Both the position numbers and the translations under genes were made by a program. A DNA stretch of 64,000 bases. It comes from Eledone cirrhosa. Its lineage: Eukaryota. The stretch's first letter is position 1. The number at the start of each line of letters is the position of its first letter. The notes below the pieces were generated by a model. It was given only the letters and a program-made list of their open reading frames with translations, was not told the DNA's origin and ran no database searches. The stretch is from NCBI GenBank assembly GCA_964016885.1, contig OZ024743.1, forward strand, positions 302,932,001 through 302,996,000. The letters are read 5' to 3'. This document shows positions 1-64,000 of this stretch, piece after piece.

Positions 1-177
1 TTAAAGTTTAACAAAGAATCGCTGCTTTCACCATTAACGGGATCTTCTGAAACTAACAAAGTCAATCTGTGAACGCAGAAGTGAATATTTCCAAAAAACG
101 TTGCAACCGGAGAAAGACAGGAAGACGAGACTTTGGTTCGTGGTGGAAGCGTTCCCTGGCAAAGAACGGGAAAACAC
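1..177 (-). repeat. PLE 3'-terminal repeat (family also at 310-572, 29290-29470, 60545-60780); left arm of an inverted pair
   Basis: Reverse complement matches 310-477; the same sequence ends the PLE remnants at 28212-29470 and 58190-60780. Confidence 0.75.
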
Positions 178-186
178 GAATATAAT

Positions 187-270
187 TGTTTCTCCTTTAG
201 GCACCAGGCCAGCAATTACCCAGTACATTACTGGTACTTTATTTTATCGACCCCGTAAGGATGAAAGGAA
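187..270 (-). mobile_element. 3' fragment of tRNA-derived SINE
   Basis: tgtttctcctttaggcaccaggccagcaattacccagtacattactggtactttattttatcgaccccgtaaggatgaaagg matches the copy at 39777-39960. Confidence 0.8.
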
Positions 271-309
271 AAAACGAATATAATACGTCATTATTTGGAG
301 CGGTTAAAA

Positions 310-572
310 TGTTTTCCCGTTCTTTGCCAGGGAACCACGAACCAAAGTATCGTCTTCCTGTCTTCCTCCGGTTGCAACGTTTTTTGAAATAGTCACTTCT
401 GAGTTCACAGATTGACTCTGTTAGCTTCAGAAGATCCCGGTAAGGGTGAAAGCAGCGATTCTTCACTTAAACTTTAATCTGTTATTTTAATAAATGTTTG
501 CTCTGCGGTTCTTATATATTTGATATATAGTTATCCTTATCGAGCCCTCTTTGGATTTTAGTCTTCAAATTA
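310..572 (+). repeat. PLE 3'-terminal repeat, right arm of the inverted pair
   Basis: Colinear with 60545-60781; ends in (TA)n. Confidence 0.75.
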
Positions 573-3024
573 TATATATATATATATATGTATATATATA
601 CATTTAGGTTTGTTGGCTCACCACTGGATAGAACTGGTCATTCCGTATAGTCAACCTTGATGTCATATTAGGGAGAGCACTCGACGTAATGCAACTCACC
701 CGTCTTCGTTTGTGTCGTTGGTGGTGCGAGTACGGAGTTAATTATTATAAAATAACAGAAGGCTGGACTGGTCTAATTTTTTAAAGTTATATTATACTAT
801 GAACATTTCAATGACCGGGTTCAGTATTAATCCGGTGACATCATCAGGTATTCGAAATGTAACAAAGGAATATAATACACACAATCCATGGGGCTAAAAA
901 GGCAGAGGGACAGGAAGGCGGCCAAACATTTTGCAGTTTCTAGTCCGGTCGGACGCCTTCATATATATACTTTATATATATATTTGAAACCCGAATCAGA
1001 AATATAGCTCGTTACGTAAATGCCATTTATTTTATGCATTCTATCAGGAAAGCGTGGCCTTAAACCCAAATAATCTTAACAGTTGGAACTCAGCTATTAA
1101 TCACCATGAAAATCATATAATATTCACAATCTCACGTGCATCACATATACCTGAATTCCGTTACAAACCAAATCATTCAGAGCCAAAATTTATTTACCGA
1201 TTCCTAATGTTTGTTAATTCTCTCGGTGGAAAAATGCATCCATATCAATTTCGTGATGCAGCAACACATAGAAATATCCAAGATAGTTTCCAATCAAAGG
1301 ACATATGAATGGTTGACACAGAATCGTTTGACTATCTTCCCTTAAAGTTTCTCTCGCCCAAGTATTGTCTCCACTCTCTTGCTGTTAAAACTGCTGGATA
1401 GACATTTGCACTGCAGCTTTGGATATTATTATGTTGTCTCATCTCAATCATCCCAAACACATACTGTGTTACGGCTCAAGCTTTCTGCCCGTACGTTTCT
1501 TCCGAACGTTTCAGTCCTTTGGCTTCATTTTAGCATAATTTCATTCGTGTGTGTTTTCTATGAACAATACAAAATAATTGTCCATCACTTGTTGTAACAC
1601 ATCAATTTCAACGGTATCTGGATTACTTCAAAGTTGTTGAGTAGAGCTCATTCTTCTAATTGAATCAAGTGATTCTCTATTTTTAATATGATACTCACGT
1701 AAGAATATGGCGGTAATGCGGTTTTTGGTTAAAGTTCACTCTGCACAAAATTCAACATCCGATCGTTTTGGTCAGACTGTTTACATTCCTAACATTTTTA
1801 ATGAGCGTCAATATTGCAAGCAAACTGAGGAGAGATCAAATGCGAGCTTAATTTAGATTATTTTTTGTGTTATATCTCAAAACCTGGAACACACTACCCG
1901 TACTGTTTAAAGTTTCCAATTCCAATAGCGTAGCTTATATTGATTTAAGTAGCACCATATCAGTTAGATAAGATGGAATCCGCGACGTCAAAACATGTGA
2001 TCATACGTCTTCCAATTCAGCAAAGATGTCAGTACACAGGCTGAAAGGATATGCTCAGTAAGTTAAAAAAATAATATGCCATGAAATTATTTGAGATGAT
2101 GTCGCATAGAAACTCATGGAATTCGTGTATGGTAGATGAAGAGTTTCATCTAACTATCAGTGGAACTGTTGTGGGAAAGATGTTATTATAATTTAATCAT
2201 AAGATGCACCACATGTGCAAATCAATAAATAACTTTCAGTAAATACCATTCTAGGAGATATAACTGAAATATATGTAAGAGATGCATAAGGATCAAAATA
2301 CTTTCAAACAATGTATCAAATGAATTGAAAGTCTTCCAGCGAGAATTAAAAAAATTAAATGTAAATTGAACGTACATCACAAATTCACAAGAATTCTTGG
2401 ATACAACAGAGAGAGGAACTACTCATTTTTTTGAAAATATTATTGATGGATGTGTATTTGGTTGTTTGAAAAGAGTCAATATAGATCGTAATAAATGTTC
2501 ATCAGGGGAAGCTAGAACAAACCGATTAGGCGTTAGGGACATTAATTATATTGTAAATCAATCAACGCCCAGTCTTTTCTAATACATAAGATAGATTTAT
2601 TCCGCCATTTATTTTATTTTTTAGAATTATCAGTAGTTGTTAAACAAAACGTTAATATAGGAACATTTTTATCATGCCGTAGAAATTCAAACATTCAAAT
2701 ATTAACTGATTGACCATTCAATACTGGCAGGTAGTGTGTAGAAAATTGATTCTTAAGAAAGATAAATGCGTTAGGGATATCGAAATTTAAGCCAGGTCCA
2801 TCATCTGGATGTGTACTTAGATTAACATAACTAACTTAATGAATATCAGGTTTGTTGGAGGCTAAGAATATATTTTTCAGTGATAGCGTGATTTATGGAT
2901 GAGGGTATTCTTGTGATCGTAGGTTTCCTGGTTGACTGTATGCAAAGGAAGTTCTAAGAATATATGGATATGTGTGTATAAACGTGTGGTGTATATGAAA
3001 TCATATAGGATATGATTATGTATA

Positions 3025-3054
3025 ACACACACACACACACACGCACATACAAAC

Positions 3055-3141
<87 letters not shown>
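3025..3141. repeat. (CA)n/(TA)n microsatellite
   Basis: Seen directly. Confidence 0.95.
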
Positions 3142-3145
<4 letters not shown>

Positions 3146-3477
3146 AAACAGTGAAATATAAAGGTATTATATTTCGTTGGGTTGTTTGTCCCAACACATA
3201 CAGTCTGCCATAAGAGCAATGGTGTATATCCAGGTAGATTCTTGAAGGTATATGAAAGTTCTAATTATAAGCAATCCCGTGATTACCGTTTAATTAGAGA
3301 AATAATTTATAATCTATAATTATTTATAAAGGGATCTCACCCCAACATGAAATATGATACTCTATCAGAACTGATAATATAACCATCGCAACGAGTTCTC
3401 TTTCCTTAATCACCACACCTGTAACCAGCCGGATGGCTGAAACTGGTAAGAGAGTAAAATAGTGATATACATATATT

Positions 3478-3669
3478 GTGTGTGTGTGTGCACGCGTGTG
3501 TGTATGCGTGTGTGTGTGTGTGTGTGTGTGTGTGCCTTTGTGTATGCGTGTGTGTGGGTGTGTGTGTAAGTGTCTGTTAGCAAATAAATATATCTCTTTA
3601 TATACGTATATATATATACGTGAATCTATATATACGTGTAAATATATATACGTGTATATATTTATATAC

Positions 3670-3715
<46 letters not shown>

Positions 3716-3738
3716 ATAATATTAATAATAATAATAAT
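3478..3738. repeat. (TG)n, (TA)n, then imperfect (TAA)n forming the left edge of the array
   Basis: Seen directly. Confidence 0.9.
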
Positions 3739-3997
3739 GATTTCATTTATTGGCCACAAGGGCCGACATATAGGGGACAACACAATAGACAGGGACAGTG
3801 GGGGTTTACATAGAGATCGAGTAAGTATAAATAACAAAAAAACAAAAACAAAATAACAATAAAAATACAACAATGAAAGTTCCCCAATAAGAGGGATCAC
3901 CACCCAGGGTTGACTCAAGCACCCCACCAGTCCTGAGCCACCCGACGCTCCTAGGGCACCCGGGAAGGGCACCCCTCTCCTTCTCGAATTCACCAGC

Positions 3998-6900
3998 CTA
4001 CAGGCGCATGATCAGAGTAGGCCCACTCACGCGGGCCATTCTCGCCACATTCACCCACCTTTCAGTAAATGTACTGGGGGGCAGCACTTCTCTCTCCACC
4101 CTCACCTTCCTTTCCAAGTGAAACTTGAAGAAGTTGATGAGGGATTGGCCGAAGAGAAAAGTGTCTGTCTTCAGTCCTTTCAACCTGGTCCACCATGCAA
4201 CCTCTTTCGCTACTGCCACCAGGCAGAGGAAAATTGCCTGCCCTTCCTGACCAAAAGAAGGCGGCGGGTCAATCTTCACTATGGACTCGGACGATAGCCG
4301 GATCCGTTCTACACGCGACAATAGCTGTTCGACATAACCCCACAAGTCAGCAATGCACGGACACTGGACGAGTGCGTGCAGAACGGTTTCGTCGCTCTGC
4401 GCGCATCTCGGGCAGGTTCGTCTGACAGCACTTCCGTGCCTGTAGAGTTTATCCCGAACCGGCAGCGCCCCCCGGTAGCACTGCCAAGCGAGGGATTTCT
4501 GGAAGTTATCCATCGTCCCCGGCTCGAAAGTCCTCCGGAACATACTGGTCAGTTCTACTTCGTTGACGCCCAGAGCCTCTCCTAGTACGTCATCGCACTT
4601 GCCCTCCACTAATCCTCTATAGAAATCTTGAGTGGAAGTTCCACTGACCGCATTGCCCACCTTGCAGAGTGCAGTGAGCGCCTGGCAACATTCCAGATGC
4701 CAGTCGCCCAGTCTCGGTCTCTTCTTGACCCAGGACTGCAGCTCAGTCAAAGAGATGAGCTGCGGAAAGGCCCGTCTAACAAACGGCGACCACACCTGTT
4801 CACCGTTTAGGCAAAATATCTGGAGATGTCGCAGCCTCAGCGCATGCCTGCGCATCATTAGCCACGGCATGCCCAGCCCTCCACGAAGAGGGTGCTGGCA
4901 GCAGATGGACCGCCTCACCAACGGGACCCGTCCCCTCCACAAAAATTTGAAAAGGAGCCGTTCCAAATTGGCGAGGCGTGGACGGGGGCAAGGCACGACG
5001 GTCAGGCGGTAGTAGATGACGGACGCGATGTACGCGTTCGCCACCTCCGCCCGCCCTTTCAGTGATAGCTTTCTCTCAGCCCATTTCTGGGTGAGGTTGG
5101 CTATCCTGCTCGTCACCTCGTCCCAATTCTTATCCACCTGGAGGTCTGGTCCGAACCAAACCCCGAGCAACTTTATCGGTCCGTCTGTCCAGCGCCCAAC
5201 GACGCTGTTGGACGGCATGGACTTGCCTCTCCAGGTGCCGAGCTGCAAGCCCACCGACTTTTCCGGGTTAAGTTTTGCTCCCGTCAACCTTTCATATTCC
5301 TCCAAATGGGTGCGGATCACCTCGATTTCCGAGGTGTCCGACACCATCACGGTGATGTCGTCTGCATAAGCGGACGCAGCCTTTCTGCGTCCCGGTTCGA
5401 GCGGGATGCCCTGCAACAACTCCAGCTTCCGCAGTAGAGGCTCAAGAGTCAATACGTACAGAAGTGAGGAGAGAGGGCACCCTTGACGGACCGATCGAGA
5501 GATCTGAAACGGTTCCGAGAGGTGGCCATTAACTTTGACCACCGAGCGGATGCCGCTGTACATTGCAGCGATCCAGCTTCTGAAGACGGGGCCGAAGCCA
5601 GCCGCCTCGAGGACAGCCTCCAAGTACCGATGGTCGACCCTATCGAATGCTTTCGATTGATCTAAATTGATCAGAGCCCCACCGAAGCCAGGTTTGCACC
5701 CAACCCTCTCTATGATGTATCGCATGAGGTGGAGGTTGTCGTGTATGGACCTGGTCGGGATTGCGCAAGTTTGCGCCTCCCCAACCAAATCTTTGACGAC
5801 AAGCGCCAACCTTTTCGCTAACACCTTGGCCAAAATCTTAAACTCTGTGTTGAGCAGGGTTATGGGCCTGAAATTATCTAGTGTGTCCCTCTTGTTCTCG
5901 TCTTTCCTTATCAGCGTCACTACGCCACGGCTCACAGAACTGGGAATGCTCCCGTTCTGCTGCCAGTTGCAGTAGAGCGCTTCGAGGAGATCGGAGAACA
6001 AGTCTGGCATATTTACGTAAAGCTCGTAGGGCAGACCATCCAAACCGGGTGACTTGCGACTCGAGCAGCCGACAAGGGCGTCCTGAATTTCGGCTGATGT
6101 TATCGGCTCTTCGCAGCGCTCAGCGTCGGCCGTCGAGAGGCGTGGCAAGCCGTCGAGGTAGGGACTGAAGTCCGCCGCCATCTCCGACTCACCCATCCTC
6201 CCGAACAATCGAGCAAAGTGCTGGCGAAAGGCCTCACACATCTGCTTGGAATCGCTCAGTTCGTGTCCATCTCGATCCGTCAAAGACCGAATTGTGGTTT
6301 TATTTCCACGCTGCGTCTCTGCAAAGCGAGCCCATCGGGCAGCTTTGGTTCCCTCGTTCCTCAGAGCACGCGCCTTAGCTCTGACAATGCAACCTTCGTG
6401 TTTCGCATTGAAGAAATGGTCTAGTGCCATTCTCGCCGCTAGCACGTCTGTTGCAATGCCACTACAAATAGCCTCGTCTAACTTAGCTATCAGCCCCTCC
6501 TCCTTTCTATTTTTCTCTATTGCTACTTCTTTGCTAAATCCTATCGAGGTTGCTCTAATCTCTCTTTTGAGTGCCCCCCACCACCTGTTGTTGACAACCC
6601 CCCCTGTCAACTTTTGCTTAACTAAGTTGTTGACCCGGTCCCTGTAAGCTTTACGTGCCGGAAACGACATGTTTAGCTTCCAGTAGCTAGGTCCTAACCT
6701 ACGTGTCTTATCTAGGTCGACCATACAGATCACAAGCTTGTGATCTGAATAGGCAACCGTTTTAAAATGTGGACATCCTACACTATTTCTATCTCTTTTC
6801 CTAATGAAAATCCTATCTATGTACGATCTAGATGACCCTATGCGATTGGTCCAGGTCCATACTGGCGCATTAGGGAAATCTAGTCGGTACCTGTCAGACA

Positions 6901-7417
6901 GTTGAAACTGGCTGATCAGGTACTTGAGGCTTTTGCACCCCCCGCTCCTATCAGATACTCCCACACAATCCCAGCGTGCTTCTAAGATGCCATTCCAATC
7001 CCCTATTAACAGTAAAGGGCGAGACGTAAGCAGAAAGTTTTCCAGGCGCCTAAAGAAGTCCGGCCGACCGGCCCCAGTAGGAGCGTAGACGGCCACCAGT
7101 CTAAAGGCACCACCTTCGCTATTGCTCACGTCCAGGACCACCAACTTTCCGTCAGGATCCCGGAAGATTGACCTTACCTCGAGATCCAGACATTTCCTAA
7201 ACAGCACAGCCACTCCACCTCCCATTCCCGGCCGACTAACAGATGCAAAGATCTGATAATCGTCGAAAATCGGCGCCAGTGCGCGTGTGTCGGAAATTCT
7301 GGTCTCGCTGATGGCAATTACATCCATTCCTAGTGACCTGAGGTCGTTGAGCAAGTGACCTTGCTTCCAGGGCGACCCCAGGCCACGAACATTTAAACTT
7401 CCTACTCTTATGGCCAT
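3998..7417 (-). CDS. Tx1-A ORF2: APE endonuclease + reverse transcriptase + C-terminal CCHC, 1139 aa, intact
   Basis: SLNVRGL, VYAP, GDWN, YIDRIF, SDHK (APE); KSPGLDG, RPITLLN, DQSKAFDRV, QGCPLS, YADD (RT); CPRC..ETVLHALVQC. Confidence 0.95.
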   Translation of the reverse strand: MAIRVGSLNVRGLGSPWKQGHLLNDLRSLGMDVIAISETRISDTRALAPIFDDYQIFASVSRPGMGGGVAVLFRKCLDLEVRSIFRDPDGKLVVLDVSNSEGGAFRLVAVYAPTGAGRPDFFRRLENFLLTSRPLLLIGDWNGILEARWDCVGVSDRSGGCKSLKYLISQFQLSDRYRLDFPNAPVWTWTNRIGSSRSYIDRIFIRKRDRNSVGCPHFKTVAYSDHKLVICMVDLDKTRRLGPSYWKLNMSFPARKAYRDRVNNLVKQKLTGGVVNNRWWGALKREIRATSIGFSKEVAIEKNRKEEGLIAKLDEAICSGIATDVLAARMALDHFFNAKHEGCIVRAKARALRNEGTKAARWARFAETQRGNKTTIRSLTDRDGHELSDSKQMCEAFRQHFARLFGRMGESEMAADFSPYLDGLPRLSTADAERCEEPITSAEIQDALVGCSSRKSPGLDGLPYELYVNMPDLFSDLLEALYCNWQQNGSIPSSVSRGVVTLIRKDENKRDTLDNFRPITLLNTEFKILAKVLAKRLALVVKDLVGEAQTCAIPTRSIHDNLHLMRYIIERVGCKPGFGGALINLDQSKAFDRVDHRYLEAVLEAAGFGPVFRSWIAAMYSGIRSVVKVNGHLSEPFQISRSVRQGCPLSSLLYVLTLEPLLRKLELLQGIPLEPGRRKAASAYADDITVMVSDTSEIEVIRTHLEEYERLTGAKLNPEKSVGLQLGTWRGKSMPSNSVVGRWTDGPIKLLGVWFGPDLQVDKNWDEVTSRIANLTQKWAERKLSLKGRAEVANAYIASVIYYRLTVVPCPRPRLANLERLLFKFLWRGRVPLVRRSICCQHPLRGGLGMPWLMMRRHALRLRHLQIFCLNGEQVWSPFVRRAFPQLISLTELQSWVKKRPRLGDWHLECCQALTALCKVGNAVSGTSTQDFYRGLVEGKCDDVLGEALGVNEVELTSMFRRTFEPGTMDNFQKSLAWQCYRGALPVRDKLYRHGSAVRRTCPRCAQSDETVLHALVQCPCIADLWGYVEQLLSRVERIRLSSESIVKIDPPPSFGQEGQAIFLCLVAVAKEVAWWTRLKGLKTDTFLFGQSLINFFKFHLERKVRVEREVLPPSTFTERWVNVARMARVSGPTLIMRL

Positions 7418-7446
7418 GCTGGCAGGATGAATGGGAGAGGAAAGGT

Positions 7447-9357
7447 TTACTTACCTTCCGGGGTCTTGTGAAGGTCGGGTGGTTCGACCTCCATGGTTTG
7501 TGGGGTTTCTTTTGGGAACCCCTTTAATAGTCTTGACGTGGGTTTTACGTTCGGGGTTCCCACATCCCGAGGAAAGCTCTTTCGAATTTCTTTGTATGAA
7601 GCGAGCGACATTCGCATCAGAAGCAAATTATCTGGTACGCGAAATGTGCTCGCTTCAAATGTTTCCCCGTCTTTTTCGATGTTTGTGCTTCGTGCTACAT
7701 GGGCCATCAATTCCTTGTTGGCCCTTCTGGCAAGCACGAAGTTTTTAATGTTTTGTTGCTCGGGTTTTATTTGTTCGTGTGATTGTGGTGGTGATAGCTT
7801 TGTTAGTGTTGTTTCTATTGTGTCTGCGTTTGTTGTGGGTGGGGTGTCTGTAGTTTCTGATGTTTGTGTGTCTATTTGTTCTTGTGTCTGTTTAGCTTGT
7901 TTGCGTTTGGGGGATTTTGGTGGTTGTGTTGGTGATGCTGTGGGGAAAATGTTTGTGTGGGTGGTGTGTGTATTTTTTTTTGTGGGGGTGTTTGTGCTTT
8001 GTGGATTTCTTTTTTTTTTGTGTTTTGTTTTTTGTATTTTGGGGGACTTTGGTTTTCCCTCATCTTCACTGCTGGAGGATGAGGGGTCTGTGGCTGTGAG
8101 CGTGTTTGTGTCTGAGTGAGTGTTTATGTTCTTGTTCGTGTGTGTATTTTGGGGGGGAGGGGGAATGGGAGAGCTTTCCTCGTTTCCCCCCTGGGTGTGC
8201 AATTTTGGTGGTTCCATTGTTAACGGTGTTGCTGGTGGTCCTTGTCCCGGCGTCGCCAGCAGTGGAATCTTTCGACCCCTTGCGCTTTTCGGCAGTTGAG
8301 GGCAGAAGGCTCGCAAGTGTGTCGTTTCCCCACAAAGGAAACAATGCGGCCTTTTGCCCTCAGTCATTATATGCAACACCCTCCCGTTTTGGAGGCGGAT
8401 GTGGTCCGGGATTGTTTTTACGTTTTCGGGTCTGATTTGGAGCAGTATCTCCAGATCAACCCCGGACCAGTCGTCCCTGGCAGTTCTCGTTGCCTCTACC
8501 GGGACTGTATCCGTTCCTTCCACGATTACGCAACCCAGGAGCCACCACATATCAAGTCCTGGTGGAATCCTGGGAATGCGCACACGTGCTATTCGTTTTC
8601 CCATGTGGGAGGGGTACATTATGACCTTGCTGGTTTTGCAAGGGGTCATTGAATGCTTCACAGCGAGGGCTTCAGACTTGAACAGCACCGAAACGGTGCC
8701 GTATTGCCTGCCCCTCTCTATGAAGTCTGTGTCCTCTCTGATGTATTTCAGTGCGGCTTCTATGTCAGCTTGGGCGATTATCGCTGCCCTCTTTGTCTCT
8801 ACTGAGATGCATCTGAAATGCACCGTTCTTTTTTCCACTGCCTCAATGGCTTCTGCCGGGACAGTTAAGTTTGCCCAGGTCTGCTCTTGATTTATGATTT
8901 TCCAGGCCTGGGCCAACTTTTCCTCTCTGTTGGTTAAGTCGATGCTGTAGCATGGTCTCCTTTTAGCCGCTGCCACAGCAGCGAAAGTGTTCTTGTTGGT
9001 GTTGTCACTGTTGTTGTTCTTGTTGGTGTTGCTGCTGCTATTGCTGTTGTTGTTCTCCCCTGTGTCGTGGTTACCTTCTGTGCTGTTGGCCTTGTTGGTG
9101 CTGCTGCTGTCGCTACTATTACTCTCTGTGCTGTTCGTTTTGTTGGTGCTCTCGCTATTACCACCTTCTGCGCTGTTCGGCTTGTTGGTGTTGGTGTTGT
9201 CGCTGTTACCACCTTCCGCGCCGCTCGGCCCGTTGGTGCTGGCACTGTCGCTGCTCACATTCGTGCTGGTGGCGCTCCTCGCCTCACCTCTCCTCTCAAC
9301 GCTCAAGTCGCCGTTGCACGACAGCAGACCCGCCTCTAGGGGGCGTGGCTCCGCCAT
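7447..9357 (-). CDS. Tx1-A ORF1 (gag-like nucleic-acid-binding protein), 636 aa, intact
   Basis: Directly upstream of ORF2; zinc knuckle CFLCGETTHLRAFC (CX2CX4HX4C); low-complexity S/N/T and P/T/K segments. Confidence 0.85.
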   Translation of the reverse strand: MAEPRPLEAGLLSCNGDLSVERRGEARSATSTNVSSDSASTNGPSGAEGGNSDNTNTNKPNSAEGGNSESTNKTNSTESNSSDSSSTNKANSTEGNHDTGENNNSNSSSNTNKNNNSDNTNKNTFAAVAAAKRRPCYSIDLTNREEKLAQAWKIINQEQTWANLTVPAEAIEAVEKRTVHFRCISVETKRAAIIAQADIEAALKYIREDTDFIERGRQYGTVSVLFKSEALAVKHSMTPCKTSKVIMYPSHMGKRIARVRIPRIPPGLDMWWLLGCVIVEGTDTVPVEATRTARDDWSGVDLEILLQIRPENVKTIPDHIRLQNGRVLHIMTEGKRPHCFLCGETTHLRAFCPQLPKSARGRKIPLLATPGQGPPATPLTMEPPKLHTQGGNEESSPIPPPPQNTHTNKNINTHSDTNTLTATDPSSSSSEDEGKPKSPKIQKTKHKKKRNPQSTNTPTKKNTHTTHTNIFPTASPTQPPKSPKRKQAKQTQEQIDTQTSETTDTPPTTNADTIETTLTKLSPPQSHEQIKPEQQNIKNFVLARRANKELMAHVARSTNIEKDGETFEASTFRVPDNLLLMRMSLASYKEIRKSFPRDVGTPNVKPTSRLLKGFPKETPQTMEVEPPDLHKTPEGK

Positions 9358-9567
9358 GTTTTTTTGAGAAAAAAATTATTATTTTTTTTCAAAATAAAGT
9401 TCAAATATTTGGGCCAAAAGGCCCAAATATTATGAGTTATTCCTTCACAGGATACAAATTAATGTCTTATAATGCTTCAGCGGTACAAAAAATAAACAAT
9501 TCTCTACAATTAATCCTCAAAAATTGCTTACTCACGGAGCTTCAAAAAACGTACATCCACTTTCGTC

Positions 9568-9620
<53 letters not shown>
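9568..9620. repeat. (TAA)n between the 5' ends of Tx1-A and Dong-A1
   Basis: Seen directly. Confidence 0.95.
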
Positions 9621-12600
9621 GGGAAGAAGACGCACGAGGTGGCGGAGGTCATGAAATCGCTCCCGTAAGTTTTGAATTTTTAACATATTTAAATCATTTG
9701 TGAAATAACAACTCTTAGTACAAATGCTACGTAAAGCACCCGGCTTGAGCCCCAAAAAATTCGGACCCAAAATATGTTGTTATAAGGCTCAAATATTCAA
9801 ATATTCAACTTTGTATTGTACACTGTATATCCAAAAAAGAAAATGGCTATAAATGGAAGAAGAACCCCCCCCCCCCCTCCCCTCCTCTGTCTACACTATA
9901 TAGAACAGCCAAACCAGAAACTAGATACACCACCCACCCCATCACCTGTGTACACTAAACACAACAGCCAGATAACGGCATTTTCGCCACCACCGCTCAC
10001 TACTGCCATCATTTCCACCACTATCCCATCACCGCCGCCACCACCCCTTCACTCCTTCACTGCTACCACCGCTACAGCACCATCACTACAGTAATACGGT
10101 CACATCACCGCCACCACTGCCTCGGTATCGCCATCACCACCACCACTCTCTCAGTATCGCTACCGCCGCCAGTCTCCCACTTCTCCTAGCTGGATGCTGC
10201 CAACACATTATAGAATTCCTACTACTAAAAAAGATGAAGGCATCAAAATATATAGATAGACTCAAAAGAAAAAAGGAAAAACAAACAACAAAACCAAAGC
10301 AGCACAGCAACAACAGCAAAAAACGAGAAAATCATAGAAACAAACAAAAAAAAAAACCAAAAAACGTAAAGAAAATAAGAATGAAGAGAGAAGCAGGTGG
10401 ACGGATAGAGAAGAGGGGGGAAAAACTAAAACTTAAAAAACAAAAACTAAGTCAGACATTCGAACACTACATTACAATGAAACTTATGCTTATTCATTTT
10501 TGGGGCCCTTCTGCCTGTGTGTTTGTTTGTTCATGTGTGTTCGTATACAGCGTGGTGATAATGCCACACAAGGGCCAAGTGGAACGGCGAATCCACAGAT
10601 GGCTATGTTACCATACATTCGCCAATCCTCGATAAGAGTGTTTAAATATCGAACATAAACAGTTCGAATAACGGTGAAATGGAGACTAGAACGTCATGTG
10701 ACAGACTCTCACCCAACAGGTGCCCCCTGGCTCAGCAGCAGGAACCTGACTGTCAACCAAATACTGCTGATGTTGGAGGAAGAAGAAGAAGGAAAGGGGC
10801 CAGAACCAACTGGACGAAAGAATTGAATAGAACTGTTATGCAATGTTACCTGAAAAGTAACCCCAAGGAGAGGGGCTACAGGAGACGGATGCATAACATC
10901 TGGAACGAGATTGGTCTATTTAAATTAGATGAACAAAAATTGGCCGGGCAGGCTCGGGTAATAAGAACTAATGGGTGGATAAGCGAGCTGGAACTGGAGG
11001 AACTGAGCAGAGAGAATGGCTTGGAGATGGCGGGTGTAGTATGCCAGACAAGCGAGCCAGTGGGAAATGAAGGTGAAGAGGTTCTGAGAACGGAGGAACC
11101 ACCCGAAGCAGACAATGATCTGAATACTGAGATAAATAATACCTGGAACAGAGATACGGCCACTGAGGAGATGAATGCTGACGGGCTAGGACAAGATTCG
11201 GTTGACATCCTAAATTTAGTGGTAGATGAATTGAACAATGATAGTGGGAGACCTATAAACCTAAAATTTGTAGACAGGAAAAAGTTAAAAGAAACAACAG
11301 CTAAGGTAAACAAAGTCATCCCATACCTTGAGGCGTGGAGCCTTCACCAGTGCAACAGTATCCTCAAAGCAACAGCAAATACGGTGAGGAAACTACTTGG
11401 TATAAAAGCGAGAGGAAACAACAGACAAGAAAGAGCAGAGCCGTGGTGGAAGAAACGACTGAGTGGTCAAATCGGGGAAATGAGAAATGACATAGGAAAG
11501 CTTGAGTCACTACTGAATGGGACACTAAAAAACATAGGCACTAAAAATAGACTGGAAATAAAGTACAAAACTAGGAGGAAAAAGCTAAATATTATCATAG
11601 AGGAACTGAAGCAACGCATTGTAGCAAAGAGTGCAAAAATCAGGCGATACGAGAACAGAGTCAGTCAGTATAAACAGAACCGCATGTTCGACAACAACCA
11701 GAAGATGCTGTTTGGACAGCTTGAGGAGAAAGAAAGAGGCAACGACTTGATCCCTGGGGCGGAGCAAACTAAAACATTCTGGAGAGGAATATGGGAGCAG
11801 GATGTTAGACATAATGTCCAGGCAGGGTGGATTGAGACAGTACAGAGGGAGATCGGTGAGCAGGCACACCAACAAACTGATTTGAGTATCACAGTTGAAA
11901 CTCTTAAGGGGCAGGCCAAAAAACTAACCAACTGGAAATCACCAGGCCCAGATGGTGTGCAGGGGTATTGGATTAAAAATTTAACATCCCTCCACCCGAA
12001 GCTGACGGCCATGTTCAATGACTGCTTGGTGTCGGGTGAGGTGCCAGAGTGGTTGACAAAAGGTACCACAGTTCTGATAATGAAAGACCGAATCAAGGGT
12101 AATGATGTTACCAACTATAGACCTATCACATGTCTGTCCGTAATGTGGAAACTGTTGACGAGCATTGTGTCTGAAGAAATCTACCATCACCTCCACACAA
12201 ACAACTTGTTACCGGACGAACAGAAAGGATGCCGAAAGAAGTCACGTGGTACAAAGGACCAGTTACTTATTGATAAGATGGTAATGGGGAATTGCAGGAG
12301 GAGACACACTGATCTTGCCATGGGATGGATAGACTACAGAAAGGCATTTGACATGGTCCCTCATTCTTGGATCACCAAAAGCCTGGAGATCTTCGGGTTG
12401 GCAGATAACACCAGACAGTTGCTGGGCAGGAGTATGGGGTCCTGGGAGACAGAGTTGACATCAACTGGAGTATCCTTGGGAAGCGTGAAGATCAAGAGAG
12501 GTATCTTCCAGGGAGATAACCTGTCCCCTCTGTTGTTTGTCCTTGCCCTGATGCCCTTGACCATTATGCTGCGAAAAGTGAGAGCAGGATACAAGCTGGG

Positions 12601-14145
12601 AAAGGGAGAGCTTACCATCAATCACCTCCTCTTCATGGACGATCTTCAGCTCTTCGGGAAAAGTGAGAAGTAGTTGGATGTGCTTGTTGACACTGTCCGT
12701 ATTTTCGGCAGTGATATATGTATGCAGTTTGGTATTAGGAAATGTGGAGTCATTGTGATGAGGAGGGGTAGGTTGACCAGAAGTAACGGGATCCAGATAC
12801 CAACAGGTGAGATGATAAAGGAAATTGACTCTGAGGAAGGATACAAGTATTTGGGCGTTCTGGAGGCTGATGGCATAAAGAACAAAAAAATGAAGGAATT
12901 GTTAAGAACTGAATACATTCGGAGAGTAAGGAGCGTATTGAAGTCACATCTGAACAGCAGAAATGCCATAAGCGCAGTAAATTCCCGAGCTGTGTCTATT
13001 ATTAGGTACAGCGCGGGAATTCTGAGATGGAATGTTGCTGAACAAAAAGAAATGGATAGGAAGACTAGGAAGCTATTGACTATCTACAACATCTTCCACA
13101 AGAGGAGTGATGTCGATAGACTCTACCTAAGGAGATCTGACGGTGGAAGAGGTTTTATCAGCATAGAGGACTGTGTTCAGATGGAGAAAAACAACCTACC
13201 CAAATACGTGACCTATAGTAAGGAGCCAATGCTCAGAACTGTACTGAAAGAGGGGACAGTAGGCCAGGGGATGTCCAAGGAGGAAATAACATCAAGGAGG
13301 AAGAGCAGCCTTAAGGGAAAATCCCTTCATAGTACCTTCTTTGAGAAAACTGAATTTAGAGATCCACAGACATTTAACTGGTTGAGAAGAGGAGACCTCA
13401 AAAAGGCTACAGAAGGAATGCTAATGGCTGCGCAGGAGCAGGCCCTCAAAACGAAGTGGTTGAAGCACCATATTTACAAGGAGGAGGCTAGCCCACTGTG
13501 CAGGATCTGTGGAGAGAGAGAGGAGACTGTGGCTCACATTGTGTCCGAGTGTAAACACCTAGCCCAGACCCACTATAAGGGCTGGAGACACGATGTGATG
13601 GGCAGGGTGATCCACTGGCACCTGTGCAAAGTAAACAATCTACCACATTCTGAGAAATGGTATGAGCATAGGCCAGAGGCGGTGATGGAGAACAGTCAGG
13701 TGAAGGTGCTGTGGGATTTTAGGATACAGACGGACAAAAAACTGGAACACAATAGACCTGACCTGGTGGTTGTGGACAAAGAAAAAAGATCGTGTCTGAT
13801 TGTCGATGTGGCCTGCCCGTTCGACACGAGAGTGCAAGAGAAGGAGAGGGAGAAAATTAACCGATACCAGGACCTAAGGTGGGAGGTGAAAAGGATTTGG
13901 AACTGCCATGAAGTCAAAGTGAACCCGATTGTCATAGGCGCACTGGGGACTATCTCCAAAAGTTTCCAGGGATGGTTAAAGAAAATCGACCCCTTCACGC
14001 TTTTTGGAACGCTTCAAAAGGCATGCTTGCTAGGAACAACAAGAACCCTCCGATACGTCCTGAATATCTGAGGCTGCAGGTAGTGGCTTGATATTCATTC
14101 CAACGGACTTTCCAGTTAACCAACATCAATGACTGAGATTCAAGG
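9621..14145 (+). mobile_element. Full-length R4/Dong-clade RLE retrotransposon, family A copy 1
   Basis: Leader starting GGGAAGAAGAC, single-ORF RT-CCHC-RLE architecture, 3' end GACTGAGATTCAAGG + (TAA)n; near-identical to 14220-19058. Confidence 0.9.
10679..14071 (+). pseudogene. Dong-A1 ORF with one nonsense codon (TAG at 12671-12673)
   Basis: AAG TAG TTG versus AAG GAG TTG in copy 2; same frame continues to 14071. Confidence 0.9.
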
Positions 14146-14154
14146 AATAACAAC

Positions 14155-14219
<65 letters not shown>
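14146..14219. repeat. (TAA)n tail/target, starting with CAA variants
   Basis: Seen directly. Confidence 0.95.
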
Positions 14220-14385
14220 GGGAAGAAAACGCACGAGGTGACGGAGGTCATGAAATCGCTCCCGTAAGTTTTGAATTTTTAACATATTTAAATCATTTGT
14301 GAAATAACAACTCTTAGTACAAATGCTACGTAAAGCACCCGGCTTGAGCCCCAAAAAAATTCGGACCCAAAATATATTGTTATAA

Positions 14386-15017
14386 GGCTCAAATATTCAA
14401 ATATTCAACTTTGTATTGTACACTGTATATCCAAAAAAAAAAAAAAATGGCTATAAATGGAAGAAGAAGAACCCCCCCCCCCCCACTATAAAGGACAGCT
14501 AAACTCACCAACACCAGAAACTAGATACACCACCCACCCCATCATCTGTGTACACTAAACACAACAGCATTTTCACCTTCACCACCACCGCTCACTACGG
14601 CCATCATTACCACCACTATCCCATCACCGCCGCCACCACCCCTTGACTCCTTCACTGCTGCTGCCACCGCTACAGCACCATCACTACAGTAATACGGCTC
14701 AAATATTCAAATATTCAACTTTGTATTGTACACTGTATATCCAAAAAAAATAAAATGGCTATAAATGGAAGAAGAAGAACCCCCCCCCCTCCTCTCCTCT
14801 GGCTACACTATATAGGACAGCGAAACTCACCAACACCAGAAACTAGATACACCACCCACCCCATCATCTGTGTACACTAAACACAACAGAATTTTCACCT
14901 TCACCGCCACCGCTCACTACGGCCATCATTACCACCACTATCCCATCACCGCCGCCACCACCCCTTGACTCCTTCACTGCTGCTGCCACCGCTACAGCAC
15001 CATCACTACAGTAATAC
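14386..15017 (+). repeat. Tandem duplication of a ~310-320-bp leader unit (14386-14695, 14696-15017)
   Basis: Both units start ggctcaaatattcaaatattcaactttg and end cactacagtaatac; single unit in copy 1. Confidence 0.9.
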
Positions 15018-15591
15018 GGTCGCATCATCGCCACCACTGCCTCGGTATCGACATCACCACCACCACTGTCTCAGTATCGCCAACGCCGCCAGTCTCTGCT
15101 GGCTGCCACTTCCACATTATAGAATTCCTACTACTAACAAAGAGGAAGGCATCAAAATATATAGATAGACTCAAAAGAAAAAAGAAAAAACAAACAACAA
15201 AAGCAGCACAGCAACAACAGCAAAAAACGAGAAAAACAAACAGAAAAACAAAAACAAAAAAAGAAACCCCAAAAACGTAAAGAAAATAAGAATGAAGAGA
15301 GAAGCAGGCGGACGGACAGAGAAGAGGGGGGGGGAAAGTAAAACTTAAAAAACAAAAACTAAGTCAGACATTCGAATACTACATTACAATGAAACTTATG
15401 CTTATTCATTTTTGGGGCCCTTTCTGCCCGTGTGTTTGTTTGTTTATGTGTGTCCGTATACAGCGTGGTGATAATGCCACACAAGGGCCAAGTGGGATGG
15501 CGGTTCCACAGATGGCTATGTAAACATACATTCGCCAATCCTCGATAAGAGTGTTTAAATATCGAACATAAACAGTTCGAATAACGGTGAA

Positions 15592-18500
15592 ATGGAGACT
15601 AGAATGTCATGTGACAGACTCTCACCCAACAGGTGCCCCCTGGCTCAGCAGCAGGAACCTGACTGTCAACCAAATACTGCTGATGTTGGAGGAAGAAGAA
15701 GAAGGAAAGGGGCCAGAACCAACTGGACGAAAGAATTGAATAGAACTGTTATGCAATACTACATGAAAAGTAACCTCAAGGAGAGGGGCTACAGGAGACG
15801 GATGCATAACATCTGGAACGAGATTGGTTTATTTAAATTAGATGAACAAAAATTGGCCGGGCAGGCTCGGGTAATAAGAACTAATGGGTGGATAAGCGAG
15901 CTGGAACTGGAGGAACTGAGCAGAGAGAATGGCTTGGAGATGGCGGGTGTAGTATGCCAGACAAGCGAGCCGGCGGGAAATGAAGGTGAGGAGGTCCTGA
16001 GAACGGAGGAACCACCCGAAGCAGACAATGATCTGAATACTGAGATAAATAATACCTGGAACAGAGATACGGCCACTGAGGAGATGAATGCTGACGGGCT
16101 AGGACAAGATTCGGTTGACATCCTAAATTTAGTGGTAGATGAGTTGAACAATGATAGTGGGAGACCTATGAACCTAAGATTTGTAGACAGGAAAAAGTTA
16201 AAAGAAACAACAGGTAAGGTAAACAAAGTCATCCCATACCTTGAGGCGAGGAGTCTTTACCAGTGCAACAATATCCTCAAAGCAACAGCAAATACGGTGA
16301 GGAAACTACTTGGTATAAAAGCGAGAGGAAACAACAGACAAGAAAGAGCAGAGCCGTGGTGGAAGAAGCGACTGAGTGGGCAAATCGGGGAAATGAGAAA
16401 TGACATAGGAAAGCTTGAGTCACAACTGAATGGGACACTAAAAAACATAGGCACTAAAAATAGACTGGAAATAAAATACAAAACTAGGAGTAAAAAGCTA
16501 AATATTATCATAGAGGAATTGAAGCAACGCATTGTAGCAAAGAGTGCCAAAATCAGGCGATACGAGAACAGAGTCAGTCAGTATAAACAGAACCGCATGT
16601 TCGACAACAACCAGAAGATGCTGTTTGGACAGCTTGAGGGGAAAGAAAGAGGCAACGACTTGATCCCTGGGGCGGAACAAGCTAAAACATTCTGGAGAGG
16701 AATATGGGAGCAGGATGTTAGACACAATGCCCAGGCAGGGTGGATTGAGACAGTACAGAGGGAGATCGGTGAGCAGGCACAACAACAGACTGATTTGAGT
16801 ATCACAGTTGAAACTCTTAAGGGGCAAGCCAAAAAACTAACCAACTGGAAATCACCAGGCCCAGATGGTGTGCAGGGGTATTGGATTAAACATTTAACAT
16901 CCCTCCACCCGAAGCTGACGGCCATGTTCAATGACTGCTTGGTGTCGGGTGAGGTGCCAGAGTGGTTGACAAAAGGTACCACAGTTCTGATAATGAAAGA
17001 CCGAATCAAGGGTAATGATGTTACCAACTATAGACCTATCACATGTCTGCCCGTAATGTGGAAACTGTTGACGAGCATTGTGTCTGAGGAAATCTACCAT
17101 CACCTCCACACAAACAACTTGTTGCCGGACGAACAGAAAGGATGCCGAAAGAAGTCACGTGGTACAAAGGACCAGTTGCTTATTGATAAGATGGTAATGG
17201 GGAATTGCAGGAGGAGACACACTGATCTTGCCATGGGATGGGTAGACTACAGAAAGGCATTTGACATGGTGCCTCATTCCTGGATCACGAAAAGCCTGGA
17301 GATCTTCAGGGTGGCAGATAACATCAGACAGTTGCTGGGCAGGAGTATGGGGTCCTGGGAGACAGAGTTGACATCAACTGGAGTATCCTTGGGAAGCGTG
17401 AAGATCAAGAGAGGTATCTTCCAGGGAGATAGCCTGTCCCCTCTGTTGTTTGTCCTTGCCCTGATGCACTTGACCATTATGCTGCGAAAAGTGAGAGCAG
17501 GATACAAGTTGGGAAGGGGAGAGCTTACCATCAATCACCTCCTCTTCATGGACGATCTTAAGCTCTTCGGGAAAAGTGAGAAGGAGTTGGATGTGCTTGT
17601 TGACACTGTCCGTATTTTCAGCAGTGATATATGTATGCAGTTTGGTATTGGTAAATGTGGAGTCATTGTGATGAGGAGGGGTAGGTTGAGCAGAAGTAAC
17701 GGGATCCAGATACCAACAGGTGAGATGATACAGGAAATTGACTCTGAGGAAGGATACAAGTATTTGGGCGTTCTGGAGGCTGATGGCATAAAGAACAAAA
17801 AAATGAAGGAATTGTTAAGAACTGAATACATTCGGAGAGTAAGTAGCGTATTGAAGTCACATCTGAACAGCAGAAATGCCATAAGCGCAGTAAATTTCCG
17901 AGCTGTGTCTATTATTAGGTACAGTGCGGGAATTCTGAGATGGAATGTTGCTGAACAAAAAGAAATGGATAGGAAGACTAGGAAGCTATTGACTATCTAC
18001 AACATGTTCCACAAGAGGAGTGATGTCGATAGACTCTACCTAAGGAGATCTGAGAGTGGAAGAGGTCTTATCAGCATAGAGGACTGTGTTCAGATGGAGA
18101 AAAACAACCTATACAAATACGTGACCTATAGTAAGGAGCCAACGCTCAGAGCTGTACTGAAGGAGGGGACAGTAGGCCAGGGGATATCCAAGGAGGAAAT
18201 AACATCAAGGAGGAAGAGCAGCCTTAAGGGAAAATCCCTTCATAGTACCTTCTTTGAGAAAACTGAATTTAGAGATCCACAGACATGGAACTGGTTGAGA
18301 AGAGGAGACCTCAAAAAGGCTACAGAAGGAATGCTAATGGCTGCGCAGGAGCAGGCCTTCAAAACGAAGTGGTTGAAGCACCATATCTACAAGGAGGAGG
18401 CTAGCCCACTGTGCAGGATCTGTGGAGAGAGAGAGGAGACTGTGGCTCACATTGTGTCCGAGTGTAAACACCTAGCCCAGACCCACTATAAGGGCTGGAG

Positions 18501-18984
18501 ACACGATGTGATGGGCAGGGTGATCCACTGGCACCTGTGCAAAGTAAACAATCTACCACATTCTGAGAAATGGTATGAGCATAGGCCAGAGGCGGTGATG
18601 GAGAACAGTCAGGTGAAGGTGCTGTGGGATTTTAGGATACAGACGGACAAAAAACTGGAACACAATAGACCTGACCTGGTGGTTGTGGACAAAGAAAAAA
18701 GATCGTGCCTGATTGTGGATGTGGCCTGCCCGTTCGACACGAGAGTGCAAGAGAAGGAGAGGGAGAAAATTAACCGATACCAGGACCTAAAGTGGGAGGT
18801 GAAAAGGATTTGGAACTGCCATGAAGTCAAAGTGATCCCGATTGTCATAGGCGCACTGGGGACTATCTCCAAAGGTTTCCAGGGATGGTTAAAGAAAATC
18901 GGCCCCTTCACGCTTTTTGGAACGCTTCAAAAGGCATGCTTGCTTGGAACGGCAAGAACCCTCCGATACGTCCTGAATATCTGA
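15592..18984 (+). CDS. Dong-A2 intact ORF: RT + CCHC + restriction-like endonuclease, 1130 aa
   Basis: WKSPGPDG, YRPITCL, DYRKAFDMV, GIFQGDSLS, FMDD; CRIC..ETVAHIVSEC; RHD; RPDLVVVD..IVDVACP..K..RY (PD-(D/E)xK-type). Confidence 0.95.
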   Translation: METRMSCDRLSPNRCPLAQQQEPDCQPNTADVGGRRRRKGARTNWTKELNRTVMQYYMKSNLKERGYRRRMHNIWNEIGLFKLDEQKLAGQARVIRTNGWISELELEELSRENGLEMAGVVCQTSEPAGNEGEEVLRTEEPPEADNDLNTEINNTWNRDTATEEMNADGLGQDSVDILNLVVDELNNDSGRPMNLRFVDRKKLKETTGKVNKVIPYLEARSLYQCNNILKATANTVRKLLGIKARGNNRQERAEPWWKKRLSGQIGEMRNDIGKLESQLNGTLKNIGTKNRLEIKYKTRSKKLNIIIEELKQRIVAKSAKIRRYENRVSQYKQNRMFDNNQKMLFGQLEGKERGNDLIPGAEQAKTFWRGIWEQDVRHNAQAGWIETVQREIGEQAQQQTDLSITVETLKGQAKKLTNWKSPGPDGVQGYWIKHLTSLHPKLTAMFNDCLVSGEVPEWLTKGTTVLIMKDRIKGNDVTNYRPITCLPVMWKLLTSIVSEEIYHHLHTNNLLPDEQKGCRKKSRGTKDQLLIDKMVMGNCRRRHTDLAMGWVDYRKAFDMVPHSWITKSLEIFRVADNIRQLLGRSMGSWETELTSTGVSLGSVKIKRGIFQGDSLSPLLFVLALMHLTIMLRKVRAGYKLGRGELTINHLLFMDDLKLFGKSEKELDVLVDTVRIFSSDICMQFGIGKCGVIVMRRGRLSRSNGIQIPTGEMIQEIDSEEGYKYLGVLEADGIKNKKMKELLRTEYIRRVSSVLKSHLNSRNAISAVNFRAVSIIRYSAGILRWNVAEQKEMDRKTRKLLTIYNMFHKRSDVDRLYLRRSESGRGLISIEDCVQMEKNNLYKYVTYSKEPTLRAVLKEGTVGQGISKEEITSRRKSSLKGKSLHSTFFEKTEFRDPQTWNWLRRGDLKKATEGMLMAAQEQAFKTKWLKHHIYKEEASPLCRICGEREETVAHIVSECKHLAQTHYKGWRHDVMGRVIHWHLCKVNNLPHSEKWYEHRPEAVMENSQVKVLWDFRIQTDKKLEHNRPDLVVVDKEKRSCLIVDVACPFDTRVQEKEREKINRYQDLKWEVKRIWNCHEVKVIPIVIGALGTISKGFQGWLKKIGPFTLFGTLQKACLLGTARTLRYVLNI

Positions 18985-19085
18985 GGCTGCAGGTAGTGGC
19001 TTGATATTCAATCCAACGGACTTTCCAGTTAACCAACATCAATGACTGAGATTCAAGGAATAACAATAACAATAATAATAATAAT

Positions 19086-21097
19086 GATTTCTTTATTAAC
19101 CACAAGGGTTTACATAAAGTAGACATTAAGGACAGTGCAGGACAATGCAGGACGGTACAAATGGGCATTTCTGCGTGTAAAAAAAACAAAAACAGAGGAT
19201 GTAACAAAAAATAACAATGAAAATAACAATGAAAAATTCCCCAATAGGGGGGAGACTTCGGATGGACATTTGTGGAGAAAGCCCAGTAAAAAGCCACAAT
19301 GACCCTGACCACCAAGGCAAGTGCCCTCTCCCAGTTTTCCACCTTTAGTTTACAGATATATACTCAGAGTCGGCCCATTCACTCGGGCCATTCTTGTTTC
19401 TCTCACCCATCTTTCAACAAAATGCTGGGAAGAGAGCACTTCCTTCTCTACTCTGATTTTCCTTTTCAAATGAAATTTGAAAAAGTCAATCAGAGCATCA
19501 CCGAAGAGGTAAGTGCTCGTCTTCAGCCCTTTCAAACGTGTCCACCATACTATCTCTTTCGCCATGGCCACCAGACAGATAAAAAATGCCTGCCCTTCCC
19601 GGCTAAAGGAGGAGGGCGGGGCAATCCTCACGATAGACTCAGACGATAGCTGGATCCGTCCTAAACGCGACAGCAGGTGTTCGACATAAACCCACAAGTC
19701 AGCAATTTTCGGACACTGGACGAGTGCGTGCAGGACGGTTTCGTCGCCCTGCGCGCATCTCGGACATGCCCGGCTGACGGCACCTCCATGCCTGTAGAGT
19801 TTATCCCAAACTGGCAAGGCTCCTCGGTAGCACTGCCAGGCCAGAGATTTCTGGAAGTTGTCCATAGGCCCTGGCCCGAAAGTTCTTCCGAAGAGATTGG
19901 CTAGTTGATTTTCGTCGACGCCTAGAGTTTCCCCAAGTACGTCGTCGCTCTTCCCCTCCACTAATCCTCTATAGAACGCCGAGGTGGAGTTTCCACCGAT
20001 CACATTGCCCGATTGGTCGAGGGCTGTGAGCGCCTGAAGACATTCCAGTCTCCAGGCGCCCCCTCTCGGTCTTCGCTTGACCCAGGACTGCAGCTCCGTC
20101 AAGGAAACGAGCTGGGGAAAAACGCGTCTAGCAAACGGCGACCACACCTGATCACCGTCGAGGAAGAGGTGGAGATGTCGTAGCCTGAGCGCGTGCCTGC
20201 GCATCATCAGCCACGGCATGCCCAGCCCTCCACGTAGCGGGTGTTGACAACAGATGGACCGCCTGACCATCGGAGCACGTCCCTTCCACAAAAAGCGAAA
20301 GAGCAAACGCTCCAGCGCAGTCAGGCGAGGCTTAGGACAAGGTACGACGGTCAGGCGGTAGCAGATGACGGACGCGATGTACGCGTTAGCCACCTCCGCT
20401 CGACCTTTCAGGGATAGCTTCCTCTCGGCCCATTTCTGGGTGAGAGAAGCCACCCTGCTCGTCACCTCGTCCCAGTTTTTGTCCGTCTGGAGGTCCGGAC
20501 CGAACCAGACCCCTAGCAATTTAACCGGTCCGTCCGTCCAGCGTCCGACGACGCTGTTGGACGGCATGGACCTGCCTCTCCAGGTGCCGAGCTGCAGGCC
20601 CACTGACTTTTCCTGGTTGATCATTGCTCCTGTCACCGCTTCGTATTCTCTTAGTGTAGTGCCGATCGCCTCGATGTGTTTGGCGCTCGACACCACTACG
20701 GTGACATCGTCCGCATATGCTGACACTGATCTTCCGCATCCTAGTTCGCGCAGGACTCCCCTCAACGTCTCCAGTTTGTGCAGTAATGGCTCGAGAGTCA
20801 ATACGTACAAGAGGGACGAGAGGGGACATCCTTGGCGGACCGAGCGCATGATGTTGAACGGTTCCGACAGGTGACCGTTCACTCTCACCACAGAGCAGAT
20901 GTCGCTGTGCATGGCAGCGATCCAGCCTCTGAAGACGGGCCCAAAGCCAGCCGCCCTCAGGACGGCCGCTAGGTAACGATGGTCGACCCTATCGAAAGCT
21001 TTCGACTGATCTAAATTGATCAAGGACCCACCCGTGCCAGGTTCCTTAGCTACCCTCTCTATGATGTATCGCATGAGGTGGAGGTTGTCGTGGATGG
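19086..21097 (-). mobile_element. 5'-truncated Tx1 element of a second subfamily (Tx1-B); ORF2 remnant open 21097-19350
   Basis: Homologous to Tx1-A ORF2 from SIHDNLHLMRY to the end; different 3' UTR but same terminus AATAAAGAAATC; (TAA)n on both sides. Confidence 0.92.

Positions 21098-21161
<64 letters not shown>
21098..21161. repeat. (TAA)n
   Basis: Seen directly. Confidence 0.95.
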
Positions 21162-21959
21162 GGGAAGAAGACACACGAGGTGGTAGAACGTCACGAAATT
21201 GCTCCCGTAAGTTTTCTGATTTTTAACATATTTAAATCAATTGTGAAAGAACAATTCTTAGCACAAATGTTGCATAAAGGCACTGAATGAGGTCCCATAA
21301 AGTTTCCGATCCATATTATATTGTTGTATCGCTCAAATATTCAATTTTGTATTATATATTTTGTATTCAAAAAAAGAAAATGGTTATAAATGGAACAAAA
21401 CACCCTCTGTCTACACTATATAGAACAGCGGCAATTTCAATTTCACCAACCCCAGAAACTTGATACACTACCATCACACCAGATAACGGCAATTTCACAG
21501 GCATCATAATAATAATTACTATTATGATTGTCTCAAATTTAAAAAAATGTTTAATTCAAATTTTACGGGAATATGTCAACACAAAATATAATGAAAATAT
21601 ATATTAAACATACGAACACAAACTCATAGATACTATATCAGTAACCACAACACCACCGCTGCCACCACCCCACCACATCCAACATCGCCGCCACCACTCA
21701 TTCAGTGCTACTGACACTATTCCCCTGTTAACTCGAGAGAGAAAAGGGAAGGTGGCGGTAGCACTAGACAAGAGAGAGGCTAGCAAAAGATATAAATAGA
21801 TTGACTTGGTGACCTTGCCACGGCCAAACGTCTACATCAACAATTATGGGACTGCTGGCTCACCCCTTCCTCACCAACAATATAAAAAGCCCCGGCACCA
21901 CCACCGACATAGCCAGCAGCAATAACAGCCAACTACAACAAAAAGTATATTATATTATT

Positions 21960-22010
21960 GTAATGCACTGGGTGATTGCTGGCCTTGTGCCTGAAGTGGA
22001 GATAATTATT
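21960..22010 (+). mobile_element. 3' SINE fragment inside the Dong-B leader
   Basis: gtaatgcactgggtgattgctggccttgtgcctgaagtggagataattatt matches the SINE 3' end. Confidence 0.65.
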
Positions 22011-22257
22011 AATAATTTCATTCTTAAGCCACGCAATGCTCACATTAAGGAACCACTCATGATAATAACAATTTAAAAAAAAACAACAAAAAGAAAACCC
22101 CGTGACCAAGAAATACCGGGATGGGGGCCGGCGGGGAATAGCCATGTCTCTAGGGGAGAACGACCCCTCTAGTCTTGGTTGACACGCGTTCTAGAAGTGG
22201 TAACACGAAATGATTACCCCTTGGCGGATAAGGATAAAACGCGACAAAATAAAGTAA

Positions 22258-25200
22258 ATGTATAATGATAAAATCTCATACCGGATCGGCCGTCACCCGG
22301 GTAAAAAAGTGCCGCGTCCCTCAGAGAGGAACCAGACTGGGGTCGAAAAATCAGCTAATGGTTCAAACCTTCCCATCACTTCGGAGCTGGAGACCTCCCT
22401 TAACCGGAATACTCCTACTGTTGGCCTTCCATGCTCACCACCAAGAAATCCAAAGAAAAAGAGAGAAAAATGGTCAAGGGAAGATAATAAAGAAGTCCTT
22501 GAGGCTTTCTACACTGCCATGTACTACCCATCAAATACATCGAATACAGAACAAACATATATCAACTGGAAAAAGGAACATCCCGAAAACAGAGGCTATA
22601 TTGACAGTAACAAACTAGCCAATATACGAAGAAATATTGTAAGAAAAAAGTTACTAAGTGATATAGAAATTGATCAGATCAAGCTAGTAGCACAAAGTCA
22701 GGGAAGGGAAAATGAAGCATGTGTCAGTGAAAACGAGGTAAACTGTAACACTTCGAATCCCAGGGTTGGGGCGGAATCACTGGCAACAGAACAAATTAAA
22801 GAAAGGAGCGAAAAAGTGGAGGGAGTGCATGCTCAGGATGAAACTCCAAATGAAAATAATGAGATCGTAAATGTTAAAGAAATGAATGAGAATGAACTTG
22901 CCAACTTGAAGGATGAAATTATGATCAAATGGATGAAAATGGAAGAATCTGACATGGGGCAACGAGACACCCTCCCTAAGATCCAGAACTCCAAACAGAA
23001 CCAAAAGATAATACACAAGACTAACATAATTCTCAAAAACATTATCATCACAAACAAACTAAACATTACTGATTTAAATCATCTCTATTATGCATCGGCT
23101 AAAGTCACCACTCACTTATGTGGAGTGAAGATGAAAAAACAAAGGAATTCCCACAAGAAATCTACTTGGCAAGATAACATCAATCGCCAAATAAACCTTC
23201 TCCGATCTGACATAGACATTTTAACAAACTATAAAGTAGGTGAACATGTTAAACAAACTAAACTTAGAAAATTGAAAAAAAAGTACAGTATAAGATCAAC
23301 ATGTGACATAGACATGCTGATAGAAACAATCAAGCAAAAAGTGTCGGCCAAAGCTGCTCGTATAAGGCGCTTTGAAAAACGATCTAGATTCTATAAGGAC
23401 AATAATATGTTCAAAAACAACCAAAGAAACTTCTACAGAAAAATTGGTAAGTCAACAATAACTGCTAAATCAATACCACCCAAGGAGGAAGTGCAAGAAT
23501 TCTGGGAAAAGATCTGGGCCGAAGAAAAAGTTCATAACATACATGCCTCATGGATAGACAGACAAATGAAAGAAACAGCTCACCTTGAAGAACAAACATG
23601 GGAAAATATAACAGTTGAACAGCTGCGCTTGGCTCTAAGTAAAACCAGCAAATGGAAATCCCCAGGAAAAGACAAAATACAAAACATTTGGATAAATGCC
23701 TTCACAGAGTCTCATGATCTGTTAGTCAAACTTTACAATGAAATAGTTAAGGAGCCAGATAAGATACCATCATGGCTAGTTAACGGCATTACATTCCTGC
23801 TACCGAAGAATGATGAGACAAACAATCCCAAAAATTACAGACCGATAACCTGCTTGACGACTATGTATAACATTTTAACATCAGTCCTAACTGAATACAC
23901 ATATGACCACCTGATAACAAATGACCTATTTCCCATTGAGCAGAAAGGGTGTAAACGAGGCTCATATGGCTGTAAGGATCAGCTTCTGGTTAACAAAATG
24001 ATACTGGAAGATTGTCATAAAAGACACAAAAATCTATCGATTGCTTGGATAGATTATAAAAAAGCATTCGATAGTTTGCCACAAAGTTGGATTGAAAAAT
24101 GTTTAGAGATTTTCAAAATATCCCCCCTTGTCAGGAGGTTTTTGTCATTCAGTATGAGGACATGGAGAACGACACTCCTTTTGAATAGTGAAACAAAATC
24201 ACTGGAAGCTGGAGAAGTTAACATTAATTGTGGAATTTTTACGGGTGACTCTTTATCACCGCTTTTATTCTGCATCGCACTTATACCATTAAGTAAAATG
24301 CTCAATGAAACAAAACATGGATATAGAGTCTATGACAAAACCATTAATCACCTGTTCTACATGGATGACCTGAAACTATTTGCAAAAAATGATGAACAAT
24401 TGCAAGGGCTATTATCCACTGTGAAGCAGTTCAGTGATGACATGAAAATGGAGTTTGGACTGGATACATGCGCCAAAGCAACGTTCACCAGAGGAAAGCT
24501 GCTGAAGAGTTCAGACATTAATCTTGATCGGGGGAACGTGATAAGAGAGCTTGATCAAGAAAAAACTTACAAATATCTAGGTGTTTGTGAAGGAGACGGA
24601 ATCAAGCACTCGACAATGAGGGAAAGGATAAGGAAGGAATGTTACCGCAGAGTCAGAGCAATCTTAAGGACGGAATTGAATGCAAGGAATAGGATCGATG
24701 CCATAAACACGCTTGCCATACCAGTAGTAACCTACAGTTACAATGTCATCAACTGGTCAAGCACAGAGATCCGTAGGCACGATACAAAAATCCGAAAATT
24801 CTTAACCATGCACAGAATGCATCACCATAAGGCAGACCAAGATAGAATATATCTCCCTAGGATAGAAGGAGGACGTGGGTTAATCCAGTTAGACATTGCG
24901 TTGAAAACTGCAACAATTGGATTATCCACATATCTAAGGGAATCACATGATTGGATGATCAAACTCGTTTTGAAACACGAAAGCACCAACAGATCATATT
25001 CCATACAGAAGATGCACAAAGATACAGTAATGGACTACAAGTTTCAGAAGTCCCATTTACTGCTGAAATGGAAAACACAGAAAAAGCAAAGCAGGTAAAA
25101 GTAACTGCAAAGAAAGAACTGCTACAGAAACTGGCTAAGAAATGGCAAGAAAAGCCTCTGTATGGAAAATACCCAGAGCGAGCTAACAATCCTGATGTTG

Positions 25201-25907
25201 ACAAAACTTTACCCCATCAGTGGTTGGCATCCTCTGGACTGAAATCGGAGACTGAAGGACTGATTATATCGGCACAAGATCAGTGTCTGCCAACAAAAAA
25301 TTACCAAGCCAACATAATAAAAAATGGGTGCAGCCCATTATGCCGTGTATGCAAAAAACAACCAGAGACCATTGACCATATAATTTCAATGTGCAGTCCT
25401 ATAGCTCCAACCGAATACCTAAACAGGCATGACAGAGCTGCACAATACATACATTGGATAATGTGTAAGCATTTTGACCTGCCCCATCAAAAGAATTGGT
25501 GGGAGCATCAACCACCTCCTATACTTGAAAAAGATCACATCTCAATCTTGTGGAACTTTAGCATCCAAACAGACCGAAAAATAGATGCAAATAGACCTGA
25601 TATATTATTGAAGGACTTTCAAAGGAGGGTATGCCTGCTAATTGATATGTCTGTTCCAATAGACAAGAATGTATCTATAAAAACATTTGAAAAATTGAGC
25701 AAGTATAAGGACCTGGAGATAGAAATTGGAAAAATGTTGAAATTGAGAACTAAAACAATACCAGTGGTTGTAGGCGCTCTGGGAATGATACCTAAGGGGT
25801 CTAACGACTACTTATCGCAAATCCCAGGAAACCCGCGTATAGGAGAAATACAAAAGATAGTACTAATGGGAACTGCCCATATACTAAGGAAGATCCTGTC
25901 AATATAA
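22258..25907 (+). pseudogene. Dong-B ORF with one frameshift near 25005-25012
   Basis: ORF 22258-25098 (WKSPGKD, YRPITCL, YMDD) overlaps ORF 24951-25907 (CRVC..HIISMC, RHD, RPDILL..IDMSVP..K..KY). Confidence 0.88.
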
Positions 25908-26046
25908 GTACATCACAAGTCTAAACACTAAGGATGCATGTGTGAATATGTATGTTCTTTCTTGAACATGGCGGACCTTGTTGTCTCTTGATGTCACTGG
26001 TTGTGACTTGGTGATAACTCGTATAAACATAAAGCAAGATAAATGC

Positions 26047-26047
26047 A

Positions 26048-26113
<66 letters not shown>
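26047..26113. repeat. (TAA)n
   Basis: Seen directly. Confidence 0.95.
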
Positions 26114-28125
26114 CTGTCCGTAATGTGGAAACTGTTGACGAGCATTGTGTCTGAGGAAATCTGCCATCACCTCCACACAAACAACTTGTTACCGGACGAA
26201 CAGAAAGGATGCCGAAAGAAGTCACGTGGTATAAAGGACCAGTTGCTTATTGATAAGATGGTAATGGGGAATTGCAGGAGGAGACACACTGATCTTGCCA
26301 TGGGATGGATAGACTACAGAAAGGCATTTGACATGGTGCCTCATTCCTGGATCACCAAAAGCCTGGAGATCTTTAGGGTGGCGGATAACATCAGACAGTT
26401 GCTAGGCAGGAGTATGGGGTCCTGGGAGACAGAGTTGACATCAACTGGAGTATCCTTGGGAAGCGTGAAGATCAAGAGAGGTATCTTCCAGGGAGATAGC
26501 CTGTCCCCTCTGTTGTTTGTCCTTGCCCTGATGCCCTTGACCATTATGTTGCGAAAAGTGAGAGCAGGATACAAGTTGGGAAGGGGAGAGCTTACCATCA
26601 ATCACCTCCTCTTCATGGACGATCTTAAGCTCTTCGGGAAAAGTGAGAAGGAGTTGGATGTGCTTGTTGACACTGTCCGTATTTTCAGCAGTGATATATG
26701 TATGCAGTTTGGTATTGGTAAATGTGGAGTCATTGTGATGAAGAGGGGTATGTTGAGCAGAAGTAACGGGATCCAGATACCAACAGGTGAGATGATAAAG
26801 GAAATTGACTCTGAGGAAGGATACAAGTATTTGGGCGTTCTGGAGGCTGATGGCATAAAGAACAAAAAAATGAAGGAATTGTTAAGAACTGAATACATTC
26901 GGAGAGTAAGGAGCGTATTGAAGTCACATCTGAACAGGAGAAATGCCATAAGCGCAGTAAATTCCCGAGCTGTGTCTATTATTAGGAACAGTGCGGGAAT
27001 TCTGAGATGGAATGTTGCTGAACAAAAAGAAATGGATAGGAAGACTAGGAAGCTATAGACTATCTACAACATGTTCCACAAGAGGAGTGATGTCGATAGA
27101 CTCTACCTAAGGAGATCTGACGGTGGAAGAGGTCTTATCAGCATAGAGGACTGTGTTCAGATGGAGAAAAACAACCTATACAAATACGTGACCTATAGTA
27201 AGGAGCCAATGCTCAGAACTGTACTGAAGGAGGGGACAGTAGGCCAAGGGATGTCCAAGGAGGAAATAACATCAAGGAGGAAGAGCAGCCTTAAGGGAAA
27301 ATCCCTTCATAGTACCTTCTTTGAGAAAACTGAATTTAGAGATCCACAGACATGGAACTGGTTGAGAAGAGGAGACCTCAAAAAGGCTACAGAAGGAATG
27401 CTAATGGCTGCGCAGGAGCAGGCCCTCAAAACGAAGTGGTTGAAGCACCATATCTACAAGGAAGAGGCTAGCCCACTGTGCAGGATCTGTGGAGAGAGAG
27501 AGGAGACTGTGGCTCACATTGTGTCCGAGTGTAAACACCTAGCCCAGACCCACTATAAGGGCTGGAGACACGAAGTGATGGGCAGGGTGATCCACTGGCA
27601 CCTGTGCAAAGTAAACAATTTACCACATTCTGAGAAATGGTATGAGCATAGGCCAGAGGGGGTGATGGAGAACAATCAGGTGAAGGTGCTGTGGGATTTT
27701 AGGATACAGACGGACAAAAAACTGGAACACAATAGACCTGACCTGGTGGTTGTGGACAAAGAAAAAAGATCGTGCCTGATAGTGGATGTGGCCTGCCCGT
27801 TCGACACGAGAGTGCAAGAGAAGGCGAGGGAGAAAATTAACCGATACCAGGACCTAAAGTGGGAGGTGAAAAGGATTTGGAACTGCCATGAAGTCAAAGT
27901 GATCCCGATTGTCATAGGCGCACTGGGGACTATCTCCAAAAGTTTCCAGGGATGGTTAAAGAAAATCGGCCTCTTCACGCTTTTTGGAACGCTTCAAAAG
28001 GCATGCTTACTTGGAACAGCAAGAACCCTCCGATACGTCCTGAATATCTGAGGCTGCAGGTAGTGGCTTGATATTCAATCCAACGGACTTTCCAGTTAAC
28101 CAACATCAATGACTGAGATTCAAGG
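26114..28125 (+). mobile_element. 5'-truncated Dong-A copy 3 (nonsense TAG at 27056-27058)
   Basis: Starts inside RT (ctgtccgtaatgtgg); near-identical to copies 1 and 2; same 3' end. Confidence 0.93.
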
Positions 28126-28137
28126 AATAACAACAAC

Positions 28138-28196
<59 letters not shown>

Positions 28197-28209
28197 GAAG
28201 AAGAAGAAG
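28126..28209. repeat. (TAA)n grading into (GAA)n, right edge of the array
   Basis: Seen directly. Confidence 0.95.
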
Positions 28210-28211
28210 GA

Positions 28212-29470
28212 ATATGAAGTCACTTTCAGCTTATATCTGGAATCTAAAAGACAACCACACCCAATATAAGTTACACTGGGAGATCCTAGCTAGGGCTAGA
28301 TCGTATAACAGAAATAAGACCATTATGATCTCTGCGCCGCTGAGGCCCTGAAAATACTCGACGGCACAGACCACATCTTAAACAAAAAATCTGAGGCAAT
28401 TTCGGCTAGTAAACATGAACTGCACAAAACTTTCCTGTAGTACAGCCCCACGTTATACCCTAACGGCTAGTACGATCTATACGTGGATATTTTACGTCTT
28501 GATATGGTAGCTAAGTATATGTTTTGTTTATACCATTACTTATTGCATAGGTAAGTATATATTACCTGTATATTTTGTGAAGGTACGTATACTTTCTCGT
28601 ACGTATAGTTGATTGTATATGTTATGACGTATAATTTCATTATATATTCTGGTACATATGGTTTGTTTGTGTGTATACGGGAGTTTTGCGTCTGTGTGAG
28701 TATGCAGGTTCGTACGTATGTAGGGTGTGTGTATTTGTGTACTTCATGTTTTGGGTGACTTACGTCTCCGAACATGTGTGTATTTACATGTAGGTATCTG
28801 TGTTCGCTGGTTATATACGTATTTATTTATTTATATACGTTTATTTAATTATTTATTTATGTGTATACACGCACACACACACACATTTATATGTGCGTCG
28901 TTTTGTATACCTGTGGCAAGTGTTTTCCCGTATGCCTGTGTATGTACGTATTTGCATGCGTGTATGTATTTTAATTTCTATTAACTCTGTATTGTATTTT
29001 ATTTAATTTATTCTTAACTCTGAAGCGGAGATTCATTCGGTTTCCTAGTTAGAATTTTAGTCTACGACTTCAGCTATACCATTTACGTGGTTTTGTCTTT
29101 GCGTGCAATTGTTCTCTACGCTCCACATATGACGTATTTTCTTCGTTTTTTCCGTTCATTGCCAGAGAACGTCTCTATGAACTACCTAAGAGAATATTAG
29201 TCTACGACTTCTTTTATACCATAAACGTGGTTCTGTCTTTGCGCGTAATTGTTTTTCACCACTCCTATTAATGACGTATTATATTCGTTTTTTTCCCTTC
29301 ATTGCCAGGTAACGTTTCCACGAACCAAAGTATCGTCGTCCTGTGCACCTCCGGTTGCAACCTTTTATGAAATATCCACTTTTGCGTTTACAGATTGACT
29401 TTGTTAGTTTCAGAAGATCCAGTTAAGGGTGAAAGCAGCGATTCTTTGCTTAAACTTTAATCTGTTATTT
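28212..29470 (+). mobile_element. 3' fragment of a PLE (GIY-YIG C-terminus + 3' repeat)
   Basis: SLSAYIWNLKDNHTQYKLHWEILARARSYN; 28890-29460 colinear with 60170-60720, including two ~140-bp subrepeats. Confidence 0.75.
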
Positions 29471-29472
29471 TA

Positions 29473-29547
<75 letters not shown>

Positions 29548-29946
29548 CAGTGTGATTCATATATATCCGGATGTTTAACTGACAATAGTACCGAATTTCA
29601 CAGCGTTTCGAGAGCACTCCTTTGATGAACAGGGTGGTTAATGAGAGACCCTGCGTCTTTCAATATGTCTCCGCCGCGCGGAGGCGGCCAGGCTTTCGCC
29701 AGCGTCTCGTACCAAAGGTCGACCGATATAGGCCCCCTCTCTCATTGCAAGGTTGTATTCCTATCAGGTAGATTGTGCGTAGCGTGGGGCAGAGTGTGGT
29801 TAAATGCAGGCTTTGCAACACCAAGGAGCTTCTCTAGACAGTCATTAGGAAGACCAAGGCCAACATTGGCAGGGAAGCACTCGCCAAGGCCTGCTCCAGC
29901 TTCCGGTCTCCCACCTGAAGATATTTTCCCGGATTTATCTGCGAGC

Positions 29947-29947
<1 letters not shown>

Positions 29948-30019
<72 letters not shown>

Positions 30020-30020
30020 A

Positions 30021-30052
<32 letters not shown>

Positions 30053-30204
30053 TCCATCTCTCTCCCTCTCTTTCTCTCACATTGTTTCCCTCTCTCTCTT
30101 TATATATATATATATATATACTCACACGCACAGACACACACACATACACACATACACACACACGAACAAACAAACACGCACACACATACACACACACACA
30201 CACT

Positions 30205-30248
<44 letters not shown>

Positions 30249-30260
30249 ATATATATATAT
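29948..30260. repeat. Compound (CT)n/(TA)n/(CA)n microsatellite
   Basis: Seen directly. Confidence 0.95.
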
Positions 30261-30354
30261 GTAGAAGTTATATTTAATTTGTTGGGATTCCAACAAACTT
30301 AAAAGTTTATAACTGATATAAGGCACTCAAGAAATTACTGGCGTAAATATTCAA

Positions 30355-33300
30355 TATATTAATAAATGGAAACAATATTTATAAAACTATAATTATTTTA
30401 TTATATATATTTCAATGGTGACCAAGCCACTCTTGGTGCGCTTTCATTAGATAAAATACAAAATTTGTTTCATAAATAGTGACATAACCATGGAAAACAA
30501 CATTGACGGTTGAAAATTCGCTGGATAGTGAACATTTATTAAGGGTAATTCAAATTTAAGTGTGAATATGCAAAGAATGTCCGAAAAATTGAAAAAACAA
30601 CTGTTTATTCAAATTACGATGTGGGAAGAAGAGAGAGAAAAGTAAAATATTAGTATATGTAGAAATAGAGTGAAGAAATAGAGTAAAGAAAGAGCGAAGA
30701 AAGAAGCTTATTCGAGGATGAGCTCATATAACGTAAATAAGTCTTACATATTTATGTTACGTATATTTACTAATAAGTGTTAGAATTATATTATAATACA
30801 TATTTATTTACTATTATATGTATATAGAAAATTAGATATTTAGAAAAAATAAAGATCTATTAAAATATATTAAAATATTTTAAAATATATTAAAATTTAT
30901 TAAAACATAGATTTAAAATAAATAGATATAAGTAGAAGCATAGGATCAAATATAGATAAAAGGATAGATATAAGGATATATATATGAGTAGATAGATGGG
31001 CATATCATGTTATAGATGATAAATTATGAGGGATACTAGTTATAAAATTAATACATCGACAACAATAATAAGGCAATTAACCATAATATTAATTATAATT
31101 ATAATAAGAAACCTAGCATAAACTCTAAAACTAACAGAAGAAATAGAACTAGAAACATACTCTGGTATGCTTCTCCATGTTCACTAAGTATTAAAACACC
31201 TTTAGCTAAACTATTTTTTAAAGCTCTTGATACATGTTTTCCCAAGGCCCATAGGTATTAATGAATCTTAAACAGACATACAGGGAAACTATCTTAATCT
31301 ACTACTATGAACCTATCATAAAATATAAATAGAATCAATAATATAAATCTAAACCTTAACCAGAATAGCACTAATACCTCTTTCAATATCCAATATAATA
31401 ATACGCTTCCGAATAATATAATCTCTGATAAATATAATTGTAGAATTACATCTAACTTTAAAGAATAACTGTTTAGTTAAAAATGTGATCTGTAAATGCA
31501 ATCTCAAAACCAATGATAATATTTTTAACTATGTTGGCTCAACAGCTACATACTTTAAATCTCGTTTCTATAACCATAGATGTTCGTTTAATAATATTGG
31601 TAAAACATTTTCAACTTCCCTATCCAACTTGATATGGAACTTAAAATCAAAAAATAGAGACTATTCTTTAACTTGGAATGCAATTTCATAATCACCCGCT
31701 CACGAAACAGAGCTTTATCTAAATTTTGCAAATTGTGTGTTGAATGTAAGAACTCCATTAATATACGTCACAATTTATTTAGTTCTTGTAAACATCGCCA
31801 AAACTCATCTTTTAGATCTATATATAAAATATAATTACACGTTTAATTTTTTCTACATAATGTTTGCTTTATCGAAACACCTATAATTTCATTTCTTAAA
31901 TTATATGCATATATGTTCATAAATTTTTAATCTTTAAATTTAAATTTAATGTAATTCTAATTTTAATATCTTTTACTTATTAAATATATATAATTTACTT
32001 CCTAAATCTATAGTTTAAAATATTTTTACTTCTAAAATATGTTTATTGTTTATCTTTATTTTATCTTACTTCCAAAATATCTCATAATCTTTTTAGAAAA
32101 TTACTTAAATTAAAAAAAAAAAATTTCTTATTTCCCAAAAAACTATTTTTTAAGGATTATTTGGTTTATCTTAATATTTTTTATATATTTTTTAGTATTT
32201 TTCTATTATTTTTAAGTATTTTTAAGTATTTTTAAATATTTCTAAATATTATTTCTTTATATTTTCTAAATGATTTTAGGCTTTTAATTATATTTTCTGA
32301 ATAATTTTAGGTTTTTAATTAATTTTAAACACTTTTAAAATGTTTTTTAAAAGGTTTTTGAGTATCTTCGGAGATGTTTTAGATCTTTTAAAAATCTCTT
32401 TGAAAGTTTTTCCAGGAATTTCAAAAATTTTGTCTAGAATTTTTAATGTTTTATAATCTTAATTTGTCAATGGTTTTAATTTTTTCTTATACTTTTAATA
32501 ATTTTTAATTTTTTAATTTTTTAATTATTTAATATTAGAGTTATAACCAATAAATAACTCTGACTAAATATATCTTTAAACATATCTTTGTCAAAATTAT
32601 CTCATAATAACTAAAAAATAAAGAAAACTGGGATTGTCAATATTTTTCCAATGTAAAACATTAAAAACATATAAGTAATCATATTAACTCAGTTAATTTA
32701 ATTTAATTTAATTTAAATACTTACACTAAATATAAACCAGTATCCCTCCTAATTTATCATCTATAACATGATATACCGATCTATCTACTCATATAGCTAT
32801 CCTTATATCTATATTTTATCTTATGATTTTACTTTATAGCTATTTATTTTAAATCTATTTCTTATTATATTTTAATATATTTTAATATATCTTTATTTTG
32901 TTTATATATCTAATTTTCTATATACTTATAATAGTAAATAAATATTTATTATAATATAATTCTAACAATTATTAGTAAATATACGTAACATAAATATGTA
33001 ACATAAACATAATACTTATTTACGTTATATGAGCTCATCCTCGAATAAGCTTCTTTCTTCGCTCTTTCTAAACTCTATTTCTCCAGTCTATTTCTACATA
33101 TACTAATATTTTACTTTTTTCTCTCTTCTTCCCACAGCGTAATTTAAATAAACGGTTGTTTTTTCTCAATTTTTCGGGCATTCATTTGCATATTCACATA
33201 TAACTTTGAATTACCCCTAAAACCGTCAAGGTTGTTTTCCATGGTTATGTAACTATTTATGAAACACATTTTGTATTTTATCTGATGAAAGGGCACCAAG

Positions 33301-33365
33301 TTTGTCTTGGTCGCCCTTGAAATATGTATAATAAAATAAATATAGTTTACATTTATTAATATTTT
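30355..33365 (+). mobile_element. Decayed AT-rich PLE with ~650-bp inverted terminal repeats
   Basis: 30355-31043 is the reverse complement of 32733-33365; internal RNILWYASP..KALDTCFP and NYVGST..FKSRFYNHRCSF..LSNLIWNLK remnants at 31140-31810. Confidence 0.8.
33274..33338 (+). ncRNA. Minimal type I hammerhead ribozyme motif
   Basis: tattttat CTGATGA aagggc-accaag tttgt cttggt-c-gccctt GAAA tatgta TA ataaaata: 8-bp helix I, 12-bp helix II, short near-palindromic helix III. Confidence 0.8.
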
Positions 33366-33366
33366 G

Positions 33367-33399
<33 letters not shown>

Positions 33400-33430
33400 T
33401 TAATGTATAATAAACAATACAAAATAATTA

Positions 33431-34070
33431 CCTCATTACCAGAGGTTTCCCGAATAAGACGAATACGAAAAACGTCATCATTCGTTCATCGGACAAGGCA
33501 ATTTAAAACATAGTGAAATATTTTTAAAATGTCCTCAAGAAAGGCAAGAGTTTAACGGGCAAAACAATATATATATATAAAAGAAATGCAAGAGATATAT
33601 AAAAAATAAGGAAATATAGTTAGGGTATGTGTATATGTATGTATATTCACTCACAAATGTACATATGTGTGTATGTACAAATGCATGTGGATGGTGAAAA
33701 TGTGTGCGTAAGTACATATATGAGTGCAAGTATATTTGTGTATGTGTGACCATAAATACGTATATAATTTGAGTTGAAAAAGAAATTGTAAGATAATATA
33801 GTTAACATACATCGAGATACATGTATTAAATATATACAGATACGAGTATGAAAGCACGCGTATAAACACACACACACGCGCGATCACTTATATGGGAAAG
33901 ATAAAGAGGGAAGGGAGTGTAATAGTAAAAATAAGTGTCATTATCGATATATGTATAAAAATGAAACAATATATGAGAATGAAAAAAATGTTTTAAATCA
34001 AAGAGAAAGTAAGATGGAGGGGTTATCAATTAACACTAGAAAAAAAGAAAACAAACATAGGTACGCACGT

Positions 34071-34164
<94 letters not shown>

Positions 34165-34196
34165 CCACATGTATATCTAATCACACGTACGTACGC

Positions 34197-34231
<35 letters not shown>

Positions 34232-35655
34232 CACACCCATACATACATATACATATATATATATATGTACATAGATATGCACTTACATTCACCCACATAC
34301 ACACACACGCATAAATAAGTATGTAAAAAACATAGATATAAAAACACACATGCACACACATACGGAGGCGTTGGTATACATGTACAAATCGTATACACAC
34401 ATATGCATACTCATACGCATAGACACAAATTATAAACCAGCCGTATGAATAAATGAGTACACATAAAAAAGTGAAAAACGCAAGAGTGAAAAACGCAAGT
34501 GACATGTAATACCAGGTAGTGAGAGAAAATGGGCAAGTAAAATGTGGAATGTGAAGGTATTAGGTAAGTGAATCAAAAAGTATGGCGTGTGGTTCACTGG
34601 TTGATATGAAGTAAAAATAAAAACAAAGTTTAAAATAAAGTTAAAAATGAAAGTAAATCAGAAAGAGAAGTCTGTGAAGAAGATAATTTAAGGAAAGTGA
34701 AGAACAAGAGTTTATGGCGGATAAGTATCTGAAAGAGAGTTAAGTTTATATGAGCTGGAAAGCAAGTGTGATTTCATGTGTGGGAAACTGGTGAACATTT
34801 CTGGTTTTGCGTTTAGGCAGGTTTTTGGTGATTTAAGGTTCTGTAAAATCCAGTATTTTTCACTTATGCAGAGTTGTTCCTCTTGCATATACTTTAGATT
34901 GGTTCAAAACTGACTCATCCAATTTATATTGGATACGTTGGTCTTTCAAATCCAATATTCTGCTAGACAGAGCTGTTGTAAATCTTTTTTCAGGATGTAG
35001 GAAAGATGCGACATGTGAGTAATAACGCGTTTTGAATTTGTCTTGTTTCATACCCACATATCGTTCGCTGGTAGCTGGTAGGTTGTTGCTGATGGTTGTC
35101 ACTTTAGCCGCATATACAATGGCTTGGGTGTTGCATTTACCTTGTAATGGGCATTCACTTTTGACTCTACAGGAGCAATGTTGATGTTCTCTGGTTGTTT
35201 TCTTATTGATGATATAAGATTTAATAGGGGGACGCAGGAGTAGCTAATTTTGACACAGTTTATATTGAAGATCTTATAGTATCTATGTGTTCTATGGAAA
35301 TGTTTATCTAAGAGCTCTATGGATGTTTTGCCTACATTAGTTTTAACTCCTAAAGCGTAGGGGAGTGTGATCCAGATTATTTTTCTTTTCCTATTATTAT
35401 GTTTAAAGGAGTTAGTATTGTTAGGGTATGTACTTGGTTCGCTAAATCCGCTATTTTGAAGGGCTATATTATAGTAGGGGCATATCTTATTGAAAATAGC
35501 TTCTGAGGAAGAGAGGGTGGAGATCCTACGGCTAATATTAGGGATAAGGTTTTTAAAAATTATAGGAGGATGGCAAGAGCCTTTATTTATATATTTTACA
35601 TGTTCATTAGGTTTATGGTACGGTTTATAAGAAGCAGTAGGCAGATCTAAGTAAC
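33431..35655 (-). mobile_element. Decayed PLE (RT thumb, CSC..CPL..C zinc finger, GIY-YIG, long 3' region)
   Basis: YKPYHKPN..SCHPP; CSCRVKSECPLQGKC; RYVGMKQDKFKTRYYSH; hammerhead-like motif at its 3' end. Confidence 0.75.
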
Positions 35656-35808
35656 TTGTCGAGAGATTAGAAATTGTGGGTGTTTATAGTTAAGTGCTAA
35701 TTTTTAAATTGTTTTAATTAAGGACAATGTAGGGGAGGTAACTTATAATTATCGAGTTGTTCATAGCAATTTAACTTATTAGCTACAAGTAAAAATGGGG
35801 CTACATGA

Positions 35809-37145
35809 CTAAGTTGGGTCAAAAATTCTATTGGCGAAGGAATTAGCCCTTTGATGTTGACAGCTAATAGTTACCTCCGTTATATCGTTAATCGGTAGAG
35901 GTCGTGATAGAGTTATGTAATATGCTTCCGTAATACAGAGATCACAAAATTTTCTTCGTCCATTGAACGGTTGGGCCCTAGCCACGATATCCCATTTTAG
36001 TGAGTGTTGAACGTTGTTTAATTTAACGTTTTTAATGAGCCTAGCTAGCGATGTCGAACATCTATTGGTAAGGTCCCGGAAGGAAAAAGAGTGCACGTTA
36101 TAGCGTACCTTAAAAGGGTTAGAGCTAGACCCGATATAAGAGCTGGTATTCGAAGCAGTCTTAACCGTGCACCTATAGACTATGTTGGATGTCAGGCAGT
36201 GTCCATTTAATGGGCATGCATTGAGGTAACGGCAGTTGCAGTTGCTTCTGCGGTTAGTTAGAGTAGGGTTGTTTGACCTAAGCGGTAGGTCCGTGCTAGA
36301 AGGATTAGATGGGGGAGGTGTGCTACTAGAGTAATTATTGGTGTAGTGGCGTGGTGTATTGGATAGGGGTGGTGGTATCGCGGTGTCGGAGTTATACTGT
36401 CTTAGCTTATGATGGTTACTGAAAGCGATGTGGCTAGCTAGGTTAGGTGTTGTGGGGAATGAGATTTTAATGTTATTTTTATTAAAGAGTTTGTAATATC
36501 TATGGTTGGGGGAGAAGTGTTTAGATAGGATAGAGAAGAAGCGTTTGGGGATATTAGTGGCTAGATTGGATGAGAATGGGGGTTAAGCCAGGTGATATTT
36601 CTAGGTCTATTCCTTCTAGGGGTTCTAGTGGAGTTGGTAGGGGCCTTCCAGGGGATTTGTTATTTGTCATCCCATTTCTCATTCCTATTCTAGGGTTGAT
36701 TTTTAGTTTGCTACTTGGAGTGTGGAGCAGGCCGCTGCCACCGTTAATGTTCCCTGTACAGGTGCTGTTACTGCTAAAATTCCGGCGATTCTGGCTATAT
36801 GCTAAGGTATTTCTAGTTCTAGTGTTAAGTTTATTATGGTGAATTGCTGTGTTATGGCATTTAGGTATATAAGAAATTGATTGTTTATAACCAGATTCAG
36901 AGAGAGACCTATTATAATATTGTGCATGGTTTATAAATATCTCTTCATTTGCTGATAGCATTGAGATCCTATAGGGGATATATTTAATTACTGCTCTGAT
37001 GACTGCCGGTGGGTGGTTAGAGTGTGGGCTAATATATGTGAGTATTTCACCTGGCTTATGGTAAGGGTTATATAGGTCATTGTTGAGATCCAGGGTGACG
37101 TCTAGGAAGTTTACTACTTTATGGTTCGGCTCGAGGGTGAACCAT
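35809..37145 (-). mobile_element. Decayed PLE (RT C-terminal part + GIY-YIG)
   Basis: VNFLDVTLDL..YNPYHKP..SNHPP; CNCRYLNACPLNGHC; LYIGSS..FKVRY; LKWDIV..CDLCITE. Confidence 0.85.
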
Positions 37146-37719
37146 GAGCCGCTCTGTCTTTTAAATATGTTAATTATTTCAACTGCGCACCTAACTTCTG
37201 CATGAACCCAGCCAGCTAGCTGCTTTCTAATGCATATTGCACATTGAGCACATGCCTTTATGGTTAGGCTTCTAACTAATTCACCAATCTCTCCTCTCAT
37301 ATCTCCTCTCCTATCTCCATCTCTCTCTTTACGATTGGTTACTCTTGAACTGTGTATCTATACATATATATAACAATTATATTAAGCGAAGAGAAGACTG
37401 CATATGTACTACCCCAGTCACTTTCATTAAGTTGTATTACTCTTATAACTGCAGTTATTTCAACATATTAGAGAACTACTAGTCTCTTCAAAATATATAG
37501 ACAAACAAGCGAACACGAAAAACAAGGTTTTGAATGGAAAACTTAATGTATGTTGGAAAATATAAATGCAAACGAAAGACACGGACCTCTAGAATATTCA
37601 GCCTTTGAGATAGACTGTGGCAGTTTCGTCACCTACCAACGTACAGCTGGTTCAACCGAGGTCACAGCGTCTGACTCCAACGTCATAGAAAAGATTTCGT
37701 GCAATTACACACATACTGA

Positions 37720-37990
37720 CATACGCATACATGAGGATTGCAGTGTCTTCACAAACGATTGCCGTCTCTTATTGATTATACCTTGTCATCCCATCTCCGT
37801 CTATGACTTCGTAGATGACTTTGCAGCCCAGCTGTAGAGCTGCATGGTTTACGACACAGGTGACAGAAGAGTGTTGTGCTCTCCGCAGGACCGGTGGGGT
37901 AAACTGTGGGACACAATCTTTATGTAGCACCATGTGTGTTTTTAGTCAGGAACTAGTTCTACGCACTTTGTTGAGTGGTGATGCGGGTGG
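37720..37990 (-). mobile_element. Probable 3' fragment of an RTE-type LINE (terminal C2H2 finger)
   Basis: 37865-37803 translates CHLCRKPCSSTAGLQSHLRSH, like the C-terminal finger of RTE-clade ORFs; short TATG-like tail follows. Confidence 0.5.
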
Positions 37991-38047
37991 TTATTCTTTC
38001 ACGTGACTTATACATATATAAAAAATATATATATATACATATCTATT

Positions 38048-38124
<77 letters not shown>

Positions 38125-38126
<2 letters not shown>

Positions 38127-38262
38127 CGAAGGAAATGTGGTAAGGAACCAGGTGGACCATAACGCACCGAAGTACTCAATACTTGAGGTAGTAGAGTGGG
38201 TGATAGGAACCAGTAAGACCCCGACAGCTGAGCTCAAGCCGTTTCGACGGCTAATTCTGGAC
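38125..38262 (-). repeat. Interspersed repeat, probable PLE terminus (also 57829-58017, 53368-53480, 53648-53695)
   Basis: Shared gtggtaaggaac...ggaccataacgcacc...gtactcaatactt; the copies at 38125, 53368 and 57829 abut (TA)n. Confidence 0.7.
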
Positions 38263-39776
38263 TTATATATATATATATACAAGTTAGAAAGATCTATCTT
38301 CTGCAGACACAGGATCGCCACTAAATTCATAAGATTTAAACCTCCGTGAATCGAACCGACGTAACATACCTTTCAACTAGGATACCCACCACTCTGCACG
38401 AATCCCCAATGAAATATAATCATTAAGTACATACTAGCCTTCTTAGTTCTATACCCCACTAATGTCTGTAAGTACCTCATCAACCCATTAATTTATCTCT
38501 TCTCAGCTGCTGTCATCACTTGATCCTAAATCCAAGAACATTTCAAAATACTACTACAACAGAACTTTACCATACTCTTGCTATAATTATAGTCACCATG
38601 TTTTCTCGTTGTATGTATGTATGTATTTGTATGTGAGGGTGTATATATATATGTTTGTGTACATGTGTGTGTGTATATATGTATATATATATATATATAG
38701 AGAGATATTGCCTCCTTAACCTCTGTATTAACTTGCCCATTATTTAGCTTTGTTAGTGTTGTCTTATACATGTATGTTATTGAGGACGAGAAAGATAGAC
38801 AGGCCTCTCATCTAATATACACCACACAAATTCGACTACAGTGATAAATACTTTATCGGTCAGATAAAAACCGACTATTACGGCCAACTGACCTACACTG
38901 TTTAAAAACACCAGCTTATCTTTACACTTGATATAATACACCCTACGACAGTTTTTACATGTCAATTTTATACATCTGCCTCAAGTCAGCTAGTTTTACA
39001 CGCTAAAATCATAGATATACTATACTTCCCACCTAAATTGATGTTGTAATTATTTCAAATAATTTATTGCTAGCATTGTTTATATTGTTGTTATTGTTCT
39101 AACTGAATGCCATTACTGCTACATATAGTAGCCTGTATATTCTTTTCATGCCTGTATATTCTCTTCATTCCGCAAGCTCCCATGAACTGACTGGTTATAA
39201 CTTTGTATTGGCGATCGAGTAACGCAGAAATAAGCGGAAAGCGATCTGTAGACCTACCAGTTCAGAGAAACAATTGTCAGCAATGAGATTAAAACCCTTT
39301 TTTGTATAGCAAACCGTGTCACTCTTCTTTCCTGATTTATATATATATATATATATATATTTACAATCATACACGCACAAACAAATTCCCAAACATCCCT
39401 CGATACATGTAATACCACACATTTACATGCCCACAAACATATATATATATCGGTCCTTACATTTGTACATACGTAAAAGTATATAAACAGCCATTCTAAT
39501 ATTTTCAGATGCTACTTCTTTATATTCGTCAGTGCATGTTCGAAGTTCTTTCAATATATCGATAGATGTAAGTCCATACCCATGTAAACATCCTTATGAA
39601 TATTTATAAGTTGGATTAAGATATATCCACATTTTGTATATATTGTATTCTCAAATAGTTATACATACAAACGAAAAGCATATAAACTATAATAAAGCGA
39701 GGAGCGCGGTACTGCGTACGGTTTATACTGTTTTATCCCATTAGTAAAATAAGTTGGATTAATTTAAATAAATAAT

Positions 39777-39960
39777 TGTTTCTACTTTAGGCACAAGGCC
39801 AGCAATTACCCAGTGCATCACTGGTACTTTATTTTATCGACCCCGTAAGGATGAAAGGCAAAGTCAACCTCGGCGGGATTTGAACTCAGATCGTAAAGGG
39901 ACGTAACTATGCTGGAAAGCATGGCGTCCGACCCTCCACCGATACTGCTAATCCACCGCC
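39777..39960 (-). mobile_element. Full-length tRNA-derived SINE with 18-bp target-site duplication
   Basis: B-box GAGTTCAAATCC on the - strand; ttaatttaaataaataat at 39759-39776 and 39961-39978. Confidence 0.9.
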
Positions 39961-41061
39961 TTAATTTAAATAAATAATGAATGAATATTACATAATTTAT
40001 CTACTAAATTTCGTGGCTGTTGATTAAAAATATTTTGTTTATTTAAAGATTCACTTCCTTAACATTTCTGAAATGTCAACACTTCCGTTTGGCGGTCGCT
40101 TAAATAAACATACTAATTTTTCTGTCACTAATGTTTTACTAATGCAGTTTATATATAATATCGCCTTTTTTTAATGTATCATGGATTACTTTACTGATTA
40201 CATAAAACAGTGTAACACAGGCTTCGTTCAATTTCTGTGTATATTGTCACTTACGATTTTATTTGATGTATCATATCTACATGTATAAATACTTGCGTAT
40301 AATATCAATATACACACTACACATGCTAGTAGAAAACCAAGCGAAGGGTGGTTTTTCTGCTAGTTTCATTAATGTACTTATACAAATATTCTCCTTTTAC
40401 AAGAATTATATCTTAAACAATTCATGTATTAGCAGTGCTCATTCGGGTTGAATCTATGGAAGTAGTGAACAGTAATCCCTCACAAAATAGGATCGACATG
40501 AAGGAGAACATTCAAAAGACATAACACACGAGTGTCATTTATAGAAAAGGAGCTGCAGTAAAAAATAATTTCCTAAGGAAAGACTATCTAAAAAACCTAT
40601 GCACAGGCATTGCAGTTAGTAAACATCCCAGTTTACTATTTTTACATCGATTTCTGATTTTTTTGTTTTCATAGAACATCATAGAATGTCACTGATATTG
40701 TCTAAGGATTTATGTTTGGTCTGGTGCGTGGCGAGCAAAGCCACATTTGTTCGTTGCAAACATGTATAAGCAAAAGGCATGTCTATTCCAATACATACTA
40801 TTCAACACAATTATGGTTATAGAATACTAGAGCATATTACCAAATATATTCCAAATCATTATTGTTGCGCTAACTGAATGTTAATCTAATTGTACAATGA
40901 ATGTATTTTATACAAAAAAGAGTTAGTTGTTCGCAGAGTAAGAAACACAAACACAAACGCACATATACATACATACATGGTTGTTTGCCTGTGAGTATGT
41001 CTCTCTTGCTCTGCGAACAATTAACTCTTACTTGGTCGGAATACACACATTTTGTGTATCC

Positions 41062-41430
<369 letters not shown>

Positions 41431-42169
41431 TGTATATGTAAATATTCACATATATGAATGAATTTTGCTAAGTTAGGTTATTGTATTCCTTTGATGACCT
41501 TTTTCTGCATAAGCATATGTGATTCAGGTTATATATTTGTACAAGTAATCTGCAATGCATTTATTGATCCGCTTGTAATGTTTTGACTTTCAGTTTGGTT
41601 TCTTGTTTTTCATATATTCTTCATTACTGATTGTGATTCGGTTCAGTCATGAATATGTAAGAAATTGTTGAATTATCTGGAGATGAAACAAACTTGAAAG
41701 GGTATAGGATAAGGTTCAGTGTTCATTGTTTACTACGGAACAAAATGTTTTTAGACGCTATAAATTTTGAAAATCGATGAAATGTTGAATATTCATTATG
41801 GTAAATGTATGCGTGATGGAACTAGATCTCCCTAAAATATAAATAACGAGCCAAGTGAATGTCAGATATAAAATGTATGCCATGAAACTAATATTTTGAC
41901 CTAAATGGGTATTATTCTGCAAACATATTCAGCACATATCAACTCCCATATCTGTGTAGACATCGGTAACGAGTCAGGCTCCGCTCACTATGATGGTACC
42001 CAGAGATGATCGATATGAATCAACTGTAATATGCCAGTAATGTTTCTATATATGCTGCAACACTGATTTCGATTCTCCTTATTTTAAATATATCTACTAG
42101 AATATATATATGTGTGTGTGTTGTGTGTATGCGTGTGTGTTATATACGGATAACAGACACACACACACA

Positions 42170-42231
<62 letters not shown>

Positions 42232-44250
42232 CACTCATACAATTTCAGAAAATTGATTAATTACACTTTAATTGATATCAGCATTGTGCATTTGGCTGTT
42301 TGTGAACGAAACCATTATTATGCCTATCATAATAACTGCAGAGCAATTTTCCATAAGCGCATCATATCATTTGAAAGATGTTTGCTAAGTTCAAGTATTT
42401 TCCAAGCTATTAAAGGCATTTTATTACTGTGCCTTTAAAGAAGTCTATTATTTTCCTTTATTTCTTTGCATATAAATTATACATCCATTCCCCATGTTTT
42501 AATTTGCAACTAAGCTATTTTATAGCAATTTAATGCCATATTCTTTCAAATAACATCTCCTGCTCTTTCCAATTACTTCTTTAGAAAATTTATTTTATAT
42601 TCCTGTTGTTCCATTACAATATTTTAATATGACGATGTTACACACATTCAAGCCATTAATCAAAGGAAATATATAGAAAAATTAATTATGATTTTAAACT
42701 GAAATATTATTTGTTTATATATTTTTCTAATGAACCATATCGTAATCCGAAAGAGTGCTGCTTTCACTTTGCTTTAAAATACTGCAAGTGTATTTAGAGC
42801 TAAATTATGGCTGAAATTTACATGAAGCATGTACTGAATTAACTATTTATTCTTTGTAATGCACTCTTATATTAATTTCCATTCCTCTAGATTTGGAAAT
42901 CACTATGGGTTACTCACACTAATCGACATTGTGAATAGAAATAAAGAATATTATTCGATAATTAATAGGGATTTTATAATATAGCTTCTAAGAGAGACAT
43001 AGGCAAATATATATTATCTGCTTCCATTTAAATTCTTATACGACCATTATTTTATCTTACCTGAAACAATTATATATCAGAAGCTTTTGACCCTAGTATA
43101 TTTTTACCGTTACTAGTTTTTCAAGTATGCTACCGTCTCTAATTATTGATGACTTCAAGCTATAAATAAATTTGTCTTGCCCACCATAGTGTCCGAAATA
43201 TTATTCGTATGTGAGATGTATTGTTTATTAATAAATATTCGTGGTTTAGTTTTGAAAGTTCTCACATTAAGTACATTAAACTAGAATTTAGAATTAGTGC
43301 GCATCAAAACATTCTACATAGTTTTAATTCTATTATTAGCATATAGTAAAGTGACAGTTTATTTTTATGTTCAGCACATAGATAATACAAAATATTCACG
43401 CTGGTCAACATAATACATAGTGAGTTTTTTAAATCGTACATTATCAACCTGCATTAGACTAAATATATTGCAATATAATAAGTGACGAATTATTAACGTC
43501 ATAAAGTGTTACTGTTAACATTATATTATTTTAGTTGGAAACGACGGAATGAATAATGTTGAGATATTTTGGAGGAAGATATCTAATTGAACGCAATAAT
43601 TTAATTAAGATGTAGACTACTGAGATTGAGGATTAACGTATACAAACGTGTTATAATGGAAATATTGTTGATCTATCATATGAAATGAAATAGCCTAGGT
43701 TAGTGTGGGATTTCAAAATTTGGAGATATTTACACGATATGTAATATGACATGAAGCCGAAATCTTTGGATTTTGTCGGAAAATTCAGCACAAGCAGACA
43801 GTTTTACTAATGATGTAATTTCAATTAGAGATGTTGCTAATGAACATAAGGTGATACCAAACAAATCTTTAACAGGCACTAGAGGCACCTAAAATTCTAT
43901 GCTGATATTTAAGCGTTTAACATATGTAAATAATTAATTCCACACCCAATTGTTTACTTTTATCAAATTTCATTTGTTTACATCATTAATAATAAATGAA
44001 AAATATATTGATTTATATTTTTGGTAAGATCAAAGGCCAACCATTATATACAGCGGAAACTAATCATATTTCGATGAAGACGTTCCAGAAATATAATCTG
44101 AAATGTAGAAAACTAAATTTGCAGGTTTGGTGGGTGTGTTATAACACTTCGGGTATGCAGGAACAAACATAATAATTCTAAATTTGAAATATGTAGATTA
44201 TAAATCGTAAATTATCAGCAGCTTTGAAATAGCAAGTCAAACATAGTCAT

Positions 44251-44264
44251 TTCTTCTTCTTCTT

Positions 44265-44294
<30 letters not shown>
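44251..44294. repeat. (TTC)n
   Basis: Seen directly. Confidence 0.95.
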
Positions 44295-44295
<1 letters not shown>

Positions 44296-45872
44296 ACGTA
44301 TTTTAACCACTCCAGCCCCGAAACCAACTGGGGTTTCGCACTATCTAAATTAGGTGTACCATATTAAATGCCGATTCATGCAAACGAAATATAAATATTT
44401 CTGTTGGTTTGATGTTTGCCTGATAAAACGAGTGGAACAAGTGGAAATGACAAGCAAGGGCGGCGGGAAGTAGAGGAGGGAAGACAGGATAAGAAGTAGC
44501 ACGAAGAAGGAATAGTGGGGTGAGGGAGAAAGAAGGAATCAAGAAAGGAAAAAGGAAAGGGGAAAGAAATAACCAGGCCATGATATCCGTCTAAAATAGA
44601 AAGCTAATATAAATGTGATAAAACAATATAAACAAAGTTTTCTGGAAGATCGAGTTGGAGCGCTAGTCTATTAAAATCCAAATAATAATGAGGAGAACTC
44701 AACGCAAGAAAGCTGTTACAAGGGCAAAATGCCATCAATGACAGCGTCTGGTAACACTTTCTTCAAAGGGCAGAAATCGGCTTACTTGCATTTTCTTCTC
44801 AACTTGTTCTTCGAGAATTTTTTTAATTTTTTTATGAAAGCTATATTTTCTTTCTATTTTGTGTGTGTTTGACTGTGTGTGTGTTGTGTGTATGAGTATG
44901 CGTGTGTATTTGTATTTATGTAAGATATGGGGAAGAATATGAAAATGTTACACTGGAACAGTAATGGTGACGAATTGACAAGAACAAATTTCATATGATT
45001 TGGAAATTATAATGAAACAATTTTCAGCACTTCATTAAAGAGCGGCTGTTACAGCAATCAAAGCATTTATAGTTTGTTTTACAATTATAAAAGAGAAAAT
45101 TAGCCAATTCTACTATGCAAAGTAATTATCGGCGTATACGAGATGGCCAGATATTTTTGTTATTAAGTTTAAAGCATATAATGTAACACATTGTTTCAGA
45201 GAACAGCTGGTTGCTTCGCTATAACAATTACTAATATCATTTGACAGTGCCTTTTACTTCAGAAAAATAAATATGAATGCCTTGGTGTGTTATCGAGTTA
45301 ATTCTACCATTTTCGTAAGGGGTTCATTCCCGAAGAATGAATCGAAGACTAGTGTGGGTTGACGCTTAAATACATGTCTAAAAATTGTAACCAAATAGAG
45401 AAGTGTGATGGAACGAACATCAAACAGGACACTAAAAAGTAGAAAGATAATATCAGGTAATGTTACCATGCAGGTAAAGAATATACATAAAGTCTACTAA
45501 ACACATATAAACATGGGCACACACATATAAAGTGATCAAGCTGAAGCCTCGACATATTCATTATTATACTCATTCAAGTAAAAGAAATTTGACTGATTCG
45601 TGAATCGATCGACTAGTGTGTAAACATATGTAAACAATCCATGATGTGGGTCTCTTAAGCTCTCTATAACGTATGCGAAGGAGTATCAATGCATGTTCCA
45701 AATATCAAATTTGAAAGAAAAAAACTACCACTTAACAACTATATGATGAAACCAGGACAAAGCGCTATTATGCAATAACTGTTGATGTCTTTGAAATTCC
45801 CTGAAAAAAATGATATAATAAAAAAAGGATGTTTACATAAATAAGACTCTTTTCTTAATTATAATAAAAATA

Positions 45873-46058
45873 GTTTCTATATTAGGCACAAGGCCAGCAA
45901 TTACCCAGTACAATACTGGTACTTTATTTTATCGACCCAGTAAAGATGAAAGGAAAAATTAACCTCGGCGGGATTTGAACTCTGATCATAAAGGGACGTA
46001 ACTCTATGTTTCAAAGTATGGTGTCCGTCTCTCTAACGTTACTGCCAATCCACCGCCC
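45873..46058 (-). mobile_element. Full-length SINE copy
   Basis: Colinear with 39777-39960. Confidence 0.88.
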
Positions 46059-46091
46059 TTAAAAAATGATAATAATAATAATAATAATAAT

Positions 46092-46197
46092 TGTTTCTAC
46101 GTTAGGCACAAGGCCAGCAATTACCAGTGCATTACTGGTACTTATTTTATCAACCCCGTAAGGATAAAAGGCAAAGTCAACCTCGGCGGGATTTGAA
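46092..46197 (-). mobile_element. 5'-truncated SINE with an (ATT)n tail (46068-46091)
   Basis: Colinear with the SINE 3' part; flanked by AAT repeats. Confidence 0.85.
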
Positions 46198-46212
46198 AAT
46201 AATAATAATAAT

Positions 46213-49200
46213 ATCTAATATTTATTTTCGTATCAAAAATGTTATAGTAAAAAAAGAAAATGGTTACAAACAACAGCCAAATAATTTCACCACCAACACC
46301 ACCACCGCCGCCGCCACCATCATCACTACCACAAACAAAATAAAACCCAACGGCTGCAGCAACACCATCATTATAGTACTGCTATCCCATCACCACCGCC
46401 ACCAATGCATCATCCTGTTAAGAGATGGATGGTAGTAGTGTCACTACACAAGTATAGAATCGAGGAAGGCATCAAAAGATATAAATAGACTGATTTAGTG
46501 ACCCAGTCAAACAGCTAGCAACAACAACAACAGCACCAAAATAATTATTGTTGTTGTATCTATAAACTCTCTCAAAATGTTTAGTTTAAACGATGTCAAA
46601 TCTAAACTATAATATAATAATAATAAGCAATAAGTCGAAAGATTATAGAACAGAACACAGACAAAAACAAATCCAACAACAACGACAAATTAACAAAAGT
46701 TTTCAACGCAACGTCCCCTACTTTCCACGTAGCTAAAATCAAAAAGCAGCAGCAGCAGCAGCAACAACACTAGTAACCGATGTTACTGGGCTTGAAAAAC
46801 GAAAAGCGTAAAGAAAAAAAAAAAAAAGAAAACTAAGTCAGACATTCAAACATTACAATGAAATGTATGTTTATTTTTTTAAGTGTTCATCTATATATTT
46901 GTTTATTTATTTATGTTCGTCTACTCTCTAAAACGACCGGACGTGATGAAATCACCGATGTTTATGTAACCATACATTCACCAATCCTCTAAATGTCGAA
47001 CCTAAGCAGTTCGAATAACGGTGAAGATGAGAATGGAACATCATGTGACAGACCCTCACCGAGCAGGTGCTCCCTGACCCAGCAGCAGGGACCTGGCTGT
47101 CATCCAAATACTGCTGGTTTTGGAGGAAGAAGAAGAAGGAAAGGGGCAAGAACCAACTGGACGAAGGAATTGAATAGAACTGTCATGGAATGTTACCTAA
47201 AGAGTAACCCCAAGGAAAAAGGCTATAGGAAACGGATACATAACATCTGGAACGCGATTGGTCTATTTAAATTAGATGAACAAACATTGGCCGGGCAGGC
47301 TCGGGTAATAAGAACTAATGGATGGATAAGCGAATTTGAACTGGAGGAACAGAGCAGAGAGATTAGGTTAGAAATGGAGCGTTGAGTATGCCAGACAAAC
47401 GAGCCAGTGGGAAATGAAGGTGAAGGGTTTGAGAGAACGGGGAAGCATCCGAAGCAGACAATGAACTGAATGTTGCAATAAATAACATCTAGAAGAAAGA
47501 TACGGCCATTGAGGAAATGAATGCTGACGGGCTAGGACAAGATTTCGTTGATATCCTAAACTTAGTGATAGATGAATTGAACAATGATTGTGGGAAACCT
47601 TTGCACCTAAGATTTGTAGACAGGAAAAAGTTAAAAAAACAACAACTAAGTTAAACAAAGTCATCTCATACTTTGAGGCAAGGAACCTTCACCAATGCAA
47701 CAATATCCTCAAAGCAACAGCAAATGCGGTGAGGAAATTACTTGGCATAAAAACGAGAGGAAACAACAAACAAGAAAGATCAGAACCATGGTGGAAGAAA
47801 CGACTGAATGGTAAAATCAAGGAAATTAGAAATGACATTGGAAAGCTTCAGTCCCTACTGAATGGGACACTACAAAACATAGACACTGAAAATAGACTGG
47901 AAATAAAGTACAAATTAGGAGGAAAAAGCTAAATATCATCATAGAAGAACTGAAGCACACGCATTGTAGCAAATAGTGCGAATATTAGGCGGTATGAGAG
48001 CAGAGTCAGTCAGTATAGACAGAACCGCATGTTTGACAAAAATCAGAAGATGTTGTTTGAACACTTTGAAGAGAAAGAAAGAGGTGACGACATGCTCCCT
48101 GGGGCGGAAGAGATAAGACATTCTGGAGAGGAATATGGGAGCAGGATGTTGAACAAAATGATCAGGCAGTGTGGATTGTGACAGTACAAAAGGAGATTAG
48201 TGAACAAGCACACCAACAAACTGATTTGAATATCACAGTTGTAACTCGTAAAGGGCAGGCCAAAAAACTAACCAACTGGAAATCACCAGGCCCAGATGGT
48301 GTGCAGGGTATTGGATCAAAAATATAACATTCCTTCACCCGAAACTGACAAAGGACCCGTTACTTATTGATAAGATGGTAATGCGGTATTGCAATAGAAG
48401 ACACACTGGTCTTGCCATGGGATGGATGGATTCAAAAAGGCATTCGAAATGGTACCTCATTCTTGGATAACCAAAAGCCTAGATATCTTCAAGGTGGCAG
48501 ATACCATCAGGCAGTTGTTGAGCCAAAGTATGAAGTCCTGGGAAAGAGAGTTAACATCGGGTGGAGAATCTTTGGGAGGTGTGTAGATCAAGAGAGGTAT
48601 CTTCCAGGGAGATAGTCTGTCCCCTCTGTTGTTTGTCCTTGCCCTGATACCCTGACCATTATACTGCGAAAAGTGAGAGCAGGATAAGGTTTGGGAAAAG
48701 GAAAGCTTACCATCAACCACCTCCTCTTCATGGACGATCTTAAACTCTTTGGGAAGAGTGAGAAGGAGTTGGATGTACATGTTGACACTGTCCGTATTTT
48801 CAACAATGATATATGTATGCTATTTGGTATTAGTAAGTGTGGAGTCCTAGTGATGAAAAGGGGTAACTTGAGCAGAAGCAACGGAATCCAGGTAACAACA
48901 GGTGAGATGATAAAGGAAATTGACACTGAAGAAGGATACAAATATTTAGGTGTTCTGGAGGCAGATGACATCAAGAACAAAAAATGAAGGAATTAATAAG
49001 ATGTGGGTAAATTAGGAGGGTAAGGAGCGTATTAAAATCACACCTGAACAGTACGAATGTCATAAGTGCAGTGAATTCCCGAGCTGTGTCTATTATTTGG
49101 TACAGCGCGGGAATTCTGAAATGGAATGTTGCTGAAAAAAAAAAGAAATGGATACGAAGACTAGGAAGCTATTGACTATGTACAACATGTTCGACAAGAG

Positions 49201-50212
49201 GAGTGATGTTGATAGAATCTACTTAAGGAGATCTGAATGTGGAAGAGGTCTTATCAACATAGAGGACTGTGTTCAGATGAAAACAAAAAAACCTACACAA
49301 ATACGTGACTGACAGTAGGGAGCCAATGCTCAGAATTGTACTAAAGGAGAGGACTATAAACCAGGGGATGTCCAAGGAGGAAATCACCACAAGGAGGAAG
49401 AGCAACCTTCATGAAAAATCCCTTCATAGTAACTTCTTGGAGAAAACTGAATTTAGAGATCCACAGACATGGAACTGGTTGAAAAGAGGAGCCCTTTAAA
49501 AGGCTAGAGAATGAATGCTAATGGCTGTGCAAGAGCAGGCCCTCAAAATGAAGTGGGTGAAACACCATATTTACAAGGAGGAGGCTAGCCCACTGTGTAG
49601 GATATGTGGAGAGAGAGAGGAGACTGTAGCTCACATTGTATTCGAGTGAAAACACCCTAGCCCAGACTCACTATAAAGGCTGGAGACATGATGTGGTGGG
49701 CAAGGTGATCCACTGGCACCTATGCACAGTAAACAATTTACCACATTCAGAGAAGTGGTATGAGCATAAGCCAGAGTCGTTGATGGAAAACGATTAGGTG
49801 AAGTTGCTATGGGACACAATAGACCTGACCTGGTGATTTTGGACAATGAAAAAAGATCGTGCCTGATTGTAGATGTAGCCAGCCCATTCCACACGAGAGT
49901 GCAAGAGAAGGAGTGGGAGAAAATTAACCGATACCATGACTTAAAGTGGGAGGTAAAAATGATTTGGAACTGCCATGAAGTCAAAGTGGTCTCGATTGTC
50001 ATAGGTGCTCTAGGTATTATCTCAAAGAGTTTCCAAGGATGGTTAAATGAAATTAGTCCAGCCCCGCTTATTGGAACATTTCAAAAGGCATGTTTGCTGG
50101 AAACAGCAAGAACCCTCCCATAAGTCCTGAATTTCTGAGGCTGCAGCTATTGGCTTGGTATTCATTTCAATAAACTTTCCAGTTAAATAACATTAATGAC
50201 TGAGACTCAAAG
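46213..50212 (+). mobile_element. Old, decayed Dong-A-related element
   Basis: Homologous to Dong-A across ORF and 3' end; many stops and frameshifts, internal deletion at ~48350; (TAA)n tail 50213-50286. Confidence 0.9.
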
Positions 50213-50215
50213 AAC

Positions 50216-50285
<70 letters not shown>

Positions 50286-51862
50286 TTACGTTGACGGGAC
50301 TATCATGGGTTTCACTGTTAGTACCGGTTGAGGCTCAGCGTACTCAATATGTAATGTTATGTAAAAATCCCAGAGTAGACACATAGTTATCCTCAATGTA
50401 CACCCGTACAATTAATGCGGCAATAGTGTGCCAGCATATAACAATGCACAATTCGCGCCCGTGACTACATCGGCAGGTTTCGCCTAATAAGAAACCAATT
50501 GATGGACAGAATTCGATTCTAGTCCGTATGGGCTATGACAGTGAATGTGAGGGTGAACACAGTAAAACATTAGCAACCGAAATGCCAATGCATCATCCCA
50601 ATGCCGTGAACAGATTGGCTACTGGTTTAGAAATATACGTGACAGTAGGAGACGGAATTCAAATAGTTCCGGTGCCACCATAAGTACTAAGGCCACGTAT
50701 CTCAAACACAAATTAACAAGTGAATAAAAAACCGGTTATTAGAGAAATTCAGTGGTCAATATATATATATAAGTATATTTATAATCTTTTAATGAGTACC
50801 TCACTTCCAAAATTGATATTTTGAAGCGCAAAGTTGGTTGCCTTCTTCATAAAAGCCTAAGCCATCAGACTGACCTAGTTATACATTCAAAATGCACCTT
50901 CAAAATACTTTTACATATCGATAGTCATTCAGAAACTAATCAAATATCCGCACTTAGTCTTTTTTCTCAATATTCCACGCATTATCTGTTTCCCTTCTTA
51001 CATAATAACACTCTTACATACATCTCTCATCAGAAAAACATCATTCATATAACGTACTACTTGCTATTCCATCTTATCTCATATTCTTCTTTTCCTTGCT
51101 CTCAATATATTTCTAGAAACTTACTATTTATTAATTCTCCAAGTTATAGACAACAGGTAAATTTGTTTGATACATGAGTTACATCCCCTACCCCACTATA
51201 TATGTTTTACTCTCTCACGCCTTTCTCCGGTATCTTTCGCCATTGAGACAGTAATTCAGCATATAACACCTGTAAAAATGGAGATTTTAAAGGTGATATT
51301 GTAAAATAAACAAAGGTTTTGAAGTGGTAATGGAATAAAAAGAAATAGATAGTTGATGAAGACATATTGATTTTTGTTTCATAGCAATAGTGGCCGACAT
51401 GTAATAGCATCACTAAGAGTGATAGTTAGGTACTAAAGAAAGAAAACGTTAGAAATTGAGGCAGTATGTATGTTTGTGTGCGTATGTATGGTTGTGTGAG
51501 TGTATGAGAGAGAGAGGGAGGGCGAGGTGGAGAAATAAAGAGAGAGAAAAAAAAGAAATATTTTTTTTCGTAGAAACAGGAGCCAAGTATTCCCTGCGTT
51601 AACGTGGCTTATACGTATGTACAAGACGTTAATTCTCTCATTGCCACAACCTAAATCCAACAAGCTTTTGATTCCAGAGTCGGGGTAGATCGATACTGAT
51701 CGAACCTTCAGCTGATCAATAGCGAAACGTGCGTCACTACTCAATAAACGTAATGACGACAAAACAAATCGCCCTTTTTATAATATATATATATATATAT
51801 ATATATTTCGTTTCTGAATTTGTTTAGCAAGATTCTTTATCTGAAAACGTGTGTTGAAACCG

Positions 51863-52017
51863 ATATTGTTATGCTTTGGGAGGGTCATGTTGCCAATAAG
51901 AAACACACGCACCAGATTATTTCACTACAATTTATAATAAATTTAATTTATAATAAATTGGAGTGAAAGCCTAGGGTGCGTGTGTTTCTTATTAGCAACA
52001 TGACCCTCCCAAAGCAT

Positions 52018-52078
<61 letters not shown>

Positions 52079-52298
52079 GATAGGGGGGAAGAAAAAATGG
52101 CTTCACTTGTGCTTTCAACAAATTTATTTTCTTCAGAAAATCCAATAATAATTTTTCTTAAAAAAAATTATTTCATAAATTAAGTTGTTGGTTGTTAAAA
52201 TAATGTTTTTTAAGAAAAATTATTTTTGGATTTGTGAAGAAAATAAATTTGTTGAAAGCACAAGTGAAGCCATTTTTTCTTCCCCCCTATCTTAATAT
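51863..52298. repeat. Two adjacent fold-back repeats (51863-51913/51975-52025; 52072-52170/52201-52298)
   Basis: Arms are near-exact reverse complements. Confidence 0.85.
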
Positions 52299-52333
52299 AC
52301 CTAACTGTACCAAGGATTACACACATTTTCCAA

Positions 52334-52436
<103 letters not shown>

Positions 52437-52777
52437 TTATATATATATAAGCAAAGAGACATTTAATTTGTTGGTTATTGAACCAATTTATTTATAACAG
52501 ATTCGAAGCACTCTACAAATACTTCTGGAGTATAATATCAATGATATTAATACATGGAAAGTTTCTTTATAAAACCATATTTATTTTATTATATATATTT
52601 CAAGGGTACCGACATTTCGGTACGCTCTGATCAGATAAAATACAAAAATTGTATCACTCTGTTTACACCAATACTGATTTGATCCATACAATTATATTTT
52701 AATAATAATAGTTTATTTTTAAATATAATATACTTGTTTTCTGATAATCATTCCTTAAATTTTCTTACAGCCTGATA

Positions 52778-52965
52778 CTGGTGGATTGTCAGTATCGTTA
52801 GAGGGCCGGACGCTATGCTGTGCAGCATGGAGTTACAGGCCTTTACGATCTGAGTTCAAATCCCACCGAGGTTAACTTTGCCTTTCATCCTTACGAGATC
52901 GATAAAATAAAGTACCACTAATGTACTGGGATAATTGCTGGCCTTGTGCCAAACGGAGAAACAAG
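52778..52965 (+). mobile_element. SINE copy
   Basis: B-box gagttcaaatcc; 3' ggccttgtgccaaacggagaaacaa. Confidence 0.85.
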
Positions 52966-53327
52966 TATTAATATTAACATATCTCTGTTCATCCTTTAAA
53001 AAAAATACAAAAAAAAAACGATCATAATAATTAAATTAATTTACCTTAGCGTCTAAATATAACGATCTTTTTCAACTGTACGTTTAGCCTCATTAAAATA
53101 TTTCATCCTAAGATTTGAAATTTCTTTAATTATCCAAATTGACCTTAAAACGATAGGTTCTTGTGTTTGGATATGTCAATATTTATAAAACAATTTGTTT
53201 CTGTTTTATGGGATGAGAGGCTACTAAAATATTAGTACCCTTCAACTATATATAATAGAATAAATATGGTTTTATAAAGGAAGTTTCCATGTACTAATAT
53301 CATTGATATATATATATACTTCATTCG

Positions 53328-53369
<42 letters not shown>

Positions 53370-53556
53370 CAAATGAAGTGTGGTAAGGAACGACCTGGAC
53401 CATAACGCACCAGAGTACTCAATACTTAGGGTATCAACCACGTTAACGTGGGGCATACTTGGCTCCTGTTTCTCCGAAAGTAATCTTTCTCTTTCTTTTC
53501 TATCTTTCACTCTCTCTTTATTTCTCCCTCACGCTCTCCCTCACTCCCTTTCTCTA

Positions 53557-53632
<76 letters not shown>

Positions 53633-54013
53633 CATACACACACACTCGTCCAGAAATAGCCGTCGAAACGGCTCGATCTCTGCCCTCGGGACTAAACATT
53701 TTCCTATTATATATATATATATATTAAACCTATATCGGGCAATAGACTTCAATATAAAACCTATATCGGGCAATAGGCTTCGATACCCGGACAGACCAAG
53801 AATTATTAAGTGAAAGCCACCATTCCTGTGCTCATCTGCGGATATCCATGAAAATGTGTACCTTTCACTTCCAAGGATCTAAGAAGACTGAGAGATATGC
53901 TGATATAAACGCATATGTCGCAGCGCCTAGCGCTTCTCATACTCATGCCGCTAACAATAGCACCTGGGTTTATGAGACTAAGGTTAGCTCTACATACGGA
54001 GCCGAGAATATAA

Positions 54014-54480
54014 TAGATTGAGTTATAAACTCAAAATCGTCTTTTACGAAAACTCAAAGAAGGGAATCTTTCCGAGCCGTATAATATAATTGGATATATG
54101 AGAGGGATTAACACAGATGTATGTATACATGTGTTCCAATTGCAAATGACCAAGTTAGCTAGGTTTAAAAATTCTAATTTAAAACAAAGTAATAAATCAA
54201 TAAAAATAACAAATCAGTAAAAATAACGAAGGCTATTGCCCGATATAGGGTTGTTAATTTTATTGATTTATTACTTTAAATCGAGTCAGACAAATCATAT
54301 TTTTTTTAAATTAGAATTATTTTCAACCTAGCTAACTTGGTCATTTGCAATTGGAACACATGTATACTTATATCTGTGTTAGTCCCTCTCATATATCCAA
54401 TTATAGTACACGGCTCGGAAAGATCCCTGCTTTGAGTTATTTAATTGTAACATACTATCTTTAGTTTATAACTCAATCTA
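54014..54480. repeat. Fold-back repeat, ~200-bp arms (54014-54210/54253-54480)
   Basis: Reverse-complement match, e.g. ccaattgcaaatgaccaagttagctagg / cctagctaacttggtcatttgcaattgg. Confidence 0.85.
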
Positions 54481-54543
<63 letters not shown>

Positions 54544-56334
54544 AGAAAAAAGGGGATCAGTGCTGCGACGAAAGGAATTTATTGGACATATTACAATTGC
54601 TTCTCGGGTGACCAGCTCGAGGCACGATCGATATGGTGATCAAACCTTACTCTGAAATCACTCGGTCGTCACGTCTCGATTCTACGAAGCAGATTTTCCT
54701 ATAGTCCTTTAACATCGAATTACTTCGTTTGTTGATTTAGATCCTGTTGTTGTCATTCCATGAGTGGTCAAGAATTGTACACGTCACCGGTATTTCTAGC
54801 CACTCATGGTTGCCCACTTCTTGCTTCTTCTCGTTCGGTCAATAAAACATTCTTCATGTATCAGAATTACTCCTGCGGTTTTTTAAGAAACGTGTTTAAA
54901 AGAAAGCTTTCAACAGCCATTCAAACGGAAGGGCTATATCAAAGGTGTTTTCAACAAATAGACCCAGTTCTACACTCCGACACTGGACACATGGGAGCGT
55001 GCATTGCCAAGACGCCGCACATATATAGTTAGATGAAAAAAGAGAACTCCATGGAAAGTCATCTGAACCCCCAAGCATACATGCTCAAACAAATACATCG
55101 ACCTATGCATGCGCACACCCGTCCTCATGCATGTCTGTGTGGGCGCACATACATACATGCACCCGCGTGCTCCCACACCGGATTCATATACTTGAGGAGT
55201 GCCCCCCCCCCCATCGGTCTACCCACACGCTGCGTCGCAGATATAGCACTCAGTATTGTATGAGACAACGCATTTGAGGGCTTGACCCAACCTGATCACT
55301 TGGTGGTGTGAGTCCGAGGGTGCCTGCACAATATGCCTAAATGTTAAGGTAGCACAATATGCCTGCAATAATTTCATATAGCGTGAGTGGCACATATATA
55401 AAAAACCTGTATGTACATGAAATAAAATAATGAAATAATATACAATAATAAAATAAAATAAGATAAAATACAATAAAATAAAGTGCTGGAAAAAGAGAAT
55501 GCATACATGACATGGATGCAGAGGGGGACCGGGCATTATTGAGGTCTGACTAAAGTTTCATACAATATATGTGGGCTGTAGTGCAAATGTTTATATGATA
55601 TACATGGGGGCTAGTGAGCTAAGGCACTTGGTGGGAGCCTGTGCATGATGCAGGTCTCGTTGCTTGTGGATAGATGTGGGCCGTGTGTGCGTGCACAAAC
55701 ATGTTATATATATTGTGGTTATGCGTAACTTCCATTTTATAAAAGTATATATGAGATGTGAATGGGTTTGATGTATACATGGAATATAAAGGGTATATGC
55801 TTCATAGCAATATATATGGAATGCACGTGGAGTTTATGTATGATGAAATGTGCCAGCGGCATGCCTTGTGTGTATATCAGCGGCATGGAACGACAAAATT
55901 AAAACTTGAAAGCAAAATCAAAATTAAAATTAAAATTAACATCAACATTACAATTAGCTGCGACTTTAGCCTTAAGACCAGCATCATGTCCATCATCCAA
56001 GTAGCGGATTAAACACCGCGAATCGAATATCGGAAATCAACAATTTAAAAATTTAAAAGTTTGAAAATTCAGAAATTTGAAAATGTATAACCACACATAT
56101 GTTTGTAGACCCAATCCTACTTGTAATAAGTCGGCGTCCGCAAATTGGTGTGGTGGTGCTATTAGGGTCTTCTACGAGGTGGGCAATGATGGAACTGGCA
56201 TTGCTATCAGCTTGTGCTGCCATGCATTCATATTTATGCAATATTTTATTGTGGTCCGCTGCATTCGCTCCACCTGGTGTTGGGGTGCCGTTGGTGCGCT
56301 ATGTAGATCTATCCGGTATCACTAGGACGGAGAG

Positions 56335-57185
56335 TGTGCATTTACGTTGATGTCTGCATGCCATGATTATTTTAGACATGAGGTTGACTGCCTCGCCCTT
56401 AAGTTTTATTATCTCCATAATGACTTGGACATACATAACTTGCAGTTCCTGTCTCCGGCCCAGTACGCATTCGCATGTGTACAATACCCCAGCTGAGGTC
56501 ATATTCTATGCCAGTGTCTTTGAGTCTCCATACTAAGTCCGCCAATCTGGTGGAGAGTTTCCTGTTCCTGTCCTTCAACGAGCTCTTGTGGTTGTACATC
56601 CTCGACTTAAATCTCGTGGATGTAGCTAGGATGTATGTGTGCCTATCGTTCTGCGTGGTAACCACACATCTGTAGACAACGCCCTTAGCCAGGCGCATTC
56701 CCTGCAGGGAGAACTCCTCACGGACACGGCAGTTACATGTCCGTGCATCATTCTTGCAACCCCCGTTACGTGGTCATGGCGTGTTAGTTGTGTTCTCACC
56801 GGTCCTCTAGTGGTGTTCTGGCGGAGTGGTGGACTCAATGTTCACCACCAGTGGGTCTCTGCTGGCAGGTCTGGGGCCCTCCGCAGCCACGGCTCTGTGG
56901 CCAAGCACGTCCACAGAACCATGTGCCCTCCCCACAACCTCCTCCGCGGGTCTGATGCCTGATCGTTGAGCCCGTGACGTGTCTTCAATTTCAACGCGTG
57001 GTCCTGGCCATGTAGTCCGCTATGTTGGGTGACGTTGAAAATGGAACTTGACGGTGTGCCGATTGAAAATGTTGTGATACCTGTGTGAACCTGGGAAACA
57101 CTCGTCCAATGCCCTGAAGAAGAGACCTGGAAGGTTAGTGCATACATGCTTCGAGTAAGGTACATTAAGCCATGTTACGTTTCTA
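56335..57185 (-). mobile_element. Decayed PLE GIY-YIG region
   Basis: CNCRVREE..C; VVYRCVV..TYI..TSTRFKSRMYNHKSS..LADLVWRLKD..LSWGIV. Confidence 0.75.
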
Positions 57186-58189
57186 GATTTATTTCTATTT
57201 CGTCGTCTGCTACTAGTGTTGCTTGCATTGTCAAGCCCCTCTCTTGAGTTACGCCCTACACCTAATCCCCCCCCCCCATTCTATTCCTATGCATAGAACT
57301 GTTACTTAAGTCGTGGAATGGCCTTCGATCGCTAATTTGTTCTGGGTACGGTTGCTAACCCTATTTTCCGTCTCTGTCCTTACCCGAGTATCCTGGTGTA
57401 TCATTGCTGGTAGTCTTAGTCTTGGTATTACCCCTAGAGCTCCGGGCTGTGTAATCTACTTCACTCTCTATGGTTTGCCCGTCCTGGTCCGTGGAGTTAG
57501 TACAGTTCAGTCCGTATGTGTCGTGGTCCCTAGGGTTACCAAGCTCCTTCCACTATCTATGCGCTGTGCGACCATCACTATCGTGTTTCATACTCTTATC
57601 TATACTGTTGGGTGTTTGCTTACGGGTAGGTTGTCTGCATAAGTTATTACTAGCGGTATCCGGGTGTTTGTTTGTGTTCCTCGCTATGCGGCCTGCCCTT
57701 GTCCGTGGTATACAATTATGGATTATGTGTACCCTGCCCCTTCACTATAGCGTCAATAACCGACTTGGTGTGGTTTGAGTGCCTGTTTACATACTGAAAA
57801 ATATATTTACAAATATATATATATATATAACGAAGGAGTTGTGGTAAGGAACCACATGGACCATAACGCACCAGAGTACTCAATACTTAGGGTAGTAGAG
57901 TGGGTAATAGGAAAAAGTATGACCCCGACGACAGAGCTCAAGCCGTTTCGATAGCTATTTCTGGACTACATTAGAATGAGTAGCCTGGTGAATAAATAGC
58001 CGAATTTGCCAAGGAGTACTTCCTTATATGGGAAGATTATTGTTGTCAAGATTGTTCAAAATTTGTTTTAAACACAAATAAGTCTATCATGGCATTAGGT
58101 GGGAGGTAGGGGTTGCTGAATTCGCCTGTGGAACAATGAGGTCGTGAGTGGAGCCGGCCAAGCGTTGAAAGTGATATGTAGTGACAAAA

Positions 58190-60780
58190 TTCATCCAGTT
58201 TGACATAGAGAGTTACTATGCGTCTATTACCTTACCGCTCCTTACGGCCGCCTTGGACTTTGCCGAAAGTCTCACACCCATCATTGACCAGTATGGGCGC
58301 GACGGATTCGGCCGAGTTAACAGATCTTATAGGATTATTCCTACTATTTAAATTCACCGAAATGTTTCCTGCATTTAGCGGTGGATTGTACCGAGATGAT
58401 GGGCTCCTCATCCTCAAAGGATACAACCACACTAGTACAGACCGGTTCCGTAAACAACTAATCAATTTCTTCCGGGACTGGGGATTTAGAATCACCCTAC
58501 AAACGTCCCTAAACCGAGTCAATTTCCTGGACGTTACCCTTAACCTCGAAAATTATCTGTACGACCCATACAGGAAACCAAACGGCAACCTGCACTACAT
58601 CCAGCGCCGCTCTAACCATCCTAGAAACATCACCAATAACCTGATTAAAAACATCTCCTTCCGCTTATCTCGTTTGTCAACTAATGAGCTGATATTCGAC
58701 GAACATGCGCCACATTAGAACCAGGCCCTCAAGCGGAGTGGCTTCCGGGAGGAAATATCATTTTATCCAGCATCCCTTAGCGGAACCAGCAGGCGACACC
58801 GCCGCTCACGCAACGTAACGTGGTTCAATTCTCCCTACAATGCCGATGTGGCAACACCTATCGGTAAAATCTTCTTTAGGCTCCTCGAAAAACACTTCCC
58901 ACTACAACACCGCTACCACAACATAATCAACAAAAAGACCATCAAACTCTCCTACAGCACCGCACCTAACTTCGTACAATACACCGTCTCCTCAAACAAC
59001 AAAAAACTCAACCCCTATGGAAAAAACAACCTAGACATCAGTGGAGAGCCGACCAGGAAATGTAACTGCCCTGATAGATCTACGTGCCCCCTCAACAACA
59101 GATGCCGAGAACGTAACGTGATCTACCAGTGCAACGTCAGGACGGACACCCCAACAAAGCTTATATAGGATTACCCGCTTGTGACTTCAAGAACCAGCTC
59201 TACCAACACCGACATACTTTCCGAAATCCGGTGCGGCGACATGACACTACACTTTCGGGCCACATCTGGGACCTCCAAGATAATAATATAATCTACAATC
59301 TCACTTGGAGCTTACTATTCGGAGCTAACTCTTACATGGGAGGACGCGGTCCGTGTAACTTATGCTCGGAGGAAACATTACAAATGCTGTTGTCGAAAGA
59401 CCAACTTTAAAAAAAAAAAGACGAACTGGTAAACGCATGCCAACACAGATTGCATAGGACTTACCACGCCCTCACACCCCATAACGACCCGTGTGGATAG
59501 ACAATGGCCGATACCCCCCCCCCCCACGTGCCGAATAAGTTAGGGGAAACCCAGCTTACATAGGTAGACGTACCGCTTTTCTTTTCCTCTATGTTTTCTT
59601 CTTCCCCCTGTCTCATCCTATCCCCTCCTTCCACCCCGATCTTCTTCCTCGTCTGTGTTTACCCTTTCGCCTACCCCGATGCAGCCCATAGTGCCTCTGT
59701 AGCCTCAGAACCCCCACCCCTGTAATTTTAAGATAGAATTGACCGAATACGCTTTACTAACTATTTATAGGAGATGTGTGAGACCCCTGCAATTTTGTAT
59801 CATTTTTCTTACTACTCCTTTACTACAATTACTAAATGTTTTCTATTCTCAACTTATTAACATGTAATTGTAAGATAGCATTGGTGGAATACGTTTTACT
59901 AACTATTTTTAGCAGCTGTATTAGATCCCTGAATAGTTTGCTTTATAAATGTTTCACTACCCACTTCTACAATTTCTTATTTAGTATTTTCCATTATCAA
60001 CTTATTAACCCTTTCTATAGCTTTGGCCATACAAGCTAGACCTACTAGTCATAGCAGCTGTTTCTAGACCCTACTGTTTTTTTTATTCATTTCTCACTAT
60101 TCGTATGCGTGCGGGTACAGGCGTGGCGTGGGTACTGTATGTGCGTGCGGGTTTTTTGTTTGTTTACGGGCGTGTATTTGTATACCTATGGCGAGTGTTT
60201 TCGCGTATGCTTGTGCATGTACGTTTATAGATGCGTGTATGTATTTATTTAATTTCAGTTAGCTCTGTATTTTATTTACTTTATTATTAAATCTGGTTTC
60301 CTAATCAGAATTCTAGTCTACGACTTCAGTTATACCATTTACGTGGTTTGGTCTTTGCGCGCAATTGTTCTCCCCGGTCCACATATGACGTATTTTCTTC
60401 GTTTTTTTCCGTTCATTGCCAGAAAACGTCTCTATGAACCAAGTAATAGAATATTATTCTACGACATCTTTTATATCATAAACGTGGTTTTTTCTTGGCG
60501 TGTAATTGTTTTTCACCGCTCCAAATAATGACGTATTATATTCGTTTTTTCCCGTTCTTTGCCAGGGAACGTTTCTACGAACCAAAGTATCATCTTCCTG
60601 TCTTCCTCCGGTTGCAACGTTTTTTTGAAATATTCACTTCTGCGTTCACAGATTGACTTTGTTAGTTTCAGAAGATGCCGTTAAGGGTGAAAGCAGCGAT
60701 TCTTTGCTTAAACTTTAATGCTCTACGGTTGTTATATATTTGATATATATTTATCCTTTGGATTTTCGTCTTCAAATTTA
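58190..60780 (+). mobile_element. Decayed Naiad-like PLE (RT + zinc finger + GIY-YIG + long 3' repeat)
   Basis: FIQFDIESYYASI, MGATDSAEL, GLYRDDGL, VNFLDVTLNL, WFNSPY, CNC..CPL..C, VIYQC, AYIG, CNLC; stops and frameshifts. Confidence 0.85.
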
Positions 60781-60960
60781 TTATTATTACTATAAATATA
60801 TATATACGAAATGTCAGCGTCAAACAACGTTGCAAATCTATACAGTACAATGAAGATATATAGTTAAGATAGAGTCTTAATGTTTCGCATGTCAGTCGGT
60901 TATCTCAAACACTTATATATAGAATGCGTTGTATATAGTGAAGTTCATAATGTAACGATT

Positions 60961-61868
60961 GGTACTTTCGTTCAGATTCCTTGGAGATTAGCAACACTAT
61001 ACATTTTAGAAATCTTCAGGACATACTGAATCCAAAAATCAATGTTGCCATTTTTTCAAGGTGTCTGTGGTGGCCATCTTGGAATTTCAAAATGGTGACT
61101 ACCGATAACCCTTTTCAACAGTATCTCAATTTCTAATCAAATGGGCTTCTAATTTTAGTGGCTAATTTAAGATAATAACAATAATAATAATGATAAAAAA
61201 AATAATAATAATCAAATGCCATGTCAAAATAATAATAATCAAATGCCACTTCATTAGTGTTTATCATTTTTCAGACCAATGAACAACGTGGCCACAGCAA
61301 CGTTACCACGACTTGGTAGACAGCAACAAGAGATAATTGACTGTAACGGTTTGGTTTGTGCCTACAAGATGCAGGCCAATTTGTGTTACAACCAAAATTA
61401 TATTTGTACGTGAAGACAAATGTATTTGTATTTGTTTTATGTATTAAAATAAAGTGTACGTGAAGACAAATTTATTTTTGTTATGTTTGACTCGTGCTTC
61501 GATATCCTGATTATGAGTGGATCTAGAGAAGAAATATCATATTTGCATGTGGTGTTTGCAGTTTTGTCATTAAAATTGGTATTTTTATTTAAAAAATCTT
61601 CCTTCATGTTAAACGTAAGTGATTGTAGTCAATTTCTGTAGACTTCTGGCCCCCTAAAAGTTTAGCCACTGAAAGTAAAAGGCTACATGGCTTGGAAGTG
61701 GATATATTGGTAAATTTAGATTTCAAACGGTCGCCATTTTGAAGCCATAAGACGGCCATGTTAGGAACCCTAAAATAATGGCAACATTGATTCATGTGTT
61801 CAATACATCCTAACGTTTCCAAAAATGTATGGTTTAGTAAATCTCCAAAAAATGTGAACGAAAATACA
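60961..61868. mobile_element. Probable non-autonomous DNA transposon with ~210-bp imperfect inverted repeats
   Basis: 60961-61170 matches the reverse complement of 61655-61868 (aatcaatgttgccatt..ggccatcttg..ttcaaaatgg). Confidence 0.5.
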
Positions 61869-62794
61869 CAAGGAACTGGACTAATAGTGTAAAGTAACAA
61901 TTAAATTAAATTTTGAAAATATAGTATTTGAATATTTCAATAAAATCTTGATTGTGTAATTGAACATATAAGTGAACCATGTAAAATAAGTTTTTATTGG
62001 CTACAGTCATTAGACAGCAACCATATTGAAGTGCTACATTGATGTTAAATTTAGTAGATATCATTTTTACTAAGCTGCTATACTGTGGTTATAAACACAG
62101 GAACGAAAAAAAAACAAAACTCACACATGAATACCTATAGCCAGGATTTAGATCTCTAGCAGATCGAATGTTGCTTATGTGTGGAAGCGTTCCTTGTACC
62201 GATTTTCGTTGTGGATGTGTATGCGTGTGCACCTTTATTATAAGGATGTGCAATTAATGTGTACGTAATACTGGATTCTCAATTGATTATTATAAAATAA
62301 AAAGCGAGTGTTAGTTAGAATAGGTGGCTATTAAGAATTTTGAAAATAGAATCAGAAGCTAGCTCCTTATATTGACCAATTGGTATTTACATACGTATGA
62401 ATCGAAGCCACACATCTTATTTCCGCGAGAAGTGTGGTAGACCGATTATACCAACATACCCATCCAATGTTTCCCCGTTGATTTTAAAATCTATAAAGAG
62501 AACATCGGTAATTATGTAAGCACGTGTGAATTAGGATAGGGTGACGATTGAAACGATAGAAAATCGAATTAAAATCTCTTACGACATGTTGGCACCAGAA
62601 AATAGTCTGTTATTCTGGCATATGAAGTGAAGATAACGCAGAAAAATGGGAATGTGCATGAGTTACGTGGGGTCCATATGACCTAACAGTACACAATTAC
62701 AAAAATTACATTTTACATATATACATATAACTGTACTCCTAGTTGTTATTTACTTTTCCAATATATATGTATATAAATAATTAAATAAAATTAA

Positions 62795-62869
<75 letters not shown>

Positions 62870-62871
<2 letters not shown>

Positions 62872-63308
62872 GGAAACATTTGAACAGGGACAAAACAGAG
62901 AGGCAGTACAACGAATGTTTATTAATTTCACGCTCTGGAGAGTGGGGTGTTGGTGGGGGACGACGTTTCGGGCATAAGCCCTTCCTCAGGTGAGAAGTGT
63001 GTGGGAACAGTGTTCAAAGGGTGTGTAGGGGAGTGGTGGAGAGACATATAGCGAAAGGAAACGGTACGAATGAAAAAATAAAAAAATAAAGATAAAAATA
63101 AAAATAAAAATAAAAATAAAGCATGATCAAAATACAAGGAATGAGATAAATTTAAATATAAAGGCATGATCAAAATAAACTGGAATTAAAAGGGGGGTAA
63201 AACAGGTGGTGGAAGGGGGTGTGGTGTGTAAGGGTGGTGGCGGGTGGAGTGGGGAGAGGGAGACGGGGTGTCCGAGCTGGGAGGGCTGAAGGCGGTGTGT
63301 GTGTGTAG

Positions 63309-63339
<31 letters not shown>

Positions 63340-64000
63340 AAAGTATGGGTTGTGGGAAGAACGGGGTTGCATGTTCAGGAAGAGGTGTGTGGGGGGTCGG
63401 AGTGTCTGTGCGCGTGTGGATAGAGGGGGCGGAGAGGAATCAGGAGGCTGAGGGTGTAAATATGTGTTGGAAAGCACGTGTGTGTGGGGTTTAAGCGTGT
63501 TGTGGGTATATGTGGCGTGTGGAGAAAAAGAAATTGTTGGGGTGTGTGTGTGGGTGAGTTATATAGGTGATTACGTAAGAGGATGGTTGAAAAGTAGGTA
63601 AATTCCGAAGATGTTTAGTGGATTCGTTGTTGGTCAATTTCTGCGTGTGGGTATTCCATGAAGCGATGGTCGGAAGAGGATAGATGTGGGGTGCGCGCGC
63701 AACAGGAAGTGGTCAAGCAGTGGGAGTGATGTGTGTCTGTTTGTGCTGGGAGGTGGTCAGAGGGCATAGCAGCAGTCGGTGGAATGGTAAAGGGGCGAGG
63801 ATGGGTAGTTGTGAAAGTTGGAGTGTGGCGGGTGTGTGTGTATTAGTAGGTGTTAGTGGGATGAGTGAGTGTGGAGCGAGGGTGTGGGTGGAGCGGGGAG
63901 AGAAGGGTGTGTGTGGTTCTATGGCGGAAGTGTGGTGTACTGGTGTGTGTGTAGTTTGATGGAGAGGTGTTAGTAGGTGTTAGTATACGGGAGGTAGGGA
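62870..64000 (-). mobile_element. Possible PLE 3' region running off the window edge
   Basis: Hammerhead core at 62959-62992, (TA)n downstream, strong strand skew; no clear protein motif. Confidence 0.4.

Follow-up and report, generated by a model that had tools for sequence, protein, structure and literature searches.

The targeting of TAA repeats by Dong elements, that of microsatellites by Tx1 elements, the convergence of restriction-like endonuclease (RLE) and APE elements on one target and the opposite polarity of two families in one repeat are already known. Dong of the R4 clade (Bombyx Dong, DongAg and DongBg) and Rex6 are single-ORF RLE elements that occupy TAA repeats (PMC3812793, PMC1635306), and Bombyx Dong has a 5' HDV-like ribozyme (PMC3774820). 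Microsatellite-specific Tx1 elements include Kibi in (TC)n, Koshi in (TTC)n and crocodilian elements in (TTCC)n/(TTTC)n, and Tx1-1_ACar is telomere-specific (PMC4494074, PMC10088271). TRAS and SART, both R1-clade APE elements, occupy the telomeric repeat (TTAGG)n in opposite directions (PMC7265360), and Utopia (RLE) and Keno (Tx1, APE) reached the same U2 snRNA gene target in parallel (PMC4640811). In Octopus vulgaris, Dong-R4 and L1-Tx1 elements have both been recently active (PMC13282606, Table 1).

The array analyzed here spans 3.7-28.2 kb of a 64,000-nucleotide window of Eledone cirrhosa contig OZ024743.1 (host genome, 3.0 Gb). As in Dong/R4, single-ORF RLE elements lie in TAA repeats, but they form two families (35-38% protein identity) whose 5' ends have about 370 bp in common and which are interspersed with an APE element, and a 5' HDV-like ribozyme was not clearly found in either Dong-A or Dong-B. 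As with Kibi and Koshi, L1-group APE elements are aimed at a simple repeat, but this repeat is (ATT)n, which the portions of text considered from PMC4494074 and PMC10088271 do not name for Tx1, and there are at least four 5' variants, thousands of copies and a target common to an RLE clade. As with TRAS and SART, two families use opposite strands of one repeat, Dong-Tx1 neighbours being antiparallel in 116 of 117 cases within 340 fetched loci, but the nucleases are unrelated, one being an RLE, and the repeat, (TAA)n, is a microsatellite dispersed over many contigs. Utopia and Keno likewise join RLE and APE elements on one target, but theirs is a low-copy gene that is not multiplied by insertion, both have the same orientation because their 3' flank is identical, and the passages on them in PMC4640811 do not describe mixed arrays. 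A Tx1 element aimed at (ATT)n on Dong's target was not found in the literature, the supplements and Fig. 3 of PMC4494074 and Repbase Reports aside, either of which may include an (ATT)n-specific Tx1.

ORF analysis, self-BLAST and Pfam identified in the window six non-LTR retrotransposons with nothing between them but (TAA)4-21, in the order and orientation of the original prediction, the four R2-group Dong-like copies reading along TAA and the two L1-group Tx1-like copies along ATT. At the left edge, after a (TA)n run, a (TAA)5 tract (3723-3738, pure over 3723-3737) adjoins the 3' end of full-length Tx1-A (3739-9567, minus strand). Head-to-head with it across a (TAA)17 tract (9568-9620, pure over 9570-9620) lies full-length Dong-A1 (9621-14156, plus strand), followed head-to-tail across (TAA)21 (14157-14219) by Dong-A2 (14220-19072, plus strand), which is also full-length. 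A (TAA)4 tract (19073-19085, pure over 19073-19084) separates Dong-A2, tail-to-tail, from Tx1-B (19086-21098, minus strand), a copy 5'-truncated inside the RT that retains 2.0 of about 6.0 kb and whose truncated 5' junction meets, across (TAA)21 (21099-21161), the head of full-length Dong-B, a second RLE family (21162-26049, plus strand). A further (TAA)21 tract (26050-26112) links the Dong-B tail to Dong-A3 (26113-28139, plus strand), 5'-truncated inside the RT, and (TAA)19 (28140-28196), followed by (GAA)4, forms the right edge. The joints between elements and tracts hold no unassigned DNA, because each element is matched over its whole length by genomic copies: Tx1-A positions 1-5832 were matched in 20 of 20 rows among the matches listed, and many copies of Dong-B and Dong-A match from 3 nt or less of the 5' end. 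Outside the array, a second, older cluster (45855-50283) comprises SINE copies on the ATT strand, linked by (TAA)7 and (TAA)4, and a decayed Dong-A-like copy, 85% identical to Dong-A, that ends in (TAA)22; it obeys the same polarity rule.

Tx1-A has the Tx1 layout, with an open ORF1 (7447-9357) carrying a CCHC zinc knuckle and an open ORF2 (3998-7450) carrying APE, RT and a C-terminal CCHC (PF03372, PF00078 and PF13966). Its closest fetched copy is 99.8% identical, and the Tx1-B ORF2 protein is 75% identical to that of Tx1-A. Membership in the L1 group is indicated by the best PDB match, human L1 ORF2p (residues 4-853, E 2.5e-57; R2, 4.6e-22), and we provisionally take the clade to be Tx1 on the basis of the original prediction and of motifs, the protein homologues being almost all unnamed. 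The single Dong ORF encodes an RT, a CCHC finger and a PD..D..K restriction-like endonuclease (CCHC and RPD..D motifs are present); the C-terminal part of Dong-A2 aligns to the R2 endonuclease, and the RT is nearer to the R2 group (PDB match E 3.6e-29) than to L1 (1.5e-13). Given the TAA target and the motifs, these elements presumably belong to Dong/R4. Searches of protein homologues, clusters and atlases yielded no clade names, and metagenomes gave three loci of relatives with flanks, all short, distant and uninformative. Words of Tx1-A also occur in sequencing runs of other organisms, from which we draw no conclusion.

Dong-A2 has an open 1141-aa frame (15559-18984) and a 322-bp tandem duplication in its 5' UTR (14382-15019), and it is 95.7% identical to Dong-A1, which has one in-frame stop (12671-12673), as has Dong-A3 (27056-27058); Dong-B has a frame break near 25.0 kb. 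Open frames of at least 1100 aa were present in 25 of 32 Tx1-A, 22 of 28 Tx1-B, 9 of 19 Dong-A and 13 of 18 Dong-B copies among those fetched at full length, a set enriched for best matches. The tails of Dong-A open with a few AAC units. The 5' block common to Dong-A and Dong-B, GGGAAGAAG, was considered as a separate small element and rejected, since genomic copies include it. A home-made HDV-like ribozyme descriptor gave one weak candidate, in Dong-B from base 1 onward, and nothing for Dong-A, with no convincing match in an Rfam scan; neither descriptor nor Rfam found such a ribozyme at Tx1 5' ends.

The target and the polarity were then tabulated beyond the window. Throughout the genome, (ATT)4 directly precedes 315 of 324 Tx1-A 5' ends, well above the published rule that a target-specific family has more than 20% of its flanks in one sequence type (PMC4494074). 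At tract-abutting ends in the 340 loci, polarity was kept by 394 of 396 Dong and 393 of 398 Tx1 ends, and at 5' ends alone by 168 of 168 Dong and 177 of 178 Tx1, which is evidence of targeting, since tails cannot explain it. Hence the shared target, the opposite polarity and the two endonuclease classes that had been predicted hold genome-wide, and among full-length copies neither random orientation nor a general lack of 5' ATT was seen. Dong 3' ends carry (TAA)≥3 in 63 of 63 rows (60 distinct copies) and Tx1 3' ends carry (ATT)≥3 in 75 of 84, with the opposite strand in 0 of 84. The Tx1 junctions have a fixed phase, (ATT)n|G...C|(ATT)n, with TATT|G at 126 of 128 distinct 5'-complete ends across four variants. 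Tracts of three units or fewer flank full-length Tx1 copies at 2 of 84 5' sides and 19 of 84 3' sides. The two classes also cluster, 39 of 102 Dong ends having a Tx1 end no more than 10 kb away (null mean 6.0, maximum 15), and four 3'-end patterns have 17,278 exact matches in the genome. What these counts show is a fixed opposite orientation of Dong and Tx1 in (TAA)n, with tract at their flanks, clustering of the two and a constant phase at Tx1 junctions.

Could Tx1 insert without preference and carry (ATT)n at both ends of its RNA, Dong alone targeting the resulting tracts? The 5' tract of full-length Tx1-A never falls below 5 units (32 of 32 copies), as such a model would have it, and 11 of 34 truncated copies lack the target; however, of 147 full-length Tx1 heads that adjoin a tract, 57 have a Tx1 tail on its far side, different variants being seen paired, which needs insertion into a tract, and 9 have a SINE tail there. 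Moreover, ATT is present in empty paralogues, that is, copies of other repeat families that carry (ATT)n at the site (L047 versus L051 and L043 versus L207; the screen gave a match for 53 of 84 copies, mostly element-element junctions or self, with two clean cases among the matches listed). In one such family, Tx1-A and Dong-A insertions run opposite to each other (L047 and L050; L204). Since, in addition, ATT stands at 16 of 34 truncated copies against a chance level of 0.4% for (ATT)≥3 ending no more than 10 nt from a position picked at random (window 28300-64000), we regard this explanation as very unlikely.

The truncated copies had been put forward as proof that the repeat is a target. 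Both of those in the window do adjoin (TAA)21, with microhomology of just 1-2 nt, but elsewhere the argument is sound for only part of the truncated Tx1 copies. The 16 of 34 truncated Tx1-B-type copies with target at the 5' junction comprise 13 with (ATT)≥3 and 3 with an ATT-initiated duplication; 2 have TTC, 1 the opposite strand, 4 a Dong fragment without tract and 11 nothing, although one of these 11 (L165) is ATT-flanked by eye, and the 34 include two non-independent tandem-duplicate sets. As about half carry the target, the single truncated Tx1 copy of the window overstates the strictness. Truncated Tx1-A-type copies of long loci had (ATT)≥3 in 0 of 11, although most are 81-93% from the references, which makes the ends of these copies uncertain. 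Truncated Dong 5' ends have TAA in 19 of 24 distinct copies, and two units in 2 more. Truncated Tx1 copies are thus less strict, and part of the specificity of Tx1 likely comes from pairing of the RNA with its target. Non-repeat target duplications starting with ATT measure 16 nt (L194), 15 nt (L299), 11 nt (L177) and 6-7 nt (L189), and one older copy (L280) has an 8-nt duplication without ATT.

Carried to its extreme, pairing would do everything: the Tx1 nuclease would be an ordinary, loose T/A-nicking L1 type, its specificity and polarity would come from pairing of (AUU)n at the RNA ends with the target, and the common landing pad would be genuine but only the Dong nuclease specific. The frequent lack of ATT at truncated 5' junctions agrees with this, as do targets of just one or two ATT units (L177, L189 and L299), a loop region of the Tx1 APE that aligns without gaps to the L1 endonuclease, and the RNA-target annealing proposed for SART1 and R1Bm (PMC7265360). 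Nevertheless, the C|ATT phase of the 3' junction does not vary, including at sites that gained no extra tail units, and swaps of the SART1 and TRAS1 endonucleases transfer specificity (PMC7265360), so that we hold pairing as the sole determinant to be rather unlikely.

With respect to the arrays, growth mainly by recombination between TAA tracts, tandem duplication or passive survival in regions of low recombination appears highly improbable. Some arrays elsewhere in the genome do look like tandem duplications, as suggested by a row of 10 Tx1-A heads set about 5.84 kb apart (C1:423.37-423.42 Mb), a 369-bp duplicate in L331 and a repeated junction in L063. But the six copies of the window represent four families, its three Dong-A copies are 2-4% apart with closer relatives elsewhere, so that neighbours are less alike than dispersed copies, and a polarity rule between clades cannot arise by duplication. 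A misassembly joined through TAA tracts is scarcely credible: a simple repeat does lie at every joint, but the copies are distinct, an argument that comes from the sequence itself, junctions of these types are found again at hundreds of loci, and the polarity belongs to each element's own ends and cannot be created by mis-joining.

We therefore consider it probable that Dong-like and Tx1-like elements both target (TAA)n, prime reverse transcription on opposite strands and would leave, with each insertion, tract on either side for the next. As target-primed reverse transcription suggests, Dong would nick the TTA strand and Tx1 the TAA strand; the Tx1 nick, which cannot be placed exactly within the repeat, probably falls between T and A (5'-AAT/AA-3'). 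The proposed Tx1 nick resembles that of L1, TTTT/AA. The TRAS1 nick, TT/AGG, also falls at T/A (PMC7265360). The tract begins 6-7 nt after AATAAA (in Tx1-A, the ATT tail begins after 7 nt), but the junctions showed no poly(A); the Tx1 RNA would thus end in a read-through (AUU)n tail, which may pair with the nicked primer. Full-length RNA would also hold upstream (AUU)n that guides a precise 5' join, and truncated cDNAs devoid of it might join through 1-4 nt of microhomology, with duplications of 6-16 nt or deletions. Tails, duplications and slippage would renew the target, and occasional unequal recombination could add tandem copies. The self-renewing landing pad of the original prediction, used by two endonuclease classes, is thus supported as to target, polarity and classes; that the nucleases make the choice is presumed, and for Tx1 much of the selection could be done by RNA-DNA pairing.

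A bolder reading, which we advance only tentatively, makes the microsatellite a working part of Tx1 (half promoter, 5' joining handle and 3' primer-binding tail) and has a guild of Tx1, Dong and ATT-polar SINEs hold and regenerate a large share of the long TAA tracts. Tx1 transcription would start about 18 nt upstream, within the (ATT)n target. Three of the four Tx1 variants, whose heads otherwise cannot be aligned, have a DPE-like RGWYV at +10; Dong has it at +8, and each of the six families has GT[AG]AG between +29 and +46. Of the first 100 long TAA tracts listed, 44 have a listed element end no more than 7 kb away, where 4 would be expected. A partnership of the SINE with Tx1 through a common 3' end was not established, since 82-198 of 2000 shuffles scored at least as high in local alignment; for the SINE and the Dong-B 3' end, 20 of 2000 did.

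These results add (ATT)n to the targets of L1-group APE retrotransposons and provide a natural case in which two unrelated nucleases use opposite strands of a single 3-bp repeat within one genome and at scale. Because many copies are young and intact, the shares of endonuclease and RNA-DNA pairing in target choice become testable on the simplest substrate. TAA markers and nearby read mapping are confounded in such genomes and call for caution, and the finding offers a mechanism for their retrotransposon hotspots and for the turnover of their TAA microsatellites.

Seven uninterrupted TAA tracts, each 4-21 units long, divide window 3723-28196 into six intervals that hold, in order, Tx1-A (-), Dong-A1 (+), Dong-A2 (+), a truncated Tx1-B (-), Dong-B (+) and a truncated Dong-A3 (+). 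Because a search of the own genome (3.0 Gb, 1796 contigs) returned copies matching every interval end to end, the interval boundaries are element ends, and these copies, the ORFs and the self-comparison all agree with the six elements, their order and their strands in the original prediction. The Tx1-A ORF2 contains APE, RT and zf-RVT domains, has human L1 ORF2p as its closest solved structure and is 75% identical to that of Tx1-B; the closest solved structures of Dong-A are R2 proteins, the C-terminal PD..D..K region included, and the two clades share only about 25% identity over RT. We take the clade names Tx1 and Dong from the earlier labels and characteristic motifs rather than from placement among named references. 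Elsewhere in the window are further dispersed repeats, with an internal tandem of 140 bp (28902-29494 and 60177-60754), and a 700-bp inverted pair of 81% identity (30354-31041 and 32735-33383).

Exact 3'-end patterns matched 7,591 Tx1-B-type, 1,469 Tx1-A-type, 4,105 Dong-A and 4,113 Dong-B ends in the genome, the Tx1 patterns picking up sister variants as well. Genome-wide, Tx1-A 5' ends directly followed (ATT)4 in 315 of 324 cases, and among 128 distinct 5'-complete Tx1 ends in fetched loci, 126 showed the TATT|G junction and 125 at least three units. In consecutive unselected Tx1-B-type matches on contig C1, at least three ATT units were present at 75/84 3' ends (opposite strand, 0/84) and at the 5' end of all 20 resolved full-length copies, the background rate at a random position being 0.4%. 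Dong 3' ends carried at least three TAA units in 63/63 rows, representing 60 distinct copies, and 32 of 46 5'-complete Dong ends had them within 3 nt; at many of the remainder, short GAA or duplicated pieces intervene before the tract. In a table of 599 distinct tracts of at least four units, drawn from the window and 340 loci picked via elements and conditional on tract presence, Dong ends read along TAA in 394/396 and Tx1 ends along ATT in 393/398 (5' ends only, 168/168 and 177/178, respectively), and Dong-Tx1 neighbours across a single tract were antiparallel in 116/117. These data showed that Dong and Tx1 share a target in fixed opposite polarity, and that the polarity proposed from the window holds genome-wide. 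Some copies of both clades adjoin (TTC)n/(GAA)n with matching polarity (L183, L185, L305, L090, L255; window 28197-28208), and tracts that mix TAA and GAA may provide a secondary target; (TTC)n, found here at some Tx1 and Dong copies, is the known target of Koshi.

Among listed positions in C1:0-55.5 Mb, 39 of 102 Dong ends had a Tx1 end within 10 kb, compared with a mean of 6.0 and a maximum of 15 in 2000 local 1-Mb shifts, and the nearest Tx1 end was antiparallel for 37 of these 39. Same-clade neighbours were parallel (Tx1-Tx1, 48/54; Dong-Dong, 49/51). The genome contains 44,770 TAA tracts of at least six units ending in one of three phases; of the 100 that head the list, 16 adjoin a listed 3' end and 44 have one no more than 7 kb away, against a null mean of 4.1. 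Because clustering and tract proximity to elements recur, the window array is typical of a widespread class. Ten Tx1-A heads (5' ends) follow one another head to tail about every 5.84 kb (G000:C1:423367687-423420172), and similar Tx1-B-type runs occur at C1:55.42-55.45 Mb. Such homogeneous tandems, also seen at L331, suggest that duplication contributes to some arrays, but the window copies belong to four families and have closer relatives elsewhere in the genome.

The repeat had also been proposed to be a target and not just a tail. After removal of three double-counted rows, 19 of 24 distinct truncated Dong copies carried at least three TAA units at the 5' junction and two more carried two units; therefore, the TAA repeat is a target for Dong. 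For Tx1 the outcome was less uniform. The 34 resolved truncated Tx1-B-type copies (30 more extend past the 2.4-kb loci) showed at least three ATT units in 13, an ATT-initiated duplication in 3, TTC in 2, the opposite strand in 1, an adjoining Dong fragment without tract in 4 and nothing at the junction in 11. Among Tx1-A-type matches in 40 long loci, at least three ATT units were found in 28/29 full-length versus 0/11 truncated copies; the truncated ones are mostly old variants that match the reference sequences poorly. Internal deletions are common in the Tx1 copies examined, so some ends without a tract may have arisen by deletion after insertion. In empty paralogues of unrelated repeats, (ATT)n is already present at the site (L047 versus L051, L043 versus L207), and one such repeat family carries Tx1-A in L047 and L050 and, oriented the other way, Dong-A in L204. 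At sites with a short tract, 6-16 nt of target are visibly duplicated, starting with ATT (L177, L189, L194, L299). Of 147 full-length Tx1 heads at tracts, 57 face a Tx1 tail (3' end) and were counted as for Tx1 targeting; differing Tx1 variants occur among head/tail pairs across one tract. The case for (ATT)n as the Tx1 target is good but less clean than that for Dong. Dong and Tx1 fragments also meet head to head without a tract (L169, L198, L332, L339, L222), which suggests deletions across antiparallel junctions, and at L199 a truncated Tx1 5' end adjoins a short telomere-like TAACCC repeat.

A 190-bp SINE, presumably tRNA-like, lies at window 45855-46200 and at many loci, and its tract-adjoining ends run along ATT in 87/90, which is the Tx1 polarity. 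At loci chosen near elements, SINE heads without a preceding Tx1 end had at least three ATT units before them in 18/63, versus the 0.4% background. Its tails provide target, and Tx1 may mobilise the SINE; similarity between the SINE and Tx1 3' ends was not significant. This SINE may also point to an octopus-like host.

The polarity of both clades is probably explained by nicking combined with pairing between RNA and target. Target-primed reverse transcription takes as its primer, in the 3' flank, the strand that runs opposite to element sense; by this rule the primer would be the TAA strand for Tx1 and the TTA strand for Dong. The L1 endonuclease nicks at T/A steps, and Tx1 would nick at such a step, 5'-AAT/AA-3', the exact position being uncertain because of tail pairing. 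The C|ATT phase is constant at Tx1 3' junctions, and this junction and the ATT-initiated duplications fit that nick; TRAS1 also nicks at a T/A step (PMC7265360). The Tx1 3' terminus just ahead of the tract is AATAAA(T)GAAA[TAG]C and no poly(A) was found among the junctions examined, suggesting that Tx1 RNA reads through, ends in (AUU)n and anneals to the primer. Full-length Tx1 copies have tracts of three units or fewer at 2/84 5' ends versus 19/84 3' ends, and those with a short 3' tract (e.g. L045, L168, L261, L272), unlike truncated copies, lack a non-repeat duplication; the simplest reading is that full-length Tx1 RNA carries upstream (AUU)n that would anneal at the 5' join, comparable to the upstream 28S sequence retained by R2 RNAs (PMC3774820). 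Every insertion would leave tract on both sides, so that arrays would grow by repeated insertion. Three of the four Tx1 variants have a DPE-like RGWYV at +10, noted post hoc; given DPE spacing relative to the transcription start, Tx1 transcripts would begin some 18 nt within the tract.

At least four Tx1 5' variants exist in the genome. Two variants (L052, L175, L171) are 97% alike in the ORF2 half and unalignable over the 5' 2.2 kb, which we read as probable swapping of 5' UTR/ORF1 modules. About 370 bp of 5' end are common to Dong-A and Dong-B at 73% (window 9621-9990, 14220-14540, 21162-21500), versus 35-38% for their proteins, and may reflect either 5' module exchange or strong constraint. 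When the six families are compared over their opening 60 nt, a GCTC motif, a splice-donor-like GT[AG]AG at +29 to +46 (6/6) and RGWYV at +8 to +10 (5/6) possibly represent a common internal promoter layout.

A TAA target is a feature of known Dong (PMC3812793; PMC1635306) as of the Dong-like elements here. Tx1 families target TC, TTC, TTCC and TTTC (PMC4494074) or telomeric repeats (PMC10088271), Utopia (RLE) and Keno (APE) converge on one U2 site (PMC4640811), and TRAS and SART are antiparallel to each other (PMC7265360), as are Dong and Tx1 here. Octopus repeat papers report abundance or activity for Dong-R4 and L1-Tx1, the parts of them covered containing no target analysis of these elements (PMC13282606; PMC8967140; PMC9115989), and the part of PMC3747384 covered contains nothing on ATT. 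Neither an ATT-specific Tx1 nor mixed Dong/Tx1 arrays were found in the literature searched, Repbase Reports, subscription papers and the PMC4494074 figure and supplements lying outside its reach. The sharing of TAA repeats by Dong and Tx1 is real, extends across the genome and combines known behaviours in a new way.

Follow-up and report, generated by a model that had tools for sequence, protein, structure and literature searches.

In the genome of Eledone cirrhosa, a front end of about 200 bases is, as judged from sequence, common to two kinds of retrotransposon, Tx1 and Dong, that are only very distantly related. We propose a model in which this leader was captured across the clade boundary, a Dong element having inserted into an old Tx1 element and having been copied together with the Tx1 leader upstream of it, after which the leader spread from the Dong-A to the Dong-B lineage. 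To this model, including the insertion route, we give a probability of roughly three in four, with the direction of the capture, from Tx1 to Dong, being likely.

The window referred to below is the whole stretch of DNA analysed, 64,000 nucleotides in length. In it the Tx1 and Dong elements are arranged in tandem arrays, and the leader of Tx1-A (reverse strand, from 9567) and that of Dong-A1 (forward strand, from 9621) stand head to head across an (AAT)n tract. The features of Tx1-A and of this tract are as follows.

3998..7417, reverse strand: Tx1-A ORF2, 1139 aa, with APE, RT and zf-RVT
7447..9357, reverse strand: Tx1-A ORF1, 636 aa, with a low-complexity Asn/Ser/Thr N-terminus and a CX2CX4HX4C knuckle
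9358..9567, reverse strand: Tx1-A 5' leader, 210 nt, delimited by genomic copies and the shared start after (ATT)n
9404..9431, reverse strand: 12-bp hairpin/palindrome in the leader, 3' arm CAAATATT, supported by folding energy
9530..9540, reverse strand: GCTCC and donor-like GTGAGT in the leader, with the GT at +33 from the element start
9568..9620, no strand: (AAT)n target array, (ATT)n as read by Tx1 and (AAT)n as read by Dong

Elements of the Tx1 clade carry a CCHC knuckle in ORF1 and insert target-specifically. Tx1-A has the architecture of this clade (L1 group), with two ORFs, the second having an N-terminal APE, an RT and a C-terminal zinc motif; its ORF1 has the CCHC knuckle, and in 29 of 30 loci the copy lies behind (ATT)n and begins with the same 27 nt directly after it. 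All 228 nt are matched in 40 of the 40 scored genomic Tx1-A copies. ORF1 gives no Pfam match, and clade names are absent among the 120 matches listed in the Tx1 homologue search. Target specificity of Tx1 is reported in the available part of PMC4640811.

The Dong elements of the window comprise the following features.

9621..9852, forward strand: Dong-A1 leader, probably Tx1-derived, from alignment, the Tx1-only HMM and the leader tree
9665..9839, forward strand: predicted GT...AG intron of Dong-A1, 175 nt; the equivalent stretch is missing in copies L126 and L127
9853..9930, forward strand: decayed relic of the Tx1 ORF1 start in Dong-A1, end approximate; weak here, clear in L092/L093/L095
10679..14071, forward strand: Dong-A1 ORF in two pieces, 10679-12673 and 12722-14071
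14220..14456, forward strand: Dong-A2 leader, donor at 14264, with an A run in place of the acceptor AG
15592..18984, forward strand: Dong-A2 ORF, 1130 aa, with RT, CCHC and RHD/PD..D..K restriction-like endonuclease motifs
21162..21389, forward strand: Dong-B leader, predicted intron 21207-21376 (170 nt), ORF1-homologous ATG at 21390
21960..22026, forward strand: abundant short repeat fragment (SINE-like, a provisional label) within the Dong-B 5' UTR
22258..25907, forward strand: Dong-B ORF in two frames, 22258-25098 and 25068-25907

A 322-nt tandem duplication (14382-15019) follows the Dong-A2 leader. With motifs read by eye, these elements have the architecture of the R4/Dong clade, i.e. 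a single ORF with RT followed by CCHC and a PD-(D/E)xK endonuclease and with APE absent, and they have the TAA-repeat target of that clade. Within the Dong-B UTR, a possible leader copy in inverted orientation (local score 134) is missed by the leader HMM and is not claimed.

The initial annotation had proposed that the Tx1 and Dong leaders of the window appear homologous, through exchange of a module across the APE/RLE divide, with strong convergence on one promoter as the alternative. Several of its readings hold: GCTCC(C)GTRAGT is present in every window leader (9540 on the reverse strand, 9659, 14258 and 21201), and the distance from GCTCC to ATG is 183 nt in Tx1-A (9540-9357), 184 in Dong-A1 and 179 in Dong-B. 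The ATG ahead of the real ORF in Dong does lie 836 and 878 nt upstream of the Dong ORFs, but it is the second Dong ATG (9853, 21390), not the first, that is homologous to the start of Tx1 ORF1. The claimed match of the first 10 leader bases is about 12 nt out of register in a 21-leader alignment. Moreover, the window pair alone does not establish homology: over 16 tests with 500 dinucleotide shuffles Tx1-A against Dong gives z of -0.7 to 2.6, and unrelated AT-rich window segments score at least as high as the leaders (229 versus 206 for Dong-A1, 241 versus 235 for Dong-B). The pairwise Tx1-A/Dong alignment, not being significant, was thus dropped as proof of homology.

Common ancestry is established by way of intermediate families, because the Tx1 and Dong leaders become colinear once older families of the same genome are included. 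With the two selecting motifs removed and only the interior aligned, z is at least 6 for 17 of the 91 Tx1-type/Dong pairs, with a best value of 12.7, and L121 against L095 is near gap-free over about 240 nt. An HMM built from 11 Tx1 leaders alone matches Dong leaders at E from 5e-14 to 2e-4 and window Dong-A at E 2e-5, with no match to window Dong-B at E<=0.01. Remnants of Tx1 ORF1/ORF2 lie downstream of 16 of the 20 old bridging leaders. In the leader tree (73 rows, unrooted, with family labels assigned by tblastn to single, decayed copies and with L117 as a mislabelled row), 12 Dong rows form a clade with support 100/100, whose sister is Tx1 L121 (91/89), followed by L122/L123/L094; among the branches surrounding the Dong clade none is starred (89/75, 92/67, 97/76). 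In the search for other carriers, 26 of the 26 matches to RGCTCCCGTAAGTT belong to the leader family and no other LINE clade or host gene was found with it, the protein queries being Tx1 and Dong only; one of the 20 loci read is a chance match.

The similarity does not stop at the leader. It extends about 27 codons into ORF1 of an old Tx1 lineage and stops at an AAT tract, the Dong target. Over the 90 nt past the start codon, Dong L092 against L121/L122/L094 gives z of 5.0-6.3, versus at most 2.4 for the remaining 8 Tx1 leaders; in window Dong-A the relic is weak (z at most 2.8) and low-complexity. Since the colinear similarity fills the entire stretch between the motifs and runs on into Tx1 ORF1, exchange is supported and convergence is not, with the source being an old Tx1 family of the L121/L122/L094 type rather than the neighbouring Tx1-A. 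That the leaders converged on promoter motifs of the host, or resemble each other by chance, being AT-rich, could be argued from the non-significant window pair, but in the face of the interior z values, the near gap-free alignment and the run into coding sequence we regard this as having practically no chance of being right.

The locus L209 presents the joint directly. It consists of a Tx1 leader, 42 ORF1 codons, an in-frame AAT AAT AAT and then a 5'-clipped Dong-O, an older Dong lineage, and it is the sole locus spanning a Tx1/Dong-O joint among 30 matches. By this order it is the intermediate that leader capture is expected to produce, seen at one locus; as a single locus, it is ruled out as a second family.

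Based on our model, the following pathway can be expected. A Dong element, whose target is (AAT)n, would insert in sense into an AAT tract early in Tx1 ORF1, with its own 5' end being lost. Transcription from the Tx1 promoter upstream would then continue through the inserted Dong, and the Dong protein, priming at the Dong 3' end, would copy the hybrid RNA in full. This would give rise to the Dong-A lineage, in which the Tx1 leader and about 27 dead ORF1 codons make up the 5' UTR. Recombination or template switching would later have brought this 5' end from Dong-A into the Dong-B lineage. Rare spliced copies would be dead ends if promoter elements sit in the intron.

A different route to the same product would be a template switch at the RNA level: while copying Dong RNA, the Dong reverse transcriptase would move over to the RNA of an old Tx1 element, landing within ORF1, and no Dong element would have inserted into Tx1 beforehand; direction and function are unchanged. 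This is compatible with the transfer of mouse L1 5' UTRs mostly between co-active families, which fits strand switching (PMC3600994, available part), and with the hybrid joints of L053 and L117, which are not at long (AAT)n; but the relic terminates in (AAT)n, the Dong target, in L209 as well as in the most deeply branching Dong leaders, so that we consider this route unlikely. Still less probable is an origin of the leader in Dong, followed by its transfer to Tx1, or an origin elsewhere, e.g. in a host gene, from which both clades received it. The tree has no root, and one branch separates Dong from Tx1 whichever direction is assumed; nevertheless, Dong contains a dead piece of Tx1 ORF1, and Dong-O lacks the captured leader (leader HMM in 0 of 16 loci), having a shared native 5' region alignable among copies. 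Tx1 leaders are also far more diverse than Dong leaders and retain the hairpin, which is decayed in Dong (-17.8 kcal/mol in Tx1-A; median -11.7 in 33 Tx1 leaders versus -0.45 in 10 Dong leaders). In addition, the RGACG...GCTCC pair of Tx1 leaders resembles a motif pair of frog L1, whose 5' UTRs have (A/G)GACGC(G/A) and GAGCTCCG in common, about 10 bp apart, according to the available part of PMC5381506.

That the leader then moved between Dong lineages is seen by comparing proteins and leaders. Dong-A and Dong-B proteins are 35-38% identical; in the RT tree, whose rows are copies from this genome only, Dong-A groups with Dong-O (91/98), and a clade of Dong-A plus Dong-B is rejected (p-AU 0.0004). 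In the leader tree, by contrast, Dong-B leaders are placed among those of Dong-A bodies, and L053 is a hybrid with an A-leader on a B-body. Since the proteins do not form a clade and yet the leaders interleave, a second transfer, between Dong lineages, is likely.

The captured leader is probably a promoter in Dong. The 5' ends cluster upstream of GCTCC, at 38-40 nt in Dong (20 of 50) and at 25-27 nt in Tx1 (60 of 85). For the motifs AANATGG, RGACG and CAAATA, YY1, DPE and Fox, respectively, are tentative labels. It could be argued instead that the leader is a passenger in Dong, with read-through in the arrays driving transcription and the donor being kept for RNA processing, e.g. U1 protection; the tandem arrays and the decay in Dong of the hairpin and often of the acceptor fit this. 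Against it stand the clustered 5' ends, the retention of this 5' end in 2,037 Dong copies, its spread to a second Dong lineage and the presence of GCTCC in 12 of 12 Dong leaders (partly by selection), and we judge the passenger reading very improbable. A spliced-leader RNA/Sm-site reading of the leader was dropped because the U-rich motif is not conserved. Rfam gives four sub-threshold matches on the leaders, none credible. For an HDV-like ribozyme at the Dong-A/B 5' end, there is no Rfam ribozyme and no match to a crude descriptor, both tests being insensitive, and the HDV/hammerhead descriptor has no match on the Tx1-A leader. In Dong-O the descriptor gives one unconvincing match in 13 5' ends, and Rfam ribozymes are absent in 12 loci; the pairings seen there are no more than suggestive.

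The donor is likely to be functional in Dong and the intron to be spliced in some Dong transcripts, as genomic copies indicate. Two Dong-B copies, L126 and L127, lack exactly the GT...AG stretch, with microhomology absent, and are independent, being 94% alike and each nearest to a different unspliced copy. This exact GT-AG loss in a full-length retrotransposed copy is SpIRE-like, and it is rare, with 2 clean intron-less copies among about 2,040 that carry this 5' end, the 2,037 noted above being unspliced. In L132 and L139 the donor is joined to a position preceded by AG in 41 of 105 and 49 of 129 aligned repeat copies, respectively; L140/141 and L152 begin at the donor without a clean AG; and the acceptor AG is lost in many Dong-A copies. 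The rate of junctions is not higher at the donor (6 versus 14 small changes) than at a control site (2 versus 13; Fisher p=0.42). Spliced copies were not found for Tx1-A (0 of 1 match), for Tx1 in a wider search (0 of 27 read of 72 matches) or for Dong-A carrying the exact upstream 21-mer (0 of 2 matches). Contigs of X1, X2 and X4 are of a kind not on record and unable to show starts or levels; a joint at 9664 in X2 was taken as a lead only, and the low depth of X4 over 9644-9730 was set aside.

The proposed capture would be a variant of LINE 5' UTR replacement, here across the APE/RLE divide. Such replacement is known within L1, with the source usually unknown (PMC3600994, PMC5381506, available parts of both). 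In mammalian L1, as here, a young 3' body gains another 5' end, and families whose 5' UTRs resemble each other do not form clades; the donors there are other L1 families or unknown, whereas here an APE donor gave to a recipient of the RLE R4/Dong type, with a traceable ORF1 relic and joint (same sources, same parts). The human L1 SpIREs (PMC5860796, as far as available) are likewise rare genomic copies missing a GT-AG stretch of the 5' UTR, the conservation of the donor being due to its overlap with a promoter site, that of RUNX3; here it is Dong elements with a captured leader that lost the stretch. Bombyx mori Dong, treated with R4/R2 in the available part of PMC3774820, also has a single RT-RLE ORF and a TAA-repeat target, but its 5' end self-cleaves from a co-transcript, whereas Dong-A/B here start with the Tx1-derived leader. 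At 5'-defective L1 loci (bioRxiv 10.1101/2025.02.02.635956, available part) a promoter-less LINE also gains an upstream promoter and retrotransposes; in those cases a host gene supplies it and the events are confined to single loci, while here it comes from another LINE clade and the families have thousands of copies. A literature search, mostly of open-access texts without supplements or Repbase, found no earlier description of such cross-clade capture.

One genome presents the source lineage, the joint, an intermediate, an uncaptured relative and a second transfer, across the APE/RLE divide, and offers a concrete route for promoter gain by LINEs. It also suggests that unrelated elements can swap parts when they target one and the same microsatellite. 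Repeat libraries are liable to cross-assign Tx1 and Dong 5' ends. The system also allows a direct test of why a retrotransposon keeps an intron, i.e. whether the promoter is inside. In a broader reading, which we hold tentatively and at slightly less than even odds, an RLE lineage would have swapped its ancestral read-through/ribozyme 5' end for an intron-bearing, APE-derived Pol II promoter that spread to a distant Dong lineage and enabled expansion, with the core motif pair perhaps an ancient L1/Tx1 promoter element common to frog L1. In that reading the swap would have occurred because Tx1 and Dong share a microsatellite target and Tx1 ORF1 contains that target.

An array of non-LTR retrotransposons within (AAT)n repeats fills part of the window (302932001-302996000) of this 3.0-Gb genome. 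The clade names Tx1 and Dong were assigned by architecture and target; homologues listed by a search carried no clade names. The elements are as follows.

About 3739-9567, minus strand: Tx1-A, with an ORF1 of 636 aa and an ORF2 with APE, RT and zf-RVT.
From 9621, plus strand: Dong-A1, one RT ORF with CCHC and restriction-like endonuclease motifs.
From 14220, plus strand: Dong-A2, same ORF and motifs as Dong-A1.
From 21162, plus strand: Dong-B, same ORF and motifs as Dong-A1.

Because the repeat is (ATT)n for Tx1 and (AAT)n for Dong, the elements adjoin head to head. It is noted that the Dong-A2 5' UTR has a 322-nt tandem duplication (14382-15019) containing CAAATATT and ATGs, that the UTR is likewise longer in copies L052 and L065, and that a rearranged Dong-A-like copy, 85% identical and without leader, lies at 46821-50285.

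The initial annotation had described an apparently homologous leader at the 5' ends of Tx1 and Dong, and its motifs and GCTCC-to-ATG distances are present in the window as described. Based on the Tx1-A/Dong pair alone the homology is weak, with z against shuffled sequence of -0.7 to 2.6 in 16 scoring tests, which hardly surpasses the shuffled controls named by that annotation, and scores as high come from unrelated AT-rich segments in a set of 1,275 window pieces. The shared ancestry is settled via intermediate families. A genome scan with the two motifs gave 2,885 matches, a total that counts some sites twice, against 0 for the reversed control; with the common families left out 112 matches remain, and the 23 loci fetched from 100 listed are further Tx1 and Dong subfamilies. 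In the alignment, 21 leaders are colinear from upstream of GCTCC to beyond CAAATATT. Since the retrieval had used the motifs, these were cut from the interiors, after which 17 of 91 Tx1-type/Dong pairs have z>=6 (best 12.7), with Tx1-A at z<=3.1 in every pair. Three bridging leaders, used as similarity queries, gave 20 additional loci, 16 with Tx1 ORF1 or ORF2 remnants downstream and 4 with no match there. An HMM of 11 Tx1 leaders matches five Dong-type leaders (E 5e-14 to 2e-4), Dong-A1 (2e-5) and Dong-A2 (5e-5), with no match to the window Dong-B at E<=0.01. The Tx1 and Dong leaders are thus almost certainly homologous. A deeper Tx1 family is perhaps represented at L208:1043-1600 (plus strand), where a highly divergent leader has an ORF1-like start and lacks a neighbouring ORF2.

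The direction of transfer is indicated by an ORF1 relic, the different 5' region of the older lineage Dong-O, and the RT tree. The Tx1/Dong similarity extends beyond the ORF1 start: over the next 90 nt the Dong leader L092 gives z 5.0-6.3 versus the Tx1 leaders L121, L122 and L094 and <=2.4 versus the remaining 8. The relic in L092, L093 and L095 has ~27 codons, with GTG as aligned start codon, and terminates in (AAT)n; in the window it is weak in Dong-A (z<=2.8) and reaches z 5-6 in Dong-B, versus L122 only. Dong-O copies align over a different 5' region in common, 16 Dong-O loci give no match to the leader HMM, and the ORF-proximal Dong-O UTR is still recognizable in Dong-A-type copies. The RT tree (18 rows, decayed copies) groups Dong-A with Dong-O (91/98) and rejects a Dong-A plus Dong-B clade (p-AU 0.0004). 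In the unrooted leader tree (73 rows kept from 194 matches after near-copy removal), 12 leaders, 10 labelled Dong and 2 unlabelled, form one clade (100/100), sister to L121 (91/89) and adjoining L122, L123 and L094, the outer branches being unstarred; the Tx1 leader L117 carries a Dong label owing to an attached Dong-B fragment. Tx1 leaders retain a 12-bp hairpin (median -11.7 kcal/mol in the 33 of 52 that could be measured), which Dong leaders have lost (-0.45 kcal/mol in 10 of 12). We consider, with a probability of about 0.9, that the leader moved from Tx1 to Dong.

Note also that the Tx1 hairpin (9404-9431, minus strand) resembles a stem-loop just 5' of the Tx1 3' end (about 3750-3765, minus strand) and also the terminal motif of an abundant short repeat, possibly a common recognition element. 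Old Dong-O copies (L214-L231) often begin after (TATG)n-like repeats instead of (AAT)n; they may have a different target and may carry a decayed ribozyme. A ribozyme was looked for in Dong-O 5' ends and was not demonstrated.

Dong-A and Dong-B proteins are only 35-38% identical, yet Dong-B leaders are placed among those of Dong-A bodies and L053 is a hybrid with an A-leader on a B-body, so that a second, later transfer between Dong lineages is likely. Tx1-B-type leaders on bodies with ORF1 nearer Tx1-C (L174/L175, L159, L179 and others) suggest leader or ORF1 swaps within Tx1 lineages also.

As to the capture route, Tx1 ORF1 opens with Asn-rich low-complexity codons, so that its sense strand contains short tracts of AAT/AAC. 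After Dong insertion there, the Tx1 leader would drive read-through into the inserted Dong, and copying from the Dong 3' end of the read-through RNA would found the hybrid family. Locus L209, in which a Tx1 leader is followed by 42 ORF1 codons, three in-frame AAT and a Dong-O clipped within its 5' UTR, is the intermediate expected under this route, its joint being spanned by no other among 30 matches. Capture of the leader by template switching is possible; insertion with read-through is the moderately favoured route.

The Dong leader also contains a predicted intron. In a contig of run X2, a joint hinted that the segment running from GT to the AG preceding the first ATG can be lost. In the genome, two full-length Dong-B copies, L126 and L127, lack that segment; they are 94% alike, their nearest neighbours are two different unspliced copies (96-97%), and no microhomology is present at the joint. 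The GT is intact in 2,037 Dong leaders and does not follow the leader motif in 22, namely 7 loci (6 events) with donor joints, 14 with point or 1-nt changes and 1 by chance. The six events comprise 2 clean joints, 2 into an antisense short repeat, where AG precedes the joint site in about 40% of repeat copies, and 2 ambiguous ones. The joint rate at the donor is not above that at a control site (2/15; p=0.42), and it is the recurrence of exact GT-AG ends, not the rate, that points to splicing. No spliced Tx1 copies were found in the genome and the acceptor AG is gone from many Dong-A copies, implying that Dong does not depend on splicing to this acceptor. The rarity of spliced Dong copies would fit promoter elements inside the intron, as in the human SpIREs (PMC5860796); splicing that is recent or infrequent also accounts for it. 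An abundant SINE-like repeat (L089:1250-2300; window 21960-22026) forms tandem runs within ATT tracts and lies antisense in Dong UTRs (L095, L132, L139), with a splice-acceptor-like site there.

The capture works as the L1 5' UTR replacement described in part of PMC3600994 does, but here the transfer crosses from an APE clade to an RLE clade; a literature search of limited coverage, over texts exclusive of supplements, found no earlier case of such cross-clade capture. Among the recently active elements of Octopus vulgaris, PMC13282606 names both Dong-R4 and L1-Tx1, and its consulted main text mentions neither UTRs nor promoters. Frog L1 5' UTRs reportedly have two motifs in common (PMC5381506, section 9), which, likened by description, resemble RGACG...GCTCC of Tx1 leaders. 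Ahead of some Dong 5' ends (L127, L152, L198, L200), beside the (AAT)n target, the first bases of the element are expanded into (GAA)n. In a 5'-truncated Dong-B (L009/L040), a 23-nt segment of the element's own UTR occurs five times in tandem at the start.

From its position, clustered 5' ends, retention and spread, the Dong leader is probably a promoter. Since the Dong element of B. mori self-cleaves from a co-transcript (part of PMC3774820), the capture may have changed how Dong-A and Dong-B are transcribed.
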